Of a stretch of 64,000 bases of DNA, positions 1 through 64,000 are shown in pieces. Both the position numbers and the translations under genes were made by a program. Positions within the stretch are counted from its first letter, which is position 1; the number at the start of each line of letters is the position of its first letter. Source of the stretch: an uncultured Gammaproteobacteria bacterium (GTDB taxonomy: Bacteria > Patescibacteriota > Microgenomatia > Levybacterales > GWA1-39-11). A model generated the notes under the pieces. That model saw only the letters and a program-made list of their open reading frames with translations. It made no database searches and had not been told where the DNA came from. The stretch spans positions 25,828 through 89,827 of the forward strand of contig CAZKYX010000002.1 of assembly GCA_964557125.1 (NCBI GenBank). Direction: 5' to 3'.

Positions 1-902
1 AGAAAGTAAATGGAGTTGCTCCGGACATGACCACAAAGAGAGTATATTTTGAGGATTTAACTCCAATTTACCCAATCCAGCAAATGGTTTTATCAACCAA
101 AAAAGTACCCCTTTCAACAAGAATTATTGATATAGCCTCACCAATTGGATTTGGACAGAGAGGAATGATAGTAAGCCCTCCAAAAGCAGGAAAAACAACC
201 ATTCTAAAAGATTTGGCAGCAGGAATTGCCGAAAACTACCCTAAAGTTCATCTCATGGCTGTTCTTATTGGAGAGCGCCCAGAAGAGGTTACTGATATAT
301 CCCGCTCGGTAAAAGGAGAAGTTATAGCTTCAAATTTTGATGAACCACCAGAAGCTCAAACAACATCAGCAGAAATTGCACTGGACCGCGCAAAAAGACT
401 CGTTGAGACCGGAAAGGACGTTGTTATTCTTCTTGACTCAATCACTAGGCTTGCCAGAGCATACAACCTTTCAATTGAGCCTTCGGGAAGAACCCTAACT
501 GGAGGATTTGACCCAGCAGCATTATGGCCTGCAAAGAGATTTTTTGGAGCTGCTAGAAAATGTGAAGAGGGAGGGTCGCTTACCGTAATTGGAACAGCCC
601 TTGTGGATACGGGTTCAAGAATGGATGACCTTATCTATGAAGAATTCAAGGGAACTGGAAATATGGAGCTACATTTGGATAGAAGACTTGCTGAAAGACG
701 TATTTACCCATCAATAAATGTCGAGCGCTCAGGTACTCGAAAAGAGGAATTGCTTTTGGATGAGAAGAACTATAAAAAGATTGCAACCATGAGACGCATG
801 ATGGACGTATTGGGACCTGACGAAAGAACTCAAATTCTTATCGAAAGACTTTCACAAACAGATACGAACGAAGAATTCCTCAATGGCCTCGGGAAAGAAT
901 AG
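1..902 (+). CDS. rho: Transcription termination factor Rho, C-terminal ATPase part (5' end upstream of window)
   Basis: Frame is open to base 1. Walker A PPKAGKTT, LLDSITRLARAYN and the RecA-type core match Rho. EDLTPIYP resembles the Rho linker. Confidence 0.9.
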   Translation, partial: KVNGVAPDMTTKRVYFEDLTPIYPIQQMVLSTKKVPLSTRIIDIASPIGFGQRGMIVSPPKAGKTTILKDLAAGIAENYPKVHLMAVLIGERPEEVTDISRSVKGEVIASNFDEPPEAQTTSAEIALDRAKRLVETGKDVVILLDSITRLARAYNLSIEPSGRTLTGGFDPAALWPAKRFFGAARKCEEGGSLTVIGTALVDTGSRMDDLIYEEFKGTGNMELHLDRRLAERRIYPSINVERSGTRKEELLLDEKNYKKIATMRRMMDVLGPDERTQILIERLSQTDTNEEFLNGLGKE

Positions 903-905
903 TAC

Positions 906-1008
906 TTTAATTTTTAAGCACAAATTTAAAATTTTTAATCAATTTTAAAATTCAAATTTATAAAATTTCTGTTTTGATTTCAAATTAAAAATTAAGAATT
1001 AAAAATTA
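906..1008. repeat. AT-rich ~95-bp intergenic element, copy 1 of 5
   Basis: AATTTTT-type heptamer run ending in attaaaaatt, related to copies at 42685, 50000, 58178 and 60934. Confidence 0.6.
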
Positions 1009-1054
1009 CACTTCAATTGACATATCAAGCTTCAATTGATAAACTGTCTCTTCC

Positions 1055-2230
1055 ATGCGAAGAAGAAGTCCCATACGAAGTGTGGGAAGATTACTCAAAA
1101 CATTAGCCTCAGGAAAATCCTTTTTTCACATCCTCATACCGGGAGTTATATTTTTCTATAAAGAATTTGTTGGTTTTATCTCCTTCTTAACTACCTATTT
1201 TAAGGCAAAAATCATGTTTTTCTCCAATATTTTTGAGAAGAACAAAAATGTAGTCGTAAAGTCAGTACTTATCAAAAGAGGGAAGAGAAATCGCTTTTTT
1301 CTTCATGTCAGTGCCATGGCGGTGCTTTCAATTGGAGTTCTTATTTCTCCCTTTATTTCAGATACGAATAAATTTGGTCAAAGTAATTCACTCTTAAGCT
1401 TTGCACAGGGGCTTAACGAGACTCAAAGTCTTGCACCTCAAGATGTATTCCAAACACGCGCAAGTGATAAGCCTCGGTCTGAAGTACTTGTGTATAAGGT
1501 GCAAAAGGGAGATACATTATCAGGAATTGCTCAGAAATTTGGAATATCAGAGGACACTATTAAGTGGGAGAACAATTTAAGTGGAGATTCGTTAACCGTT
1601 GGCGATAGCCTCAAAATTCTTCCGGTTTCGGGAATTGCGCACAAAGTATCAAGTGGAGATACTATTTATACTATAGCTAAAAAGTATGATGCAAATGCTC
1701 AGGCTGTAGTCGACTTCCCTTTTAATGATTTTGCAGATCCACAGACCTTTTCTCTTGTTGTCGGGCAGACGGTTATTGTGCCTGATGGAGTAAAGCCTGC
1801 TGCCCAGCCAAGCTATATTGCAAGGCAAAAATTTATACCGAGTGGTTCTGTAGTAGTCTCGGGTGCTGGTTTTACATGGCCTGTTGGGGGTACTATGAAT
1901 CAGTATTTTGCATGGTATCACCCTGGAATTGATATTGGAGCATCGGTAGGTACACCTGTTGTGGCTGCTCAAAGTGGTGTGGTTGTGGGTGCTTATACCG
2001 GTGGGTGGCATGGAGGGTATGGAACCCATGTTATTGTCTCAGGGGATAATGGGTATGGTTCTTTGTACGCTCATATGAGTGCTGTGAATGTAAGCGTAGG
2101 TCAAAAAGTTACGGCTGGTTCAACACTTGTTGGATGGGTAGGAATGACCGGAAGAACAACTGGTCCTCATCTACATTTTGAAGTACATAGTGGAGGTGGG
2201 AATCTTAATCCGTTATCGTTCTTAAGATAG
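1055..2230 (+). CDS. LysM-domain M23 family metallopeptidase (true start may be the ATG near 1214)
   Basis: Two LysM-like repeats (YKVQKGDTLSGIAQKFG, HKVSSGDTIYTIAKKYD). M23 motifs HPGIDI and GPHLHFEV. One TM segment. Confidence 0.85.
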   Translation: MRRRSPIRSVGRLLKTLASGKSFFHILIPGVIFFYKEFVGFISFLTTYFKAKIMFFSNIFEKNKNVVVKSVLIKRGKRNRFFLHVSAMAVLSIGVLISPFISDTNKFGQSNSLLSFAQGLNETQSLAPQDVFQTRASDKPRSEVLVYKVQKGDTLSGIAQKFGISEDTIKWENNLSGDSLTVGDSLKILPVSGIAHKVSSGDTIYTIAKKYDANAQAVVDFPFNDFADPQTFSLVVGQTVIVPDGVKPAAQPSYIARQKFIPSGSVVVSGAGFTWPVGGTMNQYFAWYHPGIDIGASVGTPVVAAQSGVVVGAYTGGWHGGYGTHVIVSGDNGYGSLYAHMSAVNVSVGQKVTAGSTLVGWVGMTGRTTGPHLHFEVHSGGGNLNPLSFLR

Positions 2231-2237
2231 AGGGTTT

Positions 2238-2340
2238 AGTTAGGAAAGCGTACAGCGTACAGTTTAAGAATAAAGTATAAAGAAAAGGGATTTATTCTTC
2301 GAGCGGAGCCTGCCTAGTCCGTGAGACTGGTCGAGAAGGT
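2238..2340. repeat. Cassette junction repeat, long form
   Basis: agttaggaaagcgtacagcgtacagttt...aataaagtataaag...ttcttcgagcg...ggtcgagaagg recurs at 50921-51026. Shorter relatives lie at 31615-31672 and 33561-33622. Confidence 0.7.
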
Positions 2341-2361
2341 AAAAAAGAAGTAAAAAGAAAT

Positions 2362-2470
2362 ATTTTTTTCTTGTACTTTCGGCCGTCGAAAGTACCAAAG
2401 CCTCTTGTCATGCTGTGCTCCATGTATTTAAAACTCCATTTCACTCACGAAAATTCCGGACTAGTCCCGC
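2362..2470. repeat. Element E copy 1 (GTACTTTCG hairpin plus CAAAGCCTCT block)
   Basis: Perfect 9-bp stem gtactttcg/cgaaagtac at 2373-2395, followed by ccaaagcctct and cactcacgaaaattccggact. Homologous copy at 29851-29950. Confidence 0.7.
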
Positions 2471-2581
2471 CATGGCGGGACGTCGCCTACAAATTTTTCC
2501 ATAAATGGAATGTTCGTTCCATTATGTTTTGCATACAATACTCACAGAATGACAAACATATATATGGGGAAATAATTGGGA

Positions 2582-2608
2582 GGGGTTGCGGTTTTGAAGC
2601 GCAACCCC
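2582..2608 (-). terminator. GC-rich hairpin after the 2621-3114 mini-operon
   Basis: ggggttgcg / cgcaacccc 9-bp stem, 12 nt past the stop codon of the minus-strand ORF. Confidence 0.45.
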
Positions 2609-2620
2609 TGTGTAGTTCGG

Positions 2621-2809
2621 TTAGTTTTTTGATGCACTCGAATTTTTTTCTGGTGCAAAAAGTGATGATGGAGGCGGGCGGAAATCAAATTCCTTACTAC
2701 AGACCCGACAGGTCACTCTTTGGCCAAGTTTGGCTTCGTAGTGATGCCAAGCGTTACAATGTGGGCATTTTGCCGAGCGTGATTTACGCTCCGAAGATGC
2801 ATTACTCAT
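2621..2809 (-). CDS. Small zinc-ribbon protein
   Basis: CPHC...CRVC motif pair. ATGA start/stop overlap with the upstream ORF. Confidence 0.5.
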   Translation of the reverse strand: MSNASSERKSRSAKCPHCNAWHHYEAKLGQRVTCRVCSKEFDFRPPPSSLFAPEKNSSASKN

Positions 2810-3114
2810 TTCTTGTTCTCCTTTTCAATTTCTTTAAGAGTCTTTCTATACATGTTGAAACTTGGAAAAACCCAAAGAAAGAGCGCGAGTGATAGACAGC
2901 ACACGGCAATTGAAATGCTGTATAGGTGGAATTGGAGGGCAAGGTTTAAACCAACTAAAAATTCACAAGTACAACAGATGAGTGCAACGAAAAAGCAAAG
3001 CATTGTTCGTCGTGGTGGTTGGATCTTTTTAACTGGAATGCTGATGAGAGTCCCAAGTGCAGTAAAAATGCTAATTATGCAGATGCAAAAAATAGCGAAG
3101 GTGATCCAAACCAT
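2806..3114 (-). CDS. Small membrane protein (about 3 TM)
   Basis: Hydrophobic helices. GGAGAGG RBS 5 nt upstream of the ATG. Confidence 0.5.
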   Translation of the reverse strand: MVWITFAIFCICIISIFTALGTLISIPVKKIQPPRRTMLCFFVALICCTCEFLVGLNLALQFHLYSISIAVCCLSLALFLWVFPSFNMYRKTLKEIEKENKK

Positions 3115-3211
3115 TTTCCTCTCCTTTCCTAACCGAGTTGTGAATGAACCATTTTCAAATCCTATTCGCCAGCAGCAATTGCTAGGGTAGAGTCTGAACG
3201 TTATTGAAGGT

Positions 3212-3219
3212 ATTATACA
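3212..3219 (-). promoter_or_regulatory. Extended -10 (TGTATAAT) for the 3114-2621 operon
   Basis: Plus-strand attataca equals minus-strand TGTATAAT, about 95 nt upstream of the ATG. Confidence 0.4.
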
Positions 3220-3385
3220 TCAAGAACTTGAATTAAGAAGCAAGAAGTAAGTATAAAGGGAAAAGTTTGGACACATAGTTCTCGAGAGTACCTCGAACAA
3301 TACTTCGACAAGCTCAGTACAAGTATTCTTCCAACGAATTGAGAAGTTTTAAGTATTAGCCATTCAACTATTGTCTAGTGCCTAG

Positions 3386-5545
3386 CTACTGAGTTGGAGT
3401 TGGAGAAGGTGTCTCTTCAGCGCTCGTTGGGGTTGGAGTAGCCTTGGTGGTTGGCGGTTCTGGTATCTTGACTCTCGGGTCTTGTTCTGGGAAATCTGCT
3501 TTCTGTTGACTCACTTCAAGTGGCGTTTTGTCCTCAGTTGGTGCAACTGATGTATCTGTACCATTTGCTGCAGCCTCACCTATCTTTGTCTGAAGTGCTT
3601 TAATTTCTTCATCAATTTTTGCGAGATTTGTAGCGTCGTTAATGACGAGTTGTCTTACGACTTGAAATTGTTGAACCGCATTTTGTAGGTCTCCCTTTTG
3701 CTCATATGATTTTCCTAGGTTGTAGTAGGCGTTGGGGTAGTCAGCTTTTAGCTGAGTAGCTATGGTAAATTGGTTTTGAGCAAGATCGTACTGTTTTAGT
3801 TGATAATATACTCCTCCTAATTCAATTCTTAAGGCTGGGTTGCTTGGATTTAAAGATATCGCCTTGTTAAGTGATTGTATGGTGAATTGTTCTGCATTTT
3901 GTCCTACCCCAATAAGATTTCTGTAAATTTGAGCTAAATTGTCCCAATTTATGGCACTTTCGCCAGAGAGGGTAACTGCCTGTCGGGCACTGTTAATACT
4001 CTGTTGTAGTAGTCCTAGGATATTTTGTTGAACTTCTTGTGATGGAGCAGCGGTTCCTTGCTGTGAATTTACAAGACTTGCAGCAAGTGCCAAATTTACC
4101 TGAGAGAACACTCTGTAATAGTCACTTCGGTATGGAAATTGTTCTATTGCTTCTGTCTGGAGATTGTAGGTCACAGAGCCTGACTGCAATGCTTCAGGCT
4201 GAAGAGATTTGGCAAATTTAATATCAGATAGAAGCAGTTGTACGTATCCTTTTCTTGCTGCTGTACCAGAACCTATCATAAAGAATAGTATAAATACGGC
4301 TAGTAAGACGGCACTCACGAGAGCAATAAATGGAAGCACATAGTTATCCGTTTTGCGTCTGGTGGAGTCCTCAGTGAGAGAGAATAGACCCTTTTGGAGG
4401 GTAACTAGATTTACAGCAACTTCTGCCACCTTTTTTGAATTGGTGAGATTTAAATGCGTAATGTAAAGTGCAAGGAGCGCAATAAAAAGAAAAATCATAG
4501 AGTACGAGAAGGGTATTGCAAAGCTCAAGAGCGCTGTTGTAGCTGTAGCAAGAAAGAGTGGGTTAATAACTGATGTTTTTGTTTTTACGAATTTAAATAC
4601 TATAAATAGGAATGCTACAAAACCTAGTATACCTGTAGATGCTACAAGTTCTAGAACGAAAGACGAGGAGAATGGAAAAGCCAAGTTCCAAGCTGTCGAT
4701 GAGTTAAAAGATGGAAGGATGAATTTGGTAAAGCTGGTAGAAAATGTTCCAAATCCACCACCTAATAGGAATGATGGTAAGAGTCGTTGTGCATCTTGAC
4801 TTACTGAGGCAAGTGCAATTTGAAATCCATGGTTGTAGGGAAGCAGTATGGGTTTTTGTGCTTGATTTATAATCTGATAAAAAATTGCTCCTATACCAGC
4901 ACCTATTACGAGAGCAGAGACTGCTTGAATCATTTGGTCAGCCCTTCTTGTAATGGCGGCTAGCTTTCCTGTTCTTATTATGTGTGTGAGGGAGGCAACG
5001 CACAATACAAAGAGAGGGGTAAGAAAAGCTAGTTGTTGTATTTGAGAGCCATTTGGATTGAATAGTTCATTGTGAGTTGCGGCAAAAGGCAAGGCATATA
5101 TTTTGAATTGAGAAAGAACGGTTAGAATTGAGGACAATACGCTTCCTATTATAAGAGAGGTGAGGGCAATGGTGAAAGAAGTCTTCTCATTTATGAAATT
5201 AACGACAGTAAAGAAGAATAAAATAAGTAAGGCAACCGGTACTGCTTGAAGAACAGAGTCAAATTTATTTGGCGAAATAACAGCTGAAACGATGATAATA
5301 ACAGTAAATATAAGAAGGGGAATATTTAATGGATTGAGCAGCAACGTTATTTTACCTTCAACAACGCTCTTGACCCCCCACAGTATAAATAGGATAAGGG
5401 AAGCACCAATTATAAGTATCTGCTTTGGAAATGAGTAGAAGTCAGTTGTATTGGTGAGAAAGAACAACGGAAATAAGAAAAAAACCGTAGAAATAAGAAT
5501 GGTTGATATAGATGAAAGGTATGATACGGCAGCTTTTTTGTCCAT
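3386..5545 (-). CDS. Polytopic membrane protein, O-antigen ligase-like, with C-terminal TPR repeats and a Pro/Thr tail
   Basis: More than 10 predicted TM helices. TPR-like YYNLGKSYEQKGDLQNAVQQFQ and YYQLKQYDLAQNQF. The family call is from architecture only. Confidence 0.65.
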   Translation of the reverse strand: MDKKAAVSYLSSISTILISTVFFLFPLFFLTNTTDFYSFPKQILIIGASLILFILWGVKSVVEGKITLLLNPLNIPLLIFTVIIIVSAVISPNKFDSVLQAVPVALLILFFFTVVNFINEKTSFTIALTSLIIGSVLSSILTVLSQFKIYALPFAATHNELFNPNGSQIQQLAFLTPLFVLCVASLTHIIRTGKLAAITRRADQMIQAVSALVIGAGIGAIFYQIINQAQKPILLPYNHGFQIALASVSQDAQRLLPSFLLGGGFGTFSTSFTKFILPSFNSSTAWNLAFPFSSSFVLELVASTGILGFVAFLFIVFKFVKTKTSVINPLFLATATTALLSFAIPFSYSMIFLFIALLALYITHLNLTNSKKVAEVAVNLVTLQKGLFSLTEDSTRRKTDNYVLPFIALVSAVLLAVFILFFMIGSGTAARKGYVQLLLSDIKFAKSLQPEALQSGSVTYNLQTEAIEQFPYRSDYYRVFSQVNLALAASLVNSQQGTAAPSQEVQQNILGLLQQSINSARQAVTLSGESAINWDNLAQIYRNLIGVGQNAEQFTIQSLNKAISLNPSNPALRIELGGVYYQLKQYDLAQNQFTIATQLKADYPNAYYNLGKSYEQKGDLQNAVQQFQVVRQLVINDATNLAKIDEEIKALQTKIGEAAANGTDTSVAPTEDKTPLEVSQQKADFPEQDPRVKIPEPPTTKATPTPTSAEETPSPTPTQ

Positions 5546-5733
5546 AATTTACTGTAGCAAACTTTTCAAAATAATGTCAACCCTGCTAAAGTAGCTCAAT
5601 TGGCACCTTTTTCCCATGTTAGAAAGTAGAGTACAAATTTATAGATTGATACATTAATTAACAATTTGATAGCAGTGAAAATAATATATTTTCACGTACA
5701 CTTTTATTATCCAATTTACCCTATTTTGAGGGC

Positions 5734-5763
5734 TTGACAAGCACAAAAAATAGTATCTATACT
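5734..5763 (+). promoter_or_regulatory. Sigma70-like promoter TTGACA-18-TATACT
   Basis: TTGACA at 5734-5739 and TATACT at 5758-5763, upstream of the 5805 ORF. Confidence 0.4.
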
Positions 5764-5804
5764 GATATCAGTATATCCCTTTTCAGGGACGGCAGGCATT
5801 GTGT

Positions 5805-6332
5805 ATGACAAAGAGAAAAAGTGTTAAAAGAGTTAAGGCACAGTCTTCCGAAGAAGGATATTTGCAGGCTGATTTTAAAAAGATTATGGGGAGAAACGAT
5901 AAGATATTGATTGGCCTTGTGAGCGGAGTTATCCTAATACTATTGATAGTTACGGGAGTGCTACTTTTTGGCAGAGGAAAACAAATTGACCGTGACAATG
6001 CAAATCTTCCCCCAGAGCAGCGCCCTATTCCAACAAAGGCTGTGCTTACTCCTTACCCTTCCATTCCTCCCACAACGGACTTTACAGTCGTTATTAATGA
6101 AAAAAGAATCTATCCTGCAGATATTGCTATTACTCATGGCTATTCAGTCATCCTTCTTAATATTGGTCAAAAGGACTTGGATATCGTTGGAATAGGCGCA
6201 AAAGACGCAATGCTAAATGTAGGAGTTATTAAGAATGGAGAGGAAAAACAAATTAAATTTGATGTAGCTGGTGTATATAAATTCAAGAATCAAGCACAAC
6301 CAAATCAGATAGGAACGATAACGGTGAGATGA
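5805..6332 (+). CDS. Membrane-anchored protein with a cupredoxin-like C-terminal domain and no obvious Cu ligands
   Basis: Single TM (ILIGLVSGVILILLIVTGVLLF). The beta-rich tail ending GVYKFKNQAQPNQIGTITVR resembles the cupredoxin_1 pattern. Confidence 0.5.
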   Translation: MTKRKSVKRVKAQSSEEGYLQADFKKIMGRNDKILIGLVSGVILILLIVTGVLLFGRGKQIDRDNANLPPEQRPIPTKAVLTPYPSIPPTTDFTVVINEKRIYPADIAITHGYSVILLNIGQKDLDIVGIGAKDAMLNVGVIKNGEEKQIKFDVAGVYKFKNQAQPNQIGTITVR

Positions 6333-6335
6333 GAT

Positions 6336-7439
6336 TTGAATATCGAATATAGACAAATTATGAAAACTGCCCAACAAGATAGAATTAAGAATATCGAATA
6401 TAGAATATCGAAGATTGAGAAGAAAGGTAAGGCCCAATATTCAAAAATCAATATTCAAAATTCACAATCCAGCACCGCTGGATTTACTTTAGTTGAGATT
6501 CTTGTTGCAACAGCGGTACTTTTAACGCTTTTGAGTGGAGTAGTGTTGACTCTTAACCCAATAAAGCAGCTCAATAAAGCAAAAGATGCGACCCGTTCCC
6601 GTGATTTGCAGTCAATTAAAGTAGCCATTGATACCTATTATCAAGATACCAATTGTTATCCTCATGAAATTCCATTTGGAAATGAGTGGAGAGTGAGAAA
6701 TGCAAATGGACAGGACACGATATATATGAAGGAAGTCCCACAAGATCCTGACTGTACTGACTCCAATTCTTCTTGTTATGCATATAGGACAGTCGAAGAT
6801 ACGAATGATTCTACGTATAGTTGTCCTCAGTGGAATGTTCTCTTTGCGCCAGTAACAAAAGAATCGTCTCTTACGAATGTTTGTCCACTCACCTCACTTT
6901 CAAATTGTATTCCAGCAGGATACGACCAAGGAACATGGGCATGTTCACTTTCAGGAGCAGTTGACTGCGATTCATTACTTGCCGTATCTAGTCTAACTGG
7001 TGGGGTAGAGACCGTTGGACCAACAGCAACCCCAACCCCTGGCCCAACAGCAACACCAACACCAACCCCAACACCAGACCCACAATCAGGAACATTCCCA
7101 TTGCTGCAAGGTGGAACGCCTGACCTTTATGAAGTAACAATAAATCATTTGTGGGCATATCCACTTGAGTCACAATCTTGGAGTGTAAAGGTAAGCGATA
7201 GCGTTGCACAAGTAGAGCAGGTGCAAGTGGTTGTGACTTCAGATGGTGGCGCACAAGCGACATTTAATCTAAATCCCCCAAGTGGTTCACCTAATAATGA
7301 GGGTAGTTGGACTGGAGTCAGACAGGTAGGAGCAACTGAGACATTTGAAGATACCTATTATGTAGAGTTCTTTGCACGTGATGCTTTGGGAAATACCAAT
7401 GGAAGCACAGTACTACCTATAAGAACAAGCGGACAATAA
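6336..7439 (+). CDS. Type IV pilin-like protein (prepilin N-terminal motif) with Pro/Thr linker and C-terminal beta domain
   Basis: The G|FTLVEILVATAVLL class III signal motif is present. The leader before it is unusually long and encoded by GAATATC/CAATATT heptamer arrays. Confidence 0.75.
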   Translation: MNIEYRQIMKTAQQDRIKNIEYRISKIEKKGKAQYSKINIQNSQSSTAGFTLVEILVATAVLLTLLSGVVLTLNPIKQLNKAKDATRSRDLQSIKVAIDTYYQDTNCYPHEIPFGNEWRVRNANGQDTIYMKEVPQDPDCTDSNSSCYAYRTVEDTNDSTYSCPQWNVLFAPVTKESSLTNVCPLTSLSNCIPAGYDQGTWACSLSGAVDCDSLLAVSSLTGGVETVGPTATPTPGPTATPTPTPTPDPQSGTFPLLQGGTPDLYEVTINHLWAYPLESQSWSVKVSDSVAQVEQVQVVVTSDGGAQATFNLNPPSGSPNNEGSWTGVRQVGATETFEDTYYVEFFARDALGNTNGSTVLPIRTSGQ

Positions 7440-7441
7440 AT

Positions 7442-10400
7442 ATGAACACAAAAGACTTAAGAATGATGAGAACAATAGTTGTTAATAAGAAAATTTTTAT
7501 AGCTTTCTTTATTTCTTTAGTCACTTTATTTTTATTTGTTTCTAGAGGCAACGCTTTTAATACTAATATCGTTAACACTGATCTTGATCCTTTTTCCGCT
7601 AACCCAATGATGGCAGTTACAATTGGAAACAATAGTTTTGCCAAAATAGTTTCACCAAGATCTTCAGCAAACGGCTATGGAATTCAGTATCAGGAATGTA
7701 GTGATGATGCATGCTCATCGCGCTCAACAACTACGCTTTCCGTTGGAAGAGTAGCATCAGTCGACATTGCAAACTCTAGTGGCGATGGCTTCTCAAGAAT
7801 TCTGTTTGAAGATTACGTAAATAACGATTTGATATTTGTGCAGTGTCAAAACAGCCAATGTATTAGTAATATTCAGACAAATATTTTAAATGGAACCGCA
7901 GGTCTTGGTAGTGAAGGACAGGTAGAAGTGGCAAGTGATGGGTTTGCAAGACTTCTTTATAGAAATCAGAGCGGAAATCTGATATTTAGACAATGTACAA
8001 ACGCTGCATGTTCTACAGGTACATCTACAACTGTTGATGCAGGAACAACAGCAAGTTCTGGAAGATTTAAGATTGGAAGTGATGGGTTTGCAAGGATTGC
8101 ATTTATACCTGCAAGAGGGACAATTCGATTCTTTAAATGTACTAATGCAACTTGTAGCACAAAAACGACTACAAATCTTTCCATTACAGATGCGAATATT
8201 TCCAGAATTGATATAACCAGTGGAAATTTGCCAATGATTTTGTATAGGGATACAACAACTACTCCTACATCAAATGATGTAAGGCTTGTTCAGTGCACAA
8301 ATGATACGTGTGGAACCACAACAGACAATCTTATTGGTTCTCTAACCGATGGTACGTATCATGATGAACAAGAACTATTCATAGGAAATGATGGGTTTGC
8401 AAGAATATTCTTTAACACCAATAATGGTGGTGGTACAGCAAACTACTATGGAAGATTTATCCAATGCGGAAATGCTGCGTGTAGCTCTATAACAGCGGAT
8501 AATATCATTACTGGACTCAATAATGGATATGAATTGAACATGGTAAAGGGAAATGATGGGTATCCGCGCTTAGTTTATAGAAATGCGCCAAGTCCACAGC
8601 AAGTAATATTCGGTCAGTGTGTCAACGATACCTGTGTAACACCGGTTCCGACCGCTTCAGGTCAAACAGCAGTCTACGGAGGTACATACACAAGAACAAG
8701 CACTGATAATTCACCTTGGACAGTTAACTTTACAGCTGCAAATACCAATTATTATCAGGTAAGAACGGGTAGCACAACAGCTACTGGTACACAAGTTATT
8801 GTTGGTGCTGCTGCAAACGGGGCAAATTCAAAATCAATTAATTGGAATGCAACAGGTCTTGTCAATGGTTCCAATAGTCTTTACCTATTTGTGTCCGGTA
8901 ATAGTGGTTCTTCTTGGTCAAGTAATTATGCATTTACAATGCTTCGGGATGATACTGCACCAACCGCTGCAACCTCTATAAGCACAACACCTGGTACTGT
9001 TAGCGGAAATTATACGGTTACTTTTACTCCAAATGATGCAGCAAGCACCGGAAGTAATGAAATGAGTTATTACATAAGAACGGCTACTGGCGGCGGCGGT
9101 ACCCTGCTAACGAGTAGCGTTAAAACTTCAACATCTGGCAGTCCAAAAACAACGGCCTCAATTACAACTGACACTTTAGTACAGGGATCAAATACAAGAT
9201 ATGTCAGAACATGCGACGGAGCAAATAGGTGTACGGATACCTCATTTACAGTCACAGCGGGAATTCCCCCTACAAGTGTAACAGCTGTTGCTTCCGATCC
9301 ACCACCTGTTCTCAAATCGTTCAAAAACACCCTAAAGGGTAGTGCAAATCCAAATGGTTCTACTGCCCGAGGACATTTTAGATTATATACTTCAGTTCCA
9401 AATTGTACCCTCGACACAAATGGAACAAGAGTACCATCATCAGCAGGAAATGATGCAGTGCTTGGAGCTGGAAGTTCTCCTGTAGCATTTAGTGTAGGAA
9501 CAACTGTACCTCTTGTAAGACAGACTCAATATTGGTACTGCGCATACGCAGATAACGATGCAGCAGGACAAGGGAATCCTAGTACCGCAGCAGCAGCTGG
9601 ATACCAGACATTTACCACCCCAGATGGACCTGCTGGGGGATGTGACCCTGCCACAACTGGTGACCTTACCATTACCGATGCTTGTACATTCCCAGCAACT
9701 GACTTTGATGGGGTTGATGCAGGTGGAAATACTAATACAAATACTGCTCGTATCACTCTTGGTGCGGGTGGTAATGTGACTATCCTTGCAGGTCAAAAGG
9801 TTGCAAGAGGTAGCATATCTTTCAGCGGAGGACTACTAACGCTTCAAAATGGTAATGGGGGAATTATAAGAGGTGGAGTATACCTATTAGATGCTGACGG
9901 GGATGGGTATATAGATAATAATACGAGTCGTTATGTAGGTATAGCTCCTCCAGCGGGATATGTAAGACGCAATTATCTTGCCTCAACAACTTATTCGGGT
10001 TCTAATTATGACTATGCAAGTAAAATGTATGCTGTAAGTACATTTGACTGTAATACAGCAAGTGCGATAGAAGGTGTAAATGTGGCAAATCTTGCTGTAG
10101 ATGCTGACCAAGATGGGTATTATACCGGTGCTACAGGTACGTCTTGTGTGGGGGGAACATCAACTGTAAATGGCAGGACATATTATAGAGTAGCAGACGG
10201 GTCGTATTCAAAGATAATAGGTAGTCCTACAGGGGGTGCCAATGCAATTGCTGGAAGTGACTGTTATGACAATACAGGAGAGCCTTGTAAGCCAACTATT
10301 AATTCTGTAGGTTCTGCAACCCAGACAAGTCTTCTTGTTACATTTACAGCAGGTGCTGGTCCTGCAGCTACTGGTTCTGCGCTATTATGGTGTGACAGAA

Positions 10401-11875
10401 CTGCAAATGCATCATGTGCTCCAAATATCAGAATTGCGGGTAGTGTAACTTCACCATATACCCATAATGCAACTATTACATGCGGAAAGAACTATGCTTA
10501 TAAAGTCACCAGCCAAAATGCGTCCGGCGAATCAGACTTTTCGGCAGATGTAGTGGGTACTACAAGCTCTTGCGCATCTGCCCCAACTGTAGCAACCGAT
10601 ACTGCAACGAGCGTTACCGGTACAACAGCAACGCTTAACTCTACAGTTGATCCAAATAGTCAATCCACAGATATTATTTATAGATATCAGGTAGGTAACA
10701 CATCAACCTGTAACAGTTCAACTCCAAGCACTCAGATAAATGGTCCGACAGGACTTACAGGTACAAACCCGCTTTCCGGAGGTACAACACAACTAGTGCT
10801 TACAGGTTTGACTGAGAATGTGCAATACTCATTCTGTGCAACGGCAAGCAATGGTATAGGAGGTCAACAATATGGTTCGCCTTCACTGCAATTTACAACT
10901 CCAAGGACTTTCTATGACACTTTTACAGGTGCCGATGCTACAAATCTTAGCTCACATGCGCCTGATACAGGTAGTGGTTGGGTTTCACTCATAACGGCTG
11001 GTTCAGCACCCGGAAATACCATTGTAATCAACACTAACAGAATAAGACCGGGGGGAAGTGCAGCGAGTACAGGGTCTGTATACAGAACTACAAGTTCAGC
11101 TGCTGATGCAAACTATAAAGTTATGGCAACTTATTCTGTTGGTTCATCAAGTGATGACTATGTGATCCTTGCTGGTAGGATACAAGATGCGAGCAATATG
11201 TATGCTGGTGAATTCAACAATACACAATCAAGGCTATATAAAAGGGTTAGTGGAACGTGGACACAGCTCGGTGCTACTGGACTTGGTATTGCAACTGGAT
11301 CTATAGTTACCCTTAATCTAACAGGTTCTAGTATTGCCCTTTTGGATGATGGAGTTTCAGTCGTTGAGGCAAATGATGCCGCAATATCTGCTGCCGGATA
11401 CGCAGGTGTTGGATTTGGGGGAGTTATAAATGCGACAGGAGATACGATAACGCACGCTCTTGATAGCTTTGAAATAGGTGATACGCCTTTACCGTGTACT
11501 TCAAGTAGATACCTTGATCTTGATAATGATACATATGGAGCAGGTGCATCAGGATGCTGGGTTCAGAGTTCAACTGTCAATACTGATTGTTACGACTCTA
11601 ATAATCTTGCAAGACCAAATCAAACCTCGTTCTTTGCAGCACATAGAGGAGATAGCAGCTTTGACTATGACTGTGATGGTGGTTCAACAGGAGTAGACAA
11701 TAGTTATGGAACTTTGAATTTCTTTATCTACGACAGTTGCGGTGGTTCAAATCCACATGAGCCAACTTGTGGATCTTCGTCAGTCGAGTTTGTGTCAGGC
11801 CCTGATCAATACAATGATAGATGCTGTTCCCCAGTGTGTAGTGGGAATCTCATATCACAAGTAACCTGTAGATAG
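7442..11875 (+). CDS. Giant secreted Cys-repeat protein (1477 aa)
   Basis: N-terminal TM/signal. Six repeats of DGFARI.F...QC.N..C type. Later DADGDGY / DCYD MopE-like Cys-rich motifs. The start lies 3 nt after the pilin stop. Confidence 0.85.
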   Translation: MNTKDLRMMRTIVVNKKIFIAFFISLVTLFLFVSRGNAFNTNIVNTDLDPFSANPMMAVTIGNNSFAKIVSPRSSANGYGIQYQECSDDACSSRSTTTLSVGRVASVDIANSSGDGFSRILFEDYVNNDLIFVQCQNSQCISNIQTNILNGTAGLGSEGQVEVASDGFARLLYRNQSGNLIFRQCTNAACSTGTSTTVDAGTTASSGRFKIGSDGFARIAFIPARGTIRFFKCTNATCSTKTTTNLSITDANISRIDITSGNLPMILYRDTTTTPTSNDVRLVQCTNDTCGTTTDNLIGSLTDGTYHDEQELFIGNDGFARIFFNTNNGGGTANYYGRFIQCGNAACSSITADNIITGLNNGYELNMVKGNDGYPRLVYRNAPSPQQVIFGQCVNDTCVTPVPTASGQTAVYGGTYTRTSTDNSPWTVNFTAANTNYYQVRTGSTTATGTQVIVGAAANGANSKSINWNATGLVNGSNSLYLFVSGNSGSSWSSNYAFTMLRDDTAPTAATSISTTPGTVSGNYTVTFTPNDAASTGSNEMSYYIRTATGGGGTLLTSSVKTSTSGSPKTTASITTDTLVQGSNTRYVRTCDGANRCTDTSFTVTAGIPPTSVTAVASDPPPVLKSFKNTLKGSANPNGSTARGHFRLYTSVPNCTLDTNGTRVPSSAGNDAVLGAGSSPVAFSVGTTVPLVRQTQYWYCAYADNDAAGQGNPSTAAAAGYQTFTTPDGPAGGCDPATTGDLTITDACTFPATDFDGVDAGGNTNTNTARITLGAGGNVTILAGQKVARGSISFSGGLLTLQNGNGGIIRGGVYLLDADGDGYIDNNTSRYVGIAPPAGYVRRNYLASTTYSGSNYDYASKMYAVSTFDCNTASAIEGVNVANLAVDADQDGYYTGATGTSCVGGTSTVNGRTYYRVADGSYSKIIGSPTGGANAIAGSDCYDNTGEPCKPTINSVGSATQTSLLVTFTAGAGPAATGSALLWCDRTANASCAPNIRIAGSVTSPYTHNATITCGKNYAYKVTSQNASGESDFSADVVGTTSSCASAPTVATDTATSVTGTTATLNSTVDPNSQSTDIIYRYQVGNTSTCNSSTPSTQINGPTGLTGTNPLSGGTTQLVLTGLTENVQYSFCATASNGIGGQQYGSPSLQFTTPRTFYDTFTGADATNLSSHAPDTGSGWVSLITAGSAPGNTIVINTNRIRPGGSAASTGSVYRTTSSAADANYKVMATYSVGSSSDDYVILAGRIQDASNMYAGEFNNTQSRLYKRVSGTWTQLGATGLGIATGSIVTLNLTGSSIALLDDGVSVVEANDAAISAAGYAGVGFGGVINATGDTITHALDSFEIGDTPLPCTSSRYLDLDNDTYGAGASGCWVQSSTVNTDCYDSNNLARPNQTSFFAAHRGDSSFDYDCDGGSTGVDNSYGTLNFFIYDSCGGSNPHEPTCGSSSVEFVSGPDQYNDRCCSPVCSGNLISQVTCR

Positions 11876-11945
11876 GATGAGCATTAAAAATCTCCTGAGA
11901 ATTTGACAAGCATATCTCTGCTGTCAACAAACTACCAATTTAATT

Positions 11946-12578
11946 TCAGTAAATAATAACCAATTGAGGACTTCGTGAGCCATTAGAAGTGGGTTTTGGT
12001 GTAGGTTGAGCTTTTTCTTCCATAGTATTTCCAGTCAAAATAAGACGTTGTAGGAATTCAAATGAACCTAACTCTGGAATAGTTGTCAATTTATTATTTC
12101 TTAAATCTACTGAAGTTAGCATTTTAAGCTCAAAAAGTTCTTCGGGGAATTCGGTAAAATTATTATCACTCAAATTAAGTTCGCTGAGGTTATTAAGTTT
12201 ACTGATTGTGCTCGGTAGACTAGAGAGATCTTGTCCTGATAAATCTAGAGTACAAGCAATTTCCGGTGTTAGGAGAGCATCTTCGATTGAGGTAAAGTTT
12301 TTACAAGATCCATGATACTTTTCAATCCTTTCGTTAACTTCTATATCGCTTTCGGTTAAAGGTGTTGGGGAAGGAGTAGGAAGTCCATTTCCTTCTTTTT
12401 TATCTCCACCCATAGAGAGCTTTATGTTTCCCGATTTGTTTTGCAAATACAAGAAAAGGGTGATGCCGACGACTCCTAAGAGGATAAATACTGAAATGAG
12501 GGCAAGAAGAGCGTTACTTTTTGAGCCTTCAGGAGGGCTTACTTGAGTCTGCGTGGGTGGTTGGGCATTTGGATCCAT
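11946..12578 (-). CDS. Membrane-anchored leucine-rich repeat protein
   Basis: TM segment followed by LRRs (LDLSGQDLSSLPSTISKLNNLSELNLSDNNFTEFP...). Confidence 0.8.
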   Translation of the reverse strand: MDPNAQPPTQTQVSPPEGSKSNALLALISVFILLGVVGITLFLYLQNKSGNIKLSMGGDKKEGNGLPTPSPTPLTESDIEVNERIEKYHGSCKNFTSIEDALLTPEIACTLDLSGQDLSSLPSTISKLNNLSELNLSDNNFTEFPEELFELKMLTSVDLRNNKLTTIPELGSFEFLQRLILTGNTMEEKAQPTPKPTSNGSRSPQLVIIY

Positions 12579-12729
12579 AAGATTGGGTTATAGATTGCGG
12601 GTTTTAGGTTTCTGATAAAACACGCTTGATTAATTATTGCGACGTTCAAACGAATTTGTCAAGTATTAAGTTGGCAGGGTTGCACCCTGCCATGTTACAA
12701 AAAGGCTTTATGTGATATTTTTGATGCAA

Positions 12730-13410
12730 TTAGTCTTCATCCTCAATAATCAGAGTTGCAAGGGGCACTGTGGTTCTTTCATCAACCATTTCTACAAAGT
12801 TCTCATACGAGAGAAGAGGAGATGTCATATTTGATGTAAAAAAATCAAGTATAAGTTGTGTGTCAATCCACGGTCTTTGAATGGTATTGGTGTAGGTAGA
12901 ATAACTCGAATACGGATACTCTTTTAAGTTGGCAGGGTTGCACCCTGCCAACTTGAGGGGGTTGCGGTGGATGTATCGAGAAAGATGGAGCAGATACTCG
13001 TCATTTTCGATATTTACAGCTTTATAGACTCCTTGGAAGAGGCCACCAACCCTTTTGTACTTTTTATTGAAGTACATTGAATAAGATGTGCAAACAGCTC
13101 GGACAAATTCTGTCATACTAGATCTTGTTTGTTGTTGTAATAAGAGATGAAAATGATTTGGCATAAGGCATAGGGACATAAGTCTAACTTCATCGTAAAA
13201 CGTTTTACGCAATCGTATTCTTTTATCCGGAAACAGCGAGCTCATTCCTAATTTTGCCTCATCAAGAGGGGAGAGGTATATTTTTAGTAGATTAAGAAAA
13301 ACACGATAGTCATAATCCTCAAGGAAAATGTTTCTTTTTTCTACTCCACGATTGTAAACATGGTAGAAGGAATCTTCTGCGTATAATTTGATGCTATTTC
13401 TGGTGGGCAT
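12730..13410 (-). CDS. IS200/REP-associated (Y1, COG1943-like) transposase
   Basis: YHVYNRGVEKRNIF, LMPNHFHLLLQQ (HUH-type) and YIHRNPLK..YPYSSY motifs. The ATG at 13410 is preferred over the TTG at 13440, which would read through a hairpin. Confidence 0.8.
   Translation of the reverse strand: MPTRNSIKLYAEDSFYHVYNRGVEKRNIFLEDYDYRVFLNLLKIYLSPLDEAKLGMSSLFPDKRIRLRKTFYDEVRLMSLCLMPNHFHLLLQQQTRSSMTEFVRAVCTSYSMYFNKKYKRVGGLFQGVYKAVNIENDEYLLHLSRYIHRNPLKLAGCNPANLKEYPYSSYSTYTNTIQRPWIDTQLILDFFTSNMTSPLLSYENFVEMVDERTTVPLATLIIEDED
12926..12954. repeat. REP-like palindrome embedded in frame in the transposase gene
   Basis: aagttggcagggt-tgc-accctgccaactt forms 13-bp arms and encodes KLAGCNPANLK. Confidence 0.8.
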
Positions 13411-13487
13411 ATAGTGGCAGGGTGCAACCCTGCCAAACAATTATTGATGCGTAAGAATGAATTTGTCAAGAGGGTGAGGAGGGAAAG

Positions 13488-13496
13488 TGGTATAAT
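13488..13496 (+). promoter_or_regulatory. Extended -10 TGGTATAAT
   Basis: The exact TGGTATAAT lies 12 nt upstream of the 13508 ATG. The same 9-mer heads several cassettes. Confidence 0.45.
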
Positions 13497-13507
13497 TATC
13501 AGTTATT

Positions 13508-14476
13508 ATGAAAGAAAATTTGCCACAGGATGCAACAAATCAGTTAGCAAGTAATTTTGAGCTGATAGAAGACGAGAATTTTTTTGGGTACATACGCAAA
13601 GTTGATGAGAGTCTTGTTCCATCAAAGAGGGTTGATGGGTTTTATCGTCTCGGACTATCTCTTCATCCGTTGATAGATTATTTTCCGGAGCATGAAAATC
13701 TACCGAATAGTGCACGGGTATATAAGCAGGTACAAAAAATTGAAAACCTCAATAGGCTACGGATTGTACATTTGAAAAACGTTTATGAGCCCAATTCGGA
13801 ATATTCTGAAAGGGTTGTTGATAGGTTAAATTCTTTCGTTGCTTTTGGCTATCTATACGGAAGAGCTCAGATTCTTGATGAGCATTACCCAAAAAAACAC
13901 CAGTTAGACCATGCTCTCAATAAAACAGCCTCTCTTTGGGGTGAGCATCCAATGAGCAGGTATATGGCAGAGTTAAAAGAGAGTAGGGGTAAGCCGGAGG
14001 GAGCACATAGATTGCTAAATCCAGAGCAAATTGAATTTGATGTGCAGGAAGGGATATTAAAGGAAGGACGAGAGGTACAATTGAGGGAAAAAACTAGTCA
14101 AGCTGGTATAATGCTCCCCACATTGGATGAAGCAAAGCTTCAATTGAATACAAATGACTTGGTAGAGATATTCCTTCGCATAAAAAAGGCATCGCAGAGT
14201 AGAACTTTCTATAGGTGGGAGGATTATGCAGATGGTGAAGTTGTTGAGGCTGTAAGATTTATACAGGCAGTAGGTGTAGGAAAAGAGACGGAATTTAGAC
14301 TCAATGACAGAGATTATAGCCCACGCGATTTTCTAAAGGATATTAATTATGTAGGGAGCTATATGCTAGAGCTTCAAGAGAAAATGAAGATTAAAAGAAT
14401 TGATTGCAAGTTGTCACTTGGTGATGTTTTTGAGTTGAAGAGAAGAGCGGTTGAAAAGCGCAGCGTGCTGCGGTAA
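13508..14476 (+). CDS. Hypothetical protein (322 aa)
   Basis: Long ORF with backbone-like composition. No motif recognised. Confidence 0.65.
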   Translation: MKENLPQDATNQLASNFELIEDENFFGYIRKVDESLVPSKRVDGFYRLGLSLHPLIDYFPEHENLPNSARVYKQVQKIENLNRLRIVHLKNVYEPNSEYSERVVDRLNSFVAFGYLYGRAQILDEHYPKKHQLDHALNKTASLWGEHPMSRYMAELKESRGKPEGAHRLLNPEQIEFDVQEGILKEGREVQLREKTSQAGIMLPTLDEAKLQLNTNDLVEIFLRIKKASQSRTFYRWEDYADGEVVEAVRFIQAVGVGKETEFRLNDRDYSPRDFLKDINYVGSYMLELQEKMKIKRIDCKLSLGDVFELKRRAVEKRSVLR

Positions 14477-14500
14477 ATGGCGATTGGTGGATGGTGATTG

Positions 14501-14685
14501 GATTCTTCACTATGTTCAGAATGACAGGGTAGTCATCCTGAGTGTAACGAAGGATATTGGGATTCTTCGGCTATGCCTCAGAATGACAATAAAACCATAT
14601 TTCAGAATAACAATAAAACCATATTTCAGAATAACCAAGAGGTCATCCTGCCTGCCCGCCTCTGGAGGGAGTGTAACGAAGGATC
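14501..14685. repeat. Cluster of GTCATCCTGA...GAAGGATC-type palindromic elements plus a 24-bp tandem duplication
   Basis: gattcttcactatgttcagaatgaca, gtcatcctgagtgtaacgaaggat, gattcttcggctatgcctcagaatgaca, gtcatcctgcc...gtaacgaaggatc. aataaaaccatatttcagaataac occurs twice in tandem. Confidence 0.8.
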
Positions 14686-14969
14686 TATTCAACAGAATTC
14701 AGGTCCTTCCATGTAGGATTATGGGTATTTATTAGTTCTAATTTCTTTGTTCTCAACCAGCCTTTAATTTTCTTTTCCGCTGAAATAGCCTCAGTAGCAG
14801 TATTAAATTCTTGAAAATAGACCAGCTTTTCTACGTTGTATTTAGAAGTAAAACCAGATACAAGCTTATTCTTATGTTCATAAATCCTACGTTCTATGTT
14901 GTTCGTAACACCTGTATAAAGTACTTTATTGGATTTATTTGTTAGTATGTACACAAAGTATTGTTTCAT
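14685..14969 (-). CDS. GIY-YIG nuclease family protein (YhbQ/UPF0213-like)
   Basis: YFVYILTNKSNKVLYTGVTNNIERRIYEHK is a classic GIY-X-YIG module. Confidence 0.85.
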   Translation of the reverse strand: MKQYFVYILTNKSNKVLYTGVTNNIERRIYEHKNKLVSGFTSKYNVEKLVYFQEFNTATEAISAEKKIKGWLRTKKLELINTHNPTWKDLNSVE

Positions 14970-14975
14970 ATGTAT

Positions 14976-15074
14976 ATAGATCCTTCACTTTCGTTCAGGA
15001 TGACACGAATAGATCCTTCACTTTCGTTCAGGATGACACGAATAGATCCTTCACTTTCGTTCAGGATGACACGC
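14976..15074. repeat. Tandem 33-bp repeat x3 (atagatccttcactttcgttcaggatgacacga)
   Basis: Three head-to-tail copies at 14976, 15009 and 15042, lying between the GIY-YIG start and the giant gene stop. Confidence 0.9.
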
Positions 15075-15075
15075 G

Positions 15076-18000
15076 TCAGTTCACGATTAAATAATTGAAT
15101 TGTATATCCTTATTGATTACGGGGCCTGAGACACCCACAGTAAATGAGCCTGATTCAAACTCTGAGTCTGGCACTTGGCGGAGAAGGTAGAGTACCTTAT
15201 TTTGAGTATCTCCAAATGGGGTAATGTAAATGAGTGAATCCTCCGTTACATTCGGATTATAAATAGTAAGCTCTGGCTTATTCTTCTTGAGTGTTGCAAA
15301 TCCGGCAGAACCGGTAGCTGTTGCTTCAAGGTCTGAGGTTGCATGTGCTTGTCCGACGATATTAAAGTTAAGTTTTGCAAACGTTCCGCTTCCTGAGGCT
15401 GAAAGGGAGCCACGAACGTCTAGTAGGTTGTCTGATGAGATTGCCGCGCTACCGCTCGCAATGACAGAATTGGGGCTTCTTGCAATGACAAGAGCATTAT
15501 CTGCAAGAGGAGAAATGAGGTTTGTGGCTATAGAGTTTGCGGTAAGAATACCATTGAATACCCCATTTTGAGCTGCAATATTTCCTAATACATTTAGGTT
15601 ACCTGCAATGTCCATATTCCCATTGGTATCTATTTTTACGAGTCCCGCTAGGAAGTTGACTCCGCCTTGACGAAGAGGCTGGATTTCAAGGTCAGCTCCG
15701 AGGGTATTGATGGCATTGTCTCCGATAACAAAGCTATCCCCAATTGAGATTTGTTCCATGGCAGTAAGTGAGGTAAAGGTAGCCGGTCCAAGAGCTACAA
15801 TACCTTGCTCAAAAATACCGTAATCGGCCGTTAGATTGCCAACATGCAATGAATCTACATTTCCACTCGCTAAATTGCCAGAAAGGCTAGCCTGCTGCTG
15901 ATTTTGGAGTTGATTGGCGATACGGGTATCAAGCCCGTCAATGTTATTTGCATAAAGCGTTCCTGAGATGGTTGCATCATTTGTAGTAAGACTTCCTGTT
16001 GCAAGACTACCGGAAATACTTGCTGATTCAAAAAGAGCAACCTCAGAAGAGAGGGTGCCACTGAAGCTAGCATCCCCATTATCATTAATTTGTGCAACGA
16101 CCTTACCAGTAGTAGTATTTTTTAGTTTGATATTGTTTGATTCTATATTTAGCGCAATCGTCCCATTATTTCCAGTTGGTGAGATGATATTTGTTCTTAT
16201 TTGCTCAGAGTCTGCAACGGGTGAGGTAAAGTTGCCCGAAGCTAGAAGCTGTGTAACAGTTTGGTTAATATAGTTTTTAAGACTGATCCCAGCAATAGAA
16301 ATGTTTTCAGTTGATATGTTAAGAGATGAAGCCGTTGCATTTCCTAGGTTACTCATTGATGAGTTAAGACTTGAGATAGTACCTGACGCAAAGTTAAAAG
16401 AGTTACCTGTCAACGTGCTAATCGAAGCCGTTGAGGCTTGGAAGGTGTCTGTAATAAGCTCACGAGTATTTACAAGTCCTGACTTAATTTGTGCTACAAA
16501 GACTTTACCGTAGGCCTCCATTTGGTTAACGTTATTATTATTTACATCCTTTAAGACCCACTGACCTGATTCCCTATTAATAGTCAGAGTATTGTAGTAA
16601 GGATCTGCTCCAATATTGTTGTCATTTGCGCTACTTCCATTAACGGTTGGTGGTGGTGCGATATGACCCTTTATAACTCCAGTGTATGTTTTCCACTTAT
16701 CATGGTCAAAGCGGGGAGCCGTAAGTCTGTAAGAAATCTCTACTGGTCTATCTGCAAAGAGGGTAATAGTGCGATTTGCACCGTCTTTTTTATACCATGT
16801 TTTTGCTTGTGAATTGGGAGATAAAAGTACTGATACATTTGAAATATCTGGGTCAATAATACGATTAAATACCCAGTGACCCGACTGGTATTCAAAATGG
16901 TTAAAGTCCAGTTTGTAGGCGTATCCCCCAACCGAATTATCATACCCAAGTACAACTTTACCAGTATATTCTTCCTTTACTCCAACCATTGAAGGCATGT
17001 AAGTAGCGTATCCTTGACCATCAATAGTGTAGGGAGGGTCAACGGTTCCTGCATTAAGTTTTCCGGTTGCTGCAGGTCCAACATCAACCGTTCCATCGTT
17101 AAAGACTCTAAACACATTTTGTCCTGAGCGGCTTGCCGCTATAAGGTCACCTGAGCCTGATGCTTGGTCAACGACGAGGGCGGCGTAGCTGGTTCTACCA
17201 GAGAAGCTTGCAACCGGCCCTGCGTCATTACTAAAGACATTAAGCTTTCCTCCGAATATTGAACCTGTTGGAGATTGCAGCGTGCCTATGTTAACTTTGC
17301 CATTTGAAGTGAGGAAGAGACTTCCTAGATTGTTTGCAGGTTTGAACCAAATATCTCCAGTTGTGGTCCCTCCAAGCACAAGGGTGTTATTTCTTACGGT
17401 TTGGAGTGTTCCATCTCCTCCAATTGAGATACCGTTTCCAGAGCCACCTGAAGCTAGGGTAGCAGAGACCGAGGCAAATGGGGAGGCTGAACCGTTGATA
17501 TTTAGTACTGAAAATTTTGCAGAGCTAGTTGCCTGTGCTCCGATTAATATATCCAATGTATTATTTATGGGAGAGAGAGCGCCAGTATTTGTAGTAATTC
17601 TCCAGTTAGAAGAGCCGCCACCGCCTCCTGCACATGCAACTGTACCTGTAACTATCCCATTTACAACGTCAGATATACAAGTATTACCTCCAGTTACTGC
17701 TGCTCCAAATGTTCCATTCATTCGAAGTCCATTGGTTGAGGAAAGCTGTAAATTCAAAACACCGGAGCCATTTCTCGGTACGATATTTATGTCCCCAGTT
17801 GAACTTCCTCCAAGTACTAGTGTTTGGTTGCGGGTCGATTGTAGGCCGGCAGCTGCATCAACTGCAAAACCTGCAGCAGATGAAGCCGTTCCATCATTTT
17901 TAACTACAAATCTTGTAACGCCTGCTGAGGAGGCAGCAATAATATCATTATTAAGTCCAACTCTATTGATAATAAATCCAGCATTTGAGCCAATTCCGCC

Positions 18001-21000
18001 GGTTACAGAAAGTGCTGCTGGAGTGTTGGTTGATGCTCCAACATATACACCTGTATCAAAATCAGATGACAAAATCAGGTCGCCTGAACCATTGGGCGTA
18101 ATAGTTAGAGGTAGATTTGTGCCCGTTGTAAGGACTGCTGCAGCATTTGAGAATGTTGTTGTTGCTCCTGCAACAGTCAAGTCACCGCCTGCTGTTAGTA
18201 GTCCTGTACCTGTTGTAATTGGTCTATTGGTAGTGGTATTGATTGAAAGGGTTGATGCGTGTGTTAAATTGAGAATTGGACTGGCACCGGTAAGACTAAT
18301 TGTGGTTGAAGCAAGTGAGGTTGTTGAACCATTTACGGTAAGATTTCCACCTAGGGTTGTAAGTCCTGTACCTGTTGTAATTGGTCTATTGGTAGTGGTA
18401 TTGATTGAAAGGGTTGATGCGTGTGTAAGGTCAATTGTTGGACTGTTTCCTGTCAGATTAATAACTGTTGAAGCAAGAGTTGTCGTCGAGCCATTTACTG
18501 AAAGGTTGCCGCCGGTAGTCAAAAGGCCTGTACCCGTCGTTATTGGCCTATTAGTAATCGTGTTAAAGTTAAGTGTACCTGCAACAGCTGTATCAATTAT
18601 TTGGCTTGCACCGGTAAATTGGATAACCTGGCTTGCAAGCTGAGTTACACCCGTAGTGCTCCCTCCAATTGTTAGGGTATTATTTCTGACAGATTGTATG
18701 CTCCCATTTCCTGACAGGTAAATTCCCTTATTTATATCGGTACCTGAAGTTGCAGAGACTGATGCTACAGGTGTAGCTGTACCATTTATATTGAGAACTG
18801 CGAATTTTGCAGAGCTTGAAGATGTGCTTCCAACAAGCAAATCTAAGGTATCGTTAATTGGTGATAATGCTCCGGATGAAAGCCTCCAATTTGAACCTGC
18901 TACACCACCTCCGCATGCACCCCAAGAAGCAGTCGCACCACCGATTAGACATTGTCCTGTGCCCGTTGATGCTGAAAGGGTAATTGGACCGCTTGCAAGA
19001 GTAAGACCGGTAAGACCTGATGCAACTCCTGCAGAGGAAAGATTGATGTTGCCTGCAACATTAAATGCATCATCCGTTTTGAGTGTGTCGCTTGCGGACC
19101 TGTAAAGCGTGACACCATTTGCATCAGTGCCGAACTGAATACCTGCAGCAGTCGTATTTATCTCATCCCAAGTCCCATCGCAGTCAAAACAAATTCCGTA
19201 GTTATTGTCTGCACCTTGTGGGACATCAAGGTATATCGAATATTGGGAAGTTGTCCCCGTTGTATTTGCAAATCCTTCCCACTGGACATTAAGACCATAA
19301 GAATTGACGACGGGTGAGCCTCCGAGTATGAAAGGTGCATCTGGGAGAGCATATAGAGCAGACATATTTACGGTCGTGCTTGTAGCTGCGGTTGTCCAGA
19401 AAGATGTTTCACCAACAATACTTTTTTCTACAATCGTGCCTCCAGAGCCATCACTACTAGCAGAAGCAAACCCATAAATAGCTGTAAGATTTCTGGATCC
19501 ACTTAAGTCTTCAGCTCCGACCGCTGATGAGTAAATCCCATATAGTCTTTCAGTTCCTGAAGATGATGTGGTTGAGACAGCATTTTTAATTCCATAACCA
19601 TTTCTATTAGTACTGCTGCCTGTAAGACTAAGTCCATTTTTGATACCAAAAAACGTGCCCTCATAGGATCCGCTGGTGTTATTGGATAAGTCAATGCCTG
19701 AAAATTCACCGTAGTCGTCTGTTGGTGTATGAGTAAGGTTAAGGTCAAGCAATTGGCCATATGTATCATTAGTAGTAATAGCAGTAGTGATATCTACTGC
19801 TTCTCCTGTAGTAAGAGAATTTGCTGCCAGTGATAATACCGTACCGGTTGTTGATGTGCTTGGGATACTGACAGTTCCTATGCCATCTTTGGGAAGAAGT
19901 ATAATATCTCCTGTTGTTGTGCCCCCCAATGTTAGTGCATTAAAGTCAGTCGATTGGACCGCTCTTCCTACACCTTCAAGTGTGAGATTTCCTGAAATTG
20001 TTGCAAAACCTCCAGCGCTCAAATTGTCATCTGTTCTTAGTGTGTCATTGGCTGCTCTATATAAATTAACCCCATTTGCATCAGTGCCGAATTGTATTCC
20101 TGAACCAACTGTATTTTGGTCCCAAGACCCATCACAGTCGAAGCATAGTCCATAATTATTATCTGCACCCGTTTGGGGTTCTAGGTAAATACCAAAAGCT
20201 GTTGAATTCCCAGTTGTTGAAGTATTAGGTTCAGAGATCATTAATCCGTAAAGTCCAATTGTTCCACCAGTTGTAAGCGAACCCTCGACAAATGCTTGGA
20301 GACCTATCACGTCAATTGTTGCTCCAGTATTATCGCTATCAGTACTATATGCAGAGTGAAAATAACCACCCGTAAGGTATATATTTGCATTTGTGTCACC
20401 TCCTCCATTTGCTAATACAGCAGAATATATTCCCGTTGCACTTCTTTCACCTGTTGATATGCTATTTGTAATATCAAGAGTTGAAGATATGCCGTTAAGG
20501 TTATCACCCAAGTTAGAAGAGTTTTGTATGTAATTTTGTATACCAATTATATCTTTGTTGCTTGCATTGGAGGTTACATTCAGCCGGTTATTTATTCCCA
20601 AAACATCACTATTGGCAATTGTTCCGCTATCATTAGTAGTTAGGTTAAAGCTGCTGAAAAGATCATTTGTTGTTGTTGGGGAGTGGGTAATGTTAATATC
20701 CATCGCGCTTGTATAACCTCCTGTCGTTGGTGAGAATGTACCAGATAAATCAAGAATCTTTCCTGTTTTGAAATTTGCTCCCTGGATAGATAGAGCTGCT
20801 CCAGAGCTGGCATAATAATCAATAAATGTAGAACCTGAAATATAAAGATTATTGTCTAGTGTCGCATCTCCTGAGACAGACAATACATTAGTGGCAAGAC
20901 TTGGTGCATTGACACCTGACGTTTCAATAACTGATAGAGTATCGTCTGTACTTGTAATATATGCAAAATTCTTATTGATAAATACTTGATGAACTTCATT

Positions 21001-24000
21001 CATATTTATTGCACCTACACCATTTTTTATAACAGCAGCTTCAGTTGGCGATACTGGATCTGATATATCTATAAGAGTCAATGAATCGTCTTGGGTACTA
21101 GCTACATATGCATACTTTCCGGATACATAGACTTCATCGGGTGAATTTAGCTCTGTTGCTCCAATACCGTCAGTGATGGTTCCAATTTCCATTGGCGAAA
21201 CTGGATTTGATATATCTATGATAGAAAGTGAGTTTTCGCCAGTCACATACGCATAGTCATCTTCTACATATACAGAAATAGCACCATCCAGTTTAGTAGC
21301 TCCGACACCGTCTTTAATTGTACTAAGTATATTTGGAGAGGCTGGATTGGTTACATCTATTATACTTAAAGAATCATCTATTAAACTTGTTACGTATATA
21401 TATCCGTTGGCAAAGTATAATCCATATGCTGCGTCTAATTCGGATGAAGTCAAAGTTCCAACCTCAGTTGGTGATGATGGGTTGGTCACATCAAATATTG
21501 ATAAAGCATCTTCGTTATCACTTGTTACATACGCATAACCGTTGTTAACAAATACTTTTCTGGCTCCATAAAGTTTTGTTGCTCCAATACCATCTTTTAT
21601 GGTACCTACTTCCGTTGGTGACGTCGGATCGGAGACATCAAATATAGACAGAGCAGCATCTTCATAACTCACAACATATGCATACTTTCCGACAACGAAT
21701 ACACCTGTTGGTTGATCAAGTTCTGTGGCTCCGGCACCATCTGTTATTGTTCCAATTTCAGTAGGGGATGTAGGATCTGATATATCTATAATTGATAGAG
21801 AATCTTCGCCAGTCACATATGCATAGCTTCGAGATATATAAACATCTTGTATTCCAGATAGTTTTGTTGCTCCCGCTCCTTCGGTTATGGTACCAACTTG
21901 AGATAGGTGAGGTGTTATTAATAAACCGCCACCAGCTATTGTAAGCTTTTTTGTAGGATTGATTGTGCCAATTCCGATATTTCCTCCTGATCCATTTTGA
22001 GGCATGACAATGAGATTGCCACTGATAGACGCAATGGCTGGACCTGTACCGTTCATATTTAGCACTGCAAATTTGGCGCTGGTAGTTGACTGTGCGCCAA
22101 GCAGAAAGTCTTGTGTTATATTCCCAGGTACAATTGCGCCTAAATTAGTTGTAAATGGTGAGTCTGTCCCCCCAGCAGAGCATGATCCCCAAGTGGGAGT
22201 TGTCCCTCCCAAAAGACATTGCGTACCTGTCCCGGCCGCCGCTTGATATACCTGTCCTGAGGCATTAGCGTAGATAATTCCACCGCTTTGCCCAGTAAAG
22301 GAGGATACATTTAATATTGAGCTAACCGTAACGTTTTCAGCAGTAAGAGTGCCGGCATTATCAAGCGTGACAGATCCAAGTATTGAGCCATTGGTAGTTC
22401 TGCTGAGCGTTGTCGAGGTATTGCCACTTGAAAGGGTGAAATAATCAGTTGCATCAGCGGTATTTGTGACTCTTAATGTGCCATTAACATCAAGCGTTGA
22501 GAGTGGAGAGCTGGTATTAATTCCAACATAACCTCCCGCATTGCGAGGGAGAAGTGCTATGTTACCAGTGGTGCTTCCTCCAAGACTAAGTGTGTTGTTT
22601 CGGGTCGTTTGAAGAGAGCCATCCCCTCCAAGAACTAATGCTTGTCCACCAGCATTTTGTGCTGAAACTGATGCAGTGGGTACTGTAGAACCGTTAATGT
22701 TGAGCACTGCAAATTTGGCACTTGTTGTTGCCTGAGAACCGAGAAGAAAATCTACCGTGGAATTAACTGGGACGATTGTGCCGGAAAGTACTTGGAAAGG
22801 TGAATTTGGTCCACTGGCACCGCAGCCGGTACAACCGGATGTAACGTTAAGCGTTGCAAAGGTTCCATTCCCACTCGAATCGATTATGGTAGAGCCTCCA
22901 ACGAGAAGACCACCTGAAACCAAATTGAAAGAATCACCACTTGAAAGATCAATCCTGTTGGCAGCTCCTCTAAAAAGCTGTGCGTCACCACCTAGTACTA
23001 TCCCTCCCGTTGAGCCTGTAATGGGGAGCTGAAATTGTCCCGCTTGAGTAAGTCTTGAGAGCTCAGTTGATACATTTTGAAATATAAAGTCAGCGTTGCT
23101 GGCACCCATTGTTTGAAAGGTAAGAGAGGTAATACCGCTGGTTTTTTGATTTTGAACAAGATAGGGGTCAACAATATCAGCAGTTATTTTTCCGCCACCA
23201 TTAGCTCCAACTATCAAATTGCCATTATTATCAATTCGAAGAACCGTTCTTCCGGCTTGGCTTGCTACAATAATGTCACCAATGCCTGCATTATCAACAA
23301 GAAGAGAGGCAAATGAAGAGCGTGCAGAAATTGAGGCAGTTCCCGTCGTGCCCGTCAGTCCTCTTACATCAAGTGCCAACTTAGTAAAGGGGGATGAGGT
23401 ATTAATACCAATTCTTCCGTCATTGGCAATAAAGAGGCGAGAGATTAGTCCGGCATCCCCTTGACCTGTGGAAGCGGTTTGGAAATTAAGGCTTCCCCCA
23501 TTGAGAACATTAAATAGAGCAGAAGGGGCAGAGCCTGTTGGCACTTGAAGAGAAAGATTGCCGGAAAATGAGGCTGTAGGGGTTCCTCCTGTGTTAATTC
23601 CAGTAAAGGCAATTTTGGCTGTTGAGGTAGCAACACCTCCTATTAGCAAATCAAGTGTGTCATTGATAGGGGATAGTGCACCATTGGTAAGTCTGAAAAA
23701 GCTACTTCCACCGCTGCCGCTTCCCATTTGGGTCCAAGATGTACCGTTGCAGTAGTAGTAGGTATTTGCGGGCCCGTCATAATACATTCTTCCGGCAGTT
23801 GCAACAGCACAGGCTCCGGCATCTGATTGGATGGATGGACCAAGTGATAAAGTTGATGAAATAGAGGCTGTTCCAGCTACATCAAGGGTAAAGTTGGCTG
23901 TTCTTTTACCGATAGCTACATTTCCATTGGTATCAATTACAAATTTTGTTGTTCCGCCTTGGCTAGCAGTAAAGATATCTCCCCCCACACTTTGATTGTT

Positions 24001-25887
24001 AACGATAAATGCGGCTGTTGCTGATTCTGAGGCCAATACAGCAAATTTGTCATCAATTTCTACAGCTCCTTGGCTGATGTTGCCAGTCGTACCAAGATTT
24101 ATCAGCGGCTTTTCAAGATCAATTTTTCCCAGCCCATCAGGTATTAGGATAATATTTCCACCAGATGATGAATTAGTTGCCAAGACAAGCGGTTGTCCGG
24201 ACAGCTTAAATTGACCTCCTGATGCGGTAAAAGTAGGAGCAGCACTTCCGCCGATTGTAAGATTTCCTGATGCATCTAAGGCCAAAACAACATTGGTGGT
24301 TGCAGCGGTTCCAGTAATAGGCGGAAGGCCTTGTAAGAATTCTGAGTTGGTAGCATAGGCAACTGTTGCTATTCTTTGCCGAGGGGTTAGCTCAGGTGTT
24401 GAGGCTATAGTAACACCAAGCCATGTATTTATGTTGTCAGAGAATACCGTTGTTGGGATAACCGTACCATTTCCAAGAATTACTGAGAATATACCGTCTT
24501 GATCTGGTGTAACACTGGTGAGTACCTCCTGCCAGAGGAGTGCGGCTCCAGATGCGGAAGCATCATCGTAAATAGCAAAACGAATATTTGTCGAAGTTGT
24601 TATAGGATTGTCTAAGTTATCAGTAAGCCTTCCTTGAAATGACAAAACACGAGGTGGAGCAACAGGTGCAGCGAAAGATGGCAGTATGTCTTTGTTACCA
24701 ACAAGGTTTTGGTACAGTGCAATCCCCACCCCTGAGGCAAAGACTATCAATATTGCAAAATGAAGGTAGTGGGAAAATGTATAGGTATGATATTTTTTGT
24801 ACCAATCTGGTCTGGTATGACGCATATGATGCCATATTCTTTTGTGAAAAGGGGAGCCTTGAAGCTGAATTGCTTGAGGTGCATAAAACTCTTTTTTAAT
24901 ATTGCGTATTCCAAGTAGATCGTGAAGTTTTAACTTTCTTTGAAACTCTAAGACTTTTTTTGCGTTAAGGGTTTTTTGTGCAACGTTAAGAGGTAGCGTG
25001 TTAAGCGCCTTCTTGCCAGTTATCATAAGCGCTATTGCCTGCGCTGTTTTTTCTTCAAAAAGAAGATAGGGGAGAACAAGGGTTTTTTGAAGGAGTCTAA
25101 GGGGGGCAAATTTTGAATAAGAGATACTGACTGGTTCATTTACCGCTGCTGTTTTTGTTTTGATGTCAGATAGCGCTATGGTTGGCTCAACAGCTTCAAG
25201 TTTTGCTTCAACTGAGGACAGTATTATTTCTTGTGGAGAAATGAGATTTTGCTTGGTAGCAAATTCCAGATATCGTCTGAGAGAGGAGAGCTTGCGATTG
25301 ATGGTTCTTGGAGCAGCTCCTTGGATATCAAGAAGTCTTTTTTTGTAACCATCCAATACCTCTTGGTTAATATGATAAAAATTTGCCTGCTTTGTTAATG
25401 GATTTTCAAGAGTTGGTAGGACTGCGGTTTCAAACCATCTGGCAAAATTTTGTATGTCATTGATATAGTTCTTTATAGTTAGATGCGATGAGCCAAAGAC
25501 ATAGAGGTAGTCTTTAAAATCTTGGATATGCCAGAGATCGGGTTGTAGGTTGTAGGTTGTAGGTTGTAGCAAGAAGGGATTTGCTTCAATTACCTTTTCT
25601 TTCACAAGCATTGTGCTCAGTTTGCGAATGGAGGATATGTGTCGGTTGATTGAACGTAGCGATATGCCTTCTTGCACAACTCCGTATTTGATAGCCCCAC
25701 CTTGTGTCTGCTTGTAGAGCTGAATAGTATCCTCTGAAATGTCGGTTGGGCTAATTGTTCTTCCAGTTGTCCTTTCAAACCACTGAATAAAATGGCGAAT
25801 ATCAGAAAGATAATTTTTTAAGGTGATTGGTGATACCTTTTTCTTTTCTGAAAGTAGTTGTGATTTAAAGAATTCTAGTAGTTCCAT
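15076..25887 (-). CDS. Giant surface protein (3603 aa): two N-terminal integrase SAM-like domains, a TM, then repeat-rich ectodomain with LVIVD-type repeats
   Basis: N-terminal ITLKNYLSDIRHFIQWF and LTIKNYINDIQNFARWF...RTINRKLSSLRRYL. TM YLHFAILIVFASGVGIALY. Eight repeats of LSIIDISDPTSPTEIGT type. Recurrent SAKFAVLNINGS modules. Confidence 0.9.
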   Translation of the reverse strand: MELLEFFKSQLLSEKKKVSPITLKNYLSDIRHFIQWFERTTGRTISPTDISEDTIQLYKQTQGGAIKYGVVQEGISLRSINRHISSIRKLSTMLVKEKVIEANPFLLQPTTYNLQPDLWHIQDFKDYLYVFGSSHLTIKNYINDIQNFARWFETAVLPTLENPLTKQANFYHINQEVLDGYKKRLLDIQGAAPRTINRKLSSLRRYLEFATKQNLISPQEIILSSVEAKLEAVEPTIALSDIKTKTAAVNEPVSISYSKFAPLRLLQKTLVLPYLLFEEKTAQAIALMITGKKALNTLPLNVAQKTLNAKKVLEFQRKLKLHDLLGIRNIKKEFYAPQAIQLQGSPFHKRIWHHMRHTRPDWYKKYHTYTFSHYLHFAILIVFASGVGIALYQNLVGNKDILPSFAAPVAPPRVLSFQGRLTDNLDNPITTSTNIRFAIYDDASASGAALLWQEVLTSVTPDQDGIFSVILGNGTVIPTTVFSDNINTWLGVTIASTPELTPRQRIATVAYATNSEFLQGLPPITGTAATTNVVLALDASGNLTIGGSAAPTFTASGGQFKLSGQPLVLATNSSSGGNIILIPDGLGKIDLEKPLINLGTTGNISQGAVEIDDKFAVLASESATAAFIVNNQSVGGDIFTASQGGTTKFVIDTNGNVAIGKRTANFTLDVAGTASISSTLSLGPSIQSDAGACAVATAGRMYYDGPANTYYYCNGTSWTQMGSGSGGSSFFRLTNGALSPINDTLDLLIGGVATSTAKIAFTGINTGGTPTASFSGNLSLQVPTGSAPSALFNVLNGGSLNFQTASTGQGDAGLISRLFIANDGRIGINTSSPFTKLALDVRGLTGTTGTASISARSSFASLLVDNAGIGDIIVASQAGRTVLRIDNNGNLIVGANGGGKITADIVDPYLVQNQKTSGITSLTFQTMGASNADFIFQNVSTELSRLTQAGQFQLPITGSTGGIVLGGDAQLFRGAANRIDLSSGDSFNLVSGGLLVGGSTIIDSSGNGTFATLNVTSGCTGCGASGPNSPFQVLSGTIVPVNSTVDFLLGSQATTSAKFAVLNINGSTVPTASVSAQNAGGQALVLGGDGSLQTTRNNTLSLGGSTTGNIALLPRNAGGYVGINTSSPLSTLDVNGTLRVTNTADATDYFTLSSGNTSTTLSRTTNGSILGSVTLDNAGTLTAENVTVSSILNVSSFTGQSGGIIYANASGQVYQAAAGTGTQCLLGGTTPTWGSCSAGGTDSPFTTNLGAIVPGNITQDFLLGAQSTTSAKFAVLNMNGTGPAIASISGNLIVMPQNGSGGNIGIGTINPTKKLTIAGGGLLITPHLSQVGTITEGAGATKLSGIQDVYISRSYAYVTGEDSLSIIDISDPTSPTEIGTITDGAGATELDQPTGVFVVGKYAYVVSYEDAALSIFDVSDPTSPTEVGTIKDGIGATKLYGARKVFVNNGYAYVTSDNEDALSIFDVTNPSSPTEVGTLTSSELDAAYGLYFANGYIYVTSLIDDSLSIIDVTNPASPNILSTIKDGVGATKLDGAISVYVEDDYAYVTGENSLSIIDISNPVSPMEIGTITDGIGATELNSPDEVYVSGKYAYVASTQDDSLTLIDISDPVSPTEAAVIKNGVGAINMNEVHQVFINKNFAYITSTDDTLSVIETSGVNAPSLATNVLSVSGDATLDNNLYISGSTFIDYYASSGAALSIQGANFKTGKILDLSGTFSPTTGGYTSAMDINITHSPTTTNDLFSSFNLTTNDSGTIANSDVLGINNRLNVTSNASNKDIIGIQNYIQNSSNLGDNLNGISSTLDITNSISTGERSATGIYSAVLANGGGDTNANIYLTGGYFHSAYSTDSDNTGATIDVIGLQAFVEGSLTTGGTIGLYGLMISEPNTSTTGNSTAFGIYLEPQTGADNNYGLCFDCDGSWDQNTVGSGIQFGTDANGVNLYRAANDTLRTDDNLSAGGFATISGNLTLEGVGRAVQSTDFNALTLGGTTTGDIILLPKDGIGTVSIPSTSTTGTVLSLAANSLTTGEAVDITTAITTNDTYGQLLDLNLTHTPTDDYGEFSGIDLSNNTSGSYEGTFFGIKNGLSLTGSSTNRNGYGIKNAVSTTSSSGTERLYGIYSSAVGAEDLSGSRNLTAIYGFASASSDGSGGTIVEKSIVGETSFWTTAATSTTVNMSALYALPDAPFILGGSPVVNSYGLNVQWEGFANTTGTTSQYSIYLDVPQGADNNYGICFDCDGTWDEINTTAAGIQFGTDANGVTLYRSASDTLKTDDAFNVAGNINLSSAGVASGLTGLTLASGPITLSASTGTGQCLIGGATASWGACGGGVAGSNWRLSSGALSPINDTLDLLVGSTSSSSAKFAVLNINGTATPVASVSATSGTDINKGIYLSGNGSIQSVRNNTLTIGGSTTGVTQLASQVIQFTGASQIIDTAVAGTLNFNTITNRPITTGTGLLTTGGNLSVNGSTTTLASTVINLTGNSPTIDLTHASTLSINTTTNRPITTGTGLTTLGGNLTVNGSTTSLASTTISLTGASPILNLTHASTLSINTTTNRPITTGTGLLTAGGDLTVAGATTTFSNAAAVLTTGTNLPLTITPNGSGDLILSSDFDTGVYVGASTNTPAALSVTGGIGSNAGFIINRVGLNNDIIAASSAGVTRFVVKNDGTASSAAGFAVDAAAGLQSTRNQTLVLGGSSTGDINIVPRNGSGVLNLQLSSTNGLRMNGTFGAAVTGGNTCISDVVNGIVTGTVACAGGGGGSSNWRITTNTGALSPINNTLDILIGAQATSSAKFSVLNINGSASPFASVSATLASGGSGNGISIGGDGTLQTVRNNTLVLGGTTTGDIWFKPANNLGSLFLTSNGKVNIGTLQSPTGSIFGGKLNVFSNDAGPVASFSGRTSYAALVVDQASGSGDLIAASRSGQNVFRVFNDGTVDVGPAATGKLNAGTVDPPYTIDGQGYATYMPSMVGVKEEYTGKVVLGYDNSVGGYAYKLDFNHFEYQSGHWVFNRIIDPDISNVSVLLSPNSQAKTWYKKDGANRTITLFADRPVEISYRLTAPRFDHDKWKTYTGVIKGHIAPPPTVNGSSANDNNIGADPYYNTLTINRESGQWVLKDVNNNNVNQMEAYGKVFVAQIKSGLVNTRELITDTFQASTASISTLTGNSFNFASGTISSLNSSMSNLGNATASSLNISTENISIAGISLKNYINQTVTQLLASGNFTSPVADSEQIRTNIISPTGNNGTIALNIESNNIKLKNTTTGKVVAQINDNGDASFSGTLSSEVALFESASISGSLATGSLTTNDATISGTLYANNIDGLDTRIANQLQNQQQASLSGNLASGNVDSLHVGNLTADYGIFEQGIVALGPATFTSLTAMEQISIGDSFVIGDNAINTLGADLEIQPLRQGGVNFLAGLVKIDTNGNMDIAGNLNVLGNIAAQNGVFNGILTANSIATNLISPLADNALVIARSPNSVIASGSAAISSDNLLDVRGSLSASGSGTFAKLNFNIVGQAHATSDLEATATGSAGFATLKKNKPELTIYNPNVTEDSLIYITPFGDTQNKVLYLLRQVPDSEFESGSFTVGVSGPVINKDIQFNYLIVN
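25541..25568. repeat. (GGTTGTA)4 heptamer array inside the giant CDS
   Basis: Encodes LQPTTYNLQP in the linker between the two SAM-like domains. The same array is intergenic at 40914 and, as its complement, at 42281. Confidence 0.85.
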
Positions 25888-26645
25888 GGGCAGTTATAGT
25901 ATTAGTGTGAAAAGTGTTTTTGAGAGTTTTCATCTCCCGTGAAAAAGTTAACAAAAATGGGTGCGGTGGTATTCCCGAAAAAATAGTACTTAGCCTCAAA
26001 ATTATACTGATTATATCGATTATACATAGCCTCATTCCAGATTAAAGAATATTTATTATGATGTCAAGGGCCTAGAGTAGTTAGATGATACTCATTGATA
26101 TGCTTAGTACTATTCATGAAAAAATATAGGCCAAAATATGCTCAATTTTCCCAATGTAAAAATATATTTAGTGACTTTCCACGGCTTTCGGGAATAAATA
26201 TGTCAGATTACGGTAATTCGGGGATACTATATCAAACTATAAAATAGTATCTTTTTTGGGGCTGATATAGTTAGACCTAATCATACAATATCAAGCGTTA
26301 ATTAGGTGTAATTGCCATCAAATTCTGTAAATTGTTTTCACAGAGCAGGCTGAATGTCGATAAAAAAATAACTATTGGTTTTTGTGATGTCTTGTTATGA
26401 AAAGAAAACCGTCCATATTTAATAAATATCGGCCTTTATTTATCAGTAGCCATTTGTGAGTGATTTTAATTGGCATATATGCTTTGGACTGCTATAACAA
26501 TCTAATCGCGGATATTTACTGAGAGAGACTGAAAAAGTGTAGAACTATAGTAAATATATTTATCTTTTTAGGGGTTTTGTATATACGATACATACAAAAA
26601 TAACTTAGTTACTATGAGTTAACAAAATGTGGTAATTGATAGGAG

Positions 26646-27623
26646 TTAGATTTTTCTCTTAACTTTGAGATAGATGCTGATACCTACAAATATCAAGATG
26701 ATAAGCACAAAATAGAGATACGTTGGAAAGGCAAAAAATGAAGTTGAGGCTGTAGTTGTACTGTTTTCATCGAGTTGAATAGCAACGGTTGCTTTATAGT
26801 ACCCAAGCAGGAAATTCTCAGGCCAGAAGACGATTGGATTGGCTACTTTTACTTTTGCAACTTCTGAAAGATATTTTTCATTTGTACCTACCTGATTTGC
26901 ATCAACAAGATATCTTTCCGAATTGGCAAGTACATACTGTGGAAGAATTTTTATGTTCGCTATCTTTTTACCAAATAGATTTTTTATAGTTATTGAACCT
27001 GTTGGGACAATCAGATGTGGGCTATCATTTTGCAAAAGTAGGTTGAAAGGTACTGGTCCTGAAGAAAAGAAAGGTTTTGTTTTGAATTCTGAAATAATGC
27101 CGCTTGAGGATAGCTTGGGTCCAATTGAGACGAGAATATTTGTTCCAATGCCTGCAGGTATTTGACTTGCATTCGTATCGCTGAGCTCAATACCTTCAGA
27201 AAGAAATACAAGTGAAAAGTAATAATCGCCAGCAGGATCTCCTTTGTCCAAATTTATATTTATCGTAAGGTCTCGAGTTTCATTTGGGGCCAAGGTAAGC
27301 CTATTAATTTTTTTCCCGTTATCGAGTATTTGAATCTTTCTTTTAATAGCTTGAGGTAGACTATCTTCATTGTCAGGCAAATACTCAATAGTCCCATTCT
27401 TTTCATCAGTCATTTTGATGGGTAGCAGTTGTATTTTGAGCTCAGCAGGAAGATCCTCAAAGTTTTGGATAGCTACGGTTGTTTCAGGTGAGGATGGGGG
27501 GGTAGCTTGAATTTCAATAACTGACGGGAATATACCAAGAGAGAGTGCTTCAGCACTGATAGGTTTTGTAGACAATTTGGAAAGGAAGAGTAGTAGTATT
27601 AAGAAAATCACTAGTTTTTTCAT
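26646..27623 (-). CDS. DUF916/DUF3324-like cell-surface protein with C-terminal TM anchor
   Basis: Signal peptide, two beta-sandwich-like halves, C-terminal TM plus KVKRKI. Same architecture as 54582-55565. Confidence 0.6.
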   Translation of the reverse strand: MKKLVIFLILLLFLSKLSTKPISAEALSLGIFPSVIEIQATPPSSPETTVAIQNFEDLPAELKIQLLPIKMTDEKNGTIEYLPDNEDSLPQAIKRKIQILDNGKKINRLTLAPNETRDLTININLDKGDPAGDYYFSLVFLSEGIELSDTNASQIPAGIGTNILVSIGPKLSSSGIISEFKTKPFFSSGPVPFNLLLQNDSPHLIVPTGSITIKNLFGKKIANIKILPQYVLANSERYLVDANQVGTNEKYLSEVAKVKVANPIVFWPENFLLGYYKATVAIQLDENSTTTASTSFFAFPTYLYFVLIILIFVGISIYLKVKRKI

Positions 27624-28005
27624 AGATATCTCTACTATAGCATTTTCGAAAGTCTCATTCAGGATGTGTTTGCGGTATTAAATCATTTGAAGTCAATTTT
27701 CTAGTATTTTTCAGTAAATGCGGTAAATCAATGGATAAATGAGGGGATTGTTTCATGAAAAAGAGAGACGAGATTTACAAAAATCTTGCCAAAATTGGCA
27801 ATACATCAAAGTATATCAATATTTAAGTGCCTATACTATACCTCTAAATGGCAATTAAAATACGCGAGTGATAACCTTTCAAAATAGCACTTTGGATTGA
27901 TATAACGGTCTAATCTTGTTTTGGATAAAAGAGAGTAGAGAAGTTGTACGAGTGATTATACAGGGTAGAAATGATGTTCCTTTTGGGAATCTAGCTTCAA
28001 AAATA

Positions 28006-28803
28006 CTATATCGAGGGTATAGCTATAAACATTATATTATTTTGGTATTGTCCAGCTGCTTGTGAGCTTGATACGTTGGCTTTGTACGTAATTTGTGTTT
28101 GTCTCCCACGCCCAACATTAGTGCTGGACATAACGGTTTGGGATAGCTCAGCAGATTCACTTGAGGCAAACTGCTTATAAAAGGTTGAGGTCGCAAAGGC
28201 AGCAGGGCAGTCAGTACCGACAATATCATCGCATCGGTAGCCAAAGCCATAGGTAAGTGCACTAGTCCAAGCTGAGGCTGTTGTATGCGTGCAGGTTCCT
28301 GAATCACAGGTTGTATCAGGGATATCAACTCCGGTTGAATTCATTCTAAGCGGATGATTTTCATTTGCTAGAATTTGATAGCCAGCAGCAGAGCCGTTAT
28401 TTACCGTAAGGGTATTTGTGCGTGTGACTGGAGTGCCTGGAGCGAGTACCCCAAAATCAATAAATAACGACGATATTGAGAAGGCAAAGGCTATTCTGGA
28501 GTTAACATACTGAAACCCAGCTCTGACCGTGTAATTGGCCCCAGTATAGAGGCCTGGGGCTATTTGTCCAACGGTAATGCCAAGGCCATATTGAGAATTG
28601 GCGGCTTTTCCTGCAGCGGTATTCAAGTTCCCAAAGTGAATAGTGTAGTTACTGTTAGACATGGTCTCGGCATCAATAGTCCGAGCCCAAAATATCAAAA
28701 AAAGGGCAATGTTAAGCATTAAGAAAGGCAAAGAATATCGAGGTTTGAATATCGAATATCGTATATTGTATATTGATTGTAGGATAGTGAATTTTGAGTT
28801 CAT
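28006..28803 (-). CDS. Secreted beta-rich protein, WxL-like C-terminus (true start possibly the ATG at 28719)
   Basis: Signal-like MLNIALFLIFWARTIDA. C-terminal AGQYQNNIMFIAIPSI. The first 28 codons are read from a heptamer word array. Confidence 0.55.
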   Translation of the reverse strand: MNSKFTILQSIYNIRYSIFKPRYSLPFLMLNIALFLIFWARTIDAETMSNSNYTIHFGNLNTAAGKAANSQYGLGITVGQIAPGLYTGANYTVRAGFQYVNSRIAFAFSISSLFIDFGVLAPGTPVTRTNTLTVNNGSAAGYQILANENHPLRMNSTGVDIPDTTCDSGTCTHTTASAWTSALTYGFGYRCDDIVGTDCPAAFATSTFYKQFASSESAELSQTVMSSTNVGRGRQTQITYKANVSSSQAAGQYQNNIMFIAIPSI

Positions 28804-29177
28804 ATGAAGGATTTGGTTTTTTTGATTATTCCTTGAAGAAGTTTGGACACAATGATTTGCTGCTGAATAATTTCTTCATAGTCCTTTGAGCTTATATAAG
28901 TTAAATCTCTACATATTAGAAGCTGATTCTGGATTTCATTAACTGACCCGAAGGCTAGATAATAAAAGTAAACCTTGTCCTTATATGTTTTTCTGCCGAA
29001 ACCCTCAGCTATATTATTCGTAATAGATGTAACTGCGCGTTTCATTTGATCCGTTAATGAGTATAATTCTTCTTTAGGTAAGCTTCTGGTTAGCCTATAA
29101 ATCATTAATACAAGCGTGTGTCCCTCCTGCCAGACATGTAGGTCAGTGAAGGAAGATATGCTTTTCTTTACTTCCAT
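28800..29177 (-). CDS. Four-helix-bundle protein (23S rRNA intervening-sequence / Avd-like family)
   Basis: FTDLHVWQEGHTLVLMIYRLT...QMKRAVTSITNNIAEGFGR is typical of this family. Confidence 0.8.
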   Translation of the reverse strand: MEVKKSISSFTDLHVWQEGHTLVLMIYRLTRSLPKEELYSLTDQMKRAVTSITNNIAEGFGRKTYKDKVYFYYLAFGSVNEIQNQLLICRDLTYISSKDYEEIIQQQIIVSKLLQGIIKKTKSFI

Positions 29178-29200
29178 ATTCGATATTCAATATTCTAAAA

Positions 29201-29827
29201 TCACTTCTCTGCTTCATCATGCAGAGAAGAGGCTTCTTCGATGATTTCATCAATAGCTTCAATTTCTTCCTGTTCTCTCTGATTGCCATCTTCTCGCAGA
29301 GCTGTAGCTTCAGTGATAATATCATCTGTTTTAGCTTCAATTTTATCAGTCAACAAGCTTCTTCGCTCATACTCTCGGCCAAAAAAGTAGGCAATTGGGC
29401 CTATGAGGACAAGGGAGCCCAGCTTTATAAAGTTCTCAGTGGTTTTAGCTTCAAAAGCTTCCGGTATAAAGTAGAGTATAATCCCGAGAAGAAAAATGAG
29501 ACTTGAGGTAGGACGGGCGAGAAATGAGATGCCAAAGAGTACAAAGTAGAGAAAAAAGAAGAGCGGCGATGAAAGACCATTCGTTGAGCTCACAATCAGA
29601 AGAACAACGCTGACAAGCCCAAAAACCTCGGGCAGTGAGCCTGTGAAAAGTTGTTCCCGAGTTTTTGAGCGCTTGGTGAGCGTGATGTAGATAATAGAGA
29701 AAACGATAAGAATTGCTAGAATATAGCTTGAGTATTCAAGAAGCGGACTGTTGTTGATGATATATACCATCAAAACAGCTGAGAGGATAGTGATGGATTC
29801 GATGAGCATATATTTATCGTATACCAA
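29201..29827 (-). CDS. Membrane protein with acidic C-terminal tail (start TTG 29827 or ATG 29809)
   Basis: About 5 TM helices followed by an E/D-rich tail. Confidence 0.6.
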   Translation of the reverse strand: MVYDKYMLIESITILSAVLMVYIINNSPLLEYSSYILAILIVFSIIYITLTKRSKTREQLFTGSLPEVFGLVSVVLLIVSSTNGLSSPLFFFLYFVLFGISFLARPTSSLIFLLGIILYFIPEAFEAKTTENFIKLGSLVLIGPIAYFFGREYERRSLLTDKIEAKTDDIITEATALREDGNQREQEEIEAIDEIIEEASSLHDEAEK

Positions 29828-29850
29828 ATTGATTTATGCTTCAAGTTTGA

Positions 29851-29950
29851 TTTTTTTGTACTTTCGTTCCGTCGAAAGTACCAAAGCCTCTCGCCAAAGA
29901 GCGTTTTGAACGCTCATTTCTTCCATCACTCACTGAAAATCGGACTCATA
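29851..29950. repeat. Element E copy 2
   Basis: gtactttcgttccgtcgaaagtac hairpin at 29858-29881, followed by caaagcctct and cactcactgaaaatcggact. Homologous to 2362-2470. Confidence 0.7.
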
Positions 29951-30056
29951 CTTCATAAAATCAGTATTCGCCTGTCCATTTTCCGAGCGTTCATTCAGTC
30001 AGAATTTCGAGTTCAAATTCGCAATTGGCGATATACAAGGAGGATACTTATTCTTA

Positions 30057-30141
30057 GTCATGCTGAACTTGTTTCAGCATCTATATATGATCTTGAAATG
30101 AAAAGTTTCAAGACTCGTCAGCAGGAAGATTCAGAATGGCA
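30057..30141. repeat. GTCAT-capped composite palindromic element
   Basis: gtcatgctgaacttgtttcagcatc...gatcttgaaatgaaaagtttcaagac..cgtcagcag..gaatggca is co-linear with the element at 40937-41004. Confidence 0.65.
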
Positions 30142-30178
30142 ATTTTGAGGTAAATATAAAGATTTTAGAGTGTGGTGC

Positions 30179-30206
30179 CCCACCGTTCTGTAATAAGAAC
30201 GGTGGG
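30179..30206 (-). terminator. CCCACCGTT hairpin H1
   Basis: cccaccgttct / agaacggtggg 11-bp stem, 17 nt after the stop of 30223-30441. There is no clear U-tract. Confidence 0.5.
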
Positions 30207-30222
30207 ACGGGTACGTAGGATT

Positions 30223-30441
30223 TCAGGTGGGGAGAATTTTTTCTTCCTCAAGCCATCTGTCGATGGCTTTGGTTGCGGGTTCAAGAACAGAATCAAGTTC
30301 TGCCCAAGCATCACTTACAGCTTGAGCAGTAACTCTTGTAATTGCGACTTGGATCATGTGTTCCGCTTCAGCTTCATCCAGCTTTATGTGCGCCCGGACC
30401 ATTGCCTCTTCTGTGACCTTAACGTAATCTGGTTTTTCCAT
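30223..30441 (-). CDS. Hypothetical small protein (72 aa)
   Basis: GGAGAGG RBS and operon packing. Confidence 0.55.
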   Translation of the reverse strand: MEKPDYVKVTEEAMVRAHIKLDEAEAEHMIQVAITRVTAQAVSDAWAELDSVLEPATKAIDRWLEEEKILPT

Positions 30442-30479
30442 GTAACCTCTCCTTAGTTAGTCGGGTTTTCCTTTTTGAG

Positions 30480-30938
30480 TTAGAGCTTGGATTTCAGGTT
30501 CAACTTTGAGAAACCTTCTTCGGACATGCAAACATGGAGGGCATATAGCCATAACCAAGAAGAGCCGTCTACATACAGCCTTGGAAATTCCAAAACATCT
30601 TGGTCGGGAGTATCCATAAACCGTACTTTTTCAAGCGGGACTCCGGGCATATGAATGAGGATTTTCTTCCTCAAACCCGGTTCAAAGGAATTGACTTGAG
30701 GTTGTGGTTCTTTCAAGAAAAGCAGAAAGGCATATCTGCCAAAATAAAAGCCGTCCAGATGCGGACGACGATGGGTGCTTTTGACTTTTACCCCTTTTTC
30801 AGCTAAATCGGATACGAACACCTTGATATTCTTTCGGGCGTCCTCCTCGGTTGTATCAGGGATATCTGCTGTTCCGGGACTTAGGATAAGTATCCCGGAC
30901 TGGTTACCTTTCTTCAGTACTAAAACGTCTTTAGACAT
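30480..30938 (-). CDS. Hypothetical protein (152 aa)
   Basis: GAGGAA RBS. No motif recognised. Confidence 0.6.
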   Translation of the reverse strand: MSKDVLVLKKGNQSGILILSPGTADIPDTTEEDARKNIKVFVSDLAEKGVKVKSTHRRPHLDGFYFGRYAFLLFLKEPQPQVNSFEPGLRKKILIHMPGVPLEKVRFMDTPDQDVLEFPRLYVDGSSWLWLYALHVCMSEEGFSKLNLKSKL

Positions 30939-30961
30939 TGTTTCCTCGTGTTCTTCTGAAC

Positions 30962-31183
30962 TTAAGCGGCTCTTGCAGCTGCTTTCTTTTGGCGGCGATT
31001 GCGTCGCCAGTCACCAAAGCTCATATAGGCAATAAAGCCTGAGCTGGTGAGTGCGCTTACAAAAGTGCTTCCGAGTCCAGGGCCAATAAATGGAATCGGC
31101 CAGAGAAGTGCTTGAACACCCACGGTTACAACTGCAACCTTAGTGCTGAATTGCAGAGCCCCTTCGCCAAGCTTTTCTTTCAT
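30962..31183 (-). CDS. Small membrane protein (73 aa)
   Basis: AAGGAG RBS. Two hydrophobic segments and a basic tail. Confidence 0.55.
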   Translation of the reverse strand: MKEKLGEGALQFSTKVAVVTVGVQALLWPIPFIGPGLGSTFVSALTSSGFIAYMSFGDWRRNRRQKKAAARAA

Positions 31184-31227
31184 ACTTTCTCCTTAAAGCG
31201 TGTTTTTTGAACTCAATTGCTGGTTTA

Positions 31228-31437
31228 TCAGACAGTTGTAAAAACTGCCAGTATAACCCCGATGAGAAGAACTACTGCACTTGCCCAGAAGGCTTTAATT
31301 ATAAGGCGTCTGTGAGTTAGCTTGAGTCCGTCAGTTCTATGGAGAAGATATACCCATTTCTTGTATATAGGGTATCCTATGCTTAGAATCACACCGAGTG
31401 CTCCAGCTAGGATAAGTATACTAATCAGAATTTCCAC
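31228..31437 (-). CDS. Small membrane protein (69 aa, GTG start)
   Basis: AAGGAGAAAAG RBS and two TM helices. Confidence 0.55.
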   Translation of the reverse strand: MEILISILILAGALGVILSIGYPIYKKWVYLLHRTDGLKLTHRRLIIKAFWASAVVLLIGVILAVFTTV

Positions 31438-31592
31438 CTTTTCTCCTTTTTCCTACGTATGTTAAAGAGCTTCGCTTCTTTTGAAGCTATGCAAACCCTT
31501 CCGTAGCTTTTCAGCGTAGGAGGGTAAATGTACATCCAAGCTCAAAAGATACACAGCGAGTGCGTAGTTTCTAACTTAGATAGAATAGCGGA

Positions 31593-31601
31593 ATTATACC
31601 A
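31593..31601 (-). promoter_or_regulatory. TGGTATAAT extended -10 heading cassette 31437-30223
   Basis: Exact 9-mer on the minus strand. The downstream leader shares GCGAAGCTCTTT and ACGCACTYGCTGT blocks with other cassette leaders. Confidence 0.5.
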
Positions 31602-31614
31602 CGATTATACGAAA

Positions 31615-31672
31615 ATAAAAACTATGAGATATTAATAGCGTATAGTTAGGATAGGGCACAGGGTATAGTTTG
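31615..31672. repeat. Cassette junction repeat, short form
   Basis: aaaactatgagatattaatagcgtatagttaggatagggcacagggtatagtttgg is close to 33561-33622; identity about 85% by eye. Confidence 0.7.
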
Positions 31673-31696
31673 GAATTAAGGGGGGTGAGTTGGGAG

Positions 31697-31724
31697 CCCC
31701 ACCGTTCTTATTACAGAACGGTGG
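31697..31724 (-). terminator. CCCACCGTT hairpin H2 (inverted copy of H1)
   Basis: cccaccgttct-tattac-agaacggtggg, 27 nt after the stop of 31751-32113. Confidence 0.5.
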
Positions 31725-31750
31725 GACAAATTGTTGAAATTACGTAGGTC

Positions 31751-32113
31751 TTAAGCTGGGACCGCCCGTTTGAGCTTGAGCTCCTCAGCTTCGGTTGTAA
31801 TGACCTCAAGAACACACGTGTTCTTTTGGAAATACACATGACTGGTTCTCCCATGTCTGTGTATGCACATGACAGCCGGCTTGTTGATGTAGGCCTCAAA
31901 AGGCCTGCCCGACTTGTCCATGTATGTACAGGAGATGAGTTCAAACTTCCCACGAATCCTTTCGAATTCGTCAGAAGAGATCGCAATCCTGATATTGGGC
32001 AGCCGGATGTCATACCAGAAGTTTCCTTCTGTTTCGCAGCCGATTGGCCCGATGGCGAAGAGGAAATCTTCTTGGTTAACAATAAGACAACCACCGATAC
32101 TAACTGGATTCAT
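31751..32113 (-). CDS. Hypothetical protein (120 aa)
   Basis: The ATG at 32113 has a GGGAGGAAG RBS. The longer ORF-track start would overlap the upstream gene. Confidence 0.55.
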   Translation of the reverse strand: MNPVSIGGCLIVNQEDFLFAIGPIGCETEGNFWYDIRLPNIRIAISSDEFERIRGKFELISCTYMDKSGRPFEAYINKPAVMCIHRHGRTSHVYFQKNTCVLEVITTEAEELKLKRAVPA

Positions 32114-32123
32114 CTCTTCCTCC

Positions 32124-32414
32124 CTAGTTTTGAACTGGTACGTGCGGGATTGGCTTGAGAGCATTTGTATCTGCCTCACTCCAATTTCCGTCGGTGAGAT
32201 TGTTCAGAATGATTTCTGACTCAGTGATTTTGTAGTTTGCCGCTGCAAGCAGGCTCTGATGCTTCTGGATTTCTCCTTGCGCGTCGTACTGACGCAAAAG
32301 TGCTTCGGCAAGTCTGCCTTTTTCAGCTTGAATTCTGGCTGCAAGGTCGTTTGCCATTTCCATGAGCCTGTCCATCCTTTCGTCTTTGGGTTCAGGATAG
32401 GGTAGAATACTCAT
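32124..32414 (-). CDS. Hypothetical coiled-coil protein (96 aa)
   Basis: Operon packing and heptad-like sequence. Confidence 0.5.
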   Translation of the reverse strand: MSILPYPEPKDERMDRLMEMANDLAARIQAEKGRLAEALLRQYDAQGEIQKHQSLLAAANYKITESEIILNNLTDGNWSEADTNALKPIPHVPVQN

Positions 32415-32485
32415 TTAGTTTCACCTTTCTTTACCGTGCCATTCTTTTCAGGCCGTCGGTGCTCGTTTTCCACGATGCTTCTCAT

Positions 32486-32824
32486 TTAGAAAATCTGCGG
32501 ATTTAATCTGCGTATTTCTTGCAGTTCAGCTTCACAGAAAGCGTAATATGTGTTTGTTACCGATTGGTAGTAGTTTGCATATGCATTCAGTTGAAGACGA
32601 AGAGCTAGTTTTTTTGCAGCCCATGAGGTGACGATATGTTCTTTCCAGAAGGAATGGACAATCGGTAATGAGCGCCAAAAACCTGGCTTTGCCAATTTTT
32701 CGTTGAGTTCCATATCACTTTTATGTGACTCCTCATAAAACTCGACAAGGAATCTGCGAGTTCTTATATCAACATCCAGTTTTTCTTTGAGAATTCGTTC
32801 GCGCATAGAAATGTCACTTGTCAT
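32486..32824 (-). CDS. Hypothetical protein (112 aa)
   Basis: The ATG at 32824 has an AAAGGAG RBS that overlaps the kinase stop. Confidence 0.55.
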   Translation of the reverse strand: MTSDISMRERILKEKLDVDIRTRRFLVEFYEESHKSDMELNEKLAKPGFWRSLPIVHSFWKEHIVTSWAAKKLALRLQLNAYANYYQSVTNTYYAFCEAELQEIRRLNPQIF

Positions 32825-32834
32825 TTTTTCTCCT

Positions 32835-33251
32835 TTACCCAAGAACCGTTTGGAGGGTAAGAGTTTGCATCTTTGCCCTCATCGAATCGAGTTTGTATTG
32901 GGGCACGTTATGAGTGCTCTGGAAATTGCCGGTTGTGCGGACAAATCCAATTTCAATGCCCATCGTTACGGCGTGATGCACGTAGCGAGAGCATTCCCAA
33001 GTCTCAATGTTGGTGTTATCAACGATGACAGTCTTGCCTTCGTTGAGCAAATCCTTGGCGCGTTCCAGATTCAGCCCATGATATGCACGAAGCATGTCAG
33101 GGTTGAATTTGTAAACACCTCCGACCATAAAATAGTCGTCGGTGGAGCAGATGACGGCATTTTCGCCGATCTCATCCTTGAGCTCTTTTGCGCGCGTGCT
33201 TTTGCCGGATCCCGGAAGACCTTGCATGATGATAAGCTTCTGATTTGCCAA
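32835..33251 (-). CDS. P-loop NTPase/kinase (AAA_33 / polynucleotide-kinase-like), TTG start
   Basis: Walker A GLPGSGKST, then VIVDNTN. GGAG RBS before the TTG. Confidence 0.7.
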   Translation of the reverse strand: MANQKLIIMQGLPGSGKSTRAKELKDEIGENAVICSTDDYFMVGGVYKFNPDMLRAYHGLNLERAKDLLNEGKTVIVDNTNIETWECSRYVHHAVTMGIEIGFVRTTGNFQSTHNVPQYKLDSMRAKMQTLTLQTVLG

Positions 33252-33528
33252 TTTCTCCTGCCTTTCTTATGACCAGTGAAGGACTTCCTTGAACTTACGC
33301 ATACGCACAGGGTAGGGAGGAACTTCATGGTTTCCTTTCAGTTGTTTTGGTTCGGGTTTCCCCAAACCTTGACCTACGTTGCCCCGCACCACAAGGGTGC
33401 AGGACTATTTCAAAGAACCCTCTTTCGCTTAAGCTTCAGAAGGGCATGCTACCCAAAAGAGTTTAGCGATAGAGTTTTCTGCTCCCTCCATAACACAGCA
33501 AGTGCGTTAATTTAGGCACAGAATTAAT
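33252..33528 (-). promoter_or_regulatory. Long conserved 5' leader (copy B) of the kinase operon; candidate structured cis-regulatory RNA
   Basis: -10 TATAAT at 33535-33540 on the minus strand. 29-nt core GCCCTTCTGAAGCTTAAGCGAAAGAGGGT at 33417-33445. AGGTCAAGGTT plus a hairpin at 33349-33375. Confidence 0.5.
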
Positions 33529-33560
33529 AAGGCAATTATATCACGAAAGTGGGGTAAAAT

Positions 33561-33622
33561 CAAAAAACTATAAGACGTTAATAGCGTGAAGTTAGGACAG
33601 GGTACAGCGTACAGTTTTGAAC
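33561..33622. repeat. Cassette junction repeat, short form
   Basis: caaaaaactataagacgttaatagcgtgaagttaggacagggtacagcgtacagttttgaac. Confidence 0.7.
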
Positions 33623-33635
33623 TTGGGAAAACGAA

Positions 33636-33899
33636 TTATGAATTAGGGAAAAGTATTTTCCGGCCCGCCTCTTCATTTGAAGGGCGTGGCCGGAAGAGTG
33701 GAGTACGTATATGAGGCTCCTCAGCCTCAAAGTTGGTGCGGCGGTCGTGCTGCTTGACCTTTTCGCGCGCGATGTTGCGGGCGAGCTTCTTGATGCGGTT
33801 CCAGCTGCCGTTGCAGCAGCAGGGGCACCCGTAGGGACCCAGCTTGCGCCCAGTGCCATTCCCGAAGAACGGCTTCTGGTGATACCGGAACAAGTCCAA
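33636..33899 (-). CDS. Small basic Cys-rich protein (87 aa, TTG start) in a ~60% GC patch
   Basis: GGAG RBS and GPYGCPCCCNGSW. Three other overlapping ORFs exist in this patch, so the frame choice is tentative. The 3' end runs through the hairpin at 33660-33693. Confidence 0.4.
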   Translation of the reverse strand: MDLFRYHQKPFFGNGTGRKLGPYGCPCCCNGSWNRIKKLARNIAREKVKQHDRRTNFEAEEPHIRTPLFRPRPSNEEAGRKILFPNS

Positions 33900-34106
33900 C
33901 TGTATACTCCAATTGTCAATGTGATTGGCCTCAAAGATACTGCTTATATATCAGTGAGACAAACCCACGTGAATTATACAGAAAAAGAGTTGGAAATTCA
34001 ATACTATAAGATTAGGTTGCAGGTTACAGGTTACAGATTTCGGGTTTTAGGGAAATTTAAACAGCTAAATAACTAATAACTAATCACGAATAACAAATTT
34101 GTAGGT

Positions 34107-34135
34107 GTGCCCTGAGTGTTTTAAGCTCAGGGCAC
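34107..34135 (-). terminator. Hairpin after 34157-34498
   Basis: gtgccctgag / ctcagggcac 10-bp stem. Confidence 0.45.
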
Positions 34136-34156
34136 GATGTATTGGGTAGGAAAAGA

Positions 34157-34498
34157 TTAAGTGCTGATATCGATGTCTGAAAGACCCTCGGCGAGTGCGC
34201 CTAGGACTTCTCCGCTAGCTTCGGCTAGAGCTCCGGCAACGTCTCCAGCTCCCTCAAGGAGCTCTGGTAGGACTTGCCCTACTGCTCCAGCTCCATTGAC
34301 AAGAGCACCTCCCACGGCCTTTGCCCCTTCAAGGACAAGATGGGGCGGAATTGAGGTGATAAGCTCTTCAACAAGATCCGGTGAGGTTGCCATTACCTCA
34401 AATACGCCTTGGGTGGCTGCACCAACTTGATTGGCAATGCCTCCCAGAGCATTTGCAGCGGTGTTTTGGGCTCGTTTTCGCCTGTTAACTGGTTCCAC
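34157..34498 (-). CDS. Gly/Ala-rich hypothetical protein (113 aa, GTG start)
   Basis: TAGTG stop/start overlap with the upstream ORF. Confidence 0.5.
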   Translation of the reverse strand: MEPVNRRKRAQNTAANALGGIANQVGAATQGVFEVMATSPDLVEELITSIPPHLVLEGAKAVGGALVNGAGAVGQVLPELLEGAGDVAGALAEASGEVLGALAEGLSDIDIST

Positions 34499-34716
34499 TA
34501 ATTTTTCTCCTCGTAAATGTCCCCAACAATGTATTTTTTGTTGGTTGGATTTTCTTTGACTTTGTATGTCTGGCGATGCTCATGAGATACAAATTCCGCT
34601 ATCCTTTCCTCTGCCTCCTCACGAGAATTGTGTATGGATGCCACATAGGTGGTCGAATGCGCGTCAGTTCTCAGAACCAGATAGTTTATTTTTTCCCTTT
34701 CCCTTTTAATGTGCAT
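34498..34716 (-). CDS. Hypothetical small protein (72 aa)
   Basis: AGGAAGG RBS. TGGTATAAT at 34825-34833 (minus strand) lies upstream. Confidence 0.5.
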   Translation of the reverse strand: MHIKREREKINYLVLRTDAHSTTYVASIHNSREEAEERIAEFVSHEHRQTYKVKENPTNKKYIVGDIYEEKN

Positions 34717-35036
34717 GCCTTCCTACTTGTACTTGTCAATAAAGACCAAGACGAGTTAAGGCGGGCTAACTAAAACCCAAATTACGCGTGCTTTTGTACG
34801 TAAGTAGAGCTTAGCAGATAAGGGATTATACCATATTAAGCCTATAGCATATAAGGTTATAGCTTACAGGTTACAGGATGCGGATGAGTTTGGTAAATAT
34901 ATTAATTTATTAGCTAAAACCTAAAACCCGAAACCTAAAACCTCATTCAAAAAATTACGTGATATGAATCTACGGGAGCTATTTGATAGAATAGGGATGG
35001 ATAATAAATAGCTAAATAGTTAATAGCTAATAGTTT

Positions 35037-38000
35037 ATGGAAGACAAAAACACAGAGAACAAATACAATCCACAAGAAATTGAGGCTAAATGGCAGGAGA
35101 AGTGGGAGTCTGATAAGACTTTTAGTATGGATATGGATAGGGCAGAAAACCCCTTTTATAACCTCATGATGTTCCCATACCCCTCAGCTGAAGGTCTTCA
35201 TGTAGGAAATATGTATGCTTTTACAGGGGCTGATGTGTATGCAAAATTCATGCGCATGCAAGGAAAGGATGTTCTTGAGCCTATTGGGCTTGATGGGTTT
35301 GGCATTCACTCTGAGAATTACGCCATAAAAATTGGTCGTCACCCAAAAGAACAGTCAAAAAGCGCAGAGAAGAACTTTTACCGCCAACTAAAATCTATTG
35401 GAAATTCTTTTGATTGGGATAGAACAGTTGAGACCTATAGCCCTGATTATTATAAATGGACCCAGTGGCTTTTTACTGAAATGTTCCGTAAAGGGCTTGC
35501 TTACCGTAAAACGGCCCTCGTCAACTGGTGTCCAAAAGATTTAACTGTATTGTCAGATGAGCAAGTTATTGATGGTGAATGCGAGAGGTGCAGTACAAAA
35601 GTTGAGAAGCGTGACCTTGAACAGTGGTTCTTTAGAATAACAAGCTATGCTGACAGGCTTTTAGATGGGCTTGAGAATATTGATTGGACTGAAAAGGTGA
35701 AGACAGCCCAGCGCAACTGGATAGGGAAAAGTGAGGGTGCGCAGATTGATTTTCCTGTTCTTGAGGATAGAAATTTTGTACTGTTGCATGGCTATACCGG
35801 CTCAGTTGAGGCTAATTTCTTTCCATGGCTCAAAGAGAAGCTCTCAAAAGTAAGTACTTCAGTTTGGGCTGAGAATTTGCCTCACACCAACGCACCTGAT
35901 GTAGAAAAACAAGCTCAATTTGTGCTTGATAATGCTCGTTTTGATGAGAATACAGTACTTTTAGGACATAGCTTGGGAGCTGCAGTTGCGCTTAAGGTAG
36001 TTGAGAAGCTGAAGAGCCCCATAAAAAAGCTGGTGCTTGCAGCTGGCTTCATGCAGCCCGGATTTACAGACCATGCACGGCCATTTGAGGCTAGCTTTCA
36101 TTGGGAATTTGATAGTGAAGCTATAAAGAAAAATGTGGAGGAAATAATTATCCTGCGAGCTTCAAATGACTACGCTATCCCAGCAGAACGAGCTGATTAC
36201 ATAAAATCCCAAATTGGAGGAACAATTATTGATTTTGAGGCTGAAGATGAGCATATATGTGGTGAAATTGAGCCCATTGTTCTTGACAGTCTTTGTGCAC
36301 GTCTTAAAGTCTTTACTACAAGACCAGATACCCTTTTTGGGGCTACTTTTATGGTAATAGCCCCAGAGCATCCGTTGGTTGAGGCAATGGTACATGGTAA
36401 ATGGTCAATGGCAAATACTGATGAGGTCAAAAAGTACGTAGAAGAAGTTGCCGGAAAGAGTGATATTGAGAGAACCCATGCGGCAAGCTCAGGGCAAGCA
36501 GGTTCAGCGGAGGAGAAAACAGGGGTTGATTCCGGTCTTTTTGTGCTCAATCCCGCGAATATGAAAAAAATTCCAATATGGGTGGCAGATTACGTCTTGG
36601 CTGGCTATGGGACGGGCGCCATAATGGCAGTTCCCGCTCATGACCAGAGAGACTTCGCGACTGCTAAGAAGTATGGTCTACCGATTGTCCCAGTAATTCA
36701 ACCAAAACAACCAAATGAATATAATCCAACTGAGGAGCCATATATAGGTAACGGGGAGATTATAGGCTCTGATGAGTGGAATGGTTTTCACGCGCCAAAA
36801 GATATGGGGAAAGTCATAAGTTGGCTTGAAGAAAAGGGAATTGGCCTCAAAAAGAGTAACTATCATCTTCGGGATTGGCTTATTTCAAGGCAGAGATACT
36901 GGGGGGCTCCAATTCCTATGATTTATTGTGAAGACTGTGCAAAGAGATACAAAGGTCAAGTAGAAAATATGCCCGGTTGGTATGCGGAAAAGCCTGAAAA
37001 TTTGCCCGTTCTGCTTCCGGACGTGCAAAATTGGAGACCTGAGGGGACAGGCAGCTCTCCATTAGCCTCACACCCCGAATTTTATGAGACTACTTGCCCT
37101 GAATGTAAGGGAAAAGCTCGACGAGAAACAGATGTGTCTGATACATTTTTAGATAGTTCGTGGTATTTTTTAAGATATCCATCAACTGATATAGAAAACA
37201 ATGCTTTTGATATAGAAAGGACAAGGAAGTGGCTACCGGTTAATATGTACATTGGCGGAGCTGAGCACAGTGTATTACACCTCTTGTATTCACGTTTTGT
37301 CACAATGGTATTGAAAGATTTGGGATTGGTAGAGTTTGACGAACCATTTACAAAGTTCTTTGCTCACGGGCTTATCATCAAAGATGGTGCAAAGATGAGT
37401 AAAAGCAAGGGAAATGTAGTTGTTCCAGACGAATATATAAGAAAATATGGGGCTGATAGCCTGAGAGCATACTTAATGTTTTTGGGAGCTTATTCTGATG
37501 GTGGAGATTTTCGAGATAGTGGAATAGATGGAATGCATAAATTCTTGAGAAAAGTATGGAAGTTACTTTCAAATGTCACTGCGAGCGATAGCACGGCAGT
37601 CTTTGAGGATGCAGACAAGCTTAAATTTATGCACAAAACCATCAAAAGAGTCACCAAAGACATTGGGGAATTTGGGTACAACACTGCTATTGCAGGTCTT
37701 ATGGAATGGTATAACTTCCTTATCAAACAGTTAACAATTGACAAGCAACAATTAACTAGGGAGGAGACGGAAGTATTTTTGAAGCTTTTGGCGCCTTTCG
37801 CGCCTCATATGACTGAAGAGCTGTGGCAACAAACTCAGATTACAGATTACAGACGACAGATTACAGAATCTCAGAAATCAGAGATCGGAAATCAGAAATC
37901 TATTCATTTGGAAAAGTGGCCTGAATTTGAGGAAAAATATCTCGTGTCATCAACTGCGCTTATTATCGTTCAGGTAAATGGTAAAAAGCGGGGAGAGTTG

Positions 38001-38138
38001 ACAGTTGACAGTTCACAGTTAACAGTTAACAAAGAGATTGAAGAGATGGGTAAGGAGATAGCAGCAAAATATCTTGAAGGTAATGAAGTCAAGAAAACAA
38101 TCTACGTAAAAGGAAAGATACTTAATTTTGTTATATAG
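35037..38138 (+). CDS. leuS: Leucyl-tRNA synthetase with an inserted alpha/beta-hydrolase-like domain and heptamer-encoded C-terminal inserts
   Basis: HVGN (HIGH-type), KMSKSKGN, TTRPDT editing motif, RDWLISRQRYWG. Total length 1033 aa against about 800-860 aa typical. Confidence 0.95.
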   Translation: MEDKNTENKYNPQEIEAKWQEKWESDKTFSMDMDRAENPFYNLMMFPYPSAEGLHVGNMYAFTGADVYAKFMRMQGKDVLEPIGLDGFGIHSENYAIKIGRHPKEQSKSAEKNFYRQLKSIGNSFDWDRTVETYSPDYYKWTQWLFTEMFRKGLAYRKTALVNWCPKDLTVLSDEQVIDGECERCSTKVEKRDLEQWFFRITSYADRLLDGLENIDWTEKVKTAQRNWIGKSEGAQIDFPVLEDRNFVLLHGYTGSVEANFFPWLKEKLSKVSTSVWAENLPHTNAPDVEKQAQFVLDNARFDENTVLLGHSLGAAVALKVVEKLKSPIKKLVLAAGFMQPGFTDHARPFEASFHWEFDSEAIKKNVEEIIILRASNDYAIPAERADYIKSQIGGTIIDFEAEDEHICGEIEPIVLDSLCARLKVFTTRPDTLFGATFMVIAPEHPLVEAMVHGKWSMANTDEVKKYVEEVAGKSDIERTHAASSGQAGSAEEKTGVDSGLFVLNPANMKKIPIWVADYVLAGYGTGAIMAVPAHDQRDFATAKKYGLPIVPVIQPKQPNEYNPTEEPYIGNGEIIGSDEWNGFHAPKDMGKVISWLEEKGIGLKKSNYHLRDWLISRQRYWGAPIPMIYCEDCAKRYKGQVENMPGWYAEKPENLPVLLPDVQNWRPEGTGSSPLASHPEFYETTCPECKGKARRETDVSDTFLDSSWYFLRYPSTDIENNAFDIERTRKWLPVNMYIGGAEHSVLHLLYSRFVTMVLKDLGLVEFDEPFTKFFAHGLIIKDGAKMSKSKGNVVVPDEYIRKYGADSLRAYLMFLGAYSDGGDFRDSGIDGMHKFLRKVWKLLSNVTASDSTAVFEDADKLKFMHKTIKRVTKDIGEFGYNTAIAGLMEWYNFLIKQLTIDKQQLTREETEVFLKLLAPFAPHMTEELWQQTQITDYRRQITESQKSEIGNQKSIHLEKWPEFEEKYLVSSTALIIVQVNGKKRGELTVDSSQLTVNKEIEEMGKEIAAKYLEGNEVKKTIYVKGKILNFVI

Positions 38139-38216
38139 AATATATTCTTCGACTAAGGACATAGTCCGCATGGAGAAGTTCTCGACAAGCTCGAACAATA
38201 TGTGTACGATAAATTA

Positions 38217-38852
38217 ATGGAGGATTCGTCAGGTTTTGCATCTGAAATAGCCCCATTTCTTAAAAAGAATATACTTCTCATTGTTCTCTTCGGTATTTCA
38301 GTTAGCCTCATCGGAGTTGGGGTAGTTCAGTATCTCAAGCCACAAAAACCTCAAATTGAATTTTCAAGTGCGACTTCCTCACAGGTAAAAGGTGTGACGG
38401 CTACTGGTGTCAAAATTTTAGTAGACGTTAGCGGGGAGGTTATGAGGTCTGGAGTATATGAGTTGTCAGATGGGTCACGAATTCAAGATGCGCTTGTGGC
38501 AGCTGGAGGGCTAAGTGAAAATGCAGACAGAGAATACATTTCCAAAAGAGTCAACCTTGCTCAAAAAATAACTGATGGAGCAAAGCTATATTTTCCTTCG
38601 AAAAACGAAACACCAATCACAACTACAGCAAATGACAGTACTGATTCATTCATAGATTCTGCAGTTTCTAGTGGCATTAGTATTAATTCAGCGAGTCAAT
38701 CAGAGTTGGAAAGTCTTCCCAAAATAGGAAGCGTAACTGCGCAAAAAATAATCAATGGAAGACCCTATAGTTCTGTAGAAGAATTGGTAACCAAGAAGGC
38801 AATTACCCAAAAAACTCTTGATGCAATTAAGGCAAGTATTACTGTGTATTAA
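38217..38852 (+). CDS. comEA: ComEA-type DNA-binding competence protein
   Basis: TM, SLBB-like segment, and C-terminal helix-hairpin-helix INSASQSELESLPKIGSVTAQKIINGRPY. Confidence 0.8.
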   Translation: MEDSSGFASEIAPFLKKNILLIVLFGISVSLIGVGVVQYLKPQKPQIEFSSATSSQVKGVTATGVKILVDVSGEVMRSGVYELSDGSRIQDALVAAGGLSENADREYISKRVNLAQKITDGAKLYFPSKNETPITTTANDSTDSFIDSAVSSGISINSASQSELESLPKIGSVTAQKIINGRPYSSVEELVTKKAITQKTLDAIKASITVY

Positions 38853-38853
38853 T

Positions 38854-40065
38854 ATGCGCTTGCCCTTTCTATTTCTTCTCATACTTTTTTCAATTCTTAC
38901 AACTCGTTATTTTTTCTTCTTTTCAGAACGGCACGTCTACGTTGTAGGGGATAAGATTTCGATGGAGCACACTTTTTTGCAAGAGCCAAAAAGGAATGCT
39001 TTCGGACAATATTTCTTTGTCAACGATATGCTAATTTCTCTTCCACTTGGGCAACCAATTGGGTATGGGGAAAGGGTAAAGATAAGTGGGGTAGTAACGC
39101 AAATAGAAAGCAAAGACAAAGAAGCGTTGCTAACTGTGAAAAATTCCAATGTAAAAAAACTTCCAAGAAATCAATTCTTAGCAATTACAGGCATACTCCG
39201 CCAAAAAGTAATATCTGCATTTGAAATGTATTTACCGCCAAAAGAGTCGGGACTTTTATTGGGAATAGTTCTTGGAATAAAGGACAAGATAGATACCGAA
39301 TACTATCAAAGACTACGAGATGTTGGGGTGCTCCATGTGGTTGCTGCAAGCGGAAGTAATGTGTCACTTGTGGCAGGTTTTTTGCTCGGTTTTTTCTCTC
39401 TTTTCGTGAAAAGAAGGGTTGCTATACTTTTCACGGTGCTTGGAATTTCATTTTATAGCCTCATTTCTGGCTTTGACCCACCAATTGTAAGAGCATCACT
39501 TATGGCCATCTTTGCATTTGCTGCACTTGCTTTCGGAAAACAAAATTATAGCGCATATATACTCATAGTTACTGCTTTTGTCATGCTTTTTATAAAACCA
39601 GAACTTATTTCTGATAGTGGATTTCAACTTTCCTTTGCGTCAACTGTCGGTATCATTTATATAAAGCCACTAGTAGATAGAATGATGCATTTGAAAGTAT
39701 TGAAATTTGTTAGGGATGATATAGGCACAACAGTTGCAGCACAGCTTGCTACCATTCCCATCATGCTTAGCGCATTTTCCTCGTATTCTCTGAGCTCTAT
39801 TGCCGTAAATGCTTTACTGCTTTGGACAATACCGCCACTTATGGTTGCAGGTGGACTTGCAAGCATCACTTCAATAGTATGGGCGCCATTATCCTTTCCG
39901 TTCCTTTTATTGGCTCATCCATTTTTATGGTACTTCGAGACTATAGTCGATTTGAGTTCAAAATTTGCTGGAAGGCTAGAGGTTGGCAGTATACCTGTAA
40001 CTCTTTTATGCGGATACTATCTATTATTGCTAACTTGTATTTTGGCAACGCGCAAGAAGACATGA
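38854..40065 (+). CDS. comEC: ComEC/Rec2 membrane channel portion (competence domain only)
   Basis: Polytopic protein with GLLLGIVLGIKD and GVLHVVAASGSNV, typical of the ComEC competence domain. Confidence 0.8.
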   Translation: MRLPFLFLLILFSILTTRYFFFFSERHVYVVGDKISMEHTFLQEPKRNAFGQYFFVNDMLISLPLGQPIGYGERVKISGVVTQIESKDKEALLTVKNSNVKKLPRNQFLAITGILRQKVISAFEMYLPPKESGLLLGIVLGIKDKIDTEYYQRLRDVGVLHVVAASGSNVSLVAGFLLGFFSLFVKRRVAILFTVLGISFYSLISGFDPPIVRASLMAIFAFAALAFGKQNYSAYILIVTAFVMLFIKPELISDSGFQLSFASTVGIIYIKPLVDRMMHLKVLKFVRDDIGTTVAAQLATIPIMLSAFSSYSLSSIAVNALLLWTIPPLMVAGGLASITSIVWAPLSFPFLLLAHPFLWYFETIVDLSSKFAGRLEVGSIPVTLLCGYYLLLLTCILATRKKT

Positions 40066-40904
40066 AAAAGTATTTACTGCTACTTGCACTCTCACTATTT
40101 GTACTTGGAACGACGGCGATTTATCAGTATGCAAAGTATACTGATAAAAAGCTGCATATAACGTTTTGCAATGTGGGACAAGGCGATTCGATATTTATAC
40201 GCACACCACAAGGTGCAGACATTTTAATTGACGGTGGACCAGCTTCAAATGTGCTAGATTGCCTTGCAAATCACATGCCTTTTTGGGACAGGGATATAGA
40301 AATTATCTATCTTACGCATCCAGATGCTGACCATCTCACAGGGCTTATTGATGTGTTTGAAAAGTATAATGTCCTTTATTTTGGAACAAGTGATGCGCCA
40401 AAAGATACAGATGTATTTAAGCAGTTAAACCAGCATATTGCTATGGAAAGCATCAAGAAGAATTTTATTTACAGAGGCGACAGTGTGAAATTATCTGATG
40501 GAGTTGCCATCAAAACTCTGTGGCCGACCGTTGAGTATACGCATTCAGGAGAGGAGGATACAAATAACTATTCGTTGACTCAGGACCTTTCGTATGGTAG
40601 TTTTCATGTCCTTCTGACAGGTGACATACCGTTTCAAATTTTGAATTCTATAATGCCAACTCTTACTGACATTGATGTTTTCAAGCCACCTCATCATGGG
40701 TCAAAGACCGGAGTAGACGAATATACCTTTCAGCACATACTTCCAAAAGCAGCAGTTATATCTGTTGGAAAGAAGAATAGATATGGTCATCCCAACAATG
40801 GAGTGCTTGGAATTCTACAACAAAATAATATCCCATATTATAGAACCGATGAGATGGGAGATATCGAGTTTGTAACTGATGGAAAGACGTGGAAGATTAA
40901 ATAG
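40062..40904 (+). CDS. ComEC-type metallo-beta-lactamase domain protein, separate ORF
   Basis: ATGA overlap with the previous ORF. TM, then NVGQGDSIFIRTP..ILIDGG, HPDADH and PHHGS motifs. Confidence 0.8.
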   Translation: MKKYLLLLALSLFVLGTTAIYQYAKYTDKKLHITFCNVGQGDSIFIRTPQGADILIDGGPASNVLDCLANHMPFWDRDIEIIYLTHPDADHLTGLIDVFEKYNVLYFGTSDAPKDTDVFKQLNQHIAMESIKKNFIYRGDSVKLSDGVAIKTLWPTVEYTHSGEEDTNNYSLTQDLSYGSFHVLLTGDIPFQILNSIMPTLTDIDVFKPPHHGSKTGVDEYTFQHILPKAAVISVGKKNRYGHPNNGVLGILQQNNIPYYRTDEMGDIEFVTDGKTWKIK

Positions 40905-40913
40905 GTTGTAGGT

Positions 40914-40933
40914 TGTAGGTTGTAGGTTGTAGG
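40914..40933. repeat. (GGTTGTA)n heptamer array
   Basis: ggttgtaggttgtaggttgtagg lies directly after the stop codon. Confidence 0.85.
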
Positions 40934-40936
40934 ATT

Positions 40937-41004
40937 GTCATTCCGGACTTGGTCCGGAATCTAGATCCTGAAAATAAATTACAGGATTTCGTCAGCAGAA
41001 TGAC
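40937..41004. repeat. GTCAT-capped composite palindromic element
   Basis: gtcattccggacttggtccggaatc..gatcctgaaaataaattacaggat..cgtcagcagaatgac, with terminal inverted GTCATTC/GAATGAC. Confidence 0.75.
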
Positions 41005-41235
41005 TTATTAAAGTTTTTTATCCATTCAACGAGACCATTATCTATTGCTGTGCAACGCGTTTCACGGGGGTTTGGCTGATATTTTTCTGTTATAGTGTAA
41101 ATATTATCCTGTAGGTGAATATAGCGCAGAATCAGCATAATTCTTAGAGTTCAAACGAAAATCCATTCAATGTAGATAACCTCAAACCCTACAAGCTTTA
41201 GTCTAAAAGTAATCAGTAGGTGTATAATTTCCCTC

Positions 41236-42150
41236 ATGGAAAAGGAATTGTTTGATTATGGTGCGTGGAAAGTAGGGAGAGTGGAGGAATGGAAATCTCT
41301 TCCTCAAGAACAATGGATGATGACTTTTCGGGGGAGATACGCTCACGTTGATGCGGTTATGGTAGAGCTTCTCGGATACAAAGAAGAAAAGCTTGCCGAC
41401 TTTTCTATGCTTGATGTAGCAGGTGGAGTTATGTCTTTCGGTTCACCGACTGCGCATGATACGTTCCAAAAAATGAAACAGTACGCACGAAATGTAGATA
41501 TAACAGTAGTAGACGTAAATATACCTAGTAGCCTCAAAGACGCCAATCCACACATTCGATACGAAAGAAATTTAAAGTATATTAACGAGGAGTTTGATTG
41601 TGTCAGGCTCATGCGTCTTATAGAACACACGAATGAGAAAGAGTACGCTCGTATCAAAAGAATCTCAATAAATCGTCTTTCCGAGGGAGGTCTATTTATA
41701 TCAACTCAAAGAGTAATGCAAGAATACATGAATAGTAGAGGTCAAAGCGACGTCATACACAGAGGAAATCTTATCAAAATAGCACAGAAAAGAGATAAAG
41801 AAATGGTGCCAATCATGTTGTTGCCTGATTTACCAGTACCGTCTCCAGAGGTTGATTTGGAGTTAACGAAGGATTTATTCACGAAGATGGGGGAGTATAA
41901 AAATTACAGAGAACTCGTCAAAAACGGAAGCATAAAAATTGATAGGAAGCTCAGGTGGGACAGTTACTTTAATACCCTAAGAGTCTTGGGGGATTCTGAT
42001 ATCTCTATACTCAATAGTGAAGAGAGCTTACTAAAAGCAGCCAATCACTCTGATGATGACGATTCTTATACGGCAAATTTTGAACCATATATATTAAAAC
42101 AGCTTCAAGAAAATGAAATTGATGCTCCTTTTTACTTCAGAAAAAGATAG
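41236..42150 (+). CDS. Class I SAM-dependent methyltransferase-like protein
   Basis: Motif I-like MLDVAGG and a later LSEGGLFI. The assignment is weak. Confidence 0.5.
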   Translation: MEKELFDYGAWKVGRVEEWKSLPQEQWMMTFRGRYAHVDAVMVELLGYKEEKLADFSMLDVAGGVMSFGSPTAHDTFQKMKQYARNVDITVVDVNIPSSLKDANPHIRYERNLKYINEEFDCVRLMRLIEHTNEKEYARIKRISINRLSEGGLFISTQRVMQEYMNSRGQSDVIHRGNLIKIAQKRDKEMVPIMLLPDLPVPSPEVDLELTKDLFTKMGEYKNYRELVKNGSIKIDRKLRWDSYFNTLRVLGDSDISILNSEESLLKAANHSDDDDSYTANFEPYILKQLQENEIDAPFYFRKR

Positions 42151-42313
42151 ACCCAAACAAAAGCTCTTGTTTTTTTATTGTAAGAATGCTAGCCTGAGAG
42201 TAGGTGGTAGTGAGCCCTCCAAGAGGACTAGCTATTTCATAGCGGCGTAGTGGGTAGGTAGTAGATGGGGGAATTTTTCTACAACCTAAAACCTACAACC
42301 TACAACCTAATTT

Positions 42314-42685
42314 ATGAAAAAGGTATTGCTTGTTGATGATGAAAAAGAAACCTCCGTTGTTTTTGAAACAGCTCTGCGTCAAGCGGGCTATGAGGTAAGA
42401 GTCGCGGCAAATGGTCAGTCTGCTGTTGATATGGCAAAAGCAGAGCAGTACGACCTTATACTTCTTGATCAAATGATGCCTGATAAGTCTGGCAATGATG
42501 TCCTAAGAGAGCTCAAAGCAGACCCAGCAACCGCACAAATGCCAGTAGCCATGCTTACCAATTTTGGACATGAAGAAATGGTAAAAGAGGCACTAAATGC
42601 AGGTGCAATTGACTACATCCTCAAATATCGGGTAAGTCATAGTGATTTGATAACTAAGGTAAAAAGATTGTTAGGTGAAGCCTAA
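42314..42685 (+). CDS. Stand-alone response regulator receiver (CheY-like)
   Basis: VLLVDDE, LILLDQMMPDKSG and a conserved Lys region (DYILK). Confidence 0.9.
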   Translation: MKKVLLVDDEKETSVVFETALRQAGYEVRVAANGQSAVDMAKAEQYDLILLDQMMPDKSGNDVLRELKADPATAQMPVAMLTNFGHEEMVKEALNAGAIDYILKYRVSHSDLITKVKRLLGEA

Positions 42686-42785
42686 AATTAAATTTTTAAT
42701 TTTTAATTCTTAATTTTTAATGAATTGACTCATTAGAAAATTTGAATTTGATTTAAAATTTTAAATTTGAATTTAAAAATTATTA
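42685..42785. repeat. AT-rich ~95-bp intergenic element, copy 2
   Basis: Shares the 27-nt identical tail aaaattttaaatttgaatttaaaaatt with the 50000-50090 copy. Confidence 0.7.
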
Positions 42786-42793
42786 TTACTGCC

Positions 42794-43312
42794 ATGCAGC
42801 CAGCTACAGATACAGATTATAAAAAAATGTTCTCAGAGCTTATTAAAAAGCAAATGTTGATATTGGGTCCAGATATCACCCTTGCAAAAGTAAAAAATGT
42901 CCCTGGAGTAGAAGTTGACGCAACTGGTGAGGTCATTGCAATTCAGGGAGATCCTCAAGCAACGCTTCAAGGTCTTATCAATCAATTTGTTGAGCTATCC
43001 GGAATGATTGTTAAAAAGACCATGGAGTCGATTTTGACCGCATATCCAGCACTTTCAGGCACAGCGCTTCCCAGCATGATGGGTATGGCTTCAGCTACTT
43101 CGGCAGCGGCTGTTGCACCGACACCTCCAGCGGCGCCTCCTCCTTTCGTTTCTACTGTGAGCGCAACTCCTGTAGTTGCTCCTGTAGCTAGTCAGCCCGT
43201 AAATGAACCTGCTCCCATCTCCTCAACCTCGATGGATGACCTCAACCACGCCCTTGACCAACTTGCCAATTCCCCAATAGGTTCAGAGCCGGTAAAAGCG
43301 GGGACATCATAA
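42794..43312 (+). CDS. Hypothetical protein with Ala/Pro-rich C-terminal half
   Basis: The ATG at 42794 is preferred. The ORF-track TTG start lies inside the AT-rich repeat. Confidence 0.55.
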   Translation: MQPATDTDYKKMFSELIKKQMLILGPDITLAKVKNVPGVEVDATGEVIAIQGDPQATLQGLINQFVELSGMIVKKTMESILTAYPALSGTALPSMMGMASATSAAAVAPTPPAAPPPFVSTVSATPVVAPVASQPVNEPAPISSTSMDDLNHALDQLANSPIGSEPVKAGTS

Positions 43313-43355
43313 AGAATAGCTTTACAATTGTAAGAATAACTGGTTAATATTAACT

Positions 43356-43694
43356 ATGCTTGAAAAAATAGAGTTTTTAACTGTTGTGGTAAATGGGATA
43401 TCTTTTATAGCTGCTTTTGCTGCAATTGCAGCTGCTGTCATCATGTACCAAGTTACTAAGAAATTCGGAAGTGGAATTTTAGCTAAGGGATTTCAGAGTA
43501 TCGGGACGGGAGTTCTTTTTCTTGCTCTTGGAATTATCATTGATGCTGTCAATTCTTACCTTCAAATTTCGTATAGCAATATTTTTTCAGTGAGCGTATT
43601 TCTTATTAAAGGGGTATGTTTTGTAGTTGGTACCTATATCATTGTTATTGGAAGTAAAAAGACCGCCGACCGCCTCGAGAATCTAACAAAGTAA
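43356..43694 (+). CDS. Small membrane protein (about 3-4 TM)
   Basis: Hydrophobic helices. Confidence 0.6.
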   Translation: MLEKIEFLTVVVNGISFIAAFAAIAAAVIMYQVTKKFGSGILAKGFQSIGTGVLFLALGIIIDAVNSYLQISYSNIFSVSVFLIKGVCFVVGTYIIVIGSKKTADRLENLTK

Positions 43695-44008
43695 TCAATA
43701 AATAGTTAAATGGTTAGATAGTTAAATAGCTATAAGATAAAGACTATTAACCATGCATCCATATAACTATTCAGCTATTATCTCTTATCCTATAGCTTTT
43801 TTCAGATTCAAATATTTTAAGCCCATAGTTGCACACCCTCAGAAAGAAGGAGTATAATATCCCCATTCGTTTTGTCAGTCGGCCTGTACAAACGCAGTAC
43901 TTGTTTGGCTGTCAAAACTGTACATTAATAATTCGTAGGTCAGACTAGCGTACAGCCGGTAGCGGTTAGCGTTTAGTTAAGAATTCAAACAAATCAAAGG
44001 AGAAGACC

Positions 44009-44341
44009 ATGATTCGGACGTTTACACTTTTTCTTTGCGGAATATTTTTGTCGGGACAAATCATCAGTCAGTCGGTGGCTATTGCTTTAACAGGAGGGCC
44101 CAATTCGAATTCTCTAACAGGGGGGTTAGTAGGAGTCATTCTTGCCTCACCCTTCATATTCATGCTCGTGCGATATTTGCATGGGAATAAGCAGAAGCGA
44201 CAAGTAATATCTCAAAACTGCCCTAAAAGCGGCGAACACAGATGGGGTAACCCATGGATCAATTCAGAAGGACCCGAAGGAGGAGAGTTAGGCCGTTATG
44301 GTCAAACTTGCCTCAAATGCGGAACTGAAAAATTCATTTAA
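44009..44341 (+). CDS. Membrane protein with C-terminal Cys-pair (zinc-ribbon-like)
   Basis: AAGGAG RBS, two TM helices, C..C...CLKC. Confidence 0.55.
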   Translation: MIRTFTLFLCGIFLSGQIISQSVAIALTGGPNSNSLTGGLVGVILASPFIFMLVRYLHGNKQKRQVISQNCPKSGEHRWGNPWINSEGPEGGELGRYGQTCLKCGTEKFI

Positions 44342-44350
44342 GGAGATAAG

Positions 44351-44596
44351 ATGGTAACAAGTACATCGGAAATGCTTAGCTTCTATCAAAGTGAGGTACA
44401 GCCGGCGTCAGATCGAAAAGAAGATACATGGAAAAAGTATCGGAAATTCGTAGATAATGCGATGGATGTACAGGCACTTGAAGGAAGTAGCCAAGCAAAT
44501 TCTCTGAGAGAAGCTTGGCAGAACGCAAAAGAAAAGCATACCGAATCAGTTGCAAAACTATTCAGCATGCTAGATGAGCTGGCCTTGAAGGAATAG
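44351..44596 (+). CDS. Hypothetical small protein (81 aa)
   Basis: AAGGAG RBS and operon packing. Confidence 0.55.
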   Translation: MVTSTSEMLSFYQSEVQPASDRKEDTWKKYRKFVDNAMDVQALEGSSQANSLREAWQNAKEKHTESVAKLFSMLDELALKE

Positions 44597-44611
44597 AAAA
44601 GGAAAAACGCT

Positions 44612-44872
44612 ATGGCAATGACTCGTTACATTGGCAACGAAGATGTCGAAATGTTCCAGTTTATGCTCAGTCATTTCTGGGCAAATTTTCCTTGGAACGA
44701 CGATTTCGTAATAGCTTCCGGTTATTACGACCCAAACAATCCCAATGCCGAAATAATGAATATATCAAAGGTAGATCCTGAGCGTTTGAAAAATGCACGG
44801 AAACACCTTCTGCATATATTCGACAGCAGGCCTGTTAATTGGAAGCAATTTGTGATTCCTGAAATGTGGTAA
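44612..44872 (+). CDS. Hypothetical small protein (86 aa)
   Basis: AAAGGA RBS. Confidence 0.5.
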   Translation: MAMTRYIGNEDVEMFQFMLSHFWANFPWNDDFVIASGYYDPNNPNAEIMNISKVDPERLKNARKHLLHIFDSRPVNWKQFVIPEMW

Positions 44873-44876
44873 AAAA

Positions 44877-45407
44877 GTGGATATAGGTTCAAAGGAAAAA
44901 TATCCAGCAAATGCACTTTCTAACTTTACTCCTCACCCTTTCGTTTTTGATGGGGTGAAATGCAACAGCATGGAAGGACTTTTGCAGTCATTCAAAACAA
45001 ATGACCAGCCAATCCAAGAGCACATTTGTACTCTTGTAGGAATTGGAGCCAAAAGAAGAGGGCGTAACATCAACTGGTGGAAAGCTCAAACTCTTTACTG
45101 GAAAGGTGTTGCATACCCAAGAGAGTCAAAAGGGTATCAGGAGCTTCTGACACGAGCATATGACGCTCTTGGTAAGAATTCGTCCTTCAGAAAAGCACTT
45201 TTAGCCAGTCGTGATGCTGTCTTAAGGCACTCGATTGGCACAAAGGAGAAAGACAGGACAATACTTACTGAGCAGGAATTCTGTTCTCAGCTCACGCGCT
45301 TGAGGTCAATACTTCAAGATGAAGAGCGTGAGGCAAAGCTTCAAGCCCAGAAAGATGTTCCAGTAGTGCCACAATTAATTCGCGGTAAGAAAGGCAAAAG
45401 GAGATAG
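44877..45407 (+). CDS. NADAR (YbiA/DUF1768)-like domain protein, GTG start
   Basis: LSNFTPHPFVFDGVKCNSMEGLLQSFK matches the NADAR N-terminal signature LSNF..pF..dG..y.s.Eh.fQ..K. Confidence 0.6.
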   Translation: MDIGSKEKYPANALSNFTPHPFVFDGVKCNSMEGLLQSFKTNDQPIQEHICTLVGIGAKRRGRNINWWKAQTLYWKGVAYPRESKGYQELLTRAYDALGKNSSFRKALLASRDAVLRHSIGTKEKDRTILTEQEFCSQLTRLRSILQDEEREAKLQAQKDVPVVPQLIRGKKGKRR

Positions 45408-45409
45408 GA

Positions 45410-45922
45410 ATGCCAGTAAATCGAATTCGAGGCTCAAGCATAACGGTATTATCCGGCATGAAAGCCATCAAGAAGCCTATCGGTAAGCAAAAGCCGATTT
45501 CTGCTGATACTCAAGAAAGTGAAAAGTTTCTTGAGCGATTGTATCGTGCTCCACGCAAGCCCGCAATTCGCCCCCTTCCGATTCAAGAATCACTTGATAG
45601 GATACGGGATGCGGCAAAAAGACGAGCAGAGCATTTCAAGATATACCAGCAGTCTGGTGAAGAGGATATGCAAGCATATTTCTCTTTTCTCGCTGAAAAC
45701 GAACAAATCGACCTAGCCCGCGAGCACGTGAGATTTTTCATTAACTACATGATTCAGCTTGCAGGTCCAGGTGTAACTGAAAGATCTATTGGTTTGAGTT
45801 TTAGTGCACGTACCAATTCATCAATCATGAAGAAGTGGCGTGAAGAGCGGATTGCCTCAGGCATGCCGCCCCTCAAGCCTTTCACTGAAAGCTACTACAA
45901 TTACTACGGCTACGAAGACTAG
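45410..45922 (+). CDS. Hypothetical protein (170 aa)
   Basis: AAAGGAG RBS. Confidence 0.55.
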   Translation: MPVNRIRGSSITVLSGMKAIKKPIGKQKPISADTQESEKFLERLYRAPRKPAIRPLPIQESLDRIRDAAKRRAEHFKIYQQSGEEDMQAYFSFLAENEQIDLAREHVRFFINYMIQLAGPGVTERSIGLSFSARTNSSIMKKWREERIASGMPPLKPFTESYYNYYGYED

Positions 45923-45947
45923 CCACAACGACCTACGTAAATATTCT

Positions 45948-45981
45948 CCCGCCTTGCCCTTCATGCAGAAGGACAGGCGGG
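45948..45981 (+). terminator. GC-rich hairpin after 45922
   Basis: cccgcc..ccttc / gaagg..ggcggg. Confidence 0.45.
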
Positions 45982-46119
45982 GGACCACACATTCTGTTAT
46001 TCGTGATTGGTTATTAGTAACTTAGCTAGTTCTTATCTGCAACCTAAAACCTGCAACCTGCAACCTAATCTAATCTCATAGTTTTGATTTCCCCCTGAAA
46101 AGAGAGTATAATTCCCACA

Positions 46120-46395
46120 TAATATCTTTGGGAAAAATGCGCACTGCCTTAAAGGCATAGCCGTGCATTCAGGCCAAGGATCAAACCTTGCTCGTTAAAC
46201 TAACTAGGGCAGCTTGCCCTTCTGAAGCTTAAGCGAAAGAGGGTACATTGACCCACCTTCGCTAAAATAGCTTCGGGGGTCTGCATCGCTTCGCAAGAGG
46301 CGAAGCTCTTTGAAAATTCGCAGGTCAAGGTTCGAGTAACATCGAACCGCAGATGCTGAGTTAAATCGAAGCATCAAAAATATAAAGGAGCACAA
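46120..46395 (+). promoter_or_regulatory. Long conserved 5' leader (copy A); candidate structured cis-regulatory RNA
   Basis: -10 TATAAT at 46107-46112. The 29-nt core at 46215-46243 is identical to copy B. AGGTCAAGGTT plus hairpin ggttcga-gtaaca-tcgaacc at 46322-46348. Confidence 0.5.
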
Positions 46396-46839
46396 ATGTC
46401 TGACGGCTTTACTATGCTTCATGTAAGAGGCGAGCCCGGACCACGGGCTTTTTCCAACCATACCATAGCAGATATATCTATGTATCAAAATGGGAAAGTT
46501 GTGAACTTCGTTAACGGTACACAACTTCCTATAACCGATACGGGAGATGATGTTGCAAACTCAACAAACATTGCTCAAAAGGGGAGAGTTCTTGTAGAAC
46601 TCAGTCCAAGACGAGATCGGAATGGTAAAAACATTCTGGTAACACCTGAAGCATTTGCAACCTTGCAGTGTTTTGAAGACCACTCTGTGATAACACTTCC
46701 AGACGGAAACACAGTTATATCAGTGCAGGAAACCAGAGCTCAACTTGAGCCTGTTCTCAATCAACATGGTATCTTCATCCGCAAGGTTGAGGATTATGCA
46801 AAACAGACCAATGGGCCAAAAGAAATCCAAATTTTCTAG
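46396..46839 (+). CDS. Hypothetical protein (147 aa)
   Basis: AAAGGAG RBS. Confidence 0.6.
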   Translation: MSDGFTMLHVRGEPGPRAFSNHTIADISMYQNGKVVNFVNGTQLPITDTGDDVANSTNIAQKGRVLVELSPRRDRNGKNILVTPEAFATLQCFEDHSVITLPDGNTVISVQETRAQLEPVLNQHGIFIRKVEDYAKQTNGPKEIQIF

Positions 46840-46857
46840 GAGAAGTAGAGAGCAACT

Positions 46858-47127
46858 TTGAAAAAGAAAGTTCAGTCTATTATTCCAACCGAAGAAGAGA
46901 TTCGGAAAGTAAGACTTGAGCTGATACCTCACGTAAGAATGAGGCATGCAATCGCTCTTACTGATGTCCACGAACTCTTTCCGCATATAGAGATGGGTCG
47001 TATCAATGCATGCATTGAACTACTTCATCACAGTCAAGAAGTTATTTTGGGGATTAATCCTCAGGATAATAACGCGCTGTGGGTGAAGCTGGGCGATAAT
47101 GCTTGGTCACTCACCCCACAAGGTTAG
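46858..47127 (+). CDS. Hypothetical small protein (start uncertain)
   Basis: TTG start without a well-placed RBS. Included because of operon packing. Confidence 0.4.
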   Translation: MKKKVQSIIPTEEEIRKVRLELIPHVRMRHAIALTDVHELFPHIEMGRINACIELLHHSQEVILGINPQDNNALWVKLGDNAWSLTPQG

Positions 47128-47137
47128 GAGAAATGTC

Positions 47138-47413
47138 ATGGAAACATCTACCGTTTGGTGGATTTTGGGAGGCCTAGCATTTTTTGCCATAAATGGCCAC
47201 TTAGCGGTGGACAGATGGGCTGATGGTGCAAAAAGAGATGCAGTTATGAGAATGTATGGGGCAATTATAACTCCACCACTTCTATATTTCTGCATTTATT
47301 ATGTGGGATGGTCTTATTGGCTTATTCCGTTTTTTTTGGGAGCTTATGTGTTACCATTTGCCATAATCAGGCCGGACATCGACCCGCCACCAGTAGGGAA
47401 AAGGAGAAAGTAA
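47138..47413 (+). CDS. Small membrane protein (91 aa)
   Basis: TAGGAG RBS 7 nt upstream, three hydrophobic segments. Confidence 0.55.
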   Translation: METSTVWWILGGLAFFAINGHLAVDRWADGAKRDAVMRMYGAIITPPLLYFCIYYVGWSYWLIPFFLGAYVLPFAIIRPDIDPPPVGKRRK

Positions 47414-47811
47414 TGGACACCGAAGATCTAGAACGAAGGCTTATTGCTATTCAAAATCTACCAGTTCGTGCAAAGCCGGCTTGGTATGACTCACTTGAAA
47501 ACTTTCTTGAAACTGTTGTTAGTATCCACACAAAATTTGTGGGTCGTGAGCTTGAGGTGTTTGCAAAAAAGCTCAAGAAGAAAGAGCTCAGACCCTCAGA
47601 CCTACGGAAATTTTCAGAGCTAATTCAAGTAGGAAAAAAGGCCAAAAAACTGAAGAAGAAGCGGGCAAAGAAGTTGGCTTCTGCCATCAAAAGAATGGAA
47701 AAAGAGGACAGGGCAAATGCCCCTTCATCCTCGCCGTTTTTTGGTGAAGGAAAACCATCCAAAAAGGGTGGAATAGAAATTCCAAAGTTGGAGGTTGAAA
47801 ATGGCTCTTGA
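47413..47811 (+). CDS. Lys-rich hypothetical protein (132 aa)
   Basis: AAGGAG RBS and TAATG stop/start overlap. Confidence 0.55.
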   Translation: MDTEDLERRLIAIQNLPVRAKPAWYDSLENFLETVVSIHTKFVGRELEVFAKKLKKKELRPSDLRKFSELIQVGKKAKKLKKKRAKKLASAIKRMEKEDRANAPSSSPFFGEGKPSKKGGIEIPKLEVENGS

Positions 47812-48016
47812 ATTTTCCGGCAAAGATATCATGGAAGAGGAACTCCTCTTTCTTGATGAAATTCTTCCGAAGATGGAGGAGCGAAGGCAACAGATTCGGA
47901 GCATGCTTGCCCAGCTTGCTGCTCAGAATGAAGCTGCTATGAAAGCTTCCCGCCGTAGACCTTCATGGGATGAACTCATGAAGGGCTACGAGAGAGATGG
48001 AATTTCCTATCCTTAA
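47801..48016 (+). CDS. Hypothetical small protein (71 aa)
   Basis: GGAGG RBS. Overlaps the upstream stop. Confidence 0.5.
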   Translation: MALEFSGKDIMEEELLFLDEILPKMEERRQQIRSMLAQLAAQNEAAMKASRRRPSWDELMKGYERDGISYP

Positions 48017-48074
48017 CCCTTCGACAAGCTCACTGCTTGCAAGCTCAGGGTCTACGACCTGCGAATTCACACTC

Positions 48075-48106
48075 GTCCCACCGTTTCGTAAAAGAAACGG
48101 TGGGAC
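48075..48106 (+). terminator. CCCACCGTT hairpin H3
   Basis: gtcccaccgtttc-gtaaaa-gaaacggtgggac forms a 13-bp stem. Confidence 0.5.
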
Positions 48107-48291
48107 ACCAACTTCTCGATTTCACTTCATTTCACTCGAAGAATATTGTTCGAGGTACTCTCGAGAACTAAACTATTCATAGTTCGTTACTCATAATTCA
48201 TCATTCTTGCTTCTTTATCCATTTTGCATAATACTTACATTAGGTTGTTTATTGTCTAATAACTAATAACTAACAACCAATCACTAAGGTT

Positions 48292-49989
48292 ATGGCTATC
48301 TTCTTCGCTATATTTTCCACTGTTTGTTTTGGTCTTGCGGCTGTTTTTTTATCCCTTCGTTATGAACGGGCAAAAAAAGAACTGGAAGCAAAACAAAAAG
48401 AACTCTCCAGACAACTCTATGAGCTCTCAATTCTCCGCAGTGTACAAGAAAAGATAGGATATTCCCTCAGTCCGAAAGATATCGCAGAGACAATAGCGAC
48501 TACTGCCGGTAATATGTTTCGTCTCACCAGTATTTCCTACGCCATCATTGATAATAAAAATATCGTTCTAAAGACTTTTTTAAAGGAAGCTGTGGGTGAT
48601 AATTTTTCAAAAGGTGTTAAAAATATCGTGTTGTCTGCATTGTATGGAATTGATGAAAGTGTAAAGGGGCTTGCCATTGATGAGAAGGTTGTCAAAAATG
48701 ATGCACTTTTAAATAATGGAGTATTGTTTGATGGGGTACCTTTATCATATTTCAACATTCCACTGGTTCTTAACAACAAATTGGCTGGAATCATAACAAT
48801 TGCATCAAAAGATGCTCATGTGTATCAAGACGAAGACATGAGTATGCTCTATAAAATTGTAAATCAGACTCAACTTGCGATTGGAAGATTGCAGACAGTA
48901 ATTGATACTGAAAAGGGGAAGATTGACTCACTAATATCTAGTCTTAGAAGCGGTGCGATGCTCTTTCTGCTAGAGGAAGGCAAATTTAGACTGATGACAA
49001 TCAACAATGCGGCACGTAATTTTTTGAGGCTAAAAGGAGAGGCAGATACCTACGAAGTTTTGGCTGCTTTTGGGGCTAAGCCGAGCCTGATAACTGAGAT
49101 AAAGGAAATAGTCGAATTACGGAAGAGTACGTTTCACAGGAACTTGGAGATTTATGGGAACCATTTCAATGTCTATCTAACACCGGTTTTGTCTCATGCA
49201 ACAGAAGCAATTATCGGAGTGTCCCTAACCATGCAAGATATTACTGTGGAAAAGGAGTTAGAAAAGTTGCGTGAAAGCTTTACGAGCATGGTGGTTCATG
49301 AATTGCGGGCGCCTCTTACGGCTATAAAAAGCGCTTCAAGTATGATGCTTGAGACCGAGCTTTCAGATGAAGACAGAAAAAAGATGAATACGGTTATTTT
49401 TGACTCAACGGAGAGGCTGTTGCAAGATGTAAGTGAGCTTTTGGATGCAGCAAAAGTTGATGCTGGAAAGTATGAATTAAAGCTTTCAAAAGGAAGCATC
49501 GAAAATGCAATCGACAATAGCATCAAAACACTCACGTATCTGGCCAAAAACAAGTCTATTTCACTTGTAAATGACCTAAAGGTACCAATTCCCTTTTTTG
49601 ACTTTGATAGCCTTAGAATTGAGGAAGTATTGAATAATTTGATATCCAATGCCATAAAGTACAGTCACGAGGGTGGAAGTATCACTATTTCAGCCAAACC
49701 AACTGAGAATTATCTCCAGCTTGAGGTAAAAGATACTGGTGTTGGTATCCCTACCTCAAAGCTTTCAATGCTTTTCAGTCAGTTTAACCAAGCTGATAGC
49801 ATGAGGCGAGGCGAGGGGACTGGGCTTGGGCTTTATATCGCCAAAGTAATTGTCGAGTCACACAATGGGAAGATTTGGATAGAGTCAAAAGAGGGGTTAG
49901 GGACAAGCGTATTCTTTACACTTCCTATGATAAATGCTCAAGAAATGACGCAAAAATCAGCAATTGTGCCGGAGAGAGTGTTGAATTGA
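48292..49989 (+). CDS. Sensor histidine kinase (TM, GAF-like, PAS-like, HisKA, HATPase_c)
   Basis: H-box MVVHELRAPLT, N-box NLISNAIKYS, G-boxes DTGVGI and GTGLGL. Confidence 0.9.
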   Translation: MAIFFAIFSTVCFGLAAVFLSLRYERAKKELEAKQKELSRQLYELSILRSVQEKIGYSLSPKDIAETIATTAGNMFRLTSISYAIIDNKNIVLKTFLKEAVGDNFSKGVKNIVLSALYGIDESVKGLAIDEKVVKNDALLNNGVLFDGVPLSYFNIPLVLNNKLAGIITIASKDAHVYQDEDMSMLYKIVNQTQLAIGRLQTVIDTEKGKIDSLISSLRSGAMLFLLEEGKFRLMTINNAARNFLRLKGEADTYEVLAAFGAKPSLITEIKEIVELRKSTFHRNLEIYGNHFNVYLTPVLSHATEAIIGVSLTMQDITVEKELEKLRESFTSMVVHELRAPLTAIKSASSMMLETELSDEDRKKMNTVIFDSTERLLQDVSELLDAAKVDAGKYELKLSKGSIENAIDNSIKTLTYLAKNKSISLVNDLKVPIPFFDFDSLRIEEVLNNLISNAIKYSHEGGSITISAKPTENYLQLEVKDTGVGIPTSKLSMLFSQFNQADSMRRGEGTGLGLYIAKVIVESHNGKIWIESKEGLGTSVFFTLPMINAQEMTQKSAIVPERVLN

Positions 49990-49999
49990 GGAGATAAAT

Positions 50000-50090
50000 C
50001 GAAATTTTTAATTTTTAATTTGAAATCAAATCTAAATGTTTTAATGTTTAAAAATTGATTAAAAATTTTAAATTTGAATTTAAAAATTGT
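50000..50090. repeat. AT-rich ~95-bp intergenic element, copy 3
   Basis: aaatttttaatttttaatttgaaatcaaatctaaatgtt...aaaattttaaatttgaatttaaaaatt. Confidence 0.7.
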
Positions 50091-50104
50091 GTATTGATGA
50101 AATC

Positions 50105-50875
50105 TCAATATAGCTTTTTATTGTACACATCAAGTAGGAGCTTTCCGTTCTTGCCTTGAGTTGGGTCACCTGTGTAGATAGTTACTCCAGCATTAATTGG
50201 TTTGTCTTCTCGGTCAATACGTATAAATTCCTCAGCGCTCATTCTCTCTTGATTTGCCCGAATTCCCAGAATCGTTAAGTGATGTGTTACTGCCAGAACG
50301 TTTTGTTCTGCAAAGTCTCGAGTGAGGGTATTCATCCATGAGCGAAGTCTTTCTCTGACATCAGGTACATTTTCCCCTCTAGGATTGCGGTACCAATAGA
50401 GACCTTGACGCTCATAAAGCGTTTTTTCATCTGGATTGAGCGCATGGAATACTTTCCAGTCGTTATACAGAAGAGCCAGTCCGTGTTCTTGTTCACGAAT
50501 TCGTTCTTCTTCGTACGACTTAATATTTTGGAGCTCAGGCCAGCCCGTTATCATGCGATTGAGGGTCTCTTTGGTTCTTTCATAGGGAGAGTAGAAGATA
50601 ACGTCGGGTGGTTTTATGAGGTTTTTTAGCTCACTAGCCATTTTTTCTGCTTGGTGACCTGCATTTTGCGCAAGCGGAGTATTGTGATCTGCCACATTCA
50701 TGGCAAACATGTCTTTTACTTCATGGGCAAGTCGAATCGTTTCGCTGGATTCAGGGTCTTCGTTGAATGATTTTTCAAATGATTGGTAAAGCGGGTTGGC
50801 AGCTTTTAGAGGCTTTAGTCTGTTATATGCAGATTCGTCGTGTCGTATTAGGCTCAATGTTTCAGGCCATTTCAT
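50105..50875 (-). CDS. Histidine phosphatase (phosphoglycerate mutase-like) family protein
   Basis: LIRHDESAYN (RHG-type motif) and a later VTHHLT His. Confidence 0.75.
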   Translation of the reverse strand: MKWPETLSLIRHDESAYNRLKPLKAANPLYQSFEKSFNEDPESSETIRLAHEVKDMFAMNVADHNTPLAQNAGHQAEKMASELKNLIKPPDVIFYSPYERTKETLNRMITGWPELQNIKSYEEERIREQEHGLALLYNDWKVFHALNPDEKTLYERQGLYWYRNPRGENVPDVRERLRSWMNTLTRDFAEQNVLAVTHHLTILGIRANQERMSAEEFIRIDREDKPINAGVTIYTGDPTQGKNGKLLLDVYNKKLY

Positions 50876-50920
50876 AGTTCATGGGTATTATAGTACTTTA
50901 TACACTAAGTTTCAAGGGAT

Positions 50921-51026
50921 AGAAACAGCGTGAAGTTAGGAAAGCGTACAGCGTATAGTTTGATGAAAGTATGGAGAATAAAGTATAAAGAATATTTACT
51001 TACTCTTCGAGCGTGGTCGAGAAGTT
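50921..51026. repeat. Cassette junction repeat, long form
   Basis: Co-linear with 2238-2340. Confidence 0.7.
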
Positions 51027-51194
51027 TGAGAAATTTTTAGTAATTAATAACTTGATTAGGAATTAGGAATTTGAAATTAGGAATTCCCCCCTCGGCATTT
51101 GGCTTTGGGGGGAAAGAGTGACAGGTACACCTGTTTTGAAAGCCTATTCAGACAGCGAGTGTCTGACAGACTTTTTTGGCAGATATATCTGTTA

Positions 51195-51443
51195 TTATTC
51201 ATCCTGAGTACGGTGGCCTTTGAAAAACCCTTGTGGAGGGTTTGCATTGTGCGCCCCTACTGCGACATCGTACATGTAGCTTGTCACCATTACGATGAGT
51301 AAGGTAACAAAAAAGAAGTCAAGGAAGTTCATGAAATTGTCTGGTTGGATCAACTGAAGGGCTACGCTTACCAGAATGAAATCGGGTATGAGCAGTAGCA
51401 ATTTTCGACGCTCGTAGAATACCGTTTTGAACGGATTATACAT
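51195..51443 (-). CDS. Small membrane protein (82 aa)
   Basis: Two TM helices and operon packing. Confidence 0.5.
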   Translation of the reverse strand: MYNPFKTVFYERRKLLLLIPDFILVSVALQLIQPDNFMNFLDFFFVTLLIVMVTSYMYDVAVGAHNANPPQGFFKGHRTQDE

Positions 51444-51457
51444 TTATTTGTTCCTTT

Positions 51458-51655
51458 CTACCTGCAGCTCATGCCGACTGAGCCGGCATACTTGATGACA
51501 AAACAAGTTGTCCCGTCAGGCATTCTGTGAGACGAGATTTCTTCTTTCACGGTTACAGCACCAACATTTTCCCCGCAGCCGCTGGCAGCGAGAATACAGG
51601 CAGTAAGTGCTGCACCTGCCAAAAAGTAAGCCAAATTGACGTTAAAAAACTTCAC
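51458..51655 (-). CDS. Small putative lipoprotein (65 aa, GTG start)
   Basis: Lipobox-like ILAASGC and a GAGGAG RBS. Confidence 0.5.
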   Translation of the reverse strand: MKFFNVNLAYFLAGAALTACILAASGCGENVGAVTVKEEISSHRMPDGTTCFVIKYAGSVGMSCR

Positions 51656-51802
51656 TTAGCTCTCCTCAGGCTCTTCGAGCCATTTTTTAATGTTCTCGAT
51701 TCGCCCTGTCACGTATGTGAGCTGGGATTCAAGCTACGGCAAGAGTGTTTTGAGGTTTTTTCGGCATTTTACTTCCGAGTGACCTTTTTCAGCAAGCGGC
51801 AT
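51656..51802 (-). pseudogene. Possible small ORF interrupted by an in-frame TAG
   Basis: MPLAEKGHSEVKCRKNLKTLLP-TAG-LESQLTYVTGRIENIKKWLEEPEES. The TAG is at 51734-51736. It fills the only gap in a tightly packed operon. Confidence 0.25.
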
Positions 51803-51861
51803 CGGACGGTTGTTGGCTGTGTAGCTTTTGCCACATCGGCTGCATTGATAGCTTGCCTAAC

Positions 51862-52068
51862 CTACTTTTTCTCCTTTGATCTGATTTCTGTCTTTGGAGA
51901 CCATTCAGGCATTCGCCTGACATAGATTTCTATCAACGCGAGAACATATGCAACAATGAGCAGAAGGAGGATAAAACCACCTAGCTCATTCTTTCCTGCG
52001 TTAAATAACGCGCTGATTATGATAATCAGCAATGGTGTTGTGCCCAAGAGTAGTACGAAGCATTTCAT
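51862..52068 (-). CDS. Small membrane protein (68 aa)
   Basis: Two TM helices. Confidence 0.5.
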   Translation of the reverse strand: MKCFVLLLGTTPLLIIIISALFNAGKNELGGFILLLLIVAYVLALIEIYVRRMPEWSPKTEIRSKEKK

Positions 52069-52082
52069 TTAGACATTTCCTT

Positions 52083-52256
52083 CTATGTGAGTAGAGGACC
52101 TATGGTTATCTGCTGCGTCGTTGTGGCTTCTTGCTTATGAGGCTCATTGATTGGAGCTTTCCAAACAACGATGCCACAAATGACAAGAACCAGAACGAAA
52201 AACCATCCGGCAGGAGTAATCTCCCACTGAGGGTTATTAGGCTCTAAGTTATCCAC
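52083..52256 (-). CDS. Small membrane protein (57 aa, GTG start)
   Basis: AAGGAGG RBS 5 nt upstream. GTGGATAA start/stop overlap with 52249-52461. Confidence 0.5.
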   Translation of the reverse strand: MDNLEPNNPQWEITPAGWFFVLVLVICGIVVWKAPINEPHKQEATTTQQITIGPLLT

Positions 52257-52461
52257 CAGTTCCTCCTTCAATCTTGCTAGTCTGTGACTTTTTTCTGACT
52301 CGAAATCTCTTAATTCCAAGCCAGATCATGAAAAGACCTGTAGCCACATGAAATGGCATAAGCCAAGAAGTTGCGTACTGTGGGAATGCAAGAAGGATAG
52401 TCAATCCTAAAAGGATAGTGAGAATCACATACATTCGGTCCCAGAGAGACATGTTCTTCAA
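52249..52461 (-). CDS. Small membrane protein (70 aa)
   Basis: Two TM helices. Confidence 0.5.
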   Translation of the reverse strand: MKNMSLWDRMYVILTILLGLTILLAFPQYATSWLMPFHVATGLFMIWLGIKRFRVRKKSQTSKIEGGTGG

Positions 52462-52676
52462 AGCTTAGGCTCAATTTCTGAGCGCAGCTTTGCACGTTTC
52501 AGGATTTTTATAATCCAGACGATGTCGATGATAATCCATACTACCCTAAAGACGATTCTAAAATAGTCTCTTTTTGCGATGCTGCTTGGGTAGGCACTCA
52601 TGAGAATAAACGTAATGACTGCAAGTGCAATCAAGAGTGTCCATTCCCTTTTTTTAAGATTGCGAAACATTTCCAT
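52458..52676 (-). CDS. Small membrane protein (72 aa)
   Basis: Two TM helices and a 4-nt overlap with the next ORF. Confidence 0.5.
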   Translation of the reverse strand: MEMFRNLKKREWTLLIALAVITFILMSAYPSSIAKRDYFRIVFRVVWIIIDIVWIIKILKRAKLRSEIEPKL

Positions 52677-52881
52677 CTCCCTTTTTACTTCTTTGGCGAT
52701 TCCTTGCTTGGATCAGTGTTCGAACTACATACGCTATCAAAAAACCTATGCAAAGGATATCTATGACTATGTTAAGTAGTTCGACTGGTGTGTTGGTCAA
52801 CAATTTGAATGTGCCAACAATAGCAGCAAGAAGGACTAGCCCTAGAAAAGGCCATTCCCAGAATGGGATAAAGCGAAACAT
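52654..52881 (-). CDS. Small membrane protein (75 aa)
   Basis: Two TM helices. First gene after the promoter. Confidence 0.5.
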   Translation of the reverse strand: MFRFIPFWEWPFLGLVLLAAIVGTFKLLTNTPVELLNIVIDILCIGFLIAYVVRTLIQARNRQRSKKGDGNVSQS

Positions 52882-52959
52882 ATCTATTTTCCTTCTTTCT
52901 CAGGATGAATTGTTAAGGTACTCCTCCTACGCTCAAAGAGCTTCGGAGGACGATGGGGT

Positions 52960-52968
52960 ATTATACCA
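52960..52968 (-). promoter_or_regulatory. TGGTATAAT extended -10 heading the micro-membrane-protein operon
   Basis: Exact 9-mer. The leader contains the hairpin cctcc-gaagctctttgagcgta-ggagg. Confidence 0.5.
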
Positions 52969-53066
52969 CAAAATAGACTCATAGTAAAATGATTAATGTC
53001 TAATGGTTAATGCCAAAAAAAAAGAGTAATGAGGTTAATTGACCATAAATCATTGGTCATCAGTCA

Positions 53067-54566
53067 TCAAAAGGCGGGAGTAGCCACATAGGTCACAACA
53101 GTACGATATTCCCCTGGAGGCACGCCGGCATCAGCTCCAACAGCGTATGACACGCTTGTCACACCATTTCCCGTAACACCGGCATTAACACCAATTGGGC
53201 CTGTTGTGTCACTTGCAAGGCCAATAGGCGTAACGGTATTTGGCCATGCATACAGACAAATTGGGTCAGTTGAGCCAGTAATATATGAATTACACGTTTG
53301 GCTTGCAGTTGAATTCCATGTTGCGGCAGTTACATCAAGACCACACGGGTGAAGTCCAAAGAAATTCTGAGCACTTGGGAAAGCAACAGGCGAGGTACTA
53401 TCGTTGAGGAAAAAGCCTGTTGCGGGATTTATAAGATGCCCACTCGAGGTAGCGGTAAGTATGTATCCATTTGCGCCGTTTGTGGTTATATCAATTCTTT
53501 GTCCTGCAATGTTGCGTATTTTTGTGTCAGTGCCACTTGGGGTATTTGAGACCGTACCAAGATTAACATCAGTTGAAGTTGAGGCTAGACCGCTGTTGGT
53601 TGTTTCAACTGCAGAGCACCCTGCATTTCCAGTGCTCCAAGCGGTTGTATTGCTGATACCGGTTATGGTAAAGGTCAGACTTGGGTCAATAGTGGCTCTA
53701 ATCGTTACTGACTCAATGGTTCCAACCGCAACGGTTGCAGAATCAAGATTGATGTCAACAGCGTCTCTAGTATCAATTCTCACCTTCCAGATGTCTGCAT
53801 TTCCACTGCTTTGTGTTTTGGTGGGGTTAATGAGTCTTGGAGATTGGGTGGTACACGCACCGCCTGACTGGGCGGTACAGCCTATGATTATGGTTACTGT
53901 TACGCCTGCACTTACCCCAGCTGTTGATTCACACATAATTTGAGGTGAGCTTACAAAAGAGTTAGCATTGCAGGTTATATTTTCTGTAACTATTGTTGAG
54001 GGAAGACCGCCTGATGCATTCAAGTTATTGAATGCAAAAAGGGTTGCAGAGGGCGAAGCAGCATTGTTGTTAGTGGCCCCTGGAAAAGTAAGGAGCACAT
54101 CGCCTCCTGCTGGTATAGCTGTTGCAGTAGTAAATTGAATGGTATGCACTGCCGTAATAGGTACAAATAGTACATCTGTGCCCGCTTGCGCTGCAGTTCC
54201 AGGTGAACCGCCAAAATAGACGGTTGTAAGAGCAGCTGACTGAGAGGCTATTGGTACGCTTCCGACAATTATGTCGCTGGTTGAAGTTCTAATTACCTTT
54301 GCTGAGTCTGAAGCAAGATAAAATGAACCATTGTTGAAAATTGATGCAGCTCCGTCTGATGAACCAAGTGTAGCGCTGAGTGGTGAGGCAGCCGAAGGGC
54401 GTGAAGTTGTTATGGTATCTCTTGCGTTTGGGAGTGAGGCAGCCTGTGCTTTTCCTACCGTAAAAAGTAAACAAACAAAGAAGAGTACTAGAAAGCATAC
54501 TTTTACAACAGAATAAGAAATTCCCATCATGTATCTATTTAAGACAAAATCAGTGCTTATTGTCAA
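53067..54566 (-). CDS. Secreted beta-rich surface protein, paralogue 1 (WxL-like C-terminus)
   Basis: Signal peptide, AASLPNARDTITTSRPSAASPL, C-terminal PPGEYRTVVTYVATPAF. Co-linear with 55676-57181. Confidence 0.7.
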   Translation of the reverse strand: MTISTDFVLNRYMMGISYSVVKVCFLVLFFVCLLFTVGKAQAASLPNARDTITTSRPSAASPLSATLGSSDGAASIFNNGSFYLASDSAKVIRTSTSDIIVGSVPIASQSAALTTVYFGGSPGTAAQAGTDVLFVPITAVHTIQFTTATAIPAGGDVLLTFPGATNNNAASPSATLFAFNNLNASGGLPSTIVTENITCNANSFVSSPQIMCESTAGVSAGVTVTIIIGCTAQSGGACTTQSPRLINPTKTQSSGNADIWKVRIDTRDAVDINLDSATVAVGTIESVTIRATIDPSLTFTITGISNTTAWSTGNAGCSAVETTNSGLASTSTDVNLGTVSNTPSGTDTKIRNIAGQRIDITTNGANGYILTATSSGHLINPATGFFLNDSTSPVAFPSAQNFFGLHPCGLDVTAATWNSTASQTCNSYITGSTDPICLYAWPNTVTPIGLASDTTGPIGVNAGVTGNGVTSVSYAVGADAGVPPGEYRTVVTYVATPAF

Positions 54567-54581
54567 TGAATAATGGGTTAG

Positions 54582-55565
54582 CTACTGTGTGGGTTGTGGG
54601 GTAGGTGGAGCCTCTTGTGAAGGCTTGTTCTTTTTATTACGTCTCATTGCGAGAATAACAAGTATTGCAACGACAATCACAAGTGCAACTATCCCAGCGA
54701 GTTTCCAAGGGAGAACGATAAAGCTGGCGACTGCTGTGAGGGGTAAATTATTGTCACTTCCATACGTTGCGTTAAGACTCACGGTATAACGCCCAAGCAT
54801 AAGCTTTTTCCCGAGATTATTTGTATATACAAGGTCAGCACCAGGGAAGATATTGTGTTCTTCAAGGGGCTGGCTTGCGCTAACTTGACCAAAAAGATTT
54901 TTTACTACAATATTTCCTTTTGGACGGATGTGGTAGTCGCTTGAATTTGTTATCTCAGTCGATATACTTACCGGTCCAAATTCTTGGAATGGATTTGCAA
55001 AAAATCTCTTTACGTTTGCCTTTTCAGCGATGGGTCCATTCACTCGAATATAAAATAGGCTAGCTAGCTGGGTATTTACTCCAGCTCCTGTTCCTTTGAC
55101 ATTAATGATATCTGTAGGCTCATATACAACTGCTGCATATCGTCCACCAGGTCTTGCATCGGACGGTACCTGCACAAAATAGCTTATTTCCTGACTTTTA
55201 CCAGCTGGAATGGTAAAAGAGCTTGGAGTGACTGCAACCCAAGCAGCTGCAGAATATTTTGGAGCGAGTGTATTGTCGGGTAAAATCTTTGGTGTCCCTT
55301 GGTTATCTTCTACGATAAAGTCTTTGATGCTTGCTGTAAAAGTGAGGGCGGTATTGCTATCGTTGATGAGTTTTAGCTTGCCTTCCGTCGTTGATCCCGC
55401 ATCCAGCTGCCTATCAGTGCTTGGAGGGACCATGGTGATGGTTCTGGGCTGTTCTTGGGCGAAAATCACCTTCGCAGTGAATAAAAGTCCAAGACTAATG
55501 AGGGTATAAACAAGCGCGTTTTTCGCGTAGTATTTTGATTTTAAAGATAATGGTAGGGCAGCCAT
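54582..55565 (-). CDS. DUF916/DUF3324-like cell-surface protein with C-terminal TM anchor
   Basis: KLKLINDSNTALTFTASI, PGGRYAAVVYEP, second domain ITNSSDYHIRPKGNIVVKN, TM followed by RRNKKNK. Confidence 0.65.
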   Translation of the reverse strand: MAALPLSLKSKYYAKNALVYTLISLGLLFTAKVIFAQEQPRTITMVPPSTDRQLDAGSTTEGKLKLINDSNTALTFTASIKDFIVEDNQGTPKILPDNTLAPKYSAAAWVAVTPSSFTIPAGKSQEISYFVQVPSDARPGGRYAAVVYEPTDIINVKGTGAGVNTQLASLFYIRVNGPIAEKANVKRFFANPFQEFGPVSISTEITNSSDYHIRPKGNIVVKNLFGQVSASQPLEEHNIFPGADLVYTNNLGKKLMLGRYTVSLNATYGSDNNLPLTAVASFIVLPWKLAGIVALVIVVAILVILAMRRNKKNKPSQEAPPTPQPTQ

Positions 55566-55675
55566 AATTATTTTAGTGACTAGATACTAGTAACTAGGAA
55601 ATAGTTTACACTCAGTTAGTTTCTGTTGTCTACTATATCTTTCTAGTTTCTAGTGTCTATTTTCTATTAACTATC

Positions 55676-57181
55676 TTAAAATGCCGGCGTTGCGACATAC
55701 GTAATAATGCTTCTATATTGTCCAGGGGGTACTCCTGCATCAACACCTGCTGCATAGGAAATACTTGTTACCCCATCTCCATTTGAGCCTGCACCAATTC
55801 CGATAGGTCCAGTGGAATCAGTAGCAACGCTTATTGCTGTTGTTGCAGTTGGCCAAGCGTATCTACACTCTGTAGTACCACCTGAACCTGAGGGCTGAGC
55901 ATCGCAGTCAATACCTCCACCGCCGCCAGATTCTGTAAAGTTGGTTGGCACATCAGCACCGCATGCATGCAGACCAAAAAAGTCATCGCTTGCAGGGAAT
56001 GAAAGGGGTGCAGCCCCATTGCTGTCATTGAGGAAGTAGCCGGTTTCTGGATTTACAAGATGTCCGCTGGAGGTTGCGGTAAGAACATATCCATTTGAGC
56101 CGTTGGTGGTAATATCTATTCTTTGACCAGCTACATTTCTCAGCAATGTGTTTATGGCTGGAGTGTTAGAAAGAACACCCAAATTTACCTCTGTAGATGA
56201 TGAATTAAGACCAGAATTCATGGTGTCTGCATACGAGCACCCTGCATTGGAAAGATTTGCCGCATCTCCATTATTAAGACCAGTTATAGTAAAAGTAAGT
56301 GATGGGTCAACTGTTGCGCGTACAGTAACAGACTCAATAGTACCTATTGCGATAGTAGAGCTGTCTAGGGTAACGCTGCCAGAGTCCTGAGTTGTAATAG
56401 CAATCTTCCATATATCAGCAACACCTGAGCCAGCAGATTTTGTCGGATTGATAAATCTGGGGGATTGAGTAGTGCATGTTGCACTATTTGAAGCTGTATC
56501 TGCGCACCCAATAAGGAAAGTAACAACTGAGCCTGCACCGATTATAGAGGTTGCTGTTGTACACGTAATAGCAGGGGCTGCTACAACAAATGAGCACGTT
56601 GCAGTGCCGGCGGCGTGTAGATTGTAGGTAATATTTGCAGCGGCATTTGCGCTCGTCAAACCATTGAACGCAAAGGTTGAAGCAGAAGGCGATGCGGTTG
56701 TAGAACCGGTTGAGCCGGGAAAAGTAAGGATAATTTTACCTCCAATTGGTATGGCAGTTGCGGTTGTAAAGCTTATGGTATGCATGGCAGTTATTGGTAC
56801 AATGAACGCTGTTCCATTGTGGTGGGTGTTTGCTGGGGATGTGCCGAGATACACAACGCGCTGATTTGCTGCTGGGGTATTTGCGGCAGACATTGAAGCA
56901 ACGATTACGCTATTTTCTGTTTGACCTGTATCGGCAAGAAGCTTTGCAGAGTCTGAGGCAAGGTAGAATGACCCATTATCTTTAATGGTAACTTGTCCAT
57001 CGCTTGCAGCTTGATTTGCATCAAGAGGGGCTGAAGCCGAGGGACGCGATGTAGAAATTGTGTCTTTTGCATTTGACAGTGAAGCTGCGTATGAGTGCCG
57101 TGCGGATATCAAAAGAAAGAGTATAAAAAATACTCCTGATAGTATCAGTCGTCGGTCCATTCTCAATGCAAATAAGTCCAT
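55676..57181 (-). CDS. Secreted beta-rich surface protein, paralogue 2
   Basis: AASLSNAKDTISTSRPSASAPL and C-terminal PPGQYRSIITYVATPAF. Confidence 0.7.
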   Translation of the reverse strand: MDLFALRMDRRLILSGVFFILFLLISARHSYAASLSNAKDTISTSRPSASAPLDANQAASDGQVTIKDNGSFYLASDSAKLLADTGQTENSVIVASMSAANTPAANQRVVYLGTSPANTHHNGTAFIVPITAMHTISFTTATAIPIGGKIILTFPGSTGSTTASPSASTFAFNGLTSANAAANITYNLHAAGTATCSFVVAAPAITCTTATSIIGAGSVVTFLIGCADTASNSATCTTQSPRFINPTKSAGSGVADIWKIAITTQDSGSVTLDSSTIAIGTIESVTVRATVDPSLTFTITGLNNGDAANLSNAGCSYADTMNSGLNSSSTEVNLGVLSNTPAINTLLRNVAGQRIDITTNGSNGYVLTATSSGHLVNPETGYFLNDSNGAAPLSFPASDDFFGLHACGADVPTNFTESGGGGGIDCDAQPSGSGGTTECRYAWPTATTAISVATDSTGPIGIGAGSNGDGVTSISYAAGVDAGVPPGQYRSIITYVATPAF

Positions 57182-57256
57182 AAAAAAGGCTATACTTTAC
57201 TATTAAAACCAGAAATAAAATTTCCTGTCAACAGGTGAATTTGAATTTGGACGTAG

Positions 57257-58132
57257 TTAGTATAGGTCGAGGAACCAATCGTGATGCATTTTATGTCTAT
57301 GTCGAAATTTATCAATTATTATAATCATTAACCTGACTCTTAACTTATAAAGAAGTAGGCCTATTATAATAAGGAGTATGAGTGCTAAGAGTCCAAGAAA
57401 GACAAGGTCGAGTCGGTACTTTTTTGCGAGATTTTCCCCTGTTTCTTTTACCGTATTTGTTATTTGTGAAGGAATGGAGAGAGCTTCAAGACTCACTTCG
57501 TGAAGTGGCGGGAGGGACTCTTTCCCTTCAAGCGTAGCGCTTGCAGTAAATGTATAAGTACCAGCTGGCACATTCTTAAATTCATACGCATAGTATCCAG
57601 TTGCATCAGCCTTCAGGCTAACCGGTTTGCCATCGATAAGCAGTGCAACGTCTGCGTTGGGCATTGTATACCCATATATCAGAGCATTCTGTCCTGCATT
57701 TATTTGCTTTTTTGAGAGACCAATCGTTGGAGGGAGAAAAATATCATTTCTTGTTATGTTGCCGGTGATTTCTTCATCAATATCTATACATGCATCTGAT
57801 TGTCCTATTCTTTTAAAATCAATTGCAGTAAGACAAAAGCCAGAAAAAGTATCAGTAATCAATATGTCTGATATAGTAAAATATCCTTTTGAGTCAGCAA
57901 CTGCAGAGCGCATAAATATGCCGCTTTGTGTCGTCATGACGATTGATGCATACGGTGACTGATACCCCTGAATACTAAGATAAAACCTTCCAACTGTTGC
58001 AACTATATCTATCGGTTTGCTTTGAGCTTTTGAGGGAAAGAGTGTCTGGGCATCAGATTGAGGAGAAGCAATAAACAAGAAACAATAAGCAATAAACAAT
58101 AAACACACAACAGAAGCAAAAAGCCGTTTCAT
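57257..58132 (-). CDS. Signal peptide plus two Ig/CarboxypepD_reg-like domains plus C-terminal TM
   Basis: SKGYFTISDI and TGYYAYEFKNVPAGTYTFTASA. TM LVFLGLLALILLIIIGLLLY. Confidence 0.6.
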   Translation of the reverse strand: MKRLFASVVCLLFIAYCFLFIASPQSDAQTLFPSKAQSKPIDIVATVGRFYLSIQGYQSPYASIVMTTQSGIFMRSAVADSKGYFTISDILITDTFSGFCLTAIDFKRIGQSDACIDIDEEITGNITRNDIFLPPTIGLSKKQINAGQNALIYGYTMPNADVALLIDGKPVSLKADATGYYAYEFKNVPAGTYTFTASATLEGKESLPPLHEVSLEALSIPSQITNTVKETGENLAKKYRLDLVFLGLLALILLIIIGLLLYKLRVRLMIIIIDKFRHRHKMHHDWFLDLY

Positions 58133-58177
58133 ATATTTAGTATTACGTATCAGTGGGTAAGTATCAAGAGCGGTATA

Positions 58178-58268
58178 AATTCAAATTTTTACTTTTTAAT
58201 TTTTGATCAAATCAAAATGTTGCAATTTAAAAAACATTAAAAATTCTAAATTTTAAATTAAAAATTAT
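58178..58268. repeat. AT-rich ~95-bp intergenic element, copy 4
   Basis: caaatttttactttttaatttttgatcaaatcaaaatgtt...ttttaaattaaaaatt. Confidence 0.6.
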
Positions 58269-58429
58269 GCAGATTTTATCTTATAGTATTTGATTTTCTT
58301 GCTAAAAAGTGTTATAATTATTCGTTTTGCTGATTGAAAAACTGCCTCACGCACTTGCTGTTTGGGGTTTGGTTTTCAGGTTAGCTAGCACATTTACAAG
58401 TAGATTGAACAAAGAAAGGGGTTTTTCCA

Positions 58430-58807
58430 TTGGAAGGAGATCGTCCTATCAACGTTGAGGATCTTATCAAGATCCTCATCAGCTCGTCTCGCTCTTCATA
58501 TCTTGGTTGCCGTCCTGAACTCATTACGGCTGCCCACATCGTTGAAGCAGGAGAAAGCGGGGACATTGTCCTCGGACATATTCTCAATCCAGCCGCAAAT
58601 TTGTCAGAACTCGTTCCTCTTCGTGGAGAGCATGAACTCGACAAGTTCAAGAACAGGGTGAAAGACGACGAAGAGGCTGAGTGTACCTTTTTCCGCCTTC
58701 GCGGCGGATGGGAAAAGTACGGCAACAATTATGCCGACAGACTTCCCAATTCACGCGGGGGGCTTTTTGCTCCAGTGACCAGCATACATCATCACGCATT
58801 GGCCTAA
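58430..58807 (+). CDS. Hypothetical protein (125 aa, TTG start) in a ~50-60% GC block
   Basis: First of three tightly coupled ORFs. TGTTATAAT at 58310-58318 lies upstream. Confidence 0.5.
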   Translation: MEGDRPINVEDLIKILISSSRSSYLGCRPELITAAHIVEAGESGDIVLGHILNPAANLSELVPLRGEHELDKFKNRVKDDEEAECTFFRLRGGWEKYGNNYADRLPNSRGGLFAPVTSIHHHALA

Positions 58808-58820
58808 GGAGGCACATTAT

Positions 58821-59045
58821 ATGGTGCAAAAAACGGACAGGGAAATCTTCTCTATCATCGAGGGACTTGTCTCTCGGCGAAAGCAGGGTTTGGATCTAGG
58901 TCCCAACCCAACGCTTACTCGCGTTGAGCGAAGGCTCGTAGCCGTTCGGCTTCGTGAGCTGGCCACAATGGTTGAGGTTCAACCCGAACGCTTCAAAGCC
59001 ATCGGCCTTGAAGAAGCTCGCCAACTCGTTGGGGTTGGCACGTGA
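58821..59045 (+). CDS. Hypothetical small protein (74 aa)
   Basis: AAGGAGG RBS. Confidence 0.55.
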   Translation: MVQKTDREIFSIIEGLVSRRKQGLDLGPNPTLTRVERRLVAVRLRELATMVEVQPERFKAIGLEEARQLVGVGT

Positions 59046-59386
59046 ATCGAAAGCCTCGTGCCAAAAGTCCGAAAGCCAGTCCGGCAAAGCCGGTAGAGCC
59101 TGTCGCCATTCAAACGCAGGTAGTAAGCCATTCGGTAGTTGTACCGCTCAAAGAGGTCACAGTAACCTGTGACCTCAAGTTTACGCTCACACTTGCAGGG
59201 GATGAGTCCCCTGAAGATGTGAACGCGCTGATTCTCGGTCGTTTTGACCAATGCGTTGCCGACAAGCGCGCACTGGTTCTCAACAGAACCGAAAGTACGC
59301 GCCGCGTTCAAAAGATGCTCGAAAGAGCGCCTGTTGGGCGTTCAAGCGTCAATCTTTGGCACTGGCCAATCATTGTCTTGAGCTAA
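59042..59386 (+). CDS. Hypothetical protein (114 aa, GTG start)
   Basis: GTGA overlap with the upstream ORF. Basic N-terminus. Confidence 0.5.
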   Translation: MNRKPRAKSPKASPAKPVEPVAIQTQVVSHSVVVPLKEVTVTCDLKFTLTLAGDESPEDVNALILGRFDQCVADKRALVLNRTESTRRVQKMLERAPVGRSSVNLWHWPIIVLS

Positions 59387-59408
59387 AGATACGTTCAATC
59401 TACTTTTT

Positions 59409-59452
59409 GCGCCCGTTGGATTTGGTACATCACCAGATTCGCGGGCGCTTTT
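59409..59452 (+). terminator. Hairpin plus T-run after the three-gene block
   Basis: gcgcccg ... cgggcgc followed by tttt. Confidence 0.45.
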
Positions 59453-59543
59453 CGTGAAAAAAGGATCAGTAATAGCTAAATAGTTGCATGGATGCATGGC
59501 TCAAAACAATTTTAATTAACTATGTAATTATCTAACCATATAA

Positions 59544-60764
59544 CTATTTCAATCCGAGGCGGTAGAGGTTGGAGGGTACCGACTCGTCATTCAAATTCGT
59601 TCTAAAAATGACGCTCAGTCCGTCAGGTGCAGGATAGAGAAATTCACCATCAAATGGGCCTGAGTATAGGGTTTGGCGATTCCCGCCATCAAATTCCACA
59701 ACTTGTATCTTTTTGTCTTTAACAAAAAGTAAGTGACTGGAGGAAGGGTGCCACAAGAATTTTGGCAGAGTTTGCCCATCTGTAGGTTCGTAAAGGAGAT
59801 AGTTTTTGTCTTCTTTTACTTGATATACATATACGTTTCCAGCCTTTAGCATGCGATTCTCAGGAGTAGAGTTGGTTGAGGGGAGGGGAGGATTGATAAT
59901 AAAAGGCATTTGAGCGCTAACTGAGGCTACGTACATGACCTTATCGCGCTCTGGCGAAATAAGCATATGGGAGAAATTTGCTAGTGCCAAAGCCTTTTCC
60001 TTTTTTGGAAGCCCATTTACAAATTTATCCTCATCTGTTTGTTTTTCGGTAAGCCATAGTGTTCTTATTTGGTTTTGTGTCACTGTTACATTCTTTGGTG
60101 CTGTATTAAGCCCATTTGTATTGAGAAGATAGACGACTGTATTAAGGCTTCCTGAGGGGGTACTTGCTTTACCTCTGGGAACGCTTACGAGGAGTTGCTT
60201 GCCGTCAGGAGAAAATTCGTACTGAGCTTTGGAGAAGGTATCAAATGAATCTGAGGCAATTTGGGTTGTAGAGGTGCCGATTGGTAAAATTGGTCTTGAA
60301 TTGAGCGAAAGGATATAGATACCGTTTTGTTCGGGGGTTGAATCATTGACAGTATATGCAATCAGGCTTCCGCTGGGGTCAACAAGAGGTGTTTGTGCAC
60401 CGAGAAGAGTAACTGCTTCTAGTTTTGGAGCAGAAGGAAAGAGGAGCGCTTCAGTTTTGGTTACTGCTTCATTTTTGATAATCACTTTCTCTTTCCAAGA
60501 AAAGTACCCATCTTTTTCTATTTTGACTTCATAGTTACCGGGAGGGAGATTGATTGTATCGTCAGTTGCCGTTGTTAGATTTTCATCAATATAAACTCTT
60601 GCACCATCTGGTGTGCTTGTAAGAACAAGAAGGCCAGTGCCAGCTATCAATTTACTTCCTTTTGAAAGATCGAGACGGTAGCCTTTTGCGTAAAGAACGG
60701 CTACGTAGGTGACAATACTCACCAATATCAGCACTATTGCTGTTGTAAAAAAAGCTTTTTTCAT
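59544..60764 (-). CDS. PEGA-domain protein with C-terminal beta-propeller-like region
   Basis: N-terminal TM and the PEGA-like LVLTSTPDGARVYIDENLTTATDDTINLPPGNYEVKIEKDGY. Confidence 0.7.
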   Translation of the reverse strand: MKKAFFTTAIVLILVSIVTYVAVLYAKGYRLDLSKGSKLIAGTGLLVLTSTPDGARVYIDENLTTATDDTINLPPGNYEVKIEKDGYFSWKEKVIIKNEAVTKTEALLFPSAPKLEAVTLLGAQTPLVDPSGSLIAYTVNDSTPEQNGIYILSLNSRPILPIGTSTTQIASDSFDTFSKAQYEFSPDGKQLLVSVPRGKASTPSGSLNTVVYLLNTNGLNTAPKNVTVTQNQIRTLWLTEKQTDEDKFVNGLPKKEKALALANFSHMLISPERDKVMYVASVSAQMPFIINPPLPSTNSTPENRMLKAGNVYVYQVKEDKNYLLYEPTDGQTLPKFLWHPSSSHLLFVKDKKIQVVEFDGGNRQTLYSGPFDGEFLYPAPDGLSVIFRTNLNDESVPSNLYRLGLK

Positions 60765-60933
60765 AATGCACTTCTATTAACAATCTTACCTAATAATACT
60801 GGTTTTTAAACTTTGTAGCAAGGGATTGGTTTTGGCTTCAAATATGTCTTAGGACTTGCAAGCATACCGGTGCATTGATATATTGAGTATAAGACAATCT
60901 CAAATGATATAGTAAGTGTATATTGTGATATAT

Positions 60934-61039
60934 TAATTTGAAATTTTTAATTTTAAATTCGAAATGAAATCCAAATGTATCAATTTTAAATTTATTTTTT
61001 ATATTTAATTAAAAATTATAAATTTGAACTTAAAAATTA
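60934..61039. repeat. AT-rich ~95-bp intergenic element, copy 5
   Basis: gaaatttttaattttaaattcgaaatgaaatccaaatgta...aaaaattataaatttgaacttaaaaatt. Confidence 0.65.
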
Positions 61040-62059
61040 ATGTATATGTTTTCAAAAAGAATTGGCATTGATTTAGGCACAGCAAATACTCTTGTGTATT
61101 TAGCTGGCCATGGTGTGGTTCTTAATGAGCCGACAGTTGTGGCTGTTAGAGCTGATGACAACAAGGTGGTTGCAGTAGGTACTGAGGCAAAGGAGATGCT
61201 TGGAAGAACCCCTGGCAATATTGTTGCAACAAGACCTTTAAAAGATGGAGTGATTGCCGATTACGTAATTACTGAGTCAATGCTTGCATACTTCATTGAA
61301 AAAGTCACCGGCAAATCCCGATTTATTAAGCCTGAGGTTATGGTATGTGTGCCTTCAGGTATTACTCAAGTAGAAAAGCGCGCGGTACTTGATGCTACGC
61401 AGTCAGCTGGTGCCCGAGCCGTGTACCTTATTGAAGAGCCCTTGGCTGCTGCAATTGGAGCAAAAATTCCAATCGCTCAGGCTACGGGACATATGATTTT
61501 GGACAGTGGTGGAGGAACAACTGACATTGCTGTTATCTCCCTTGGAGGTGTTGTTGTGCATAAGTCAATTCGAATTGCAGGGGATAAGGTTGAGGAGGCA
61601 ATCAGTAACTATATACGAAAGAAATTCAATTTGATGGTTGGAGAGCAGACTTCAGAAGAGATTAAGGTGACTATGGCAAATGCAATTCCAGCAAGTACTT
61701 CTACAAAGAAAATGGAGGTAAAGGGTCGAGATACCGTGAGTGGACTTCCAAGACAAGCTGAGATTGATGAGTTTGAGGTAAATGAAGCAATTCAGCCAGT
61801 TCTAAAGGCGATGATTTCTGCCATTCGAGAAACATTTGAAATGACGCCCCCCGAATTGGCATCCGATATAATTGATAAGGGCATTGTCCTGTCTGGTGGA
61901 ACAACGATGCTTCGCAACTTTGACAAATATATAACTCGTGAGACTGGTGTTCCAGCATATGTTGCAGAAGACCCATTGTATTGTGTTGTGAGAGGAACAG
62001 GAGTGGCACTTGAGAATTTGGAACTTTACAAACGCAGTATCAATCGAAATGAGAGTTAA
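61040..62059 (+). CDS. mreB: Rod-shape-determining actin homologue MreB
   Basis: IGIDLGTANT, DGVIADY, DSGGGTTD and LSGGTTML motifs. Confidence 0.95.
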   Translation: MYMFSKRIGIDLGTANTLVYLAGHGVVLNEPTVVAVRADDNKVVAVGTEAKEMLGRTPGNIVATRPLKDGVIADYVITESMLAYFIEKVTGKSRFIKPEVMVCVPSGITQVEKRAVLDATQSAGARAVYLIEEPLAAAIGAKIPIAQATGHMILDSGGGTTDIAVISLGGVVVHKSIRIAGDKVEEAISNYIRKKFNLMVGEQTSEEIKVTMANAIPASTSTKKMEVKGRDTVSGLPRQAEIDEFEVNEAIQPVLKAMISAIRETFEMTPPELASDIIDKGIVLSGGTTMLRNFDKYITRETGVPAYVAEDPLYCVVRGTGVALENLELYKRSINRNES

Positions 62060-62061
62060 GT

Positions 62062-62126
62062 GTCACTGCGAGCAAATCGAAGCAGTCTTAAACAGATAGT
62101 TTCGTCACATGCCTCCTCGCAATGAC
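62062..62126. repeat. GTCA-capped palindromic element directly after the mreB stop
   Basis: gtcactgcgag...ctcgcaatgac terminal inverted repeat with an inner gaagcagtct / agatagtttc pair. Confidence 0.7.
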
Positions 62127-62418
62127 TGAGAAAGTTGAGTAACTTATAGTTTAAATGTATTTTGAAATCTGAAAATTATAAAAGTATCTTGTAGTTTTGT
62201 GAAAATAATATACTAGCTTAATACTTTTCACAAAAGTTGTGAACTTGATAACAAATAAGTATCTTATATAATTATCATTAAGTCACTATTAATAAATTAA
62301 TATCAATTACAGTAATACGCAGTTTAAATTATTAAATAAAGCATTATATGAGAGTAAAAAATATACACAAGGCGCTTAAAAGGTAGTGAAAAAGTTGTAA
62401 TAATTTTAGACATATAGT

Positions 62419-63207
62419 ATGAATACAAAATTGGCTTCCGTAATAATTTTAAATGTTGATGTCACAAGTGAGAAAAAGGACATAGTCTTAAAGTATGTGG
62501 TAGAAAAGAGCAGTAAGAGGGATGAAAAGTTCTATATAGTAACACCAAATCCAGAAATTTTAATGTATGCAAAGACTCATCCTCAGTTCAGAGCAATACT
62601 GAATGATGCGAGAGTTGCTTTACCAGACGGTGTGGGTGTGCTCATGGCAGGGAGGATAGCCGGAAAAAGCATTATAGGTCGAATTACCGGTGTTGACTTT
62701 ATGCTTGAGCTTTGTAGCGAGTATGCAAAACGGCCTATTACCATAGGCTTTTTAGGAGGTATGGGGGGAGTAGCAAAGATGACTGCCGAGTGCTTACAAA
62801 AAAAGCACCCAACTCTTAAGGTCGTCTTTGCGGAAGATGAGTGGCCAACCGAGAATAAAGAAGAACGAATATCAAATGTCGATAAGAAGGATCAGGATTC
62901 AAAATCCAATATTCAAAATTCCAAACCAATTCCTCACATCGATATGCTATTCGTTGCTTTTGGATTCCCGAAACAGGAAGAGTGGATTGCAAAAAATTTA
63001 GAGAGACTACCGGTGACGGGCATGATGGCAGTAGGGGGAGCATTCGATTTTATTGCCGGAAAAATTCCAAGAGCTCCCAAGATGGTAAGAAGCATTGGTA
63101 TGGAATGGGCATTTCGACTTTTGATGCAGCCCTCACGTTTTAAAAGACAATTGGCTCTTCCAGCATTTGTTCTAGAAGTTCTGAAAGAGAGAATAAGAAA
63201 GAAATAG
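62419..63207 (+). CDS. WecB/TagA/CpsF family glycosyltransferase with a low-complexity insert
   Basis: PDGVGV and FVAFGFPKQEEWI motifs. The insert NKEERISNVDKKDQDSKSNIQNSKPIP contains the aatattcaaaatt word. Confidence 0.8.
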   Translation: MNTKLASVIILNVDVTSEKKDIVLKYVVEKSSKRDEKFYIVTPNPEILMYAKTHPQFRAILNDARVALPDGVGVLMAGRIAGKSIIGRITGVDFMLELCSEYAKRPITIGFLGGMGGVAKMTAECLQKKHPTLKVVFAEDEWPTENKEERISNVDKKDQDSKSNIQNSKPIPHIDMLFVAFGFPKQEEWIAKNLERLPVTGMMAVGGAFDFIAGKIPRAPKMVRSIGMEWAFRLLMQPSRFKRQLALPAFVLEVLKERIRKK

Positions 63208-63585
63208 TTAGATAGTAATAGCTGATAGCTTAAAAACCCCCAAACTCCTCGCTTGCTAACCACTTCAAGAATAATTATTGTTCGAGTGAAATCGAGAACT
63301 AAGAATAAATAATTTTTGGTACGTATCTAGTGCCTCAATCCCTTGAAGATTTGTTAGGTATTCGACTTTTCAATTTAATTTCGAACATAGCTTAGGTTGC
63401 AATTTGTGTCGGGTTTGCGTCCCACTTTTTTCGATAGGATGGCTGTGTTTTTGCTCTAAATTGCCAATAATAATAGGAATTTAATCTTGGTAAAAAAACC
63501 GAAAAAGTGGGACTTGACAAGGTGTGATATTCTTTGCTACTCTGAATATAGATTTGATAGTGATAGTGTTAATTTAAGGCAGAAA

Positions 63586-63795
63586 ATGGCTAATCAAAGC
63601 GTATCAATAGACAACCTTCCTGATCTACTTACTGTAAGAGAAGTAGCAGAATTACTCCGCGTCAGTCCCCTGACAATAAAACGATGGGGAAAGAGAGGAA
63701 AGCTCTCAGCAATCAGAATAAATTCAAGAGGTGATAGACGGTATAAAAAAGAAGCTGTGCTTTATCTCCTAGGTATACAACCGAAAGGGATGTGA
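63586..63795 (+). CDS. Excisionase/MerR-type helix-turn-helix DNA-binding protein
   Basis: LLTVREVAELLRVSPLTIKRWGKRGKLSAIR. The ATG at 63586 is preferred over the ORF-track start. Confidence 0.75.
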   Translation: MANQSVSIDNLPDLLTVREVAELLRVSPLTIKRWGKRGKLSAIRINSRGDRRYKKEAVLYLLGIQPKGM

Positions 63796-63848
63796 ATTTA
63801 ACCTCCGATTTATTAAATTATTAGTTCTTTTTTGCGCGCTTCGCGCTA

Positions 63849-63899
63849 AAGAAGGAAGCAGTTCTTTACTTACTTGGTATTCAGCCTAAGGGCATGTAG
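63849..63899 (+). pseudogene. Orphan duplicate of the last 16 codons plus stop of the HTH gene
   Basis: Encodes KKEAVLYLLGIQPKGM*, identical to the end of 63586-63795. 12 of the 16 sense codons differ, all synonymously. The frame is closed by a stop at 63822-63824. Confidence 0.6.
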
Positions 63900-64000
63900 G
63901 TAAAAATTCCTAATTCTTAACACTTGATACTTTATTCATGATACTTACTTCTAAGCTTCCCATTAATTAACTAATCTGCCAAGCGACTAAGCTCACTAAA

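Follow-up and report, generated by a model that had tools for sequence, protein, structure and literature searches.

Period-7 repeats in the window

This locus raises the question of whether the short words that recur every 7 nt in its spacers, and in frame within its genes, are real tandem repeats and, if so, what kind of element they represent and how they arose. The window, i.e. the whole 64,000-nt stretch of DNA analysed, derives from an uncultured Levybacteria-like (CPR) bacterium and carries genuine short tandem repeats with a 7-nt unit. These arrays are heptanucleotide simple-sequence repeats of the LSSR/STRR type, a known class and not a new kind of element; what is new here is the example in a Levybacteria-like CPR genome.

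TRF (score of at least 30) detected 33 period-7 arrays in the 64 kb, versus 1.35 in global dinucleotide shuffles and 1.8 in 200-bp local shuffles (about 1.5), i.e. an approximately 20-fold over-representation that bears out their initial description as pervasive. The only other TRF periods far above shuffles were 14 (2 x 7; 8 arrays versus 0.2-0.35), 19 (4 versus about 0.06) and 24 (3 versus 0); at periods 6, 8, 9 and 11, where few arrays are expected, the excess was only about 2- to 9-fold. Exact lag-7 runs of at least 12 nt numbered five in the window and none in 30 shuffles, no exact run of this length being found in the window at the other periods within 2-15, and a mismatch-tolerant scorer returned 13 period-7 arrays versus 0.07 expected. 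The autocorrelation against shuffled controls, which had been suggested as a check, confirmed the signal in non-coding DNA, with a lag-7 match fraction of 0.323 versus 0.281 (z=8.8), z=4.7 at lag 14, z=2.1 at lag 21, z=4.4 at lag 8 and no signal at lag 6 (z=-0.1). Furthermore, about 23 of the 33 arrays lie in non-coding DNA, which represents about 13% of the window, in agreement with the enrichment outside genes and the diversity of words noted initially. The arrays have a mode of 4-5 units, a median length of 30 nt and a density of about 0.5 per kb. As they are built from many unrelated words, it is the length of the unit that is special, not its sequence.

The initial annotation called the period strict, which holds for most of the sites that it listed, with at least 14 of 21 lag-7 matches (42690, 6389, 6435, 28745, 25541, 34014, 34917, 42281, 46038, 48255, 51056, 55640, 37835, 37997 and 62898), and is slightly overstated for others that are weak or of period 8: 906 (12/21, TRF period 19), 63208 (11/21), 59470 (5/21), 43707 (5/21, TRF period 8) and 6341 and 34866 (weak or not period 7). 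The sites 33605 and 50945 belong to this weaker group too, AGCGTAC being present there as two units only.

Arrays in spacers, at gene edges and in dispersed modules

Arrays whose end is no more than 6 nt from a start codon are in excess (9/46 versus 4.05 for random placement, P=0.005). In the window, (i) a degenerate AACCTNN-family array (12582..12614, minus strand) stops 3 nt short of the start codon of gene 11946-12578, on the same strand, (ii) a CTAATAA array (48256..48287, plus strand; TRF) leaves 4 nt to the ATG of the histidine-kinase gene, (iii) degenerate TAGNNGG units followed by (CTACAAC)x4.4 (42247..42309, plus strand) end 4 nt before the response-regulator ATG, the orthologous site in L087 having a TAGGTTG-type array, and (iv) the divergent leuS upstream region (34854..35033; TRF) holds three arrays, namely AGGTTAC (34854-34877), its inverse CTAAAAC (34914-34943) and AATAGCT (35007-35033), the last reaching to 3 nt from the ATG of leuS. 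A GAATATT-type array (29172..29195, minus strand) overlaps the start codon of the bAvd-like gene 28800-29177. At the other edge of a gene, the comEC metallo-beta-lactamase ORF has as its stop codon the first TAG of (TAGGTTG)x5 (40902..40938, plus strand; TRF). Within spacers, an AGGTTAC array (AACCTNN family, minus orientation) and an AATAACT array (34014..34098; TRF) adjoin a GC hairpin at 34107-34135, a CTGCAAC/CTAAAAC array of the AACCTNN family (46037..46066, plus strand; TRF) lies 17 nt upstream of a promoter-like TTGATT-17-TATAAT, and a TTTCTAG array (55640..55666, plus strand; TRF) separates two minus-strand genes.

Several arrays first listed as separate cases are not independent, since they belong to three dispersed module families whose similarity reaches past the periodic core: an AT-rich inverted-repeat module, an AGCGT motif and AACCTNN arrays with shared flanks. 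The AT-rich module (roughly 105 nt) occurs five times in the window, on the plus strand: at about 898-1018 (module alignment), an AAATTAA array (982..1008, plus strand; TRF, inverted arms) forming its right arm; at 42683..42782 (inverted arms, module alignment), with an (AATTTTT)n arm starting 5 nt past the response-regulator stop and an (AAAAATT)-type arm; at 49995..50088, in a convergent intergenic spacer; at 58176..58267, in a divergent spacer; and at 60928..61045, abutting the mreB ATG at 61040. The AGCGT motif (37 nt) is present in four copies, of which copy 1 (2225..2284, plus strand) holds a 2-unit AGCGTAC array followed by an AAGAATA array, and copy 4 (50921..51085, plus strand) is accompanied by AGAATAA and ATTAGGA arrays. 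The AACCTNN-family arrays are eight in number; three share flanks, and 6-7 of the eight are in C/A-rich sense orientation to the nearest downstream gene.

Arrays in frame within genes

As initially reported, arrays also lie in frame within conserved genes, including a giant-gene linker, a prepilin leader and LeuS, and they occupy tolerant segments (two signal peptides, the prepilin leader, a domain linker and variable LeuS loops). GAATATC and CAATATT arrays (6389..6468, plus strand) lie in a long prepilin leader (…IKNIEYRISKIEKKGKAQYSKINIQNSQSSTAG/FTLVE), and the prepilin gene has no alternative start codon ahead of G/FTLVE. In a 3603-aa gene, a perfect (CTACAAC)x4.1 (25541..25569, minus strand; TRF) encodes LQPTTYNLQP, which links two integrase-SAM-like domains (Pfam matches on orthologues). 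The signal-peptide n-region of a 265-aa protein contains an array (28745..28776, minus strand), at which position the L087 orthologue has an array of a different word and the L085 orthologue is shorter and has none. A T-rich array (sense UGUUUAU; 58069..58105, minus strand; TRF) encodes the hydrophobic core of another signal peptide (CLLFIAYCFLFIA). The in-frame array placed at 62898 is a degenerate 7/14-nt array (62897..62924, plus strand; TRF), and the gene, first called WecB-type, belongs to the WecG/TagA/CpsF family.

The leuS gene contains a degenerate AATGGTA array (36386..36416, plus strand; TRF) and, in its C-terminal region (37728..38031, plus strand; TRF, homologue comparison), four in-frame arrays where three had been counted: a degenerate one at 37728, CAGATTA (37836-37867), TCAGAAA (37871-37900) and AGTTAAC (37996-38031). 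Compared with L003 and L004, the stretch 37836-37900 is inserted, and 37996-38031 is a variable stretch of equal length in all homologues. The array-bearing loops have different inserts in the homologues L001, L002 and L004, and the C-terminal arrays are identical in strain variants.

Strains and other genomes

The arrays were reproduced base for base in 11 contigs from at least seven other samples and three assemblers, and so are not assembly artefacts. Among strains that are 99.2-99.9% identical, unit number differs in one of 24 compared arrays, (TAGGTTG)x5 at 40902..40938, in which L084 has three additional units (+21 nt), and the between-strain comparison revealed no excess of substitutions inside arrays versus elsewhere. 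The arrays are stable between strains and are not rapid phase-variation switches, contrary to the idea of contingency loci created by unit-number slippage; with 1/24 changed, ongoing slippage must be slow. The L082 and L083 assemblies end at 34881-34893, within the leuS upstream region.

Array counts vary with lineage: 33 per 64 kb in the window, 15 per 22.5 kb in L001, 5, 3 and 0 per 23 kb in sister genera, and 27 in a total of 1.29 Mb of mostly Firmicutes-type loci. AACCTNN arrays are present on at least 120 metagenome contigs (GC 0.36-0.68), 56 of the 80 inspected bearing further period-7 arrays; among a set of 95 loci, the exact AACCTNN pattern was confined to the species of the window. 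In 206 arrays from other genomes, the likeness between units falls with distance, as local duplication predicts.

Relation to known heptanucleotide repeats

The initial annotation knew of no named repeat class that matched, but LSSRs, STRRs, TAACTGA repeats (Beggiatoaceae) and GGGAATC repeats (Xanthomonas) have already been described, and the window arrays share with described heptamers a size of about 4 units, an intergenic location, inverted pairs and positions just before start codons. According to the summaries in PMC4679880 and PMC4692102 of the LSSR survey (Mrazek, Guo and Shah 2007), in many prokaryotes heptanucleotide SSRs outnumber every other class of long SSR, and polymerase slippage has been proposed as their cause; as in the window, 7-nt units exceed other unit lengths, are mainly non-coding, comprise many words and are phylogenetically scattered. 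The hosts named in these summaries are Burkholderia, cyanobacteria, Actinobacteria and Xanthomonas, with no CPR, and the window differs from the survey as summarised there by its array density and its in-frame cases in the essential leuS gene and in signal peptides.

In Xanthomonas and Nostoc PCC 7120, the heptamers GGGAATC / GGGGA(T/C)T are likewise intergenic, with a mode of about 4 units and inverted pairs (Rehm et al. 2015, PMC4692102), and related species share sites that vary in length and sequence, as in the window; each of these genomes has a single G-rich, quadruplex-forming word family (PMC4692102), whereas the window has many families of mostly A/T- or C/A-rich words. The TAACTGA direct repeats found in marine Beggiatoaceae, Bacteroidetes and some cyanobacteria (MacGregor 2015, PMC4679880) resemble the window arrays in having 2-6 units, in lying mostly a few nt before start codons, where they replace SD sites, in overlapping, in some cases, the preceding gene's stop codon, and in having in-ORF copies at protein termini. 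They consist of one word with related heptamers rare, unlike the many words of the window (PMC4679880). As far as described in PMC9879509, Borg elements also have pervasive perfect tandem repeats, intergenic and in frame, creating new protein segments; these regions are rapidly evolving and recently formed, with unit lengths not given in that description, in comparison with which the window arrays are short, of fixed 7-nt unit and strain-stable. The Calothrix/Nostoc heptamers are named STRR examples, and those of Calothrix PCC 7601, as outlined in PMC4692102, are heptanucleotide tandem arrays of several word families at many intergenic loci, as in the window. The STRR host is a heterocystous cyanobacterium and the window host a CPR bacterium.

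Word searches of the window found neither GGGAATC, GGGGAYT and TAACTGA nor CCCCAGT, TTGGTCA and CAACAGT, which are reportedly the STRR words of Mazel et al. 1990. The closest match to TAACTGA is the LeuS (CAGTTAA)n, whose complement TTAACTG is 6/7 identical.

Origin of the arrays

On balance, the arrays probably arose by slipped-strand duplication that proceeds in 7-nt steps in this lineage and is filtered by selection; some of them may have been co-opted as SD-less leaders. Local slippage during replication or repair would favour a 7-nt register in this lineage, seeding and homogenising short arrays from locally present words, and inverted copies probably arise nearby via strand switching. 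As their distribution shows, arrays persist where harmless, i.e. in intergenic spacers, pre-start leaders, the first bases past stop codons and insertion-tolerant protein segments; in-gene words have to be stop-free in all three sense-strand frames, given that three units (21 nt) make up seven codons. Most arrays are probably neutral spacer DNA, and the start-abutting subset may serve as low-structure leaders or promoter-proximal DNA.

Slippage is consistent with the period specificity, the many words, the variation between lineages, the whole-unit strain difference (+3 x TAGGTTG), the decay of unit likeness in the 206 arrays, the non-coding bias, the tolerant in-ORF sites, the wide occurrence in metagenome contigs and the slippage proposed for the class in the literature (PMC4692102, PMC4679880). 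Taken alone, it does not account for the preference for 7, for a copy number peaking at 4-5 rather than declining geometrically, or for words recurring with similar flanks (AACCTNN x8, AT-rich module x5, AGCGT motif x4); the excess near start codons hints at function or site preference, and the strain stability also speaks against it.

It is possible, with a clearly lower probability, that the arrays are functional mRNA-leader cis-elements that stand in for SD sites or are bound by a translational regulator (S1-, Csp- or CsrA-like), as earlier proposed for the Beggiatoaceae repeats (MacGregor 2015, PMC4679880). Arrays end 0-4 nt before the starts of leuS, the response regulator, the histidine kinase, mreB and 11946-12578, all without an SD motif, a geometry equal to that in MacGregor 2015, and heptamer arrays lie directly upstream of the leuS start in Chloroflexi too; the start-codon excess and the orientation of the AACCTNN arrays point the same way. 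However, only about one-fifth of intergenic arrays are start-adjacent, some lie upstream of promoter-like sites or past stop codons in convergent spacers, predicted folding equals that of shuffles, and most core genes of the window lack SD motifs irrespective of an array. Moreover, words vary between genes and between orthologous sites, which makes a single sequence-specific binder unlikely, and the L087 response-regulator leader has the same word family reversed in orientation.

We consider it unlikely that the arrays, instead of forming in place, spread with small dispersed modules that may be mobile (MITE- or SDR-like), as the three module families and the contigs of other assemblies that break at modules might suggest, since the compared strains showed neither target-site duplications nor a transposase nor any module present in some and absent from others, most words (e.g. 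CAGATTA, AGTTAAC, AATGGTA, TTTCTAG and ATTAGGA) are single-locus, and the exact AACCTNN pattern is restricted to one species among the 95 loci.

An action at the DNA level, through phased A/T tracts, UP-elements or protein platforms using 3 x 7 = 21 bp, is very improbable. AT-only words are common in promoter-containing spacers, the arrays or motifs at 34014, 46037 and 50921 lie 5-17 nt upstream of good -35/-10 matches, and the lone polymorphism is +21 nt; however, promoter-like sites are not enriched (42 versus 38.3 in shuffles), the lag-21 autocorrelation is weak and many words are not A/T tracts. The initial equation of 21 bp with two helical turns is not supported either, as the seeming 3-unit super-period arises from a boundary effect and vanishes in the 206 arrays of other genomes.

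Finally, although some contigs of other assemblies end within array-rich spacers (978 and 34881-34893), an assembly or sequencing artefact is ruled out by the independent assemblies of the same species, and long ORFs stay open across the in-frame arrays.

Over-representation and location of the period-7 arrays

Tandem Repeats Finder (score ≥30) returned 76 rows for the window, 33 of which have a period of 7, against a mean of 1.35 in 40 global dinucleotide-preserving shuffles and 1.8 in 40 shuffles confined to 200-bp blocks. Period 14, the double of 7, is represented by 8 arrays (0.2-0.35 in shuffles), periods 19 and 24 also exceed the shuffles with few arrays each, and periods 6, 8, 9 and 11 are about 2-9 times as frequent as expected, from low expected numbers. 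Five exact lag-7 runs of ≥12 nt are present in the window and none in 30 shuffles, no exact run of this length was found in the window at the other periods scanned from 2 to 15, and a mismatch-tolerant scorer detected 13 period-7 arrays against 0.07 expected. Lag autocorrelation of the non-coding DNA confirmed the 7-nt periodicity reported in the initial annotation (lag 7, 0.323 vs 0.281 in shuffles, z=8.8), with z=4.7 at lag 14, z=2.1 at lag 21 and z=-0.1 at lag 6; the signal at lag 8 (z=4.4) arises because a few arrays have 8-nt units or 7/8 mixtures. Most of the array positions listed there hold, whereas those at 906, 33605, 50945, 6341, 34866, 43707, 59470 and 63208 are weak or not of period 7.

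Among 29 indel-free arrays, the unit number is 2-3 in 4, 3-4 in 8, 4-5 in 14 and 5-6 in 3, and the median array length is 30 nt. According to a longest-ORF caller, 86% of the window is coding; about 23 of the 33 arrays are located wholly or partly in non-coding DNA (roughly 13% of the window) and about 10 lie inside ORFs.

Relation to known heptanucleotide repeats

The arrays had initially been thought to match no named repeat class. Such a class is nevertheless described: as summarized in two articles, heptanucleotide repeats are the most abundant class of long simple-sequence repeats (LSSRs) in many prokaryotic genomes, are strongly over-represented in Xanthomonas and Nostoc intergenic DNA, and have been proposed to result from slippage favoured by the contact of about 7 nt of DNA with the polymerase (Mrazek et al. 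2007, as cited in PMC4679880 and PMC4692102). LSSRs in this sense are head-to-tail 7-nt units, longer or commoner than composition predicts, which favour non-coding DNA, 7 not being divisible by 3. The window arrays are likewise over-represented (33 vs 1.35-1.8; 13 vs 0.07; lag-7 z=8.8) and concentrated in the non-coding fraction (about 23/33). Named examples include GGGAATC arrays, with a four-unit mode, inverted pairs and intergenic sites that are conserved while the array length varies (Rehm et al., PMC4692102), and TAACTGA arrays, which have two to six units, lie mostly just upstream of start codons without a Shine-Dalgarno (SD) motif, in some cases overlap upstream stop codons and have in-ORF copies at protein termini (MacGregor, PMC4679880). 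These features recur among the window arrays, the position just upstream of a start codon in a minority of them.

TAACTGA, searched as two units with ≤1 mismatch or three units with ≤2 mismatches, is absent from both strands of the window; GGGAATC and GGGGAYT are absent from the window, and GGG occurs in no array consensus, whereas the G-quadruplex repeats of Xanthomonas and Nostoc have a G-rich unit with a G3-4 run. One array in the leucyl-tRNA synthetase gene leuS (37996-38031), (CAGTTAA/CAGTTGA)n, is the complement of TTAACTG and 6/7 identical to the Beggiatoaceae TAACTGA, this likeness being in the "reverse", ORF-compatible orientation. The words of the cyanobacterial repeats STRR1-3, namely CCCCAGT, TTGGTCA and CAACAGT, belong to a heterocystous cyanobacterium and are absent from the window, whose LeuS relatives are by contrast Levybacteria of the Candidate Phyla Radiation (CPR). 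The window arrays are of the heptanucleotide-repeat kind, yet belong to none of the named word families (STRR1-3, TAACTGA, GGGAATC, GGGGAYT). No paper joining heptamer repeats with Patescibacteria or Microgenomates was found in the literature searched, and a poorly understood repeat class is now extended to the CPR.

Arrays translated in frame

As 7 is coprime to 3, three units make seven codons, and therefore only words that are stop-free in all three sense frames survive within genes. All in-frame arrays observed lie in tolerant protein segments. Indeed (i) in a giant protein, (CTACAAC)4 is read as LQPTTYNLQP between two integrase-SAM-like domains, (ii) the GAATATC and CAATATT arrays lie within an unusually long prepilin leader, N-terminal of the G/FTLVE cleavage motif, (iii) a T-rich array (58069-58105, minus strand) encodes the signal-peptide hydrophobic core CLLFIAYCFLFIA, and (iv) an array at 28745-28776 (minus strand) forms part of the signal-peptide n-region of a 265-aa protein. 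This n-region carries an array with another word in the orthologue from the syntenic sister-genus locus L087, and is without an array and 7-8 residues shorter in that from L085. The LeuS gene contains four in-frame arrays, of which 37836-37900 is an insertion relative to the homologues L003 and L004; the same loop holds unrelated inserts in L001 and L002, and L001 and L004 have heptamer arrays of their own at other loops. The window provides clean natural cases of a non-triplet repeat translated in frame, three units giving seven codons; the protein segments produced in this way include the hydrophobic core of a signal peptide, the linker between two domains and loops of an essential aminoacyl-tRNA synthetase.

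An array inside the L001 LeuS gene (10734-10759), (TAGGGTT)x3.7, corresponds to the plant-type telomere unit TTTAGGG read from another starting base, a likeness that is probably a coincidence. Furthermore, the LeuS of the window (35037-38138) embeds an alpha/beta-hydrolase domain (Ser_hydrolase PF06821, residues 248-401) within its split catalytic domain, immediately ahead of the editing-domain match. This fusion is common to dozens of Levybacteria-type LeuS homologues, some of which also have a NUDIX domain (PF00293); the LeuS of L001, L003 and L004 are without the PF06821 domain.

Variation between strains and distribution in relatives

Among strains of 99.2-99.9% identity, 23 of 24 distinct arrays have an unchanged unit number. 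The sole variable array, (TAGGTTG)n at 40902, is located after a stop codon and has exactly three extra units in the strain-level contig L084; across the assembled strain contigs the rate of unit-number change is low (1/24 arrays, by whole units). Substitutions within arrays are not in excess (in the strain contig L083, 2 of 87 mismatches in ~360 nt of array), and the LeuS arrays are protein-identical in all five cluster variants covering them, one of which has ~15 substitutions elsewhere; the LeuS of a 103-kb NCBI contig (P0123, cluster P0001) is, by eye, the same as that of the window. Given this stability, the lack of substitution excess and the invariance of the in-ORF arrays in all LeuS variants, the arrays are not hypermutable contingency loci, as had been suggested, and they do not display the frequent unit-number change switching a gene that defines phase variation.

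At greater evolutionary depth, array density shifts quickly. The syntenic 23 kb around leuS hold about 12 arrays in the window, 5 in L087, 3 in L085 and 0 in L086, and among further relatives L001 has 15 in 22.5 kb and L003 none. This patchy distribution (0 to 15 arrays per ~23 kb) suits comparative genomics aimed at the factor setting the 7-nt register, sought since 2007. The same period-7 excess is present in loci of the Chloroflexi families Ardenticatenaceae and Promineifilaceae (4-7 arrays per 15-22 kb), and the remaining 1.29 Mb, mostly Firmicutes-type loci, contain 27 arrays. In a metagenome scan, AACCTNN x4 was found on at least 120 contigs; among the matches listed, the 80 loci inspected have a GC content of 0.36-0.68, 56 carry additional period-7 arrays with other words, and period 7 is the commonest (162 vs 76 for period 9). 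In the two Chloroflexi families, heptamer arrays also immediately precede the leuS SD site or start codon (L066 9932-9998, also L072; L067 9959-9993), and L066 has an inverted pair, (GGAGATT)4/(TCTCCAA)4, just upstream of leuS that could form a ~28-bp stem.

Origin of the arrays and alternative explanations

Lineage-specific slipped-strand duplication combined with selection sparing harmless sites is the best-supported account and is considered fairly probable. Duplication with a 7-nt register would make the arrays, and selection would then retain them solely where they are harmless. In 206 arrays of other genomes, unit similarity declines with distance, in agreement with the prediction of local duplication. 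Slippage alone leaves unexplained the choice of 7, the length peak at 4-5 units, the recurrence of words and an enrichment near start codons; two further explanations are therefore kept alive, namely that a subset acts in leaders or translation and that small modules have spread the arrays.

A role of some arrays in leaders or translation is possible, though doubtful. Five arrays end 0-4 nt upstream of well-supported start codons, those of leuS (array 35007-35033), a response regulator (42279-42309), a histidine kinase (48256-48287), mreB (61007-61040) and gene 11946-12578 (12582-12614). No SD motif was found upstream of these five genes, but the core genes of the window are mostly without one anyway. 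In a pool of 46 intergenic arrays from the window, its Levybacteria relatives and four Chloroflexi loci, 9 end ≤6 nt from a start codon, a minority of arrays but more than the 4.05 expected if arrays were placed at random in their spacers (P=0.005); only one family has a consistent orientation (6-7 of its 8 arrays). In the response-regulator leader, a box, TTGATAGCCTGA, is conserved in L085, L086 and L087, and the window retains only its core TAGCCTGA. Between this box and the ATG lie 6 nt in L086, an SD site in L085 and a TAGGTTG-type array in L087; the leader of the window contains degenerate TAGNNGG units and a CTACAAC array in the opposite orientation. At the other end of genes, an AATTTTT array begins 5 nt past the response-regulator stop, and a (TAGGTTG) array itself provides the stop codon of the comEC metallo-beta-lactamase ORF; arrays at or just after stop codons are expected, because such words have stops in all three frames.

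Good -35/-10 matches end 5-12 nt before the starts at 1055, 3386-5545 (minus strand), 13508, 41236 and 50105-50875 (minus strand), for instance TGTATAAT, separated by 8 nt from the ATG at 41236, and TTGTCA-17-TATAAT, separated by 11 nt from that at 13508. These promoter-like matches suggest that many core mRNAs may be leaderless or have very short leaders. Sigma-70-like sites in the window are not enriched over shuffles (42 vs 38.3), and a promoter reading of the arrays was dropped on this count.

A broader and unlikely reading is that the arrays form a two-role generative system in this CPR lineage, beyond slippage debris, with register and length set by a trans factor. They could act as SD-independent leaders or slippable hairpin pairs directly upstream of core-gene starts, and could repeatedly give rise to new protein segments, namely signal-peptide cores, prepilin leaders, linkers and synthetase loops; the trans factor, specific to the lineage, might be a variant of a polymerase or repair protein or a protein that binds the arrays, and would fix both the 7-nt register and the length of 4-5 units. 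If true, this would help to account for the many insertions that characterize CPR proteins.

Dispersal of arrays on small modules is decidedly unlikely. The arrays are not all independent, since three dispersed families are present: (i) an AT-rich module of ~105 nt, with one (AATTTTT)n arm and an arm of the (AAAAATT) type in inverted orientation, in five copies (~906, 42683, 49995, 58176, 60934), (ii) a 37-nt motif containing the so-called AGCGTAC arrays, in four copies of the same orientation (2225, 31631, 33577, 50921), and (iii) an AACCTNN family (CTACAAC, CTAAAAC, CTGCAAC, CTGTAAC) at eight loci, three of which have similar flanks. With regard to MITE-like traits, the AT-rich module has inverted arms; a target-site duplication was not identified, and no empty site was found among the strain variants. 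Since the modules and inverted array pairs are predicted to fold no better than shuffles (z between -1.5 and +0.16), the idea that the AT-rich module, or the inverted pairs preceding leuS and the response-regulator gene, form hairpins or structured RNAs was rejected. Rfam and tRNA scans of the window gave no family and no tRNA gene. The 304-aa gene lying between the oppositely oriented arrays at 40902 and 42279 is not homologous to the minus-strand genes that L085 and L087 have at this position, and an inversion of the intervening segment was rejected accordingly. Two GC-rich hairpin families, each in three copies, are also present: CCCACCGTTCT...GAACGGTGGG (30168-30208, 31687-31727, 48066-48106) and GGCAGGGTTGCACCCTGCC (12666-12692, 12924-12950, 13409-13435), two copies of the latter lying within ORF 12730-13440 and the third just downstream of its stop.

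A role in DNA curvature is very unlikely. The idea that three units, or 21 nt, correspond to two helical turns finds some echo in the window, where units three apart are more alike (0.65 vs 1.09 mismatches) and the one polymorphism is of +21 nt. However, simulation showed that boundary effects bias the result in this direction too, though less strongly, and the 206 arrays from other genomes have no dip at unit separations 3 or 6, so that a 3-unit super-period is rejected as a general property. Lastly, an assembly artefact is extremely improbable, as the arrays are reproduced in 11 independent contigs (Logan, ENA, JGI), which come from seven or more further samples and match the window at 99.2-100% identity. 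In practice, short-read assemblies of these genomes break at array-rich spacers.

Gene content and other features of the window

The window has a GC content of about 0.40, and the best LeuS relatives with a phylum-level name are Candidatus Levybacteria/Levyibacteriota (55-59% identity), closer relatives reaching 65-67%. The window is assigned on this basis to a Levybacteria-like CPR bacterium, which its gene content (type IV pilin-like proteins, comEA, a two-ORF comEC, MreB, a response regulator and a histidine kinase) fits. The two comEC ORFs overlap in different frames and encode a Competence domain (38818-40065) and a metallo-beta-lactamase domain (39822-40904); as this split is conserved in strain variants and sister genera (L083-L087), it is a real two-gene arrangement, and an array-caused frameshift is ruled out. 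A surface-type giant protein of 3603 aa is also encoded (15076-25887, minus strand). Two phage-integrase SAM-like domains lie at its N-terminus, and units of 141-147 nt and of 162 nt are repeated within its ORF; its orthologues (about 3000-4400 aa) occupy the same place in L085-L087, one having Kelch/beta-propeller matches. Directly downstream of its stop (14976-15074), a 33-nt unit (ATAGATCCTTCACTTTCGTTCAGGATGACACGA) is repeated three times, the first two copies being identical, and is unrelated to the heptamer arrays.

A 125-aa gene (28800-29177, minus strand) has precomputed matches to 23S_rRNA_IVP and to bAvd, the accessory protein found with diversity-generating retroelements. GAATATC-type arrays lie on either side of this gene, which is absent from the syntenic L087 site. 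All 4-kb bins from 1 to 64000 have a positive GC skew (0.015-0.17; G 14281 vs C 11977), regardless of gene orientation, with the smallest values over the giant gene on the minus strand; a published study has reportedly dealt with strand composition disparity in a Microgenomates genome. In contrast to the SD-less core genes, two clusters of small genes (30480-31437 and 44009-47127) have canonical AGGAG SD sites and include a Phage_30_3 (gp30.3) homologue; they are probably prophage or mobile DNA. Strain indels apart from the arrays include 54 nt (46326-46379) missing from L083 and ~73 nt added at the mreB 3' end (window 62039-62061) in L089 and L090, and L084 has a shorter, unrelated segment in place of window 29848-30994.

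Follow-up and report, generated by a model that had tools for sequence, protein, structure and literature searches.

Why should what appears to be a giant extracellular fibre begin with two domains of a fold otherwise typical of DNA recombinases? The question is raised by a gene of an ultra-small CPR bacterium (Microgenomatia, Levybacteria-type order). The CPR bacteria, which account for much of bacterial diversity, live attached to other cells. Contact with these cells is thought to be made by giant surface proteins and newly found pili, of whose control we know no account.

The gene (P0001) occupies positions 15076..25887 on the minus strand of the window, the whole 64,000-nucleotide stretch of DNA that was analysed. 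It starts with ATG and encodes 3603 residues. A basic N-terminal region of ~372 aa (net charge +20) leads into one hydrophobic helix, which is followed by an acidic, fibre-like ectodomain of ~3200 aa (net charge -107). We are very confident of this architecture and of the family described below, and the reading of the body as a giant extracellular fibre is supported. Full-text searches and word searches inside papers returned no account of such a design; a giant fibre with two core-binding domains is thus undescribed in the literature searched.

Two core-binding domains without a catalytic domain

The first SAM-like, or core-binding, domain (D1) spans aa 1-108 (25564..25887, minus strand), and the second (D2) spans aa 118-222 (25222..25536, minus strand). 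When the pieces were scanned alone, PF02899 (Phage_int_SAM_1; curated cut-off 22.3 bits) matched aa 1-115 with 38.0 bits and aa 116-236 with 37.0 bits. AF2 models both domains as four-helix bundles, D1 with a pLDDT of at least 95, and for both the closest folds are core-binding (CB) domains of tyrosine recombinases; the best Foldseek matches of D1 are 3nrw, 2a3v, 5hxy, 5vfz, 6en2, and 1z19. Profile and fold therefore agree with an earlier note on this DNA, which had read two such domains from the letters.

The same fold is found in tyrosine recombinases (XerC/XerD, XerA, IntI, lambda Int, and Tn1549 Int; PF02899/PF13102/PF13495), and the motifs of their core-binding domains, T..NY..D...F..W in helix B and S..R.LSSLR.F in helix D, are present here too. 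Unlike these enzymes, the fibre protein carries the domains in tandem, with a membrane helix and the giant ectodomain behind them, and lacks the catalytic part, hence any recombination chemistry. The NCBIfam XerC and XerD models align over only their first ~100 positions and, at 61 and 52 bits, stay below their cut-offs (335 and 330, respectively). The catalytic domain PF00589, home of the R-K-H-R-H/W-Y active site, has no match anywhere in the 3603 aa, in agreement with the earlier note, which had seen none after the SAM-like pair; a genome-wide scan found it in only three ordinary frames of 272-321 aa, all on other contigs. Judged by its sequence, the 3603-aa protein is not a recombinase. 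Public records name family members 'site-specific integrase/XerD', and in the absence of a catalytic domain these labels are wrong.

The domains are well conserved. D2 has ten invariant residues (F124, L128, T137, Y141, D144, F148, W151, Y181, R198, S202), and basic columns kept at a frequency of at least 90% occur in both domains (K24, R82, R88, K89, K125, K139, K182, R184, R198, K199, R204). Net charges of +3 for D1 and +2 for D2 are similar to those of the CB domains of the genome's true recombinases. In the tree, all D2 domains from the order fall into one clade (support 100/98). D1 and D2 are separate lineages, each retained throughout the order, and the clade of the SAM-like domains is distinct and far from the three recombinases of their own genome. 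The best conserved residues lie in helices B and D; among them is the S..R.LSSLR motif, which true recombinases have as well. Since the polar and basic residues of these helices that are typical of core-binding domains have been kept, double-stranded DNA would be the most likely ligand of the module, and we know of no role of the fold other than DNA binding. Isolated core-binding domains are usually weak DNA binders. We put the prospect that the module binds nucleic acid at about even.

D1 and D2 are joined by a linker, LQPTTYNLQP, which is encoded by the array (TACAACC)4 detected by TRF at 25541..25569 (minus strand; (GGTTGTA)4 on the forward strand), as the earlier note had said of this array. 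The same heptamer array is also intergenic at 40904-40931 and 42280-42307, with 6 arrays genome-wide. In the homologues whose D1-D2 junction was read, no such array appears between the domains. Another assembly contains a 116-aa product that terminates at the array (P0103). In its Logan contig the array likewise has four copies, and the sequence diverges and ends 17-20 nt further on, which suggests a break in the assembly rather than a frameshift. With an unchanged copy number and a contig that ends so soon, phase variation at the array was rejected.

A conserved gene of one order

The N-terminal 420 aa retrieved 173 representative proteins at E<1e-30 from a library of 1.84 billion, and all of the best 150 of these 173 match at residues 1-~420. 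Within the order, 157 of 201 genomes have the full N-terminal module, with very few exceptions in single copy; it is found in 126/156 high-quality genomes and in 77 of 89 genera. The source genome itself has a single copy of the SAM-like module and no second one. The architecture, which the earlier note had treated as an oddity, is therefore not peculiar to one genome: throughout one CPR order it belongs to a single-copy gene that is nearly universal.

These data bear on the suspicion, to which the public labels lend some colour, that a chance fusion or a mis-assembly joined a decayed integrase to the gene of a surface protein. One and the same uninterrupted frame recurs in 157 genomes with profile coverage of 1-630, both domains have invariant residues, and D1 and D2 are each kept order-wide. 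Such conservation refutes a relic or an artefact, to which we leave practically no probability.

In sister orders the gene occurs in diverged, one-domain, and split-gene forms. In the split-gene lineages, D1 and half of D2 form a separate small protein that has neither a hydrophobic helix nor a signal peptide. The one-domain relatives lack an amphipathic segment that lies at aa ~260-290 of the 3603-aa protein.

Membrane topology

The basic linker between D2 and the membrane (aa 223-372; 24772..25221, minus strand), predicted to be cytoplasmic, has a net charge of about +15, an amphipathic helix, and two conserved motifs, YS.FPP.RL.QK and R.TRP.WYK.YH. It is followed by the single hydrophobic helix at aa ~373-395 (24703..24771, minus strand), which is either a signal-anchor or the h-region of a signal peptide. 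Within it, aa 374-392 are the one stretch of the whole protein that passes as hydrophobic (KD>1.5 or dG<3), in keeping with the one transmembrane helix that had been placed at about aa 375-395. The N-terminal flank of the helix carries a charge of +5 (plus 5 His) and the C-terminal flank about 0.

The basic N-terminal side and the acidic ectodomain, a pattern shared by 89 homologues, argue for an N-in topology, and in one-domain relatives, too, the only helix is preceded by a basic flank. The positive-inside rule by itself is also compatible with a two-helix topology. In such an arrangement the amphipathic segment would be a second membrane helix and the SAM-like domains would lie outside the cell; Kyte-Doolittle plots flag the segment in about a quarter of homologues, and this arrangement would place the basic loop at aa 290-372 inside, as the rule demands. 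The crude insertion energy of the segment speaks against this: it exceeds 5 kcal/mol in 101 of 114 members and is 10.0 in the 3603-aa protein, and the family medians are 8.7 kcal/mol for the segment versus 0.7 for the true helix. The segment is thus predicted not to be insertion-competent. Moreover, there is no signal peptide for exporting a folded, basic N-tail of 260 aa, the one-domain relatives do without the segment, and the small split-gene proteins have neither hydrophobic helix nor signal peptide. An extracellular N-terminus is therefore very improbable. The cytoplasmic location of the SAM-like domains, proposed earlier and now backed by both the charge distribution and the crude insertion-energy scan, is in our judgement highly probable.

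A putative signal-peptidase site after the helix

A conserved motif follows the helix. In the 3603-aa protein it reads P403-S-F-A406/A407 (24667..24681, minus strand), a putative type I signal-peptidase site. Signal peptides are recognised by a basic n-region, an h-region, small residues at -3/-1, a helix breaker at -4 to -6, and no Pro at +1. Of 139 family members, 109 have the motif P-[TAV]-[LF]-A/A (predicted cut before the last A), whose median distance from the end of the helix is 13 aa; it provides P(-4), [TAV](-3), A(-1), and A(+1) behind a basic n-flank. The residues across the A406-A407 junction are ..ILPSFAAPVAPPR, and the predicted cleaved form would begin APVAPPR... Homologues that lack SAM-like domains start with a classical signal peptide (MDNLPSSKKRILLLVCAFLLLFTIQVQA/ATPENLNYQGKLKD) whose predicted cleavage point lies a few residues ahead of the homologous domain, and the A406/A407 site is the positional homologue of their VQA/A site. 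Both the P-x-[LF]-A/A motif after the helix and the cleavable signal peptide of the SAM-less relatives are new here. Together they make the SAM-like module look like a cytoplasmic extension, 370 aa long, of an export signal. The h-region of 19-22 aa and the c-region of 13 aa are atypically long for a signal peptide, and long h- and c-regions favour an uncleaved signal-anchor. Cleavage at A406/A407 is, on balance, an even prospect.

The earlier note had assumed a permanent membrane link. Its helix stands, and the permanence is in doubt given the conserved site behind it. If the link were permanent, the helix would be an uncleaved type II anchor, and fibre and module would remain one polypeptide, which would act as a ToxR/CadC-like membrane-bound regulator or as a nucleoid tether and signal that the fibre has made contact or bears a load; DNA or nucleoid tethering, or signalling, at which the note had hinted, may be roles of the module. 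Like ToxR/TcpP/CadC-type regulators, the fibre protein is predicted to combine a cytoplasmic DNA-binding-type N-domain, a single N-in helix, and an extracytoplasmic C-part. It differs from them in having a core-binding bundle in place of a winged helix and 3200 aa outside in place of a small sensor, and in that its link may be cut. The single helix with its N-in charge pattern, the long h-region typical of anchors, the juxtamembrane motifs conserved on both sides of the helix, and a unique repeat in the gene's own leader that is a possible operator all fit a permanent link. What it leaves unexplained is the conserved signal-peptidase-like site, the classical cleavable signal peptide of SAM-less homologues at the same position, and the split-gene lineages, which encode part of the module as a separate polypeptide; nor is a sensor-type domain recognisable. 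We regard a permanent link as rather unlikely.

The ectodomain

The ectodomain consists of aa 398-3603 (3206 aa), which bears out the ~3200 aa estimated earlier; its ends are conserved and its middle is variable. The conserved first ectodomain (PPRVLSFQGRLTD...TPRQRIATVAYATN..LQG; 24268..24666, minus strand) is shared across classes: fibres from other CPR classes have it too, whether they carry 2, 1, or 0 SAM-like domains. Motif counts give five [ST][ST]AK[FI]..-type 'SAKFAVLNIN' modules and a seven-bladed LVIVD beta-propeller at 20917..21825 (minus strand; PF08309, 137.8 bits in 6 Pfam stretches), one blade fewer than the eight previously placed at about 20930-21920. The 54-aa tandem repeats noticed before correspond to 2.2 copies of a 162-bp unit at 18200..18556 (minus strand; TRF), with two TTTNRPITTGTGL units.

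The protein closes with a conserved C-terminal region (aa 3200-3603; 15079..16290, minus strand) that ends in ..FN[WY]LIVN. Mean column identity over the last ~145 aa is 52%, and 34 of the 38 proteins that have this region also carry PF02899. It has no sequence match in the PDB.

Conserved ends with an exchangeable, mosaic middle or tip are also described for the mosaic adhesive trimer (MAT) fibres of Bdellovibrio, which are long surface fibres (Caulton et al. 2024, PMC10769870), and are a feature of phage tail fibres with a Peptidase_S74 chaperone. The corresponding domain, PF13884, is present in many homologues but has no match in the 3603-aa protein, which also lacks a match to any tail-fibre PHROG. 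We know of no cytoplasmic DNA-binding-type module in MAT or phage fibres.

The neighbouring chaperone and candidate pilin genes

In all 21 loci compared, the giant gene comes after a membrane-anchored-chaperone/pilin locus of Pam/WxL type. The first gene of this cluster (c2; 29201..29827, minus strand; 18/21 loci) encodes a polytopic membrane protein with 3-6 hydrophobic segments, mostly 4-5, and an acidic cytoplasmic tail: the last 60 aa are net negative in 17 of 18 cases (-4 to -17). A secreted 265-aa candidate pilin (c0; 28006..28803, minus strand) is conserved in 21/21 loci and often occurs as a pair of ~250 aa and ~480 aa. In every one of the 21 loci it accompanies a membrane-anchored WxLIP/DUF916-type chaperone that is PamC/D-like (c1; 26646..27623, minus strand; PF06030). 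A PDB sequence search with pilin and chaperone found nothing, and the chaperone is therefore identified by fold only. Its AF2 model (pLDDT 89.6), which has a C-terminal helix, matches best in Foldseek the E. faecium WxLIP structures 9i25 (9i25_C) and 9i1y as well as the chaperones CsuC, Caf1M, CfaA, and DraB of chaperone-usher systems, with E 3e-11 to 1e-7.

In CPR bacteria that make Pam pili, a 'tail fibre-like protein' consistently co-localises with the pam operons (Troman et al. 2026, PMC13278184). The gene order upstream of the fibre is the same as for these pili and for the enterococcal WxL/Elr pilus (Sleutel et al. 2026, bioRxiv 10.64898/2026.10.17.759780), and the locus shares with both operons a membrane-anchored PapD/WxLIP-like chaperone and secreted candidate pilins. 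Neither paper mentions an integrase-type domain. The conserved C-terminus of the giant protein is without profile similarity to the neighbouring candidate pilins (HHalign probability 0.1%). The idea that ..FNWLIVN marks a pilin- or WxL-like attachment module, as in a tip adhesin, is thus unsupported at the sequence level.

The acidic tail encoded at the head of the cluster draws attention to a possible function of the module that involves no DNA. DNA-binding folds in bitopic membrane proteins can bind protein instead, as the HTH domain of RodZ does, and the core-binding folds could have been exapted likewise into a protein-binding adaptor. It might dock to the export machinery, to a landmark of the cytoskeleton or the cell pole, or to the acidic tail itself. 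Either on the nascent chain or as a signal remnant, the adaptor would help to target, pace, or position the export of a substrate of 3000-7000 aa. The charge of +20 on the cytoplasmic part, the presence of the acidic-tailed membrane protein in most loci, and the position of the module on an export signal are consistent with this, as is the division of D2 between two polypeptides in the split lineages, which implies a tight protein-protein assembly. An adaptor would not account for conservation that peaks in helices B and D, down to the S..R.LSSLR motif of true recombinases, in a fold otherwise known only as a DNA binder. We consider an adaptor rather unlikely.

The leader and its triple repeat

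If the module binds DNA, the best candidate site lies just upstream of its own gene. A conserved leader (25989..26078, minus strand) is present in 21/21 compared loci and contains, in order, ACTCTAGG-N3-TTGACA, a TAnnCT -10-like box, a triple 9-bp repeat TATAATcgaTATAATcagTATAAT, and TTTTGAGGCTAAG. The triple 9-bp TATAAT repeat (26001-26024, minus strand) is unique in the source genome. Across 61 genomes of the order that were searched, the pattern occurs exactly once per genome in 47, and it has 0 occurrences in a reversed control. All 47 are among the 53 genomes that bear the gene; none of the 8 gene-less genomes has it. Among the listed repeats whose position could be checked, nearly all precede the gene by no more than about 0.5 kb, those of genomes G315 and G319 being further off. 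In sister orders the repeat, complete or as two units, is found in several two-domain and split-gene loci. Five SAM-less loci have no exact repeat; they are few and mutually related, and their upstream regions are still GTATA-rich.

The repeat may simply belong to a specialised strong promoter, or it could be a sigma-dependent pause site needed for transcribing a gene of 10-20 kb. A structured leader RNA finds no support: the leader has no Rfam match, and RNAalifold gave no consensus pairs over 17 orthologous leaders.

A proposed cleavable export signal that may bind its own leader

The reading that we tentatively prefer, at slightly less than even probability as a whole, is that of an enlarged, cleavable export signal that binds DNA and has its own leader as the best candidate target. 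The helix would be the Sec export signal of the fibre, and the SAM-like module a cytoplasmic enlargement, ~370 aa long, of its n-region. The module would emerge first from the ribosome and remain in the cytoplasm. Signal peptidase would sever it from the fibre at P-x-[LF]-A/A (A406/A407), so that each exported fibre would leave behind a membrane-tethered core-binding protein of ~406 aa. This protein would bind double-stranded DNA, most plausibly at the triple repeat downstream of its own -35/-10 promoter. Binding to the leader would couple the synthesis or export of a very costly fibre to its own transcription, by autorepression or counting, and while the long chain is exported co-translationally the module could also keep its gene close to the membrane. 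That the leader is the target is, taken separately, rather unlikely.

A stricter version is self-counting. The freed tandem core-binding protein, either still tethered to the membrane or made soluble by intramembrane proteolysis, would bind the triple repeat at about +8 to +31 relative to the transcript start of the fibre gene, shut off this gene, and so count the fibres exported. We hold self-counting to be improbable.

Signal sequences with later functions have precedents in the enterococcal pheromones derived from lipoprotein signal peptides, the arenavirus stable signal peptide, and the foamy-virus Env leader. Like these, the export signal proposed here would, if cut, persist as a functional product. 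Unlike them, its n-region would be ~370 aa long with two folded domains, and we know of no bacterial precedent for a functional signal sequence of ~370 aa.

Implications

For the annotation of CPR genomes, the mislabelling of this family as 'site-specific integrase/XerD' inflates the counts of mobile-element genes. If self-counting were true, the DNA-recognition module of a recombinase would have been re-used as an autoregulator borne on a signal peptide. More generally, if the module binds the leader repeat, the family would show the core-binding fold of tyrosine recombinases in a role new for it, and a surface structure linked to its own gene in a manner that is also new.

Two SAM-like domains at the N-terminus of the giant protein

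The giant gene (15076–25887, minus strand; G+C of the window about 41%) encodes a surface-fibre protein of 3603 residues. A Pfam scan of the whole protein returns LVIVD (137.8 bits) and three 'Phage integrase SAM-like' families, with no other notable match. When scanned as separate pieces, residues 1–115 and 116–236 score 38.0 and 37.0 bits against PF02899 (curated threshold 22.3 bits), and residues 237–527 scanned alone have no Pfam match. AlphaFold2, run on a 47-sequence alignment, models the N-terminal module, that is, the part preceding the hydrophobic helix, as two four-helix bundles with pLDDT of 95–98. The top PDB matches of the module in Foldseek are core-binding domains (probabilities 0.96–1.0): Haloarcula integrase (3nrw), VchIntIA (2a3v), XerA (5hxy), Brujita Int (5vfz), Tn1549 Int (6en2), and lambda Int (1z19); the E-values are weak, since a domain of 100 residues is aligned within a query of 420. 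Profile and model agree with each other and with the earlier note, which had proposed a tandem pair of SAM-like domains (D1 and D2).

The note had also held that no catalytic domain follows the pair, and the Pfam scan finds no Phage_integrase domain (PF00589) in the 3603 residues. NCBIfam XerC/XerD models align over their first ~100 positions only, with scores far under the cut-offs. Across the 1.45-Mb assembly, PF00589 occurs only in three ordinary ORFs of 272–321 aa on other contigs, which are also the only carriers of PF02899 besides the giant gene. The public label 'integrase' for the giant-fibre family is refuted by this lack of a catalytic domain.

Other features of the described architecture are likewise present: one hydrophobic helix (aa 374–392), five SAKF-type modules, 162-bp repeats (18200–18556), and a (GGTTGTA)4 array at 25541–25569 that encodes the linker between D1 and D2. 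The LVIVD propeller (20917–21825) has seven blades by motif count, not eight. A 453-aa ORF antisense within the giant gene (17282–18643, plus strand) most likely results from the opposite strand being repetitive and poor in stops.

The heptamer of the linker is a dispersed repeat, with six arrays of 3–7 (TACAACC) units in the assembly; arrays are found in the window at 25541–25569, 40904–40931, and 42280–42307 and on contigs C17, C20, C26, and C50. One array comes after the ComEC stop codon, beside a GTCAT-capped palindromic element; contig C50 begins within a 7-unit array, and a Logan contig from a near-identical strain (L044) diverges immediately past an array. No heptamer array was seen at the inter-domain junction in the homologues inspected there.

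Distribution and evolution of the family

Searching 5.8 billion proteins with residues 1–420 recovered 89 proteins of 2000–6000 aa, most of which cover nearly all of the query at identities of mostly 25–50%. Their source is metagenome bins of the Patescibacteria/Levybacteria type, and several carry the label 'site-specific integrase' or 'XerD'. Exhaustive HMMER scanning of 1.84 billion representatives returned 173 proteins at E<1e-30; each of the best-scoring 150 has the match at its own N-terminus. The proteins' lengths group near 1300–1650 aa and 2000–6000 aa, the shorter ones being largely partial or contig-truncated records. The only PDB sequence match of the family profile is 9i5v chain 14 (401 aa, deposited as 'Ribosome-associated translation inhibitor RaiA'), with a SAM-like domain in its first ~100 residues (E 9e-9); it may be a further non-recombinase setting of the fold, or a fused gene model.

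The architecture that the earlier note had described in one protein is not confined to one genome. The module profile matches (positions 1–630) in 157 of 201 genomes of the order, including 126 of the 156 of high quality and covering 77 of the 89 genera; the copy number is nearly always one, and the ORFs measure 1300–7100 aa. Among 301 evenly sampled genomes of the phylum the full-length module is confined to this order. Both there and in a sister-order sample, weaker matches are diverged versions with two SAM-like domains (genomes G003, G059, and G245), one (G005 and G183), or none (G174). In several sister-order lineages the gene is split: an ORF of 161–189 aa carries D1 and helices A–B of D2, and the giant ORF begins with helices C–D of D2 (L058 of G032, 918–1433 and 1439–8671; also L057, L059, and L060). 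D2 thus looks, from these gene boundaries, like a natural split domain that would need reassembly from two chains. In G032 the giant ORF starts only 5 nt past the stop codon of the small gene.

In a tree of the separated domains, D2 of the order forms one clade (100/98), most D1 group apart, and the core-binding domains of the genome's own true recombinases sit on very long branches. Both domains carry invariant or at least 90% conserved residues on their helices B (T/K/N/Y/D/F/W) and D (S/R/S/L/R/K). As judged from sequence, the family is one of fixed 'bookends' and a mosaic middle, since a conserved C-terminal region of 400 residues accompanies the module in 34 of 38 proteins; the middle holds Kelch, LVIVD, Laminin_G_3, CBM_4_9, or Peptidase_S74 domains depending on the member. 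Full-text literature searches found no description of a giant fibre headed by SAM-like domains, nor did word searches of the giant-gene preprint, the Vampirococcus paper, and the Pam paper.

Topology and proposed export signal

Residues 374–392 are the sole segment of the protein with a Kyte-Doolittle mean above 1.5, and no other segment falls under 3 kcal/mol in crude insertion energy on the Hessa scale (central-position values, without positional weighting). The N-flank of this helix carries a net charge of +5 plus five histidines and the C-flank is about neutral; residues 1–372 have a net charge of +20 and the ectodomain −107. Nearly all 89 long homologues share this pattern. A quarter of the homologues show one further flagged segment, weakly hydrophobic and interrupted by charges, ~100 residues N-terminal of the helix; the crude energy for inserting it has a median of 8.7 kcal/mol, exceeds 5 in 101 of 114 and is 10.0 in this protein, against a family median of 0.7 for the helix itself. 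In diverged relatives that have one SAM-like domain, the helix is again the only one and its N-flank is basic. On the strength of the single helix, the charge bias, the insertion energies, and the one-domain relatives, the module is very probably cytoplasmic, as the earlier note had assumed, and an extracellular N-terminus has little support.

The helix also resembles a signal sequence. A P-[T/A/V]-[L/F]-A-A motif, with the putative cleavage point between the alanines, occurs in 109 of 139 family members at a median of 13 residues past the hydrophobic core. In the giant protein this site (P403-S-F-A406, then A407) obeys the −3/−1 rule; position −4 holds a helix breaker, and +1 is not a proline. 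Fibres of another class (G222 and G094) have a homologous first ectodomain (..NLNYQGKLKD.. versus ..RVLSFQGRLTD.. in the window protein), lack SAM-like domains and start with an ordinary signal peptide, MDNLPSSKKRILLLVCAFLLLFTIQVQA followed by ATPE.., whose predicted cleavage point is equivalent in position. The simplest reading is that the ancestral fibre would have been a secreted protein with a cleavable signal peptide, the n-region of which would have gained one and then two core-binding domains in Microgenomatia. The chances that the enlarged signal is still cleaved are about even; its h- and c-regions are long. A rival reading, in line with the tethering or signalling hinted at in the earlier note, is a permanent ToxR-like transmembrane link.

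G222 and G094 each have two paralogous SAM-less fibre genes (L080–L083). A near-identical, GTATA-rich block of ~110 nt (..CTAGTATATATTCTCTTGCGTCTAGTATCTGTTTAGTGGTATTGTATACAGTATATAGTGTAC..) lies upstream of three of these four and may be a relative of the triple-TATAAT element described below.

The upstream chaperone/pilin locus

When the 8 kb upstream of the giant gene was compared between the window and 20 other genomes of the order, all 21 loci proved to share one string of co-oriented genes, separated from the giant gene by a gap of 240–1600 bp. The string comprises c2 (29201–29827; 18 of 21 loci), a polytopic membrane protein of ~210 aa with an acidic tail; c0 (28006–28803), a secreted candidate pilin of ~250 aa; and c1 (26646–27623), a chaperone of ~335 aa with a signal peptide and a C-terminal helix. 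Many loci also have another c0–c1 pair, with a c0 of ~480 aa, and an anchored protein (c3) encoded in the opposite orientation. c1 matches Pfam WxLIP_PGBD, and its model (pLDDT 89.6) resembles E. faecium WxLIP (9i25, 9i1y) and the chaperone-usher chaperones CsuC, Caf1M, CfaA, and DraB.

c2 and its 17 orthologues have mostly 4–5 hydrophobic segments (range 3–6) and no Pfam family; the part past the last hydrophobic stretch begins YFFGREY.RR, and the C-terminal 60 residues carry a strongly negative net charge (−4 to −17) in 17 of 18.

In the window a 23S-IVS-protein gene (four-helix bundle, PF05635; 28800–29177) is inserted between c2 and c0, and in G503 (L057, 9841–10212) a gene similar in N-terminal sequence separates the small SAM-like gene from the giant gene. 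These unrelated positions suggest a small mobile gene whose insertion the locus tolerates.

Pam pili of CPR bacteria involve pilins and PapD-like chaperones with a C-terminal helix; a 'tail fibre-like protein' is consistently co-localised with their genes (PMC13278184). The giant-gene locus shares this arrangement of a chaperone with a C-terminal helix beside secreted proteins, and also that of the enterococcal WxL/Elr pilus, as outlined in its preprint (bioRxiv 10.64898/2026.10.17.759780). The words 'integrase' and 'SAM-like' do not occur in the Pam paper (PMC13278184).

A conserved element in the leader

Within the long gap, all 21 loci share a conserved block, in the order ACTCTAGG-N3-TTGACA, 17–18 nt, TAnnCT box, 14–45 nt, ATAAnnnRTATAATnnGTATAAT, CTCGAGGCTAA. 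The ATAAnnnRTATAATnnGTATAAT part consists of three 9-bp units (26001–26024 in the window). Exactly one copy of this triple repeat is found in each of 47 out of 61 genomes of the order (reversed control, 0), and in the window's own genome it is unique. Within that set the repeat is present in 47 of the 53 genomes with the giant gene and 0 of the 8 without. It lies less than ~0.5 kb upstream of the start in nearly all listed genomes with a gene position given; the exceptions are G315 (about 5 kb) and G319 (about 1.4 kb). In the sister order it precedes the orthologous gene, complete in six loci and with two units in three; in split-gene lineages a two-unit or degenerate repeat precedes the small first gene in 3 of 4 loci.

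The block has no Rfam match and yielded no consensus RNA structure, so the repeat looks like a DNA-level or linear-sequence signal. It is directly downstream of a canonical −35/−10 pair, which is where an operator or sigma-dependent pause elements would sit. One or two TTTTCAC(A/G) motifs recur between repeat and start codon (25888–25990 and orthologous leaders; 25938–25945 and 25906–25913 in the window). ACTGCCC, not a Shine-Dalgarno sequence, precedes the ATG, and CTGCC precedes the start codon in about 8 of 21 orthologues.

Proposed function of the module

The data above establish the architecture, the family, the locus, and the leader element. We infer that the module may be a cytoplasmic nucleic-acid-binding head on the export signal of the fibre, because the polar/basic face of core-binding domains is kept, the net charge resembles that of the genome's own true recombinase domains, and two separate copies have been under long-term constraint. 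That the module is a relic has little support. As a rival, it could be a RodZ-like adaptor that binds protein; the acidic cytoplasmic tail of c2 offers a candidate partner, and c2 might pair with the giant protein's basic cytoplasmic part. For a nucleic-acid-binding head, the most economical candidate target would be the triple repeat, unique in the genome, of the giant gene's own leader. Autorepression or a counting of exported fibres would follow from such binding, and the module could also hold the giant gene at the membrane during long co-translational export.

Follow-up and report, generated by a model that had tools for sequence, protein, structure and literature searches.

The closest described counterparts of the locus analysed here are the promoter-early stem-loop (PeSL) elements in the hyperplastic regions of T4-type phages (Arbiol et al. 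2010, PMC2839356; Comeau et al. 2014, PMC4122927). These regions share four properties with our units: (i) a stem-loop terminator and a strong sigma-70-like promoter form a composite intergenic module, (ii) the modules adjoin small, mostly orphan genes, (iii) they are clustered in variable regions between conserved blocks, and (iv) close relatives differ by insertions, deletions and replacements with joints in the repeated modules; moreover gp30.3, a family of the type found in T4 hyperplastic regions, is present here. Complementary 5'/3' boxes, which our units contain, are not mentioned in the accessible portions of PMC2839356 and PMC4122927. The present units further differ from PeSL regions in that the host appears to be a CPR-like cellular chromosome rather than a phage, that they are operons of one to five genes with long structured leaders, that the stretch from terminator to promoter is occupied by heptamer arrays, and that swaps also occur at conserved RBS junctions.

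Phage morons are autonomous promoter-gene-terminator units in prophages (lambdoid phages), and resemble our units in being self-contained transcription units with deviating base composition and accessory genes, whereas our units have no surrounding prophage, are multi-gene, are syntenic across species and have common regulatory modules. Integron gene cassettes likewise form arrays of small variable genes, mostly without known function, but here there is no integrase and no attC, each unit has a promoter and variation apparently arises via homologous recombination. Cyanobacterial heptamer repeats are known as STRR. Intergenic direct repeats of the heptamer TAACTGA are described for Beggiatoaceae (PMC4679880); in both groups, as here, short tandem 7-nt arrays are concentrated in intergenic regions genome-wide, whereas the present arrays comprise many heptamers, lie between terminators and promoters and are not cassette-specific. 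In icaR of Staphylococcus aureus (PMC3868564) and hbs of Bacillus subtilis (PMC5737220), pairing of the 5' and 3' UTRs controls translation and RNase access. What they have in common with our units is that a 3'-UTR element is complementary, over a short stretch, to the 5'-UTR region at the Shine-Dalgarno sequence or close to it; icaR and hbs are single genes with a specific motif, whereas one genome here has no fewer than eight operons with a candidate pair each of its own, the 3' box lying directly past the last stop codon, ahead of the terminator.

Results

We analysed a 64-kb stretch of DNA, the window, whose host chromosome looks CPR-like (Microgenomates/Levybacteria-like) judging from LeuRS similarity. 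Flanked by a membrane-protein gene and leuS lies a block of four units, all on the minus strand and each composed of a consensus promoter, a leader, one to four tightly packed small ORFs and a GC-rich hairpin (Table 1), an arrangement that agrees with the first-pass annotation down to the ORF sizes and the terminal hairpins. That annotation had also assigned a TG.TATAAT-type -10 to every unit; three of these are exact TGnTATAAT sequences and the fourth, in unit 2, is TGTATAAT. The window holds seven exact TGnTATAAT sites, five of which head cassette units. Similar units recur elsewhere in the window, as had been proposed, and we refer to these by their first coordinate; in all, no fewer than five separate islands alternate with housekeeping genes (leuS, comEA/EC, mreB and a two-component system). 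Units 3, 4 and 46084 have homologous promoters and leaders, and the promoter sequence of unit 3 is identical in the related species L107 (ttgattttaccccactttcgtgatataat). Within the unit 3 leader lie a 27-nt hairpin (33418-33444) and, past GGTCAAGG, a hairpin that covaries. One hairpin sequence is common to the ends of three units; the unit 3 hairpin is the exact reverse complement, with the loop flipped, of the unit 4 hairpin, and those of units 3, 4 and 46084 have no U-tract.

Table 1. Coordinates of the units and their parts in the window
Feature	Position	Strand	Remarks
Unit 1 extended -10, TGGTATAAT	34825-34833	-	exact TGnTATAAT; promoter kept in L107
Unit 1 genes	34157-34716	-	72 aa, 34498-34716; 113 aa, 34157-34498; stop/start overlap
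Unit 1 terminal GC-rich hairpin	34107-34135	-	
Heptamer arrays between units 1 and 2	34014-34098	not given	
Further heptamer arrays	34854-34943, 33577-33617, 31631-31671		between terminator and next promoter
Unit 2 -10, TGTATAAT	33973-33980	-	TTGAAT ~18 nt upstream; kept in L107
Unit 2 gene, 87 aa	33636-33899	-	
Unit 2 terminal hairpin	33660-33693	-	within 3' end of 87-aa ORF
Unit 3 promoter	33535-33563	-	TTGATT, 17-nt spacer, TGATATAAT; exact TGnTATAAT at 33535-33543
Unit 3 leader	33252-33534	-	~280 nt, structured
Unit 3 5' box, ACGTAGGTC	33371-33379	-	
Unit 3 gene 1, 138 aa	32835-33251	-	AAA_33/PNK-like kinase
Unit 3 gene 2, 113 aa	32486-32827	-	
Unit 3 gene 3, 96 aa	32124-32414	-	
Unit 3 gene 4, 120 aa	31751-32113	-	
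Unit 3 3' box, GACCTACGT	31742-31750	-	immediately 3' of stop codon
Unit 3 terminal hairpin	31698-31728	-	
Unit 4 extended -10, TGGTATAAT	31593-31601	-	exact TGnTATAAT
Unit 4 5' box, TACGTAGGA	31451-31459	-	13 nt ahead of start codon, adjoins Shine-Dalgarno
Unit 4 gene 1, 69 aa	31228-31437	-	
Unit 4 gene 2, 73 aa	30962-31183	-	
Unit 4 gene 3, 152 aa	30480-30938	-	
Unit 4 gene 4, 72 aa	30223-30441	-	
Unit 4 3' box, TCCTACGTA	30212-30220	-	2 nt past stop codon
Unit 4 terminal hairpin	30176-30206	-	
Strain-variable segment, alleles A, B, C	29848-31227	-	unit 4 distal part; within species
Similar unit	~2540-3220		
Similar unit, five genes	43830-45990	+	includes T4 gp30.3 homologue, 44877-45407
Boxes of unit 43830	43934-43941 (CGTAGGTC), 45930-45937	+	
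Similar unit, five genes	46084-48109	+	leader homologous to those of units 3 and 4
Leader hairpin of unit 46084, 27 nt	46217-46243	+	
Boxes of unit 46084, 12 nt	46315-46326 (AATTCGCAGGTC), 48056-48067	+	
Similar unit, seven small membrane-protein genes	51090-52990	-	TGGTATAAT at 52960-52968; leader hairpin
Similar unit, three genes	58290-59450	+	
Boxes of unit 58290, 13 nt	58398-58410 (AAGTAGATTGAAC), 59393-59405	+	sequence unrelated

The block had been described as having 45-62% G+C against 37% in neighbouring backbone genes; the contrast is real, but these figures overstate it because GC is 45.0% in the block (29851-34850), 41.0% in the window and 40.7 +/- 2.7% in backbone genes, with 200-nt windows within the block peaking at 61%. 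The departure of the cassettes from the backbone is modest and lies chiefly at third codon positions, GC3 being 0.44 in cassette genes and 0.335 in backbone genes (Mann-Whitney p = 5e-7). Judged by dN/dS, the block ORFs are real genes under purifying selection, with values for cassette ORFs of 0.11-0.13 between alleles and 0.08-0.37 between species compared to 0.08-0.15 for backbone genes. The 72-aa and 113-aa genes of unit 1, whose proteins gave no match in family searches, have dN/dS values against L107 of 0.13 and 0.19, respectively, and the 87-aa ORF of unit 2, the highest in GC of the block (57.6%, GC3 0.72), keeps its frame in L107 with 60% aa identity and a dN/dS of 0.37.

The AAA_33/PNK-like P-loop protein, singled out at first as the only recognisable product of the block, is indeed its sole Pfam match (E 2e-13) and also matches PHROG 2071 'ATPase' (E 1e-23); a 595-kb phage and a phage-like 90-kb contig encode homologues of this kinase. 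The gp30.3 homologue of unit 43830 (PF08010, E 1.6e-54) is 54.6% identical to proteins of T4-like phages, and the 152-aa family of unit 4 adjoins portal, MuF and SU10-capsid genes in siphophage-like contigs. These three families support a probable phage link, one half of the phage or plasmid derivation suggested earlier; nothing indicates a plasmid origin. For nine of the eleven block proteins no homologue was detectable in the phage databases searched, and none of the cassette DNA motifs tried was found in IMG/VR. The ORFs scanned within the 64 kb include neither an integrase, in line with the first-pass annotation, nor any other tyrosine or serine recombinase (IntI-type included), nor terminase, portal, capsid or tail genes, and the block borders have no tRNA or att-like direct repeats. 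An IS200-like Y1 transposase gene lies at 12730-13440, far from the block.

In the window and in L107 (backbone identity ~84%), the block has the same position in the order ComEC-ComEA-LeuRS-block-202-aa gene, and the units are syntenic without being invariant. L107 keeps the promoters and end motifs ('CCTACGT + hairpin') but six of the eleven genes; the other five are replaced, decayed or lost, and extra ORFs have been gained. Relative to L107, dS ranges from 0.22 (120-aa gene) to 1.55 (AAA_33), with 0.7-0.8 in the backbone. In its distal part, unit 4 exists within the species as three mosaic alleles, A, B and C, joined at the conserved RBS junction AAACCCGACTARYTAAGGAGA, where genes are swapped: the 73-aa and 152-aa genes differ between A and C with a dS of 1.0-1.6, their neighbours with 0.13 and 0.05, and a 320-nt spacer (29848-30170) is present in A only. 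Just outside the window, a whole 1.96-kb unit is present in strain L124 and absent in L121, with both joints of the insertion in the 3' half of a terminator and the sequence downstream. The unit 4 alleles, the turnover in L107 and the presence or absence of a unit between strains support the modular accessory-gene cassette system originally envisaged. In strain L111, 52 nt of the unit 46084 leader are gone and the box is retained. Among ~99%-identical strains, units 1-3 have 0-1% polymorphic sites, as does the backbone, and most of the block is equally invariant; the block is an old resident, mostly vertically inherited, and not a recent insertion. All assemblies compared (L001-L004, L098-L107, L111, L112, L116, L118) are colinear, and no inverted copies of units were found in them.

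A feature that the first-pass annotation does not mention is that five units of the window (3, 4, 43830, 46084 and 58290) contain exactly complementary, unit-specific boxes of 8-13 nt, one in the 5' leader, where it frequently adjoins the Shine-Dalgarno sequence, and its partner 0-39 nt past the last stop codon, just ahead of the terminator hairpin; both boxes always lie inside the predicted transcript. At least four box sequence types occur, which are unrelated or compensatory. The compensatory variants are CGTAGG/CCTACG versus CGCAGG/CCTGCG and CTTGCGAA/TTCGCAAG versus AACTTGCGAG/CTCGCAAGTT, and the leaders of unit 58290 and of the 195-aa unit of L121, although homologous to each other, have different boxes to which the respective trailers correspond. 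In a prospective test on sequence outside the window, boxes were found in both new wholly testable units and in the unit inserted in L124. No significant pair is present in units 1 and 2, in the unit near 2540-3220 or in the membrane-protein unit (51090-52990), and the 19 backbone clusters tested have none, their longest complement being a single 9-nt match of heptamer-array sequence 29 nt past a stop codon. Together, these comparisons establish the complementarity of the boxes and its specificity.

As the window is AT-rich and full of repeats, inverted repeats of at least 11 nt that lie no more than 3 kb apart are common in it (105 pairs), and what makes the boxes significant is therefore their placement and covariation rather than their length by itself. 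The per-unit chance probability at the required positions is ~6e-4 for the 12-nt pair and ~1.5e-4 for the 13-nt pair, that of the 8-9-nt matches is 0.03-0.13, and cassette units as a whole differ from backbone units at no better than p = 0.02-0.035. The predicted duplex energies are -13.5 to -27.6 kcal/mol, and the duplexes are short for pairing across 0.6-2 kb. The box edges are sharp, without G-U extension, and no target-site duplications are present.

Discussion

Combining the anatomy of the units, the selection on their ORFs, their mosaic variation and their phage-family links, all of which the analysis shows, we consider it fairly probable that the block as a whole is a hyperplastic accessory-gene region of PeSL-like operons in a cellular chromosome. 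Promoter activity, terminator activity and the biological role of the payload are predicted from sequence. In this model, the block would be a stack of autonomous small-gene operons. Each would have a sigma-70-type promoter that is close to consensus and has an extended -10, followed by 70-280 nt of structured leader, between one and five packed or overlapping ORFs and a GC-rich hairpin; homologous recombination would alter gene content. Crossovers would fall in the regulatory modules that recur (hairpin terminators, heptamer arrays, promoters and leaders) and, inside operons, in conserved Shine-Dalgarno junctions; strains and species would therefore exchange, acquire or lose single genes, gene blocks and whole units and yet keep the regulatory scaffold. 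A bacterial chromosome would then follow the same logic as the PeSL hyperplastic regions of T4-type phages, with several payload genes belonging to phage families.

The units could alternatively be ordinary lineage-specific core operons, i.e. native small-protein genes with strong promoters and no cassette-like behaviour, as the conserved location of the block, the purifying selection on the six genes common to both species and the backbone-like polymorphism of units 1-3 would allow. This explanation is already weakened by the shifted GC3, the gene turnover in L107, the three unit 4 alleles with dS near saturation beside almost identical flanks, the presence or absence of a whole unit between strains and the phage families among the recognisable products, and we regard it as unlikely. 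Similarly improbable is an integrated mobile element, such as a prophage in decay, of which the units would be leftover early or moron genes: it would account for gp30.3, the PNK-like kinase, the 152-aa family, a succession of promoter, ORFs and terminator as in morons and the deviating composition, but not for the lack of integrase and structural phage genes in the ORFs scanned, of border tRNA or att-like repeats and of IMG/VR matches to the motifs tried, nor for the dispersal over at least five islands among housekeeping genes and a position kept across species. Small, mostly orphan ORFs that vary between relatives are also what an integron-like or other site-specific cassette array would contain; such an array is very improbable here, as its defining features are missing: the ORFs scanned encode no IntI-type or other tyrosine/serine recombinase, the hairpins span no more than 29-40 nt, vary in sequence and have no attC-type cores, every unit has its own promoter, and the observed joints indicate homologous recombination.

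Within the PeSL-like region that we favor, we tentatively propose, with slightly less than even confidence, that the boxes pair at the RNA level between the 5' and 3' UTRs. In most units, base pairing between the two boxes of one mRNA would bring the ends of the operon transcript together as a loop, which could set mRNA stability, processing or translation of the first gene, as in icaR and hbs, and a ribosome that terminates on the final stop codon would sit where it could open the duplex. The boxes might instead act in DNA as short terminal inverted repeats bounding the payload, for inversion (phase variation) or for mobilisation in trans. Their exactness and sharp edges without G-U extension, the location of every observed gene-content change between boxes and the Y1 transposase encoded in the window agree with such a function, but the differences in sequence between units make a single recombinase site unlikely, target-site duplications are absent, strain-variant breakpoints lie at RBS junctions or terminator modules and not at boxes, the compared assemblies are colinear without an inverted copy, and both boxes always fall within the predicted transcript; we give this function little credence. 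A coincidental match of the boxes, as a side effect of the duplication of regulatory modules and of the wealth of repeats in the genome, is quite unlikely. It would draw on the CGTAGG-type boxes of units 3, 4 and 43830, which are not independent because they lie in homologous modules, on the abundance of inverted repeats and on the chance probability of the 8-9-nt matches; against it stand the low chance probabilities of the 12-nt and 13-nt pairs, the unrelated or compensatory box types, the invariable location of the trailer box between stop codon and hairpin, the lack of the pattern in the backbone units tested, bar the single heptamer-array match, and the finding that the box rule held in three units examined after its formulation.

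The heptamer arrays, which the first-pass annotation had seen as separating the units, do occur between them, but they are also found beside backbone genes and are not cassette-specific: 23 of the 33 period-7 arrays in the window are intergenic, intergenic sequence making up 15% of the window. Many different heptamers are used, and the arrays on the two sides of a unit are sometimes inverted relative to each other.

Organization and composition of the block

The block (29851-34850) consists of four minus-strand units between a gene for a 208-aa membrane protein (29201-29827) and leuS, as the first-pass annotation had described, and a GC-rich hairpin ends every unit (Table). The TG.TATAAT-type -10 element reported to head the units is exact in units 1, 3 and 4, and unit 2 has a variant; the exact form TGnTATAAT occurs at seven sites in the 64 kb, five of which head cassette units. 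AAA_33 is the sole Pfam match in the block (E 2e-13), in agreement with the P-loop/polynucleotide-kinase-like product recognized earlier, and against PHROGs this kinase matches PHROG 2071 'ATPase' (E 1e-23) and PHROG 505 polynucleotide kinase (E 9e-15). The GC contrast, previously put at 45-62% against about 37%, is real but its size was overstated: G+C content is 45.0% in the block, 41.0% in the window and 40.7 +/- 2.7% in backbone genes, with local 200-nt windows reaching 61%. The shift in composition lies mostly at third codon positions (GC3 of 0.44 in cassette genes versus 0.335 in backbone genes, p = 5e-7).

Heptamer arrays are indeed present between the units, but they are not cassette-specific. 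The window contains 33 tandem arrays of many different heptamers in 2-5 copies each, typically between a terminator and the next promoter, and with 23 of the 33 in the 15% of the DNA that is intergenic they represent a genome-wide intergenic feature. Arrays in inverted orientation flank unit 1 (34028-34051 / 34920-34943) and likewise a 304-aa gene (40896-40932 / 42279-42315). Intergenic heptamer repeats are known from cyanobacteria, and the arrays described here resemble them. They likewise resemble heptamer repeats reported from intergenic DNA of Beggiatoaceae (PMC4679880).

Positions of units, regulatory elements, boxes, alleles and repeats (window coordinates unless a contig is named; L-numbers are contigs from other assemblies or metagenomes)
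Feature	Position	Sequence	Remarks
Unit 1, unit	34716-34157		minus strand
Unit 1, -10 element	34825-34833	TGnTATAAT	exact
Unit 1, terminal hairpin	34107-34135
Unit 2, unit	33899-33636		minus strand
Unit 2, -10 element	33973-33980	TGTATAAT
Unit 2, terminal hairpin	33660-33693
Unit 3 (U3), unit	33251-31751		minus strand
Unit 3, -10 element	33535-33543	TGnTATAAT	exact
Unit 3, terminal hairpin	31698-31728
Unit 3, boxes	5' 33371-33379, 3' 31742-31750	ACGTAGGTC (leader)	9 nt
Unit 4 (U4), unit	31437-30223		minus strand
Unit 4, -10 element	31593-31601	TGnTATAAT	exact
Unit 4, terminal hairpin	30176-30206
Unit 4, boxes	5' 31451-31459, 3' 30212-30220	TACGTAGGA (leader)	9 nt
U43 (43830-45990, plus strand), boxes	5' 43934-43941, 3' 45930-45937	CGTAGGTC (leader)	8 nt
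U46 (46084-48109, plus strand), boxes	5' 46315-46326, 3' 48056-48067	AATTCGCAGGTC (leader)	12 nt
U58 (58290-59450, plus strand), boxes	5' 58398-58410, 3' 59393-59405	AAGTAGATTGAAC (leader)	13 nt
Unit 4 allele A	window, L002		73 aa, 152 aa, 72 aa, hairpin, then 320-nt spacer
Unit 4 allele B	L098-L106		72 aa, 119 aa, different hairpin; 152-aa gene precisely absent
Unit 4 allele C	L097 (wastewater sample)		diverged 73-aa gene, diverged 152-like gene, 119-aa gene
27-nt hairpin, further copies	L092 1171-1197; L094 7534-7560; L093 2295-2321
Heptamer arrays, examples	25541-25569; 40902-40938; 42279-42309; 34014-34098; 34854-34943
Adenylosuccinate-synthetase homologue	L085 10422-11873; L086 7936-9387; L087 10422-11873

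Regulatory sequences recur among the units. The promoter/leader regions of unit 3, unit 4 and U46 are homologous in pieces, and one hairpin, CCCACCGTTyy...GGTGGG, ends all three units. The copies at units 3 and 4 are exactly reverse-complementary, with a flipped loop, and a 31-nt inverted repeat therefore encloses unit 4. The leaders are hairpin mosaics. Of one type, which has a symmetric 3x3 internal loop, there are three versions (v1-v3) that differ in sequence but have like folds; a fourth look-alike, judged by eye only, is present in the leader of the minus-strand membrane-protein unit (U52). The leader hairpin that follows GGTCAAGG has compensatory changes (GGUUCGA/UCGAACC, GGUUUGGGG/CCCGAACC and GGUCCGA/UCGGACC).

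A 27-nt hairpin, CCCTTCTGAAGCTTAAGCGAAAGAGGG, in which a 3x3 internal loop rich in purines separates an outer stem from a short inner one, is located at 33418-33444 (-) and 46217-46243 (+). It is 100% identical in five JGI metagenome contigs representing two further genomic contexts, one 27 nt upstream of thyA and the other upstream of an excisionase-like HTH gene. The flanks in these contigs have no similarity to the window, and in two related contigs the sequence just 3' of the hairpin diverges with the hairpin unchanged. A hammerhead core or a K-turn was rejected by eye, as the hairpin lacks the conserved A9/G12 and the 3-nt bulge. Rfam gave no match to the hairpin in the window or in two contigs carrying it; more generally, it gave nothing at gathering score in the window or at permissive E-values over both cassette regions. 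IMG/VR contains no match to the hairpin, a relaxed core of it or the shared terminator.

Selection and turnover of the units

The block ORFs are real genes under selection. In L107, a contig from a related species (Logan run SRR32548951, ~84% backbone nucleotide identity), the gene order is that of the window, i.e. ComEC, ComEA, LeuRS, the block and a 202-aa gene. The six block genes common to both have dN/dS ratios of 0.08-0.37, with 0.08-0.15 in backbone genes, and between unit 4 alleles the ratio is 0.11-0.13 for the 73-aa and 152-aa genes.

Among close strains, four contigs (L001-L004) are 100% identical to the window, and nine of ~99% identity (L098-L106) are colinear with it from 30995 upward, through units 1-3 and leuS, to the limit of each contig. 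Units 1-3 have 0-1% polymorphic sites across the ~99%-identical strains, which is backbone-like. Only the distal part of unit 4 (29848-31227) departs from this, occurring in three forms (Table) with the swap joints at the conserved Shine-Dalgarno junction AAACCCGACTARYTAAGGAGA and beyond the terminator. Given that dS between alleles A and C is 1.0-1.6 in the swapped genes but 0.13 and 0.05 in the neighboring 69-aa and 119-aa genes, unit 4 is a mosaic generated by recombination with diverged alleles. Neither L097 nor L098-L106 have the non-coding 320-nt spacer that follows the terminator in allele A (29848-30170); it includes the hairpin ATGCTGAAACAAGTTCAGCAT and may be the remnant of a lost unit.

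Turnover is more extensive between species. In L107 the promoters are kept, with that of unit 3 reading identically, and the 'CCTACGT + hairpin' ends are in place with changed hairpin sequences, while a 64-aa gene stands in place of the 113-aa gene, an 80-aa gene in place of the 69-aa gene and a 108-aa gene in place of the 152-aa and 72-aa genes; the 96-aa gene has decayed and two additional ORFs are present. For the shared genes dS is as low as 0.22 and as high as 1.55, with the backbone at 0.7-0.8, a spread that again speaks for exchange between lineages. Just beyond the right end of the window, in the same species as the window, a complete additional 1.96-kb unit in strain contig L124 is inserted between two units that are adjacent in L121. 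Since both of its joints map to the 3' half of a terminator plus downstream sequence (GGGGCTTTTTCGTGGGAAAAACAATAC), whole units are gained and lost by recombination between repeated regulatory modules. Turnover takes place by homologous recombination at these modules and at RBS junctions. With three unit 4 alleles, the turnover in L107 and the L124 insertion, the units are clearly not invariant in related genomes; the first-pass observation is confirmed and its interpretation of the block as modular cassettes is supported.

The membrane-protein unit (51090-52990), with seven small membrane-protein genes, is the most strain-divergent stretch of its region: it is 96.2% identical to L111/L112 16134-18802 with 13 indels, compared to ~99% elsewhere, and the indels cluster in the promoter/leader (52921-53069).

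Matched boxes in leaders and trailers

Five units of the window carry, in the leader, a box of 8-13 nt whose exact complement lies past the last stop codon and ahead of the terminal hairpin (Table). This feature is absent from the first-pass annotation and would be new if it works in RNA. In U4, U58 and the unit of a 195-aa gene in L121, the distance from the end of the 5' box to the start codon is 13-19 nt, and in U3, U43 and U46 it is 67-119 nt; in three units the 5' box adjoins the Shine-Dalgarno sequence. Of seven units measured, five have a 3' box that begins 0-7 nt past the stop codon. Four units (U1, U2, the membrane-protein unit and the unit near 2540-3220) have no box pair, nor has any of 19 backbone clusters tested, in which the longest complement is one 9-nt match of heptamer-array sequence 29 nt past the stop codon.

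The boxes are specific to their units and covary. The cognate pairs of U46 and U58 exceed all non-cognate combinations, and compensatory variants occur (CGTAGG/CCTACG versus CGCAGG/CCTGCG). The leaders of U58 and of the L121 195-aa unit have homologous flanks, catttaca-box-aaaga, around different boxes, and each trailer matches its own leader. In strain contig L111, 52 nt of the U46 leader are lost and the box is retained. The rule was also tried on sequence to the right of the window that was unseen when the rule was formulated. There, in the L121 unit at 16584-17171, CTTGCGAA ends 13 nt before the start and TTCGCAAG begins 4 nt past the stop; the next unit has the boxes AACTTGCGAG and CTCGCAAGTT, again with a compensatory difference, and the extra unit of L124 has ACTTGCG and CGCAAGTT. 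The backbone units in the same stretch have no box pair.

The probability of a chance match at the required positions is, per unit, ~6e-4 for 12 nt, 1.5e-4 for 13 nt and 9e-3 for 10 nt, and 0.03-0.13 for boxes of 8-9 nt. Because inverted repeats are common in the window (105 pairs of at least 11 nt within 3 kb), the case for the boxes rests on position, specificity and covariation and not on length.

Differences between the boxes of different units argue against a common protein-binding site. Based on the observations that the boxes are unit-specific, always lie inside the predicted transcript and are avoided by the breakpoints of strain variants, we tentatively suggest that the two boxes pair within the mRNA, a reading to which we give slightly less than an even chance. 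Alternatively, the boxes could act at the DNA level in inversion or mobilization of the units. The sharp edges of the duplexes, none of which is extended by G-U pairs, would fit such a role; however, no inverted arrangement is present in the assemblies compared with the window and the variant breakpoints are elsewhere, making a DNA-level role improbable. For the same reason, and given that the boxes differ between units and no flanks are duplicated, we rejected an IS, MITE or mobile insertion cassette.

If the boxes pair in the mRNA, their duplex would come to lie beside the leader and terminator hairpins and the coding region would be enclosed in a loop. Because the 5' box adjoins the Shine-Dalgarno sequence in three units and the 3' box mostly lies near the stop codon, the duplex could gate initiation at the first gene or access of RNases, and a ribosome terminating at the last stop codon could open it. 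Precedents for interactions between 5'- and 3'-UTRs are icaR (PMC3868564) and hbs (PMC5737220); as there, a 3'-UTR element is complementary to the 5'-UTR near the ribosome-binding site, a likeness that on our side is one of sequence. The boxes provide a concrete and testable hypothesis for post-transcriptional control at the level of operons. Should they pair in RNA, they would be a rare example of 5'-3' UTR pairing that recurs systematically in many bacterial operons, and they would supply a simple rule by which to delimit such units in metagenomes from sequence.

Relation to known genetic systems

CPR bacteria have tiny genomes in which small orphans make up a large share of the genes. In the locus described here, the small ORFs sit in fixed expression scaffolds, in which the repeated modules of predicted promoters and terminators serve as joints of recombination, and the payload includes phage gene families. 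The 176-aa protein of U43 matches PF08010 (T4 gp30.3; E 1.6e-54) and is 54.6% identical to proteins of T4-like phages. The top phage match of the kinase (45.7%) is in a 595-kb uncultured phage, and a 54% homologue is encoded in a 90-kb contig of small unidirectional ORFs. The 152-aa protein belongs to a family of ~20 members with 32-39% identity and the invariant motifs NPGxG, GRY, MPGxPLEKV and PRLYVDGxSW, and every member looked up has portal, MuF and SU10-capsid genes a few genes downstream; its predicted structure has a pLDDT of 42 and a PDB sequence search with the family gave no match. For nine of the 11 block proteins no relatives were detected in Pfam, PHROGs, PADLOC or phage genomes. 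A tblastn search of 50,697 phage records with the ten block proteins besides the kinase (concatenated) gave no match, among ten block proteins scanned with the PADLOC defense-system models the kinase alone had a match, to a generic AAA domain, and scans of IMG/VR for close relatives of gp30.3 and the kinase gave nothing.

The closest description of the locus is that of the PeSL (promoter-early stem-loop) hyperplastic regions of T4-type phages. In the available part of the reports on these regions, a strong sigma-70-like promoter and a stem-loop terminator lie beside small ORFans, and close relatives differ by insertions, deletions and replacements that these regions mediate (PMC2839356, PMC4122927). 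To the extent of that description, the locus shares three features with them: (i) at the junctions U1/U2, U2/U3 and U3/U4 a GC-rich hairpin is followed within 60-130 nt by a predicted promoter, TTGAyT-N17-TGnTATAAT, (ii) small orphan genes, nine of 11 in the block without a family match, lie between core blocks, and (iii) joints fall in repeated motifs, i.e. the terminators for the L124 unit and, for the unit 4 alleles, the RBS junction and sequence beyond the terminator. PeSL regions as described there are part of a T4-type phage genome, whereas the units here are embedded in chromosomal backbone (LeuRS, ComEA/EC, MreB, TagA, HK/RR). We therefore do not file the locus as a PeSL region but suggest that it works like one. 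Genes under selection, joints in the scaffold and a phage payload together argue that PeSL-mediated shuffling, a mechanism of phage plasticity, extends to a cellular chromosome, and we consider PeSL-like modular shuffling in a CPR-type chromosome the probable nature of the locus.

Other systems fit less well. Phage morons are likewise autonomous promoter-ORF-terminator units of deviating composition (the promoters and terminators here being predicted). An integron was rejected: no recombinase is present in or near the block, consistent with the integrase absence reported earlier, as judged from the ORFs scanned in block and flanks (the 3603-aa ORF being outside the scan), and the terminal hairpins (29-40 nt) differ in sequence and have no common core as expected of attC sites, with each unit having its own promoter. 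A prophage was rejected since the ORFs scanned in the 64 kb include no integrase, structural or other virion genes and the window has no tRNA. We also considered whether the terminal hairpins serve as recognition hairpins of the IS200/REP type. This was rejected, as they vary in sequence from unit to unit and bear no relation to the REP-like palindrome near the Y1 transposase gene.

Combining the autonomous-looking units with their conserved promoters and ends, the payload under purifying selection, the turnover and the complementarity of the boxes, all of which the data establish, we can formulate a broader model: a CPR-type bacterium would keep a genome-wide class of exchangeable operons, each transcript being closed by its own 5'/3'-UTR box pair as a general post-transcriptional device (looping, processing or translation gating) that is part of the PeSL-like scaffold into which horizontally exchanged genes are taken up. 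In this full form we regard the model as speculative and rather unlikely.

Chromosomal neighborhood and further observations

The window looks like a CPR-type bacterial chromosome, a placement for which LeuRS similarity is the sole ground. The nearest MAGs, including a Candidatus Levyibacteriota genome, have LeuRS proteins 55-59% identical to that encoded at 35037-38138; among GTDB species representatives the best LeuRS is 59% identical and its gene neighborhood is unrelated. Between the cassette islands lie leuS, comEA/EC, mreB and a two-component system, and the backbone gene products comprise ComEA/ComEC, a response regulator, a histidine kinase, MreB, TagA, an M23 peptidase and an IS200-like Y1 transposase.

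LeuRS (1033 aa) contains an inserted alpha/beta-hydrolase domain (Ser_hydrolase / Abhydrolase) at approximately residues 240-410, which is retained in L107 (1008 aa) and missing from the nearest GTDB relatives (~865 aa). Heptamer arrays within leuS (37836-37900, 37996-38031 and 36386-36416; CAGATTA, TCAGAAA, AGTTAAC, AATGGTA) are read through in frame, e.g. ...QITDYRRQITESQKSEIGNQKS..., and in the L098 strain assembly leuS is split into two called ORFs (818 and 201 aa). The ComEC region (38818-40904) consists of two overlapping ORFs, 38818-40065 with the Competence domain and 39822-40904 with the metallo-beta-lactamase domain; the split is also called in strain contigs and suggests a frameshift or a programmed split.

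The gene for the Y1 transposase (12730-13440, 236 aa) is accompanied by three copies of the 22-nt palindrome TTGGCAGGGTTGCACCCTGCCA (12671-12692, 12929-12950 and 13415-13436), and the layout at 12668-13440 is of the IS200/IS605 or REP/RAYT type. Directly downstream of the 3603-aa gene is a perfect tandem repeat of 3 x 33 nt (ATAGATCCTTCACTTTCGTTCAGGATGACACGA, 14976-15073), part of which is complementary to 14678-14690.

Adenylosuccinate-synthetase family proteins (PF00709) are known from phages with 2-aminoadenine (Z) genomes. A gene for a member of this family (483 aa) is next to that for the homologue of the 152-aa protein in some siphophage-like contigs (Table), and these contigs also encode a DUF2828/vWA protein downstream of a 1.5-3-kb stretch without called genes.
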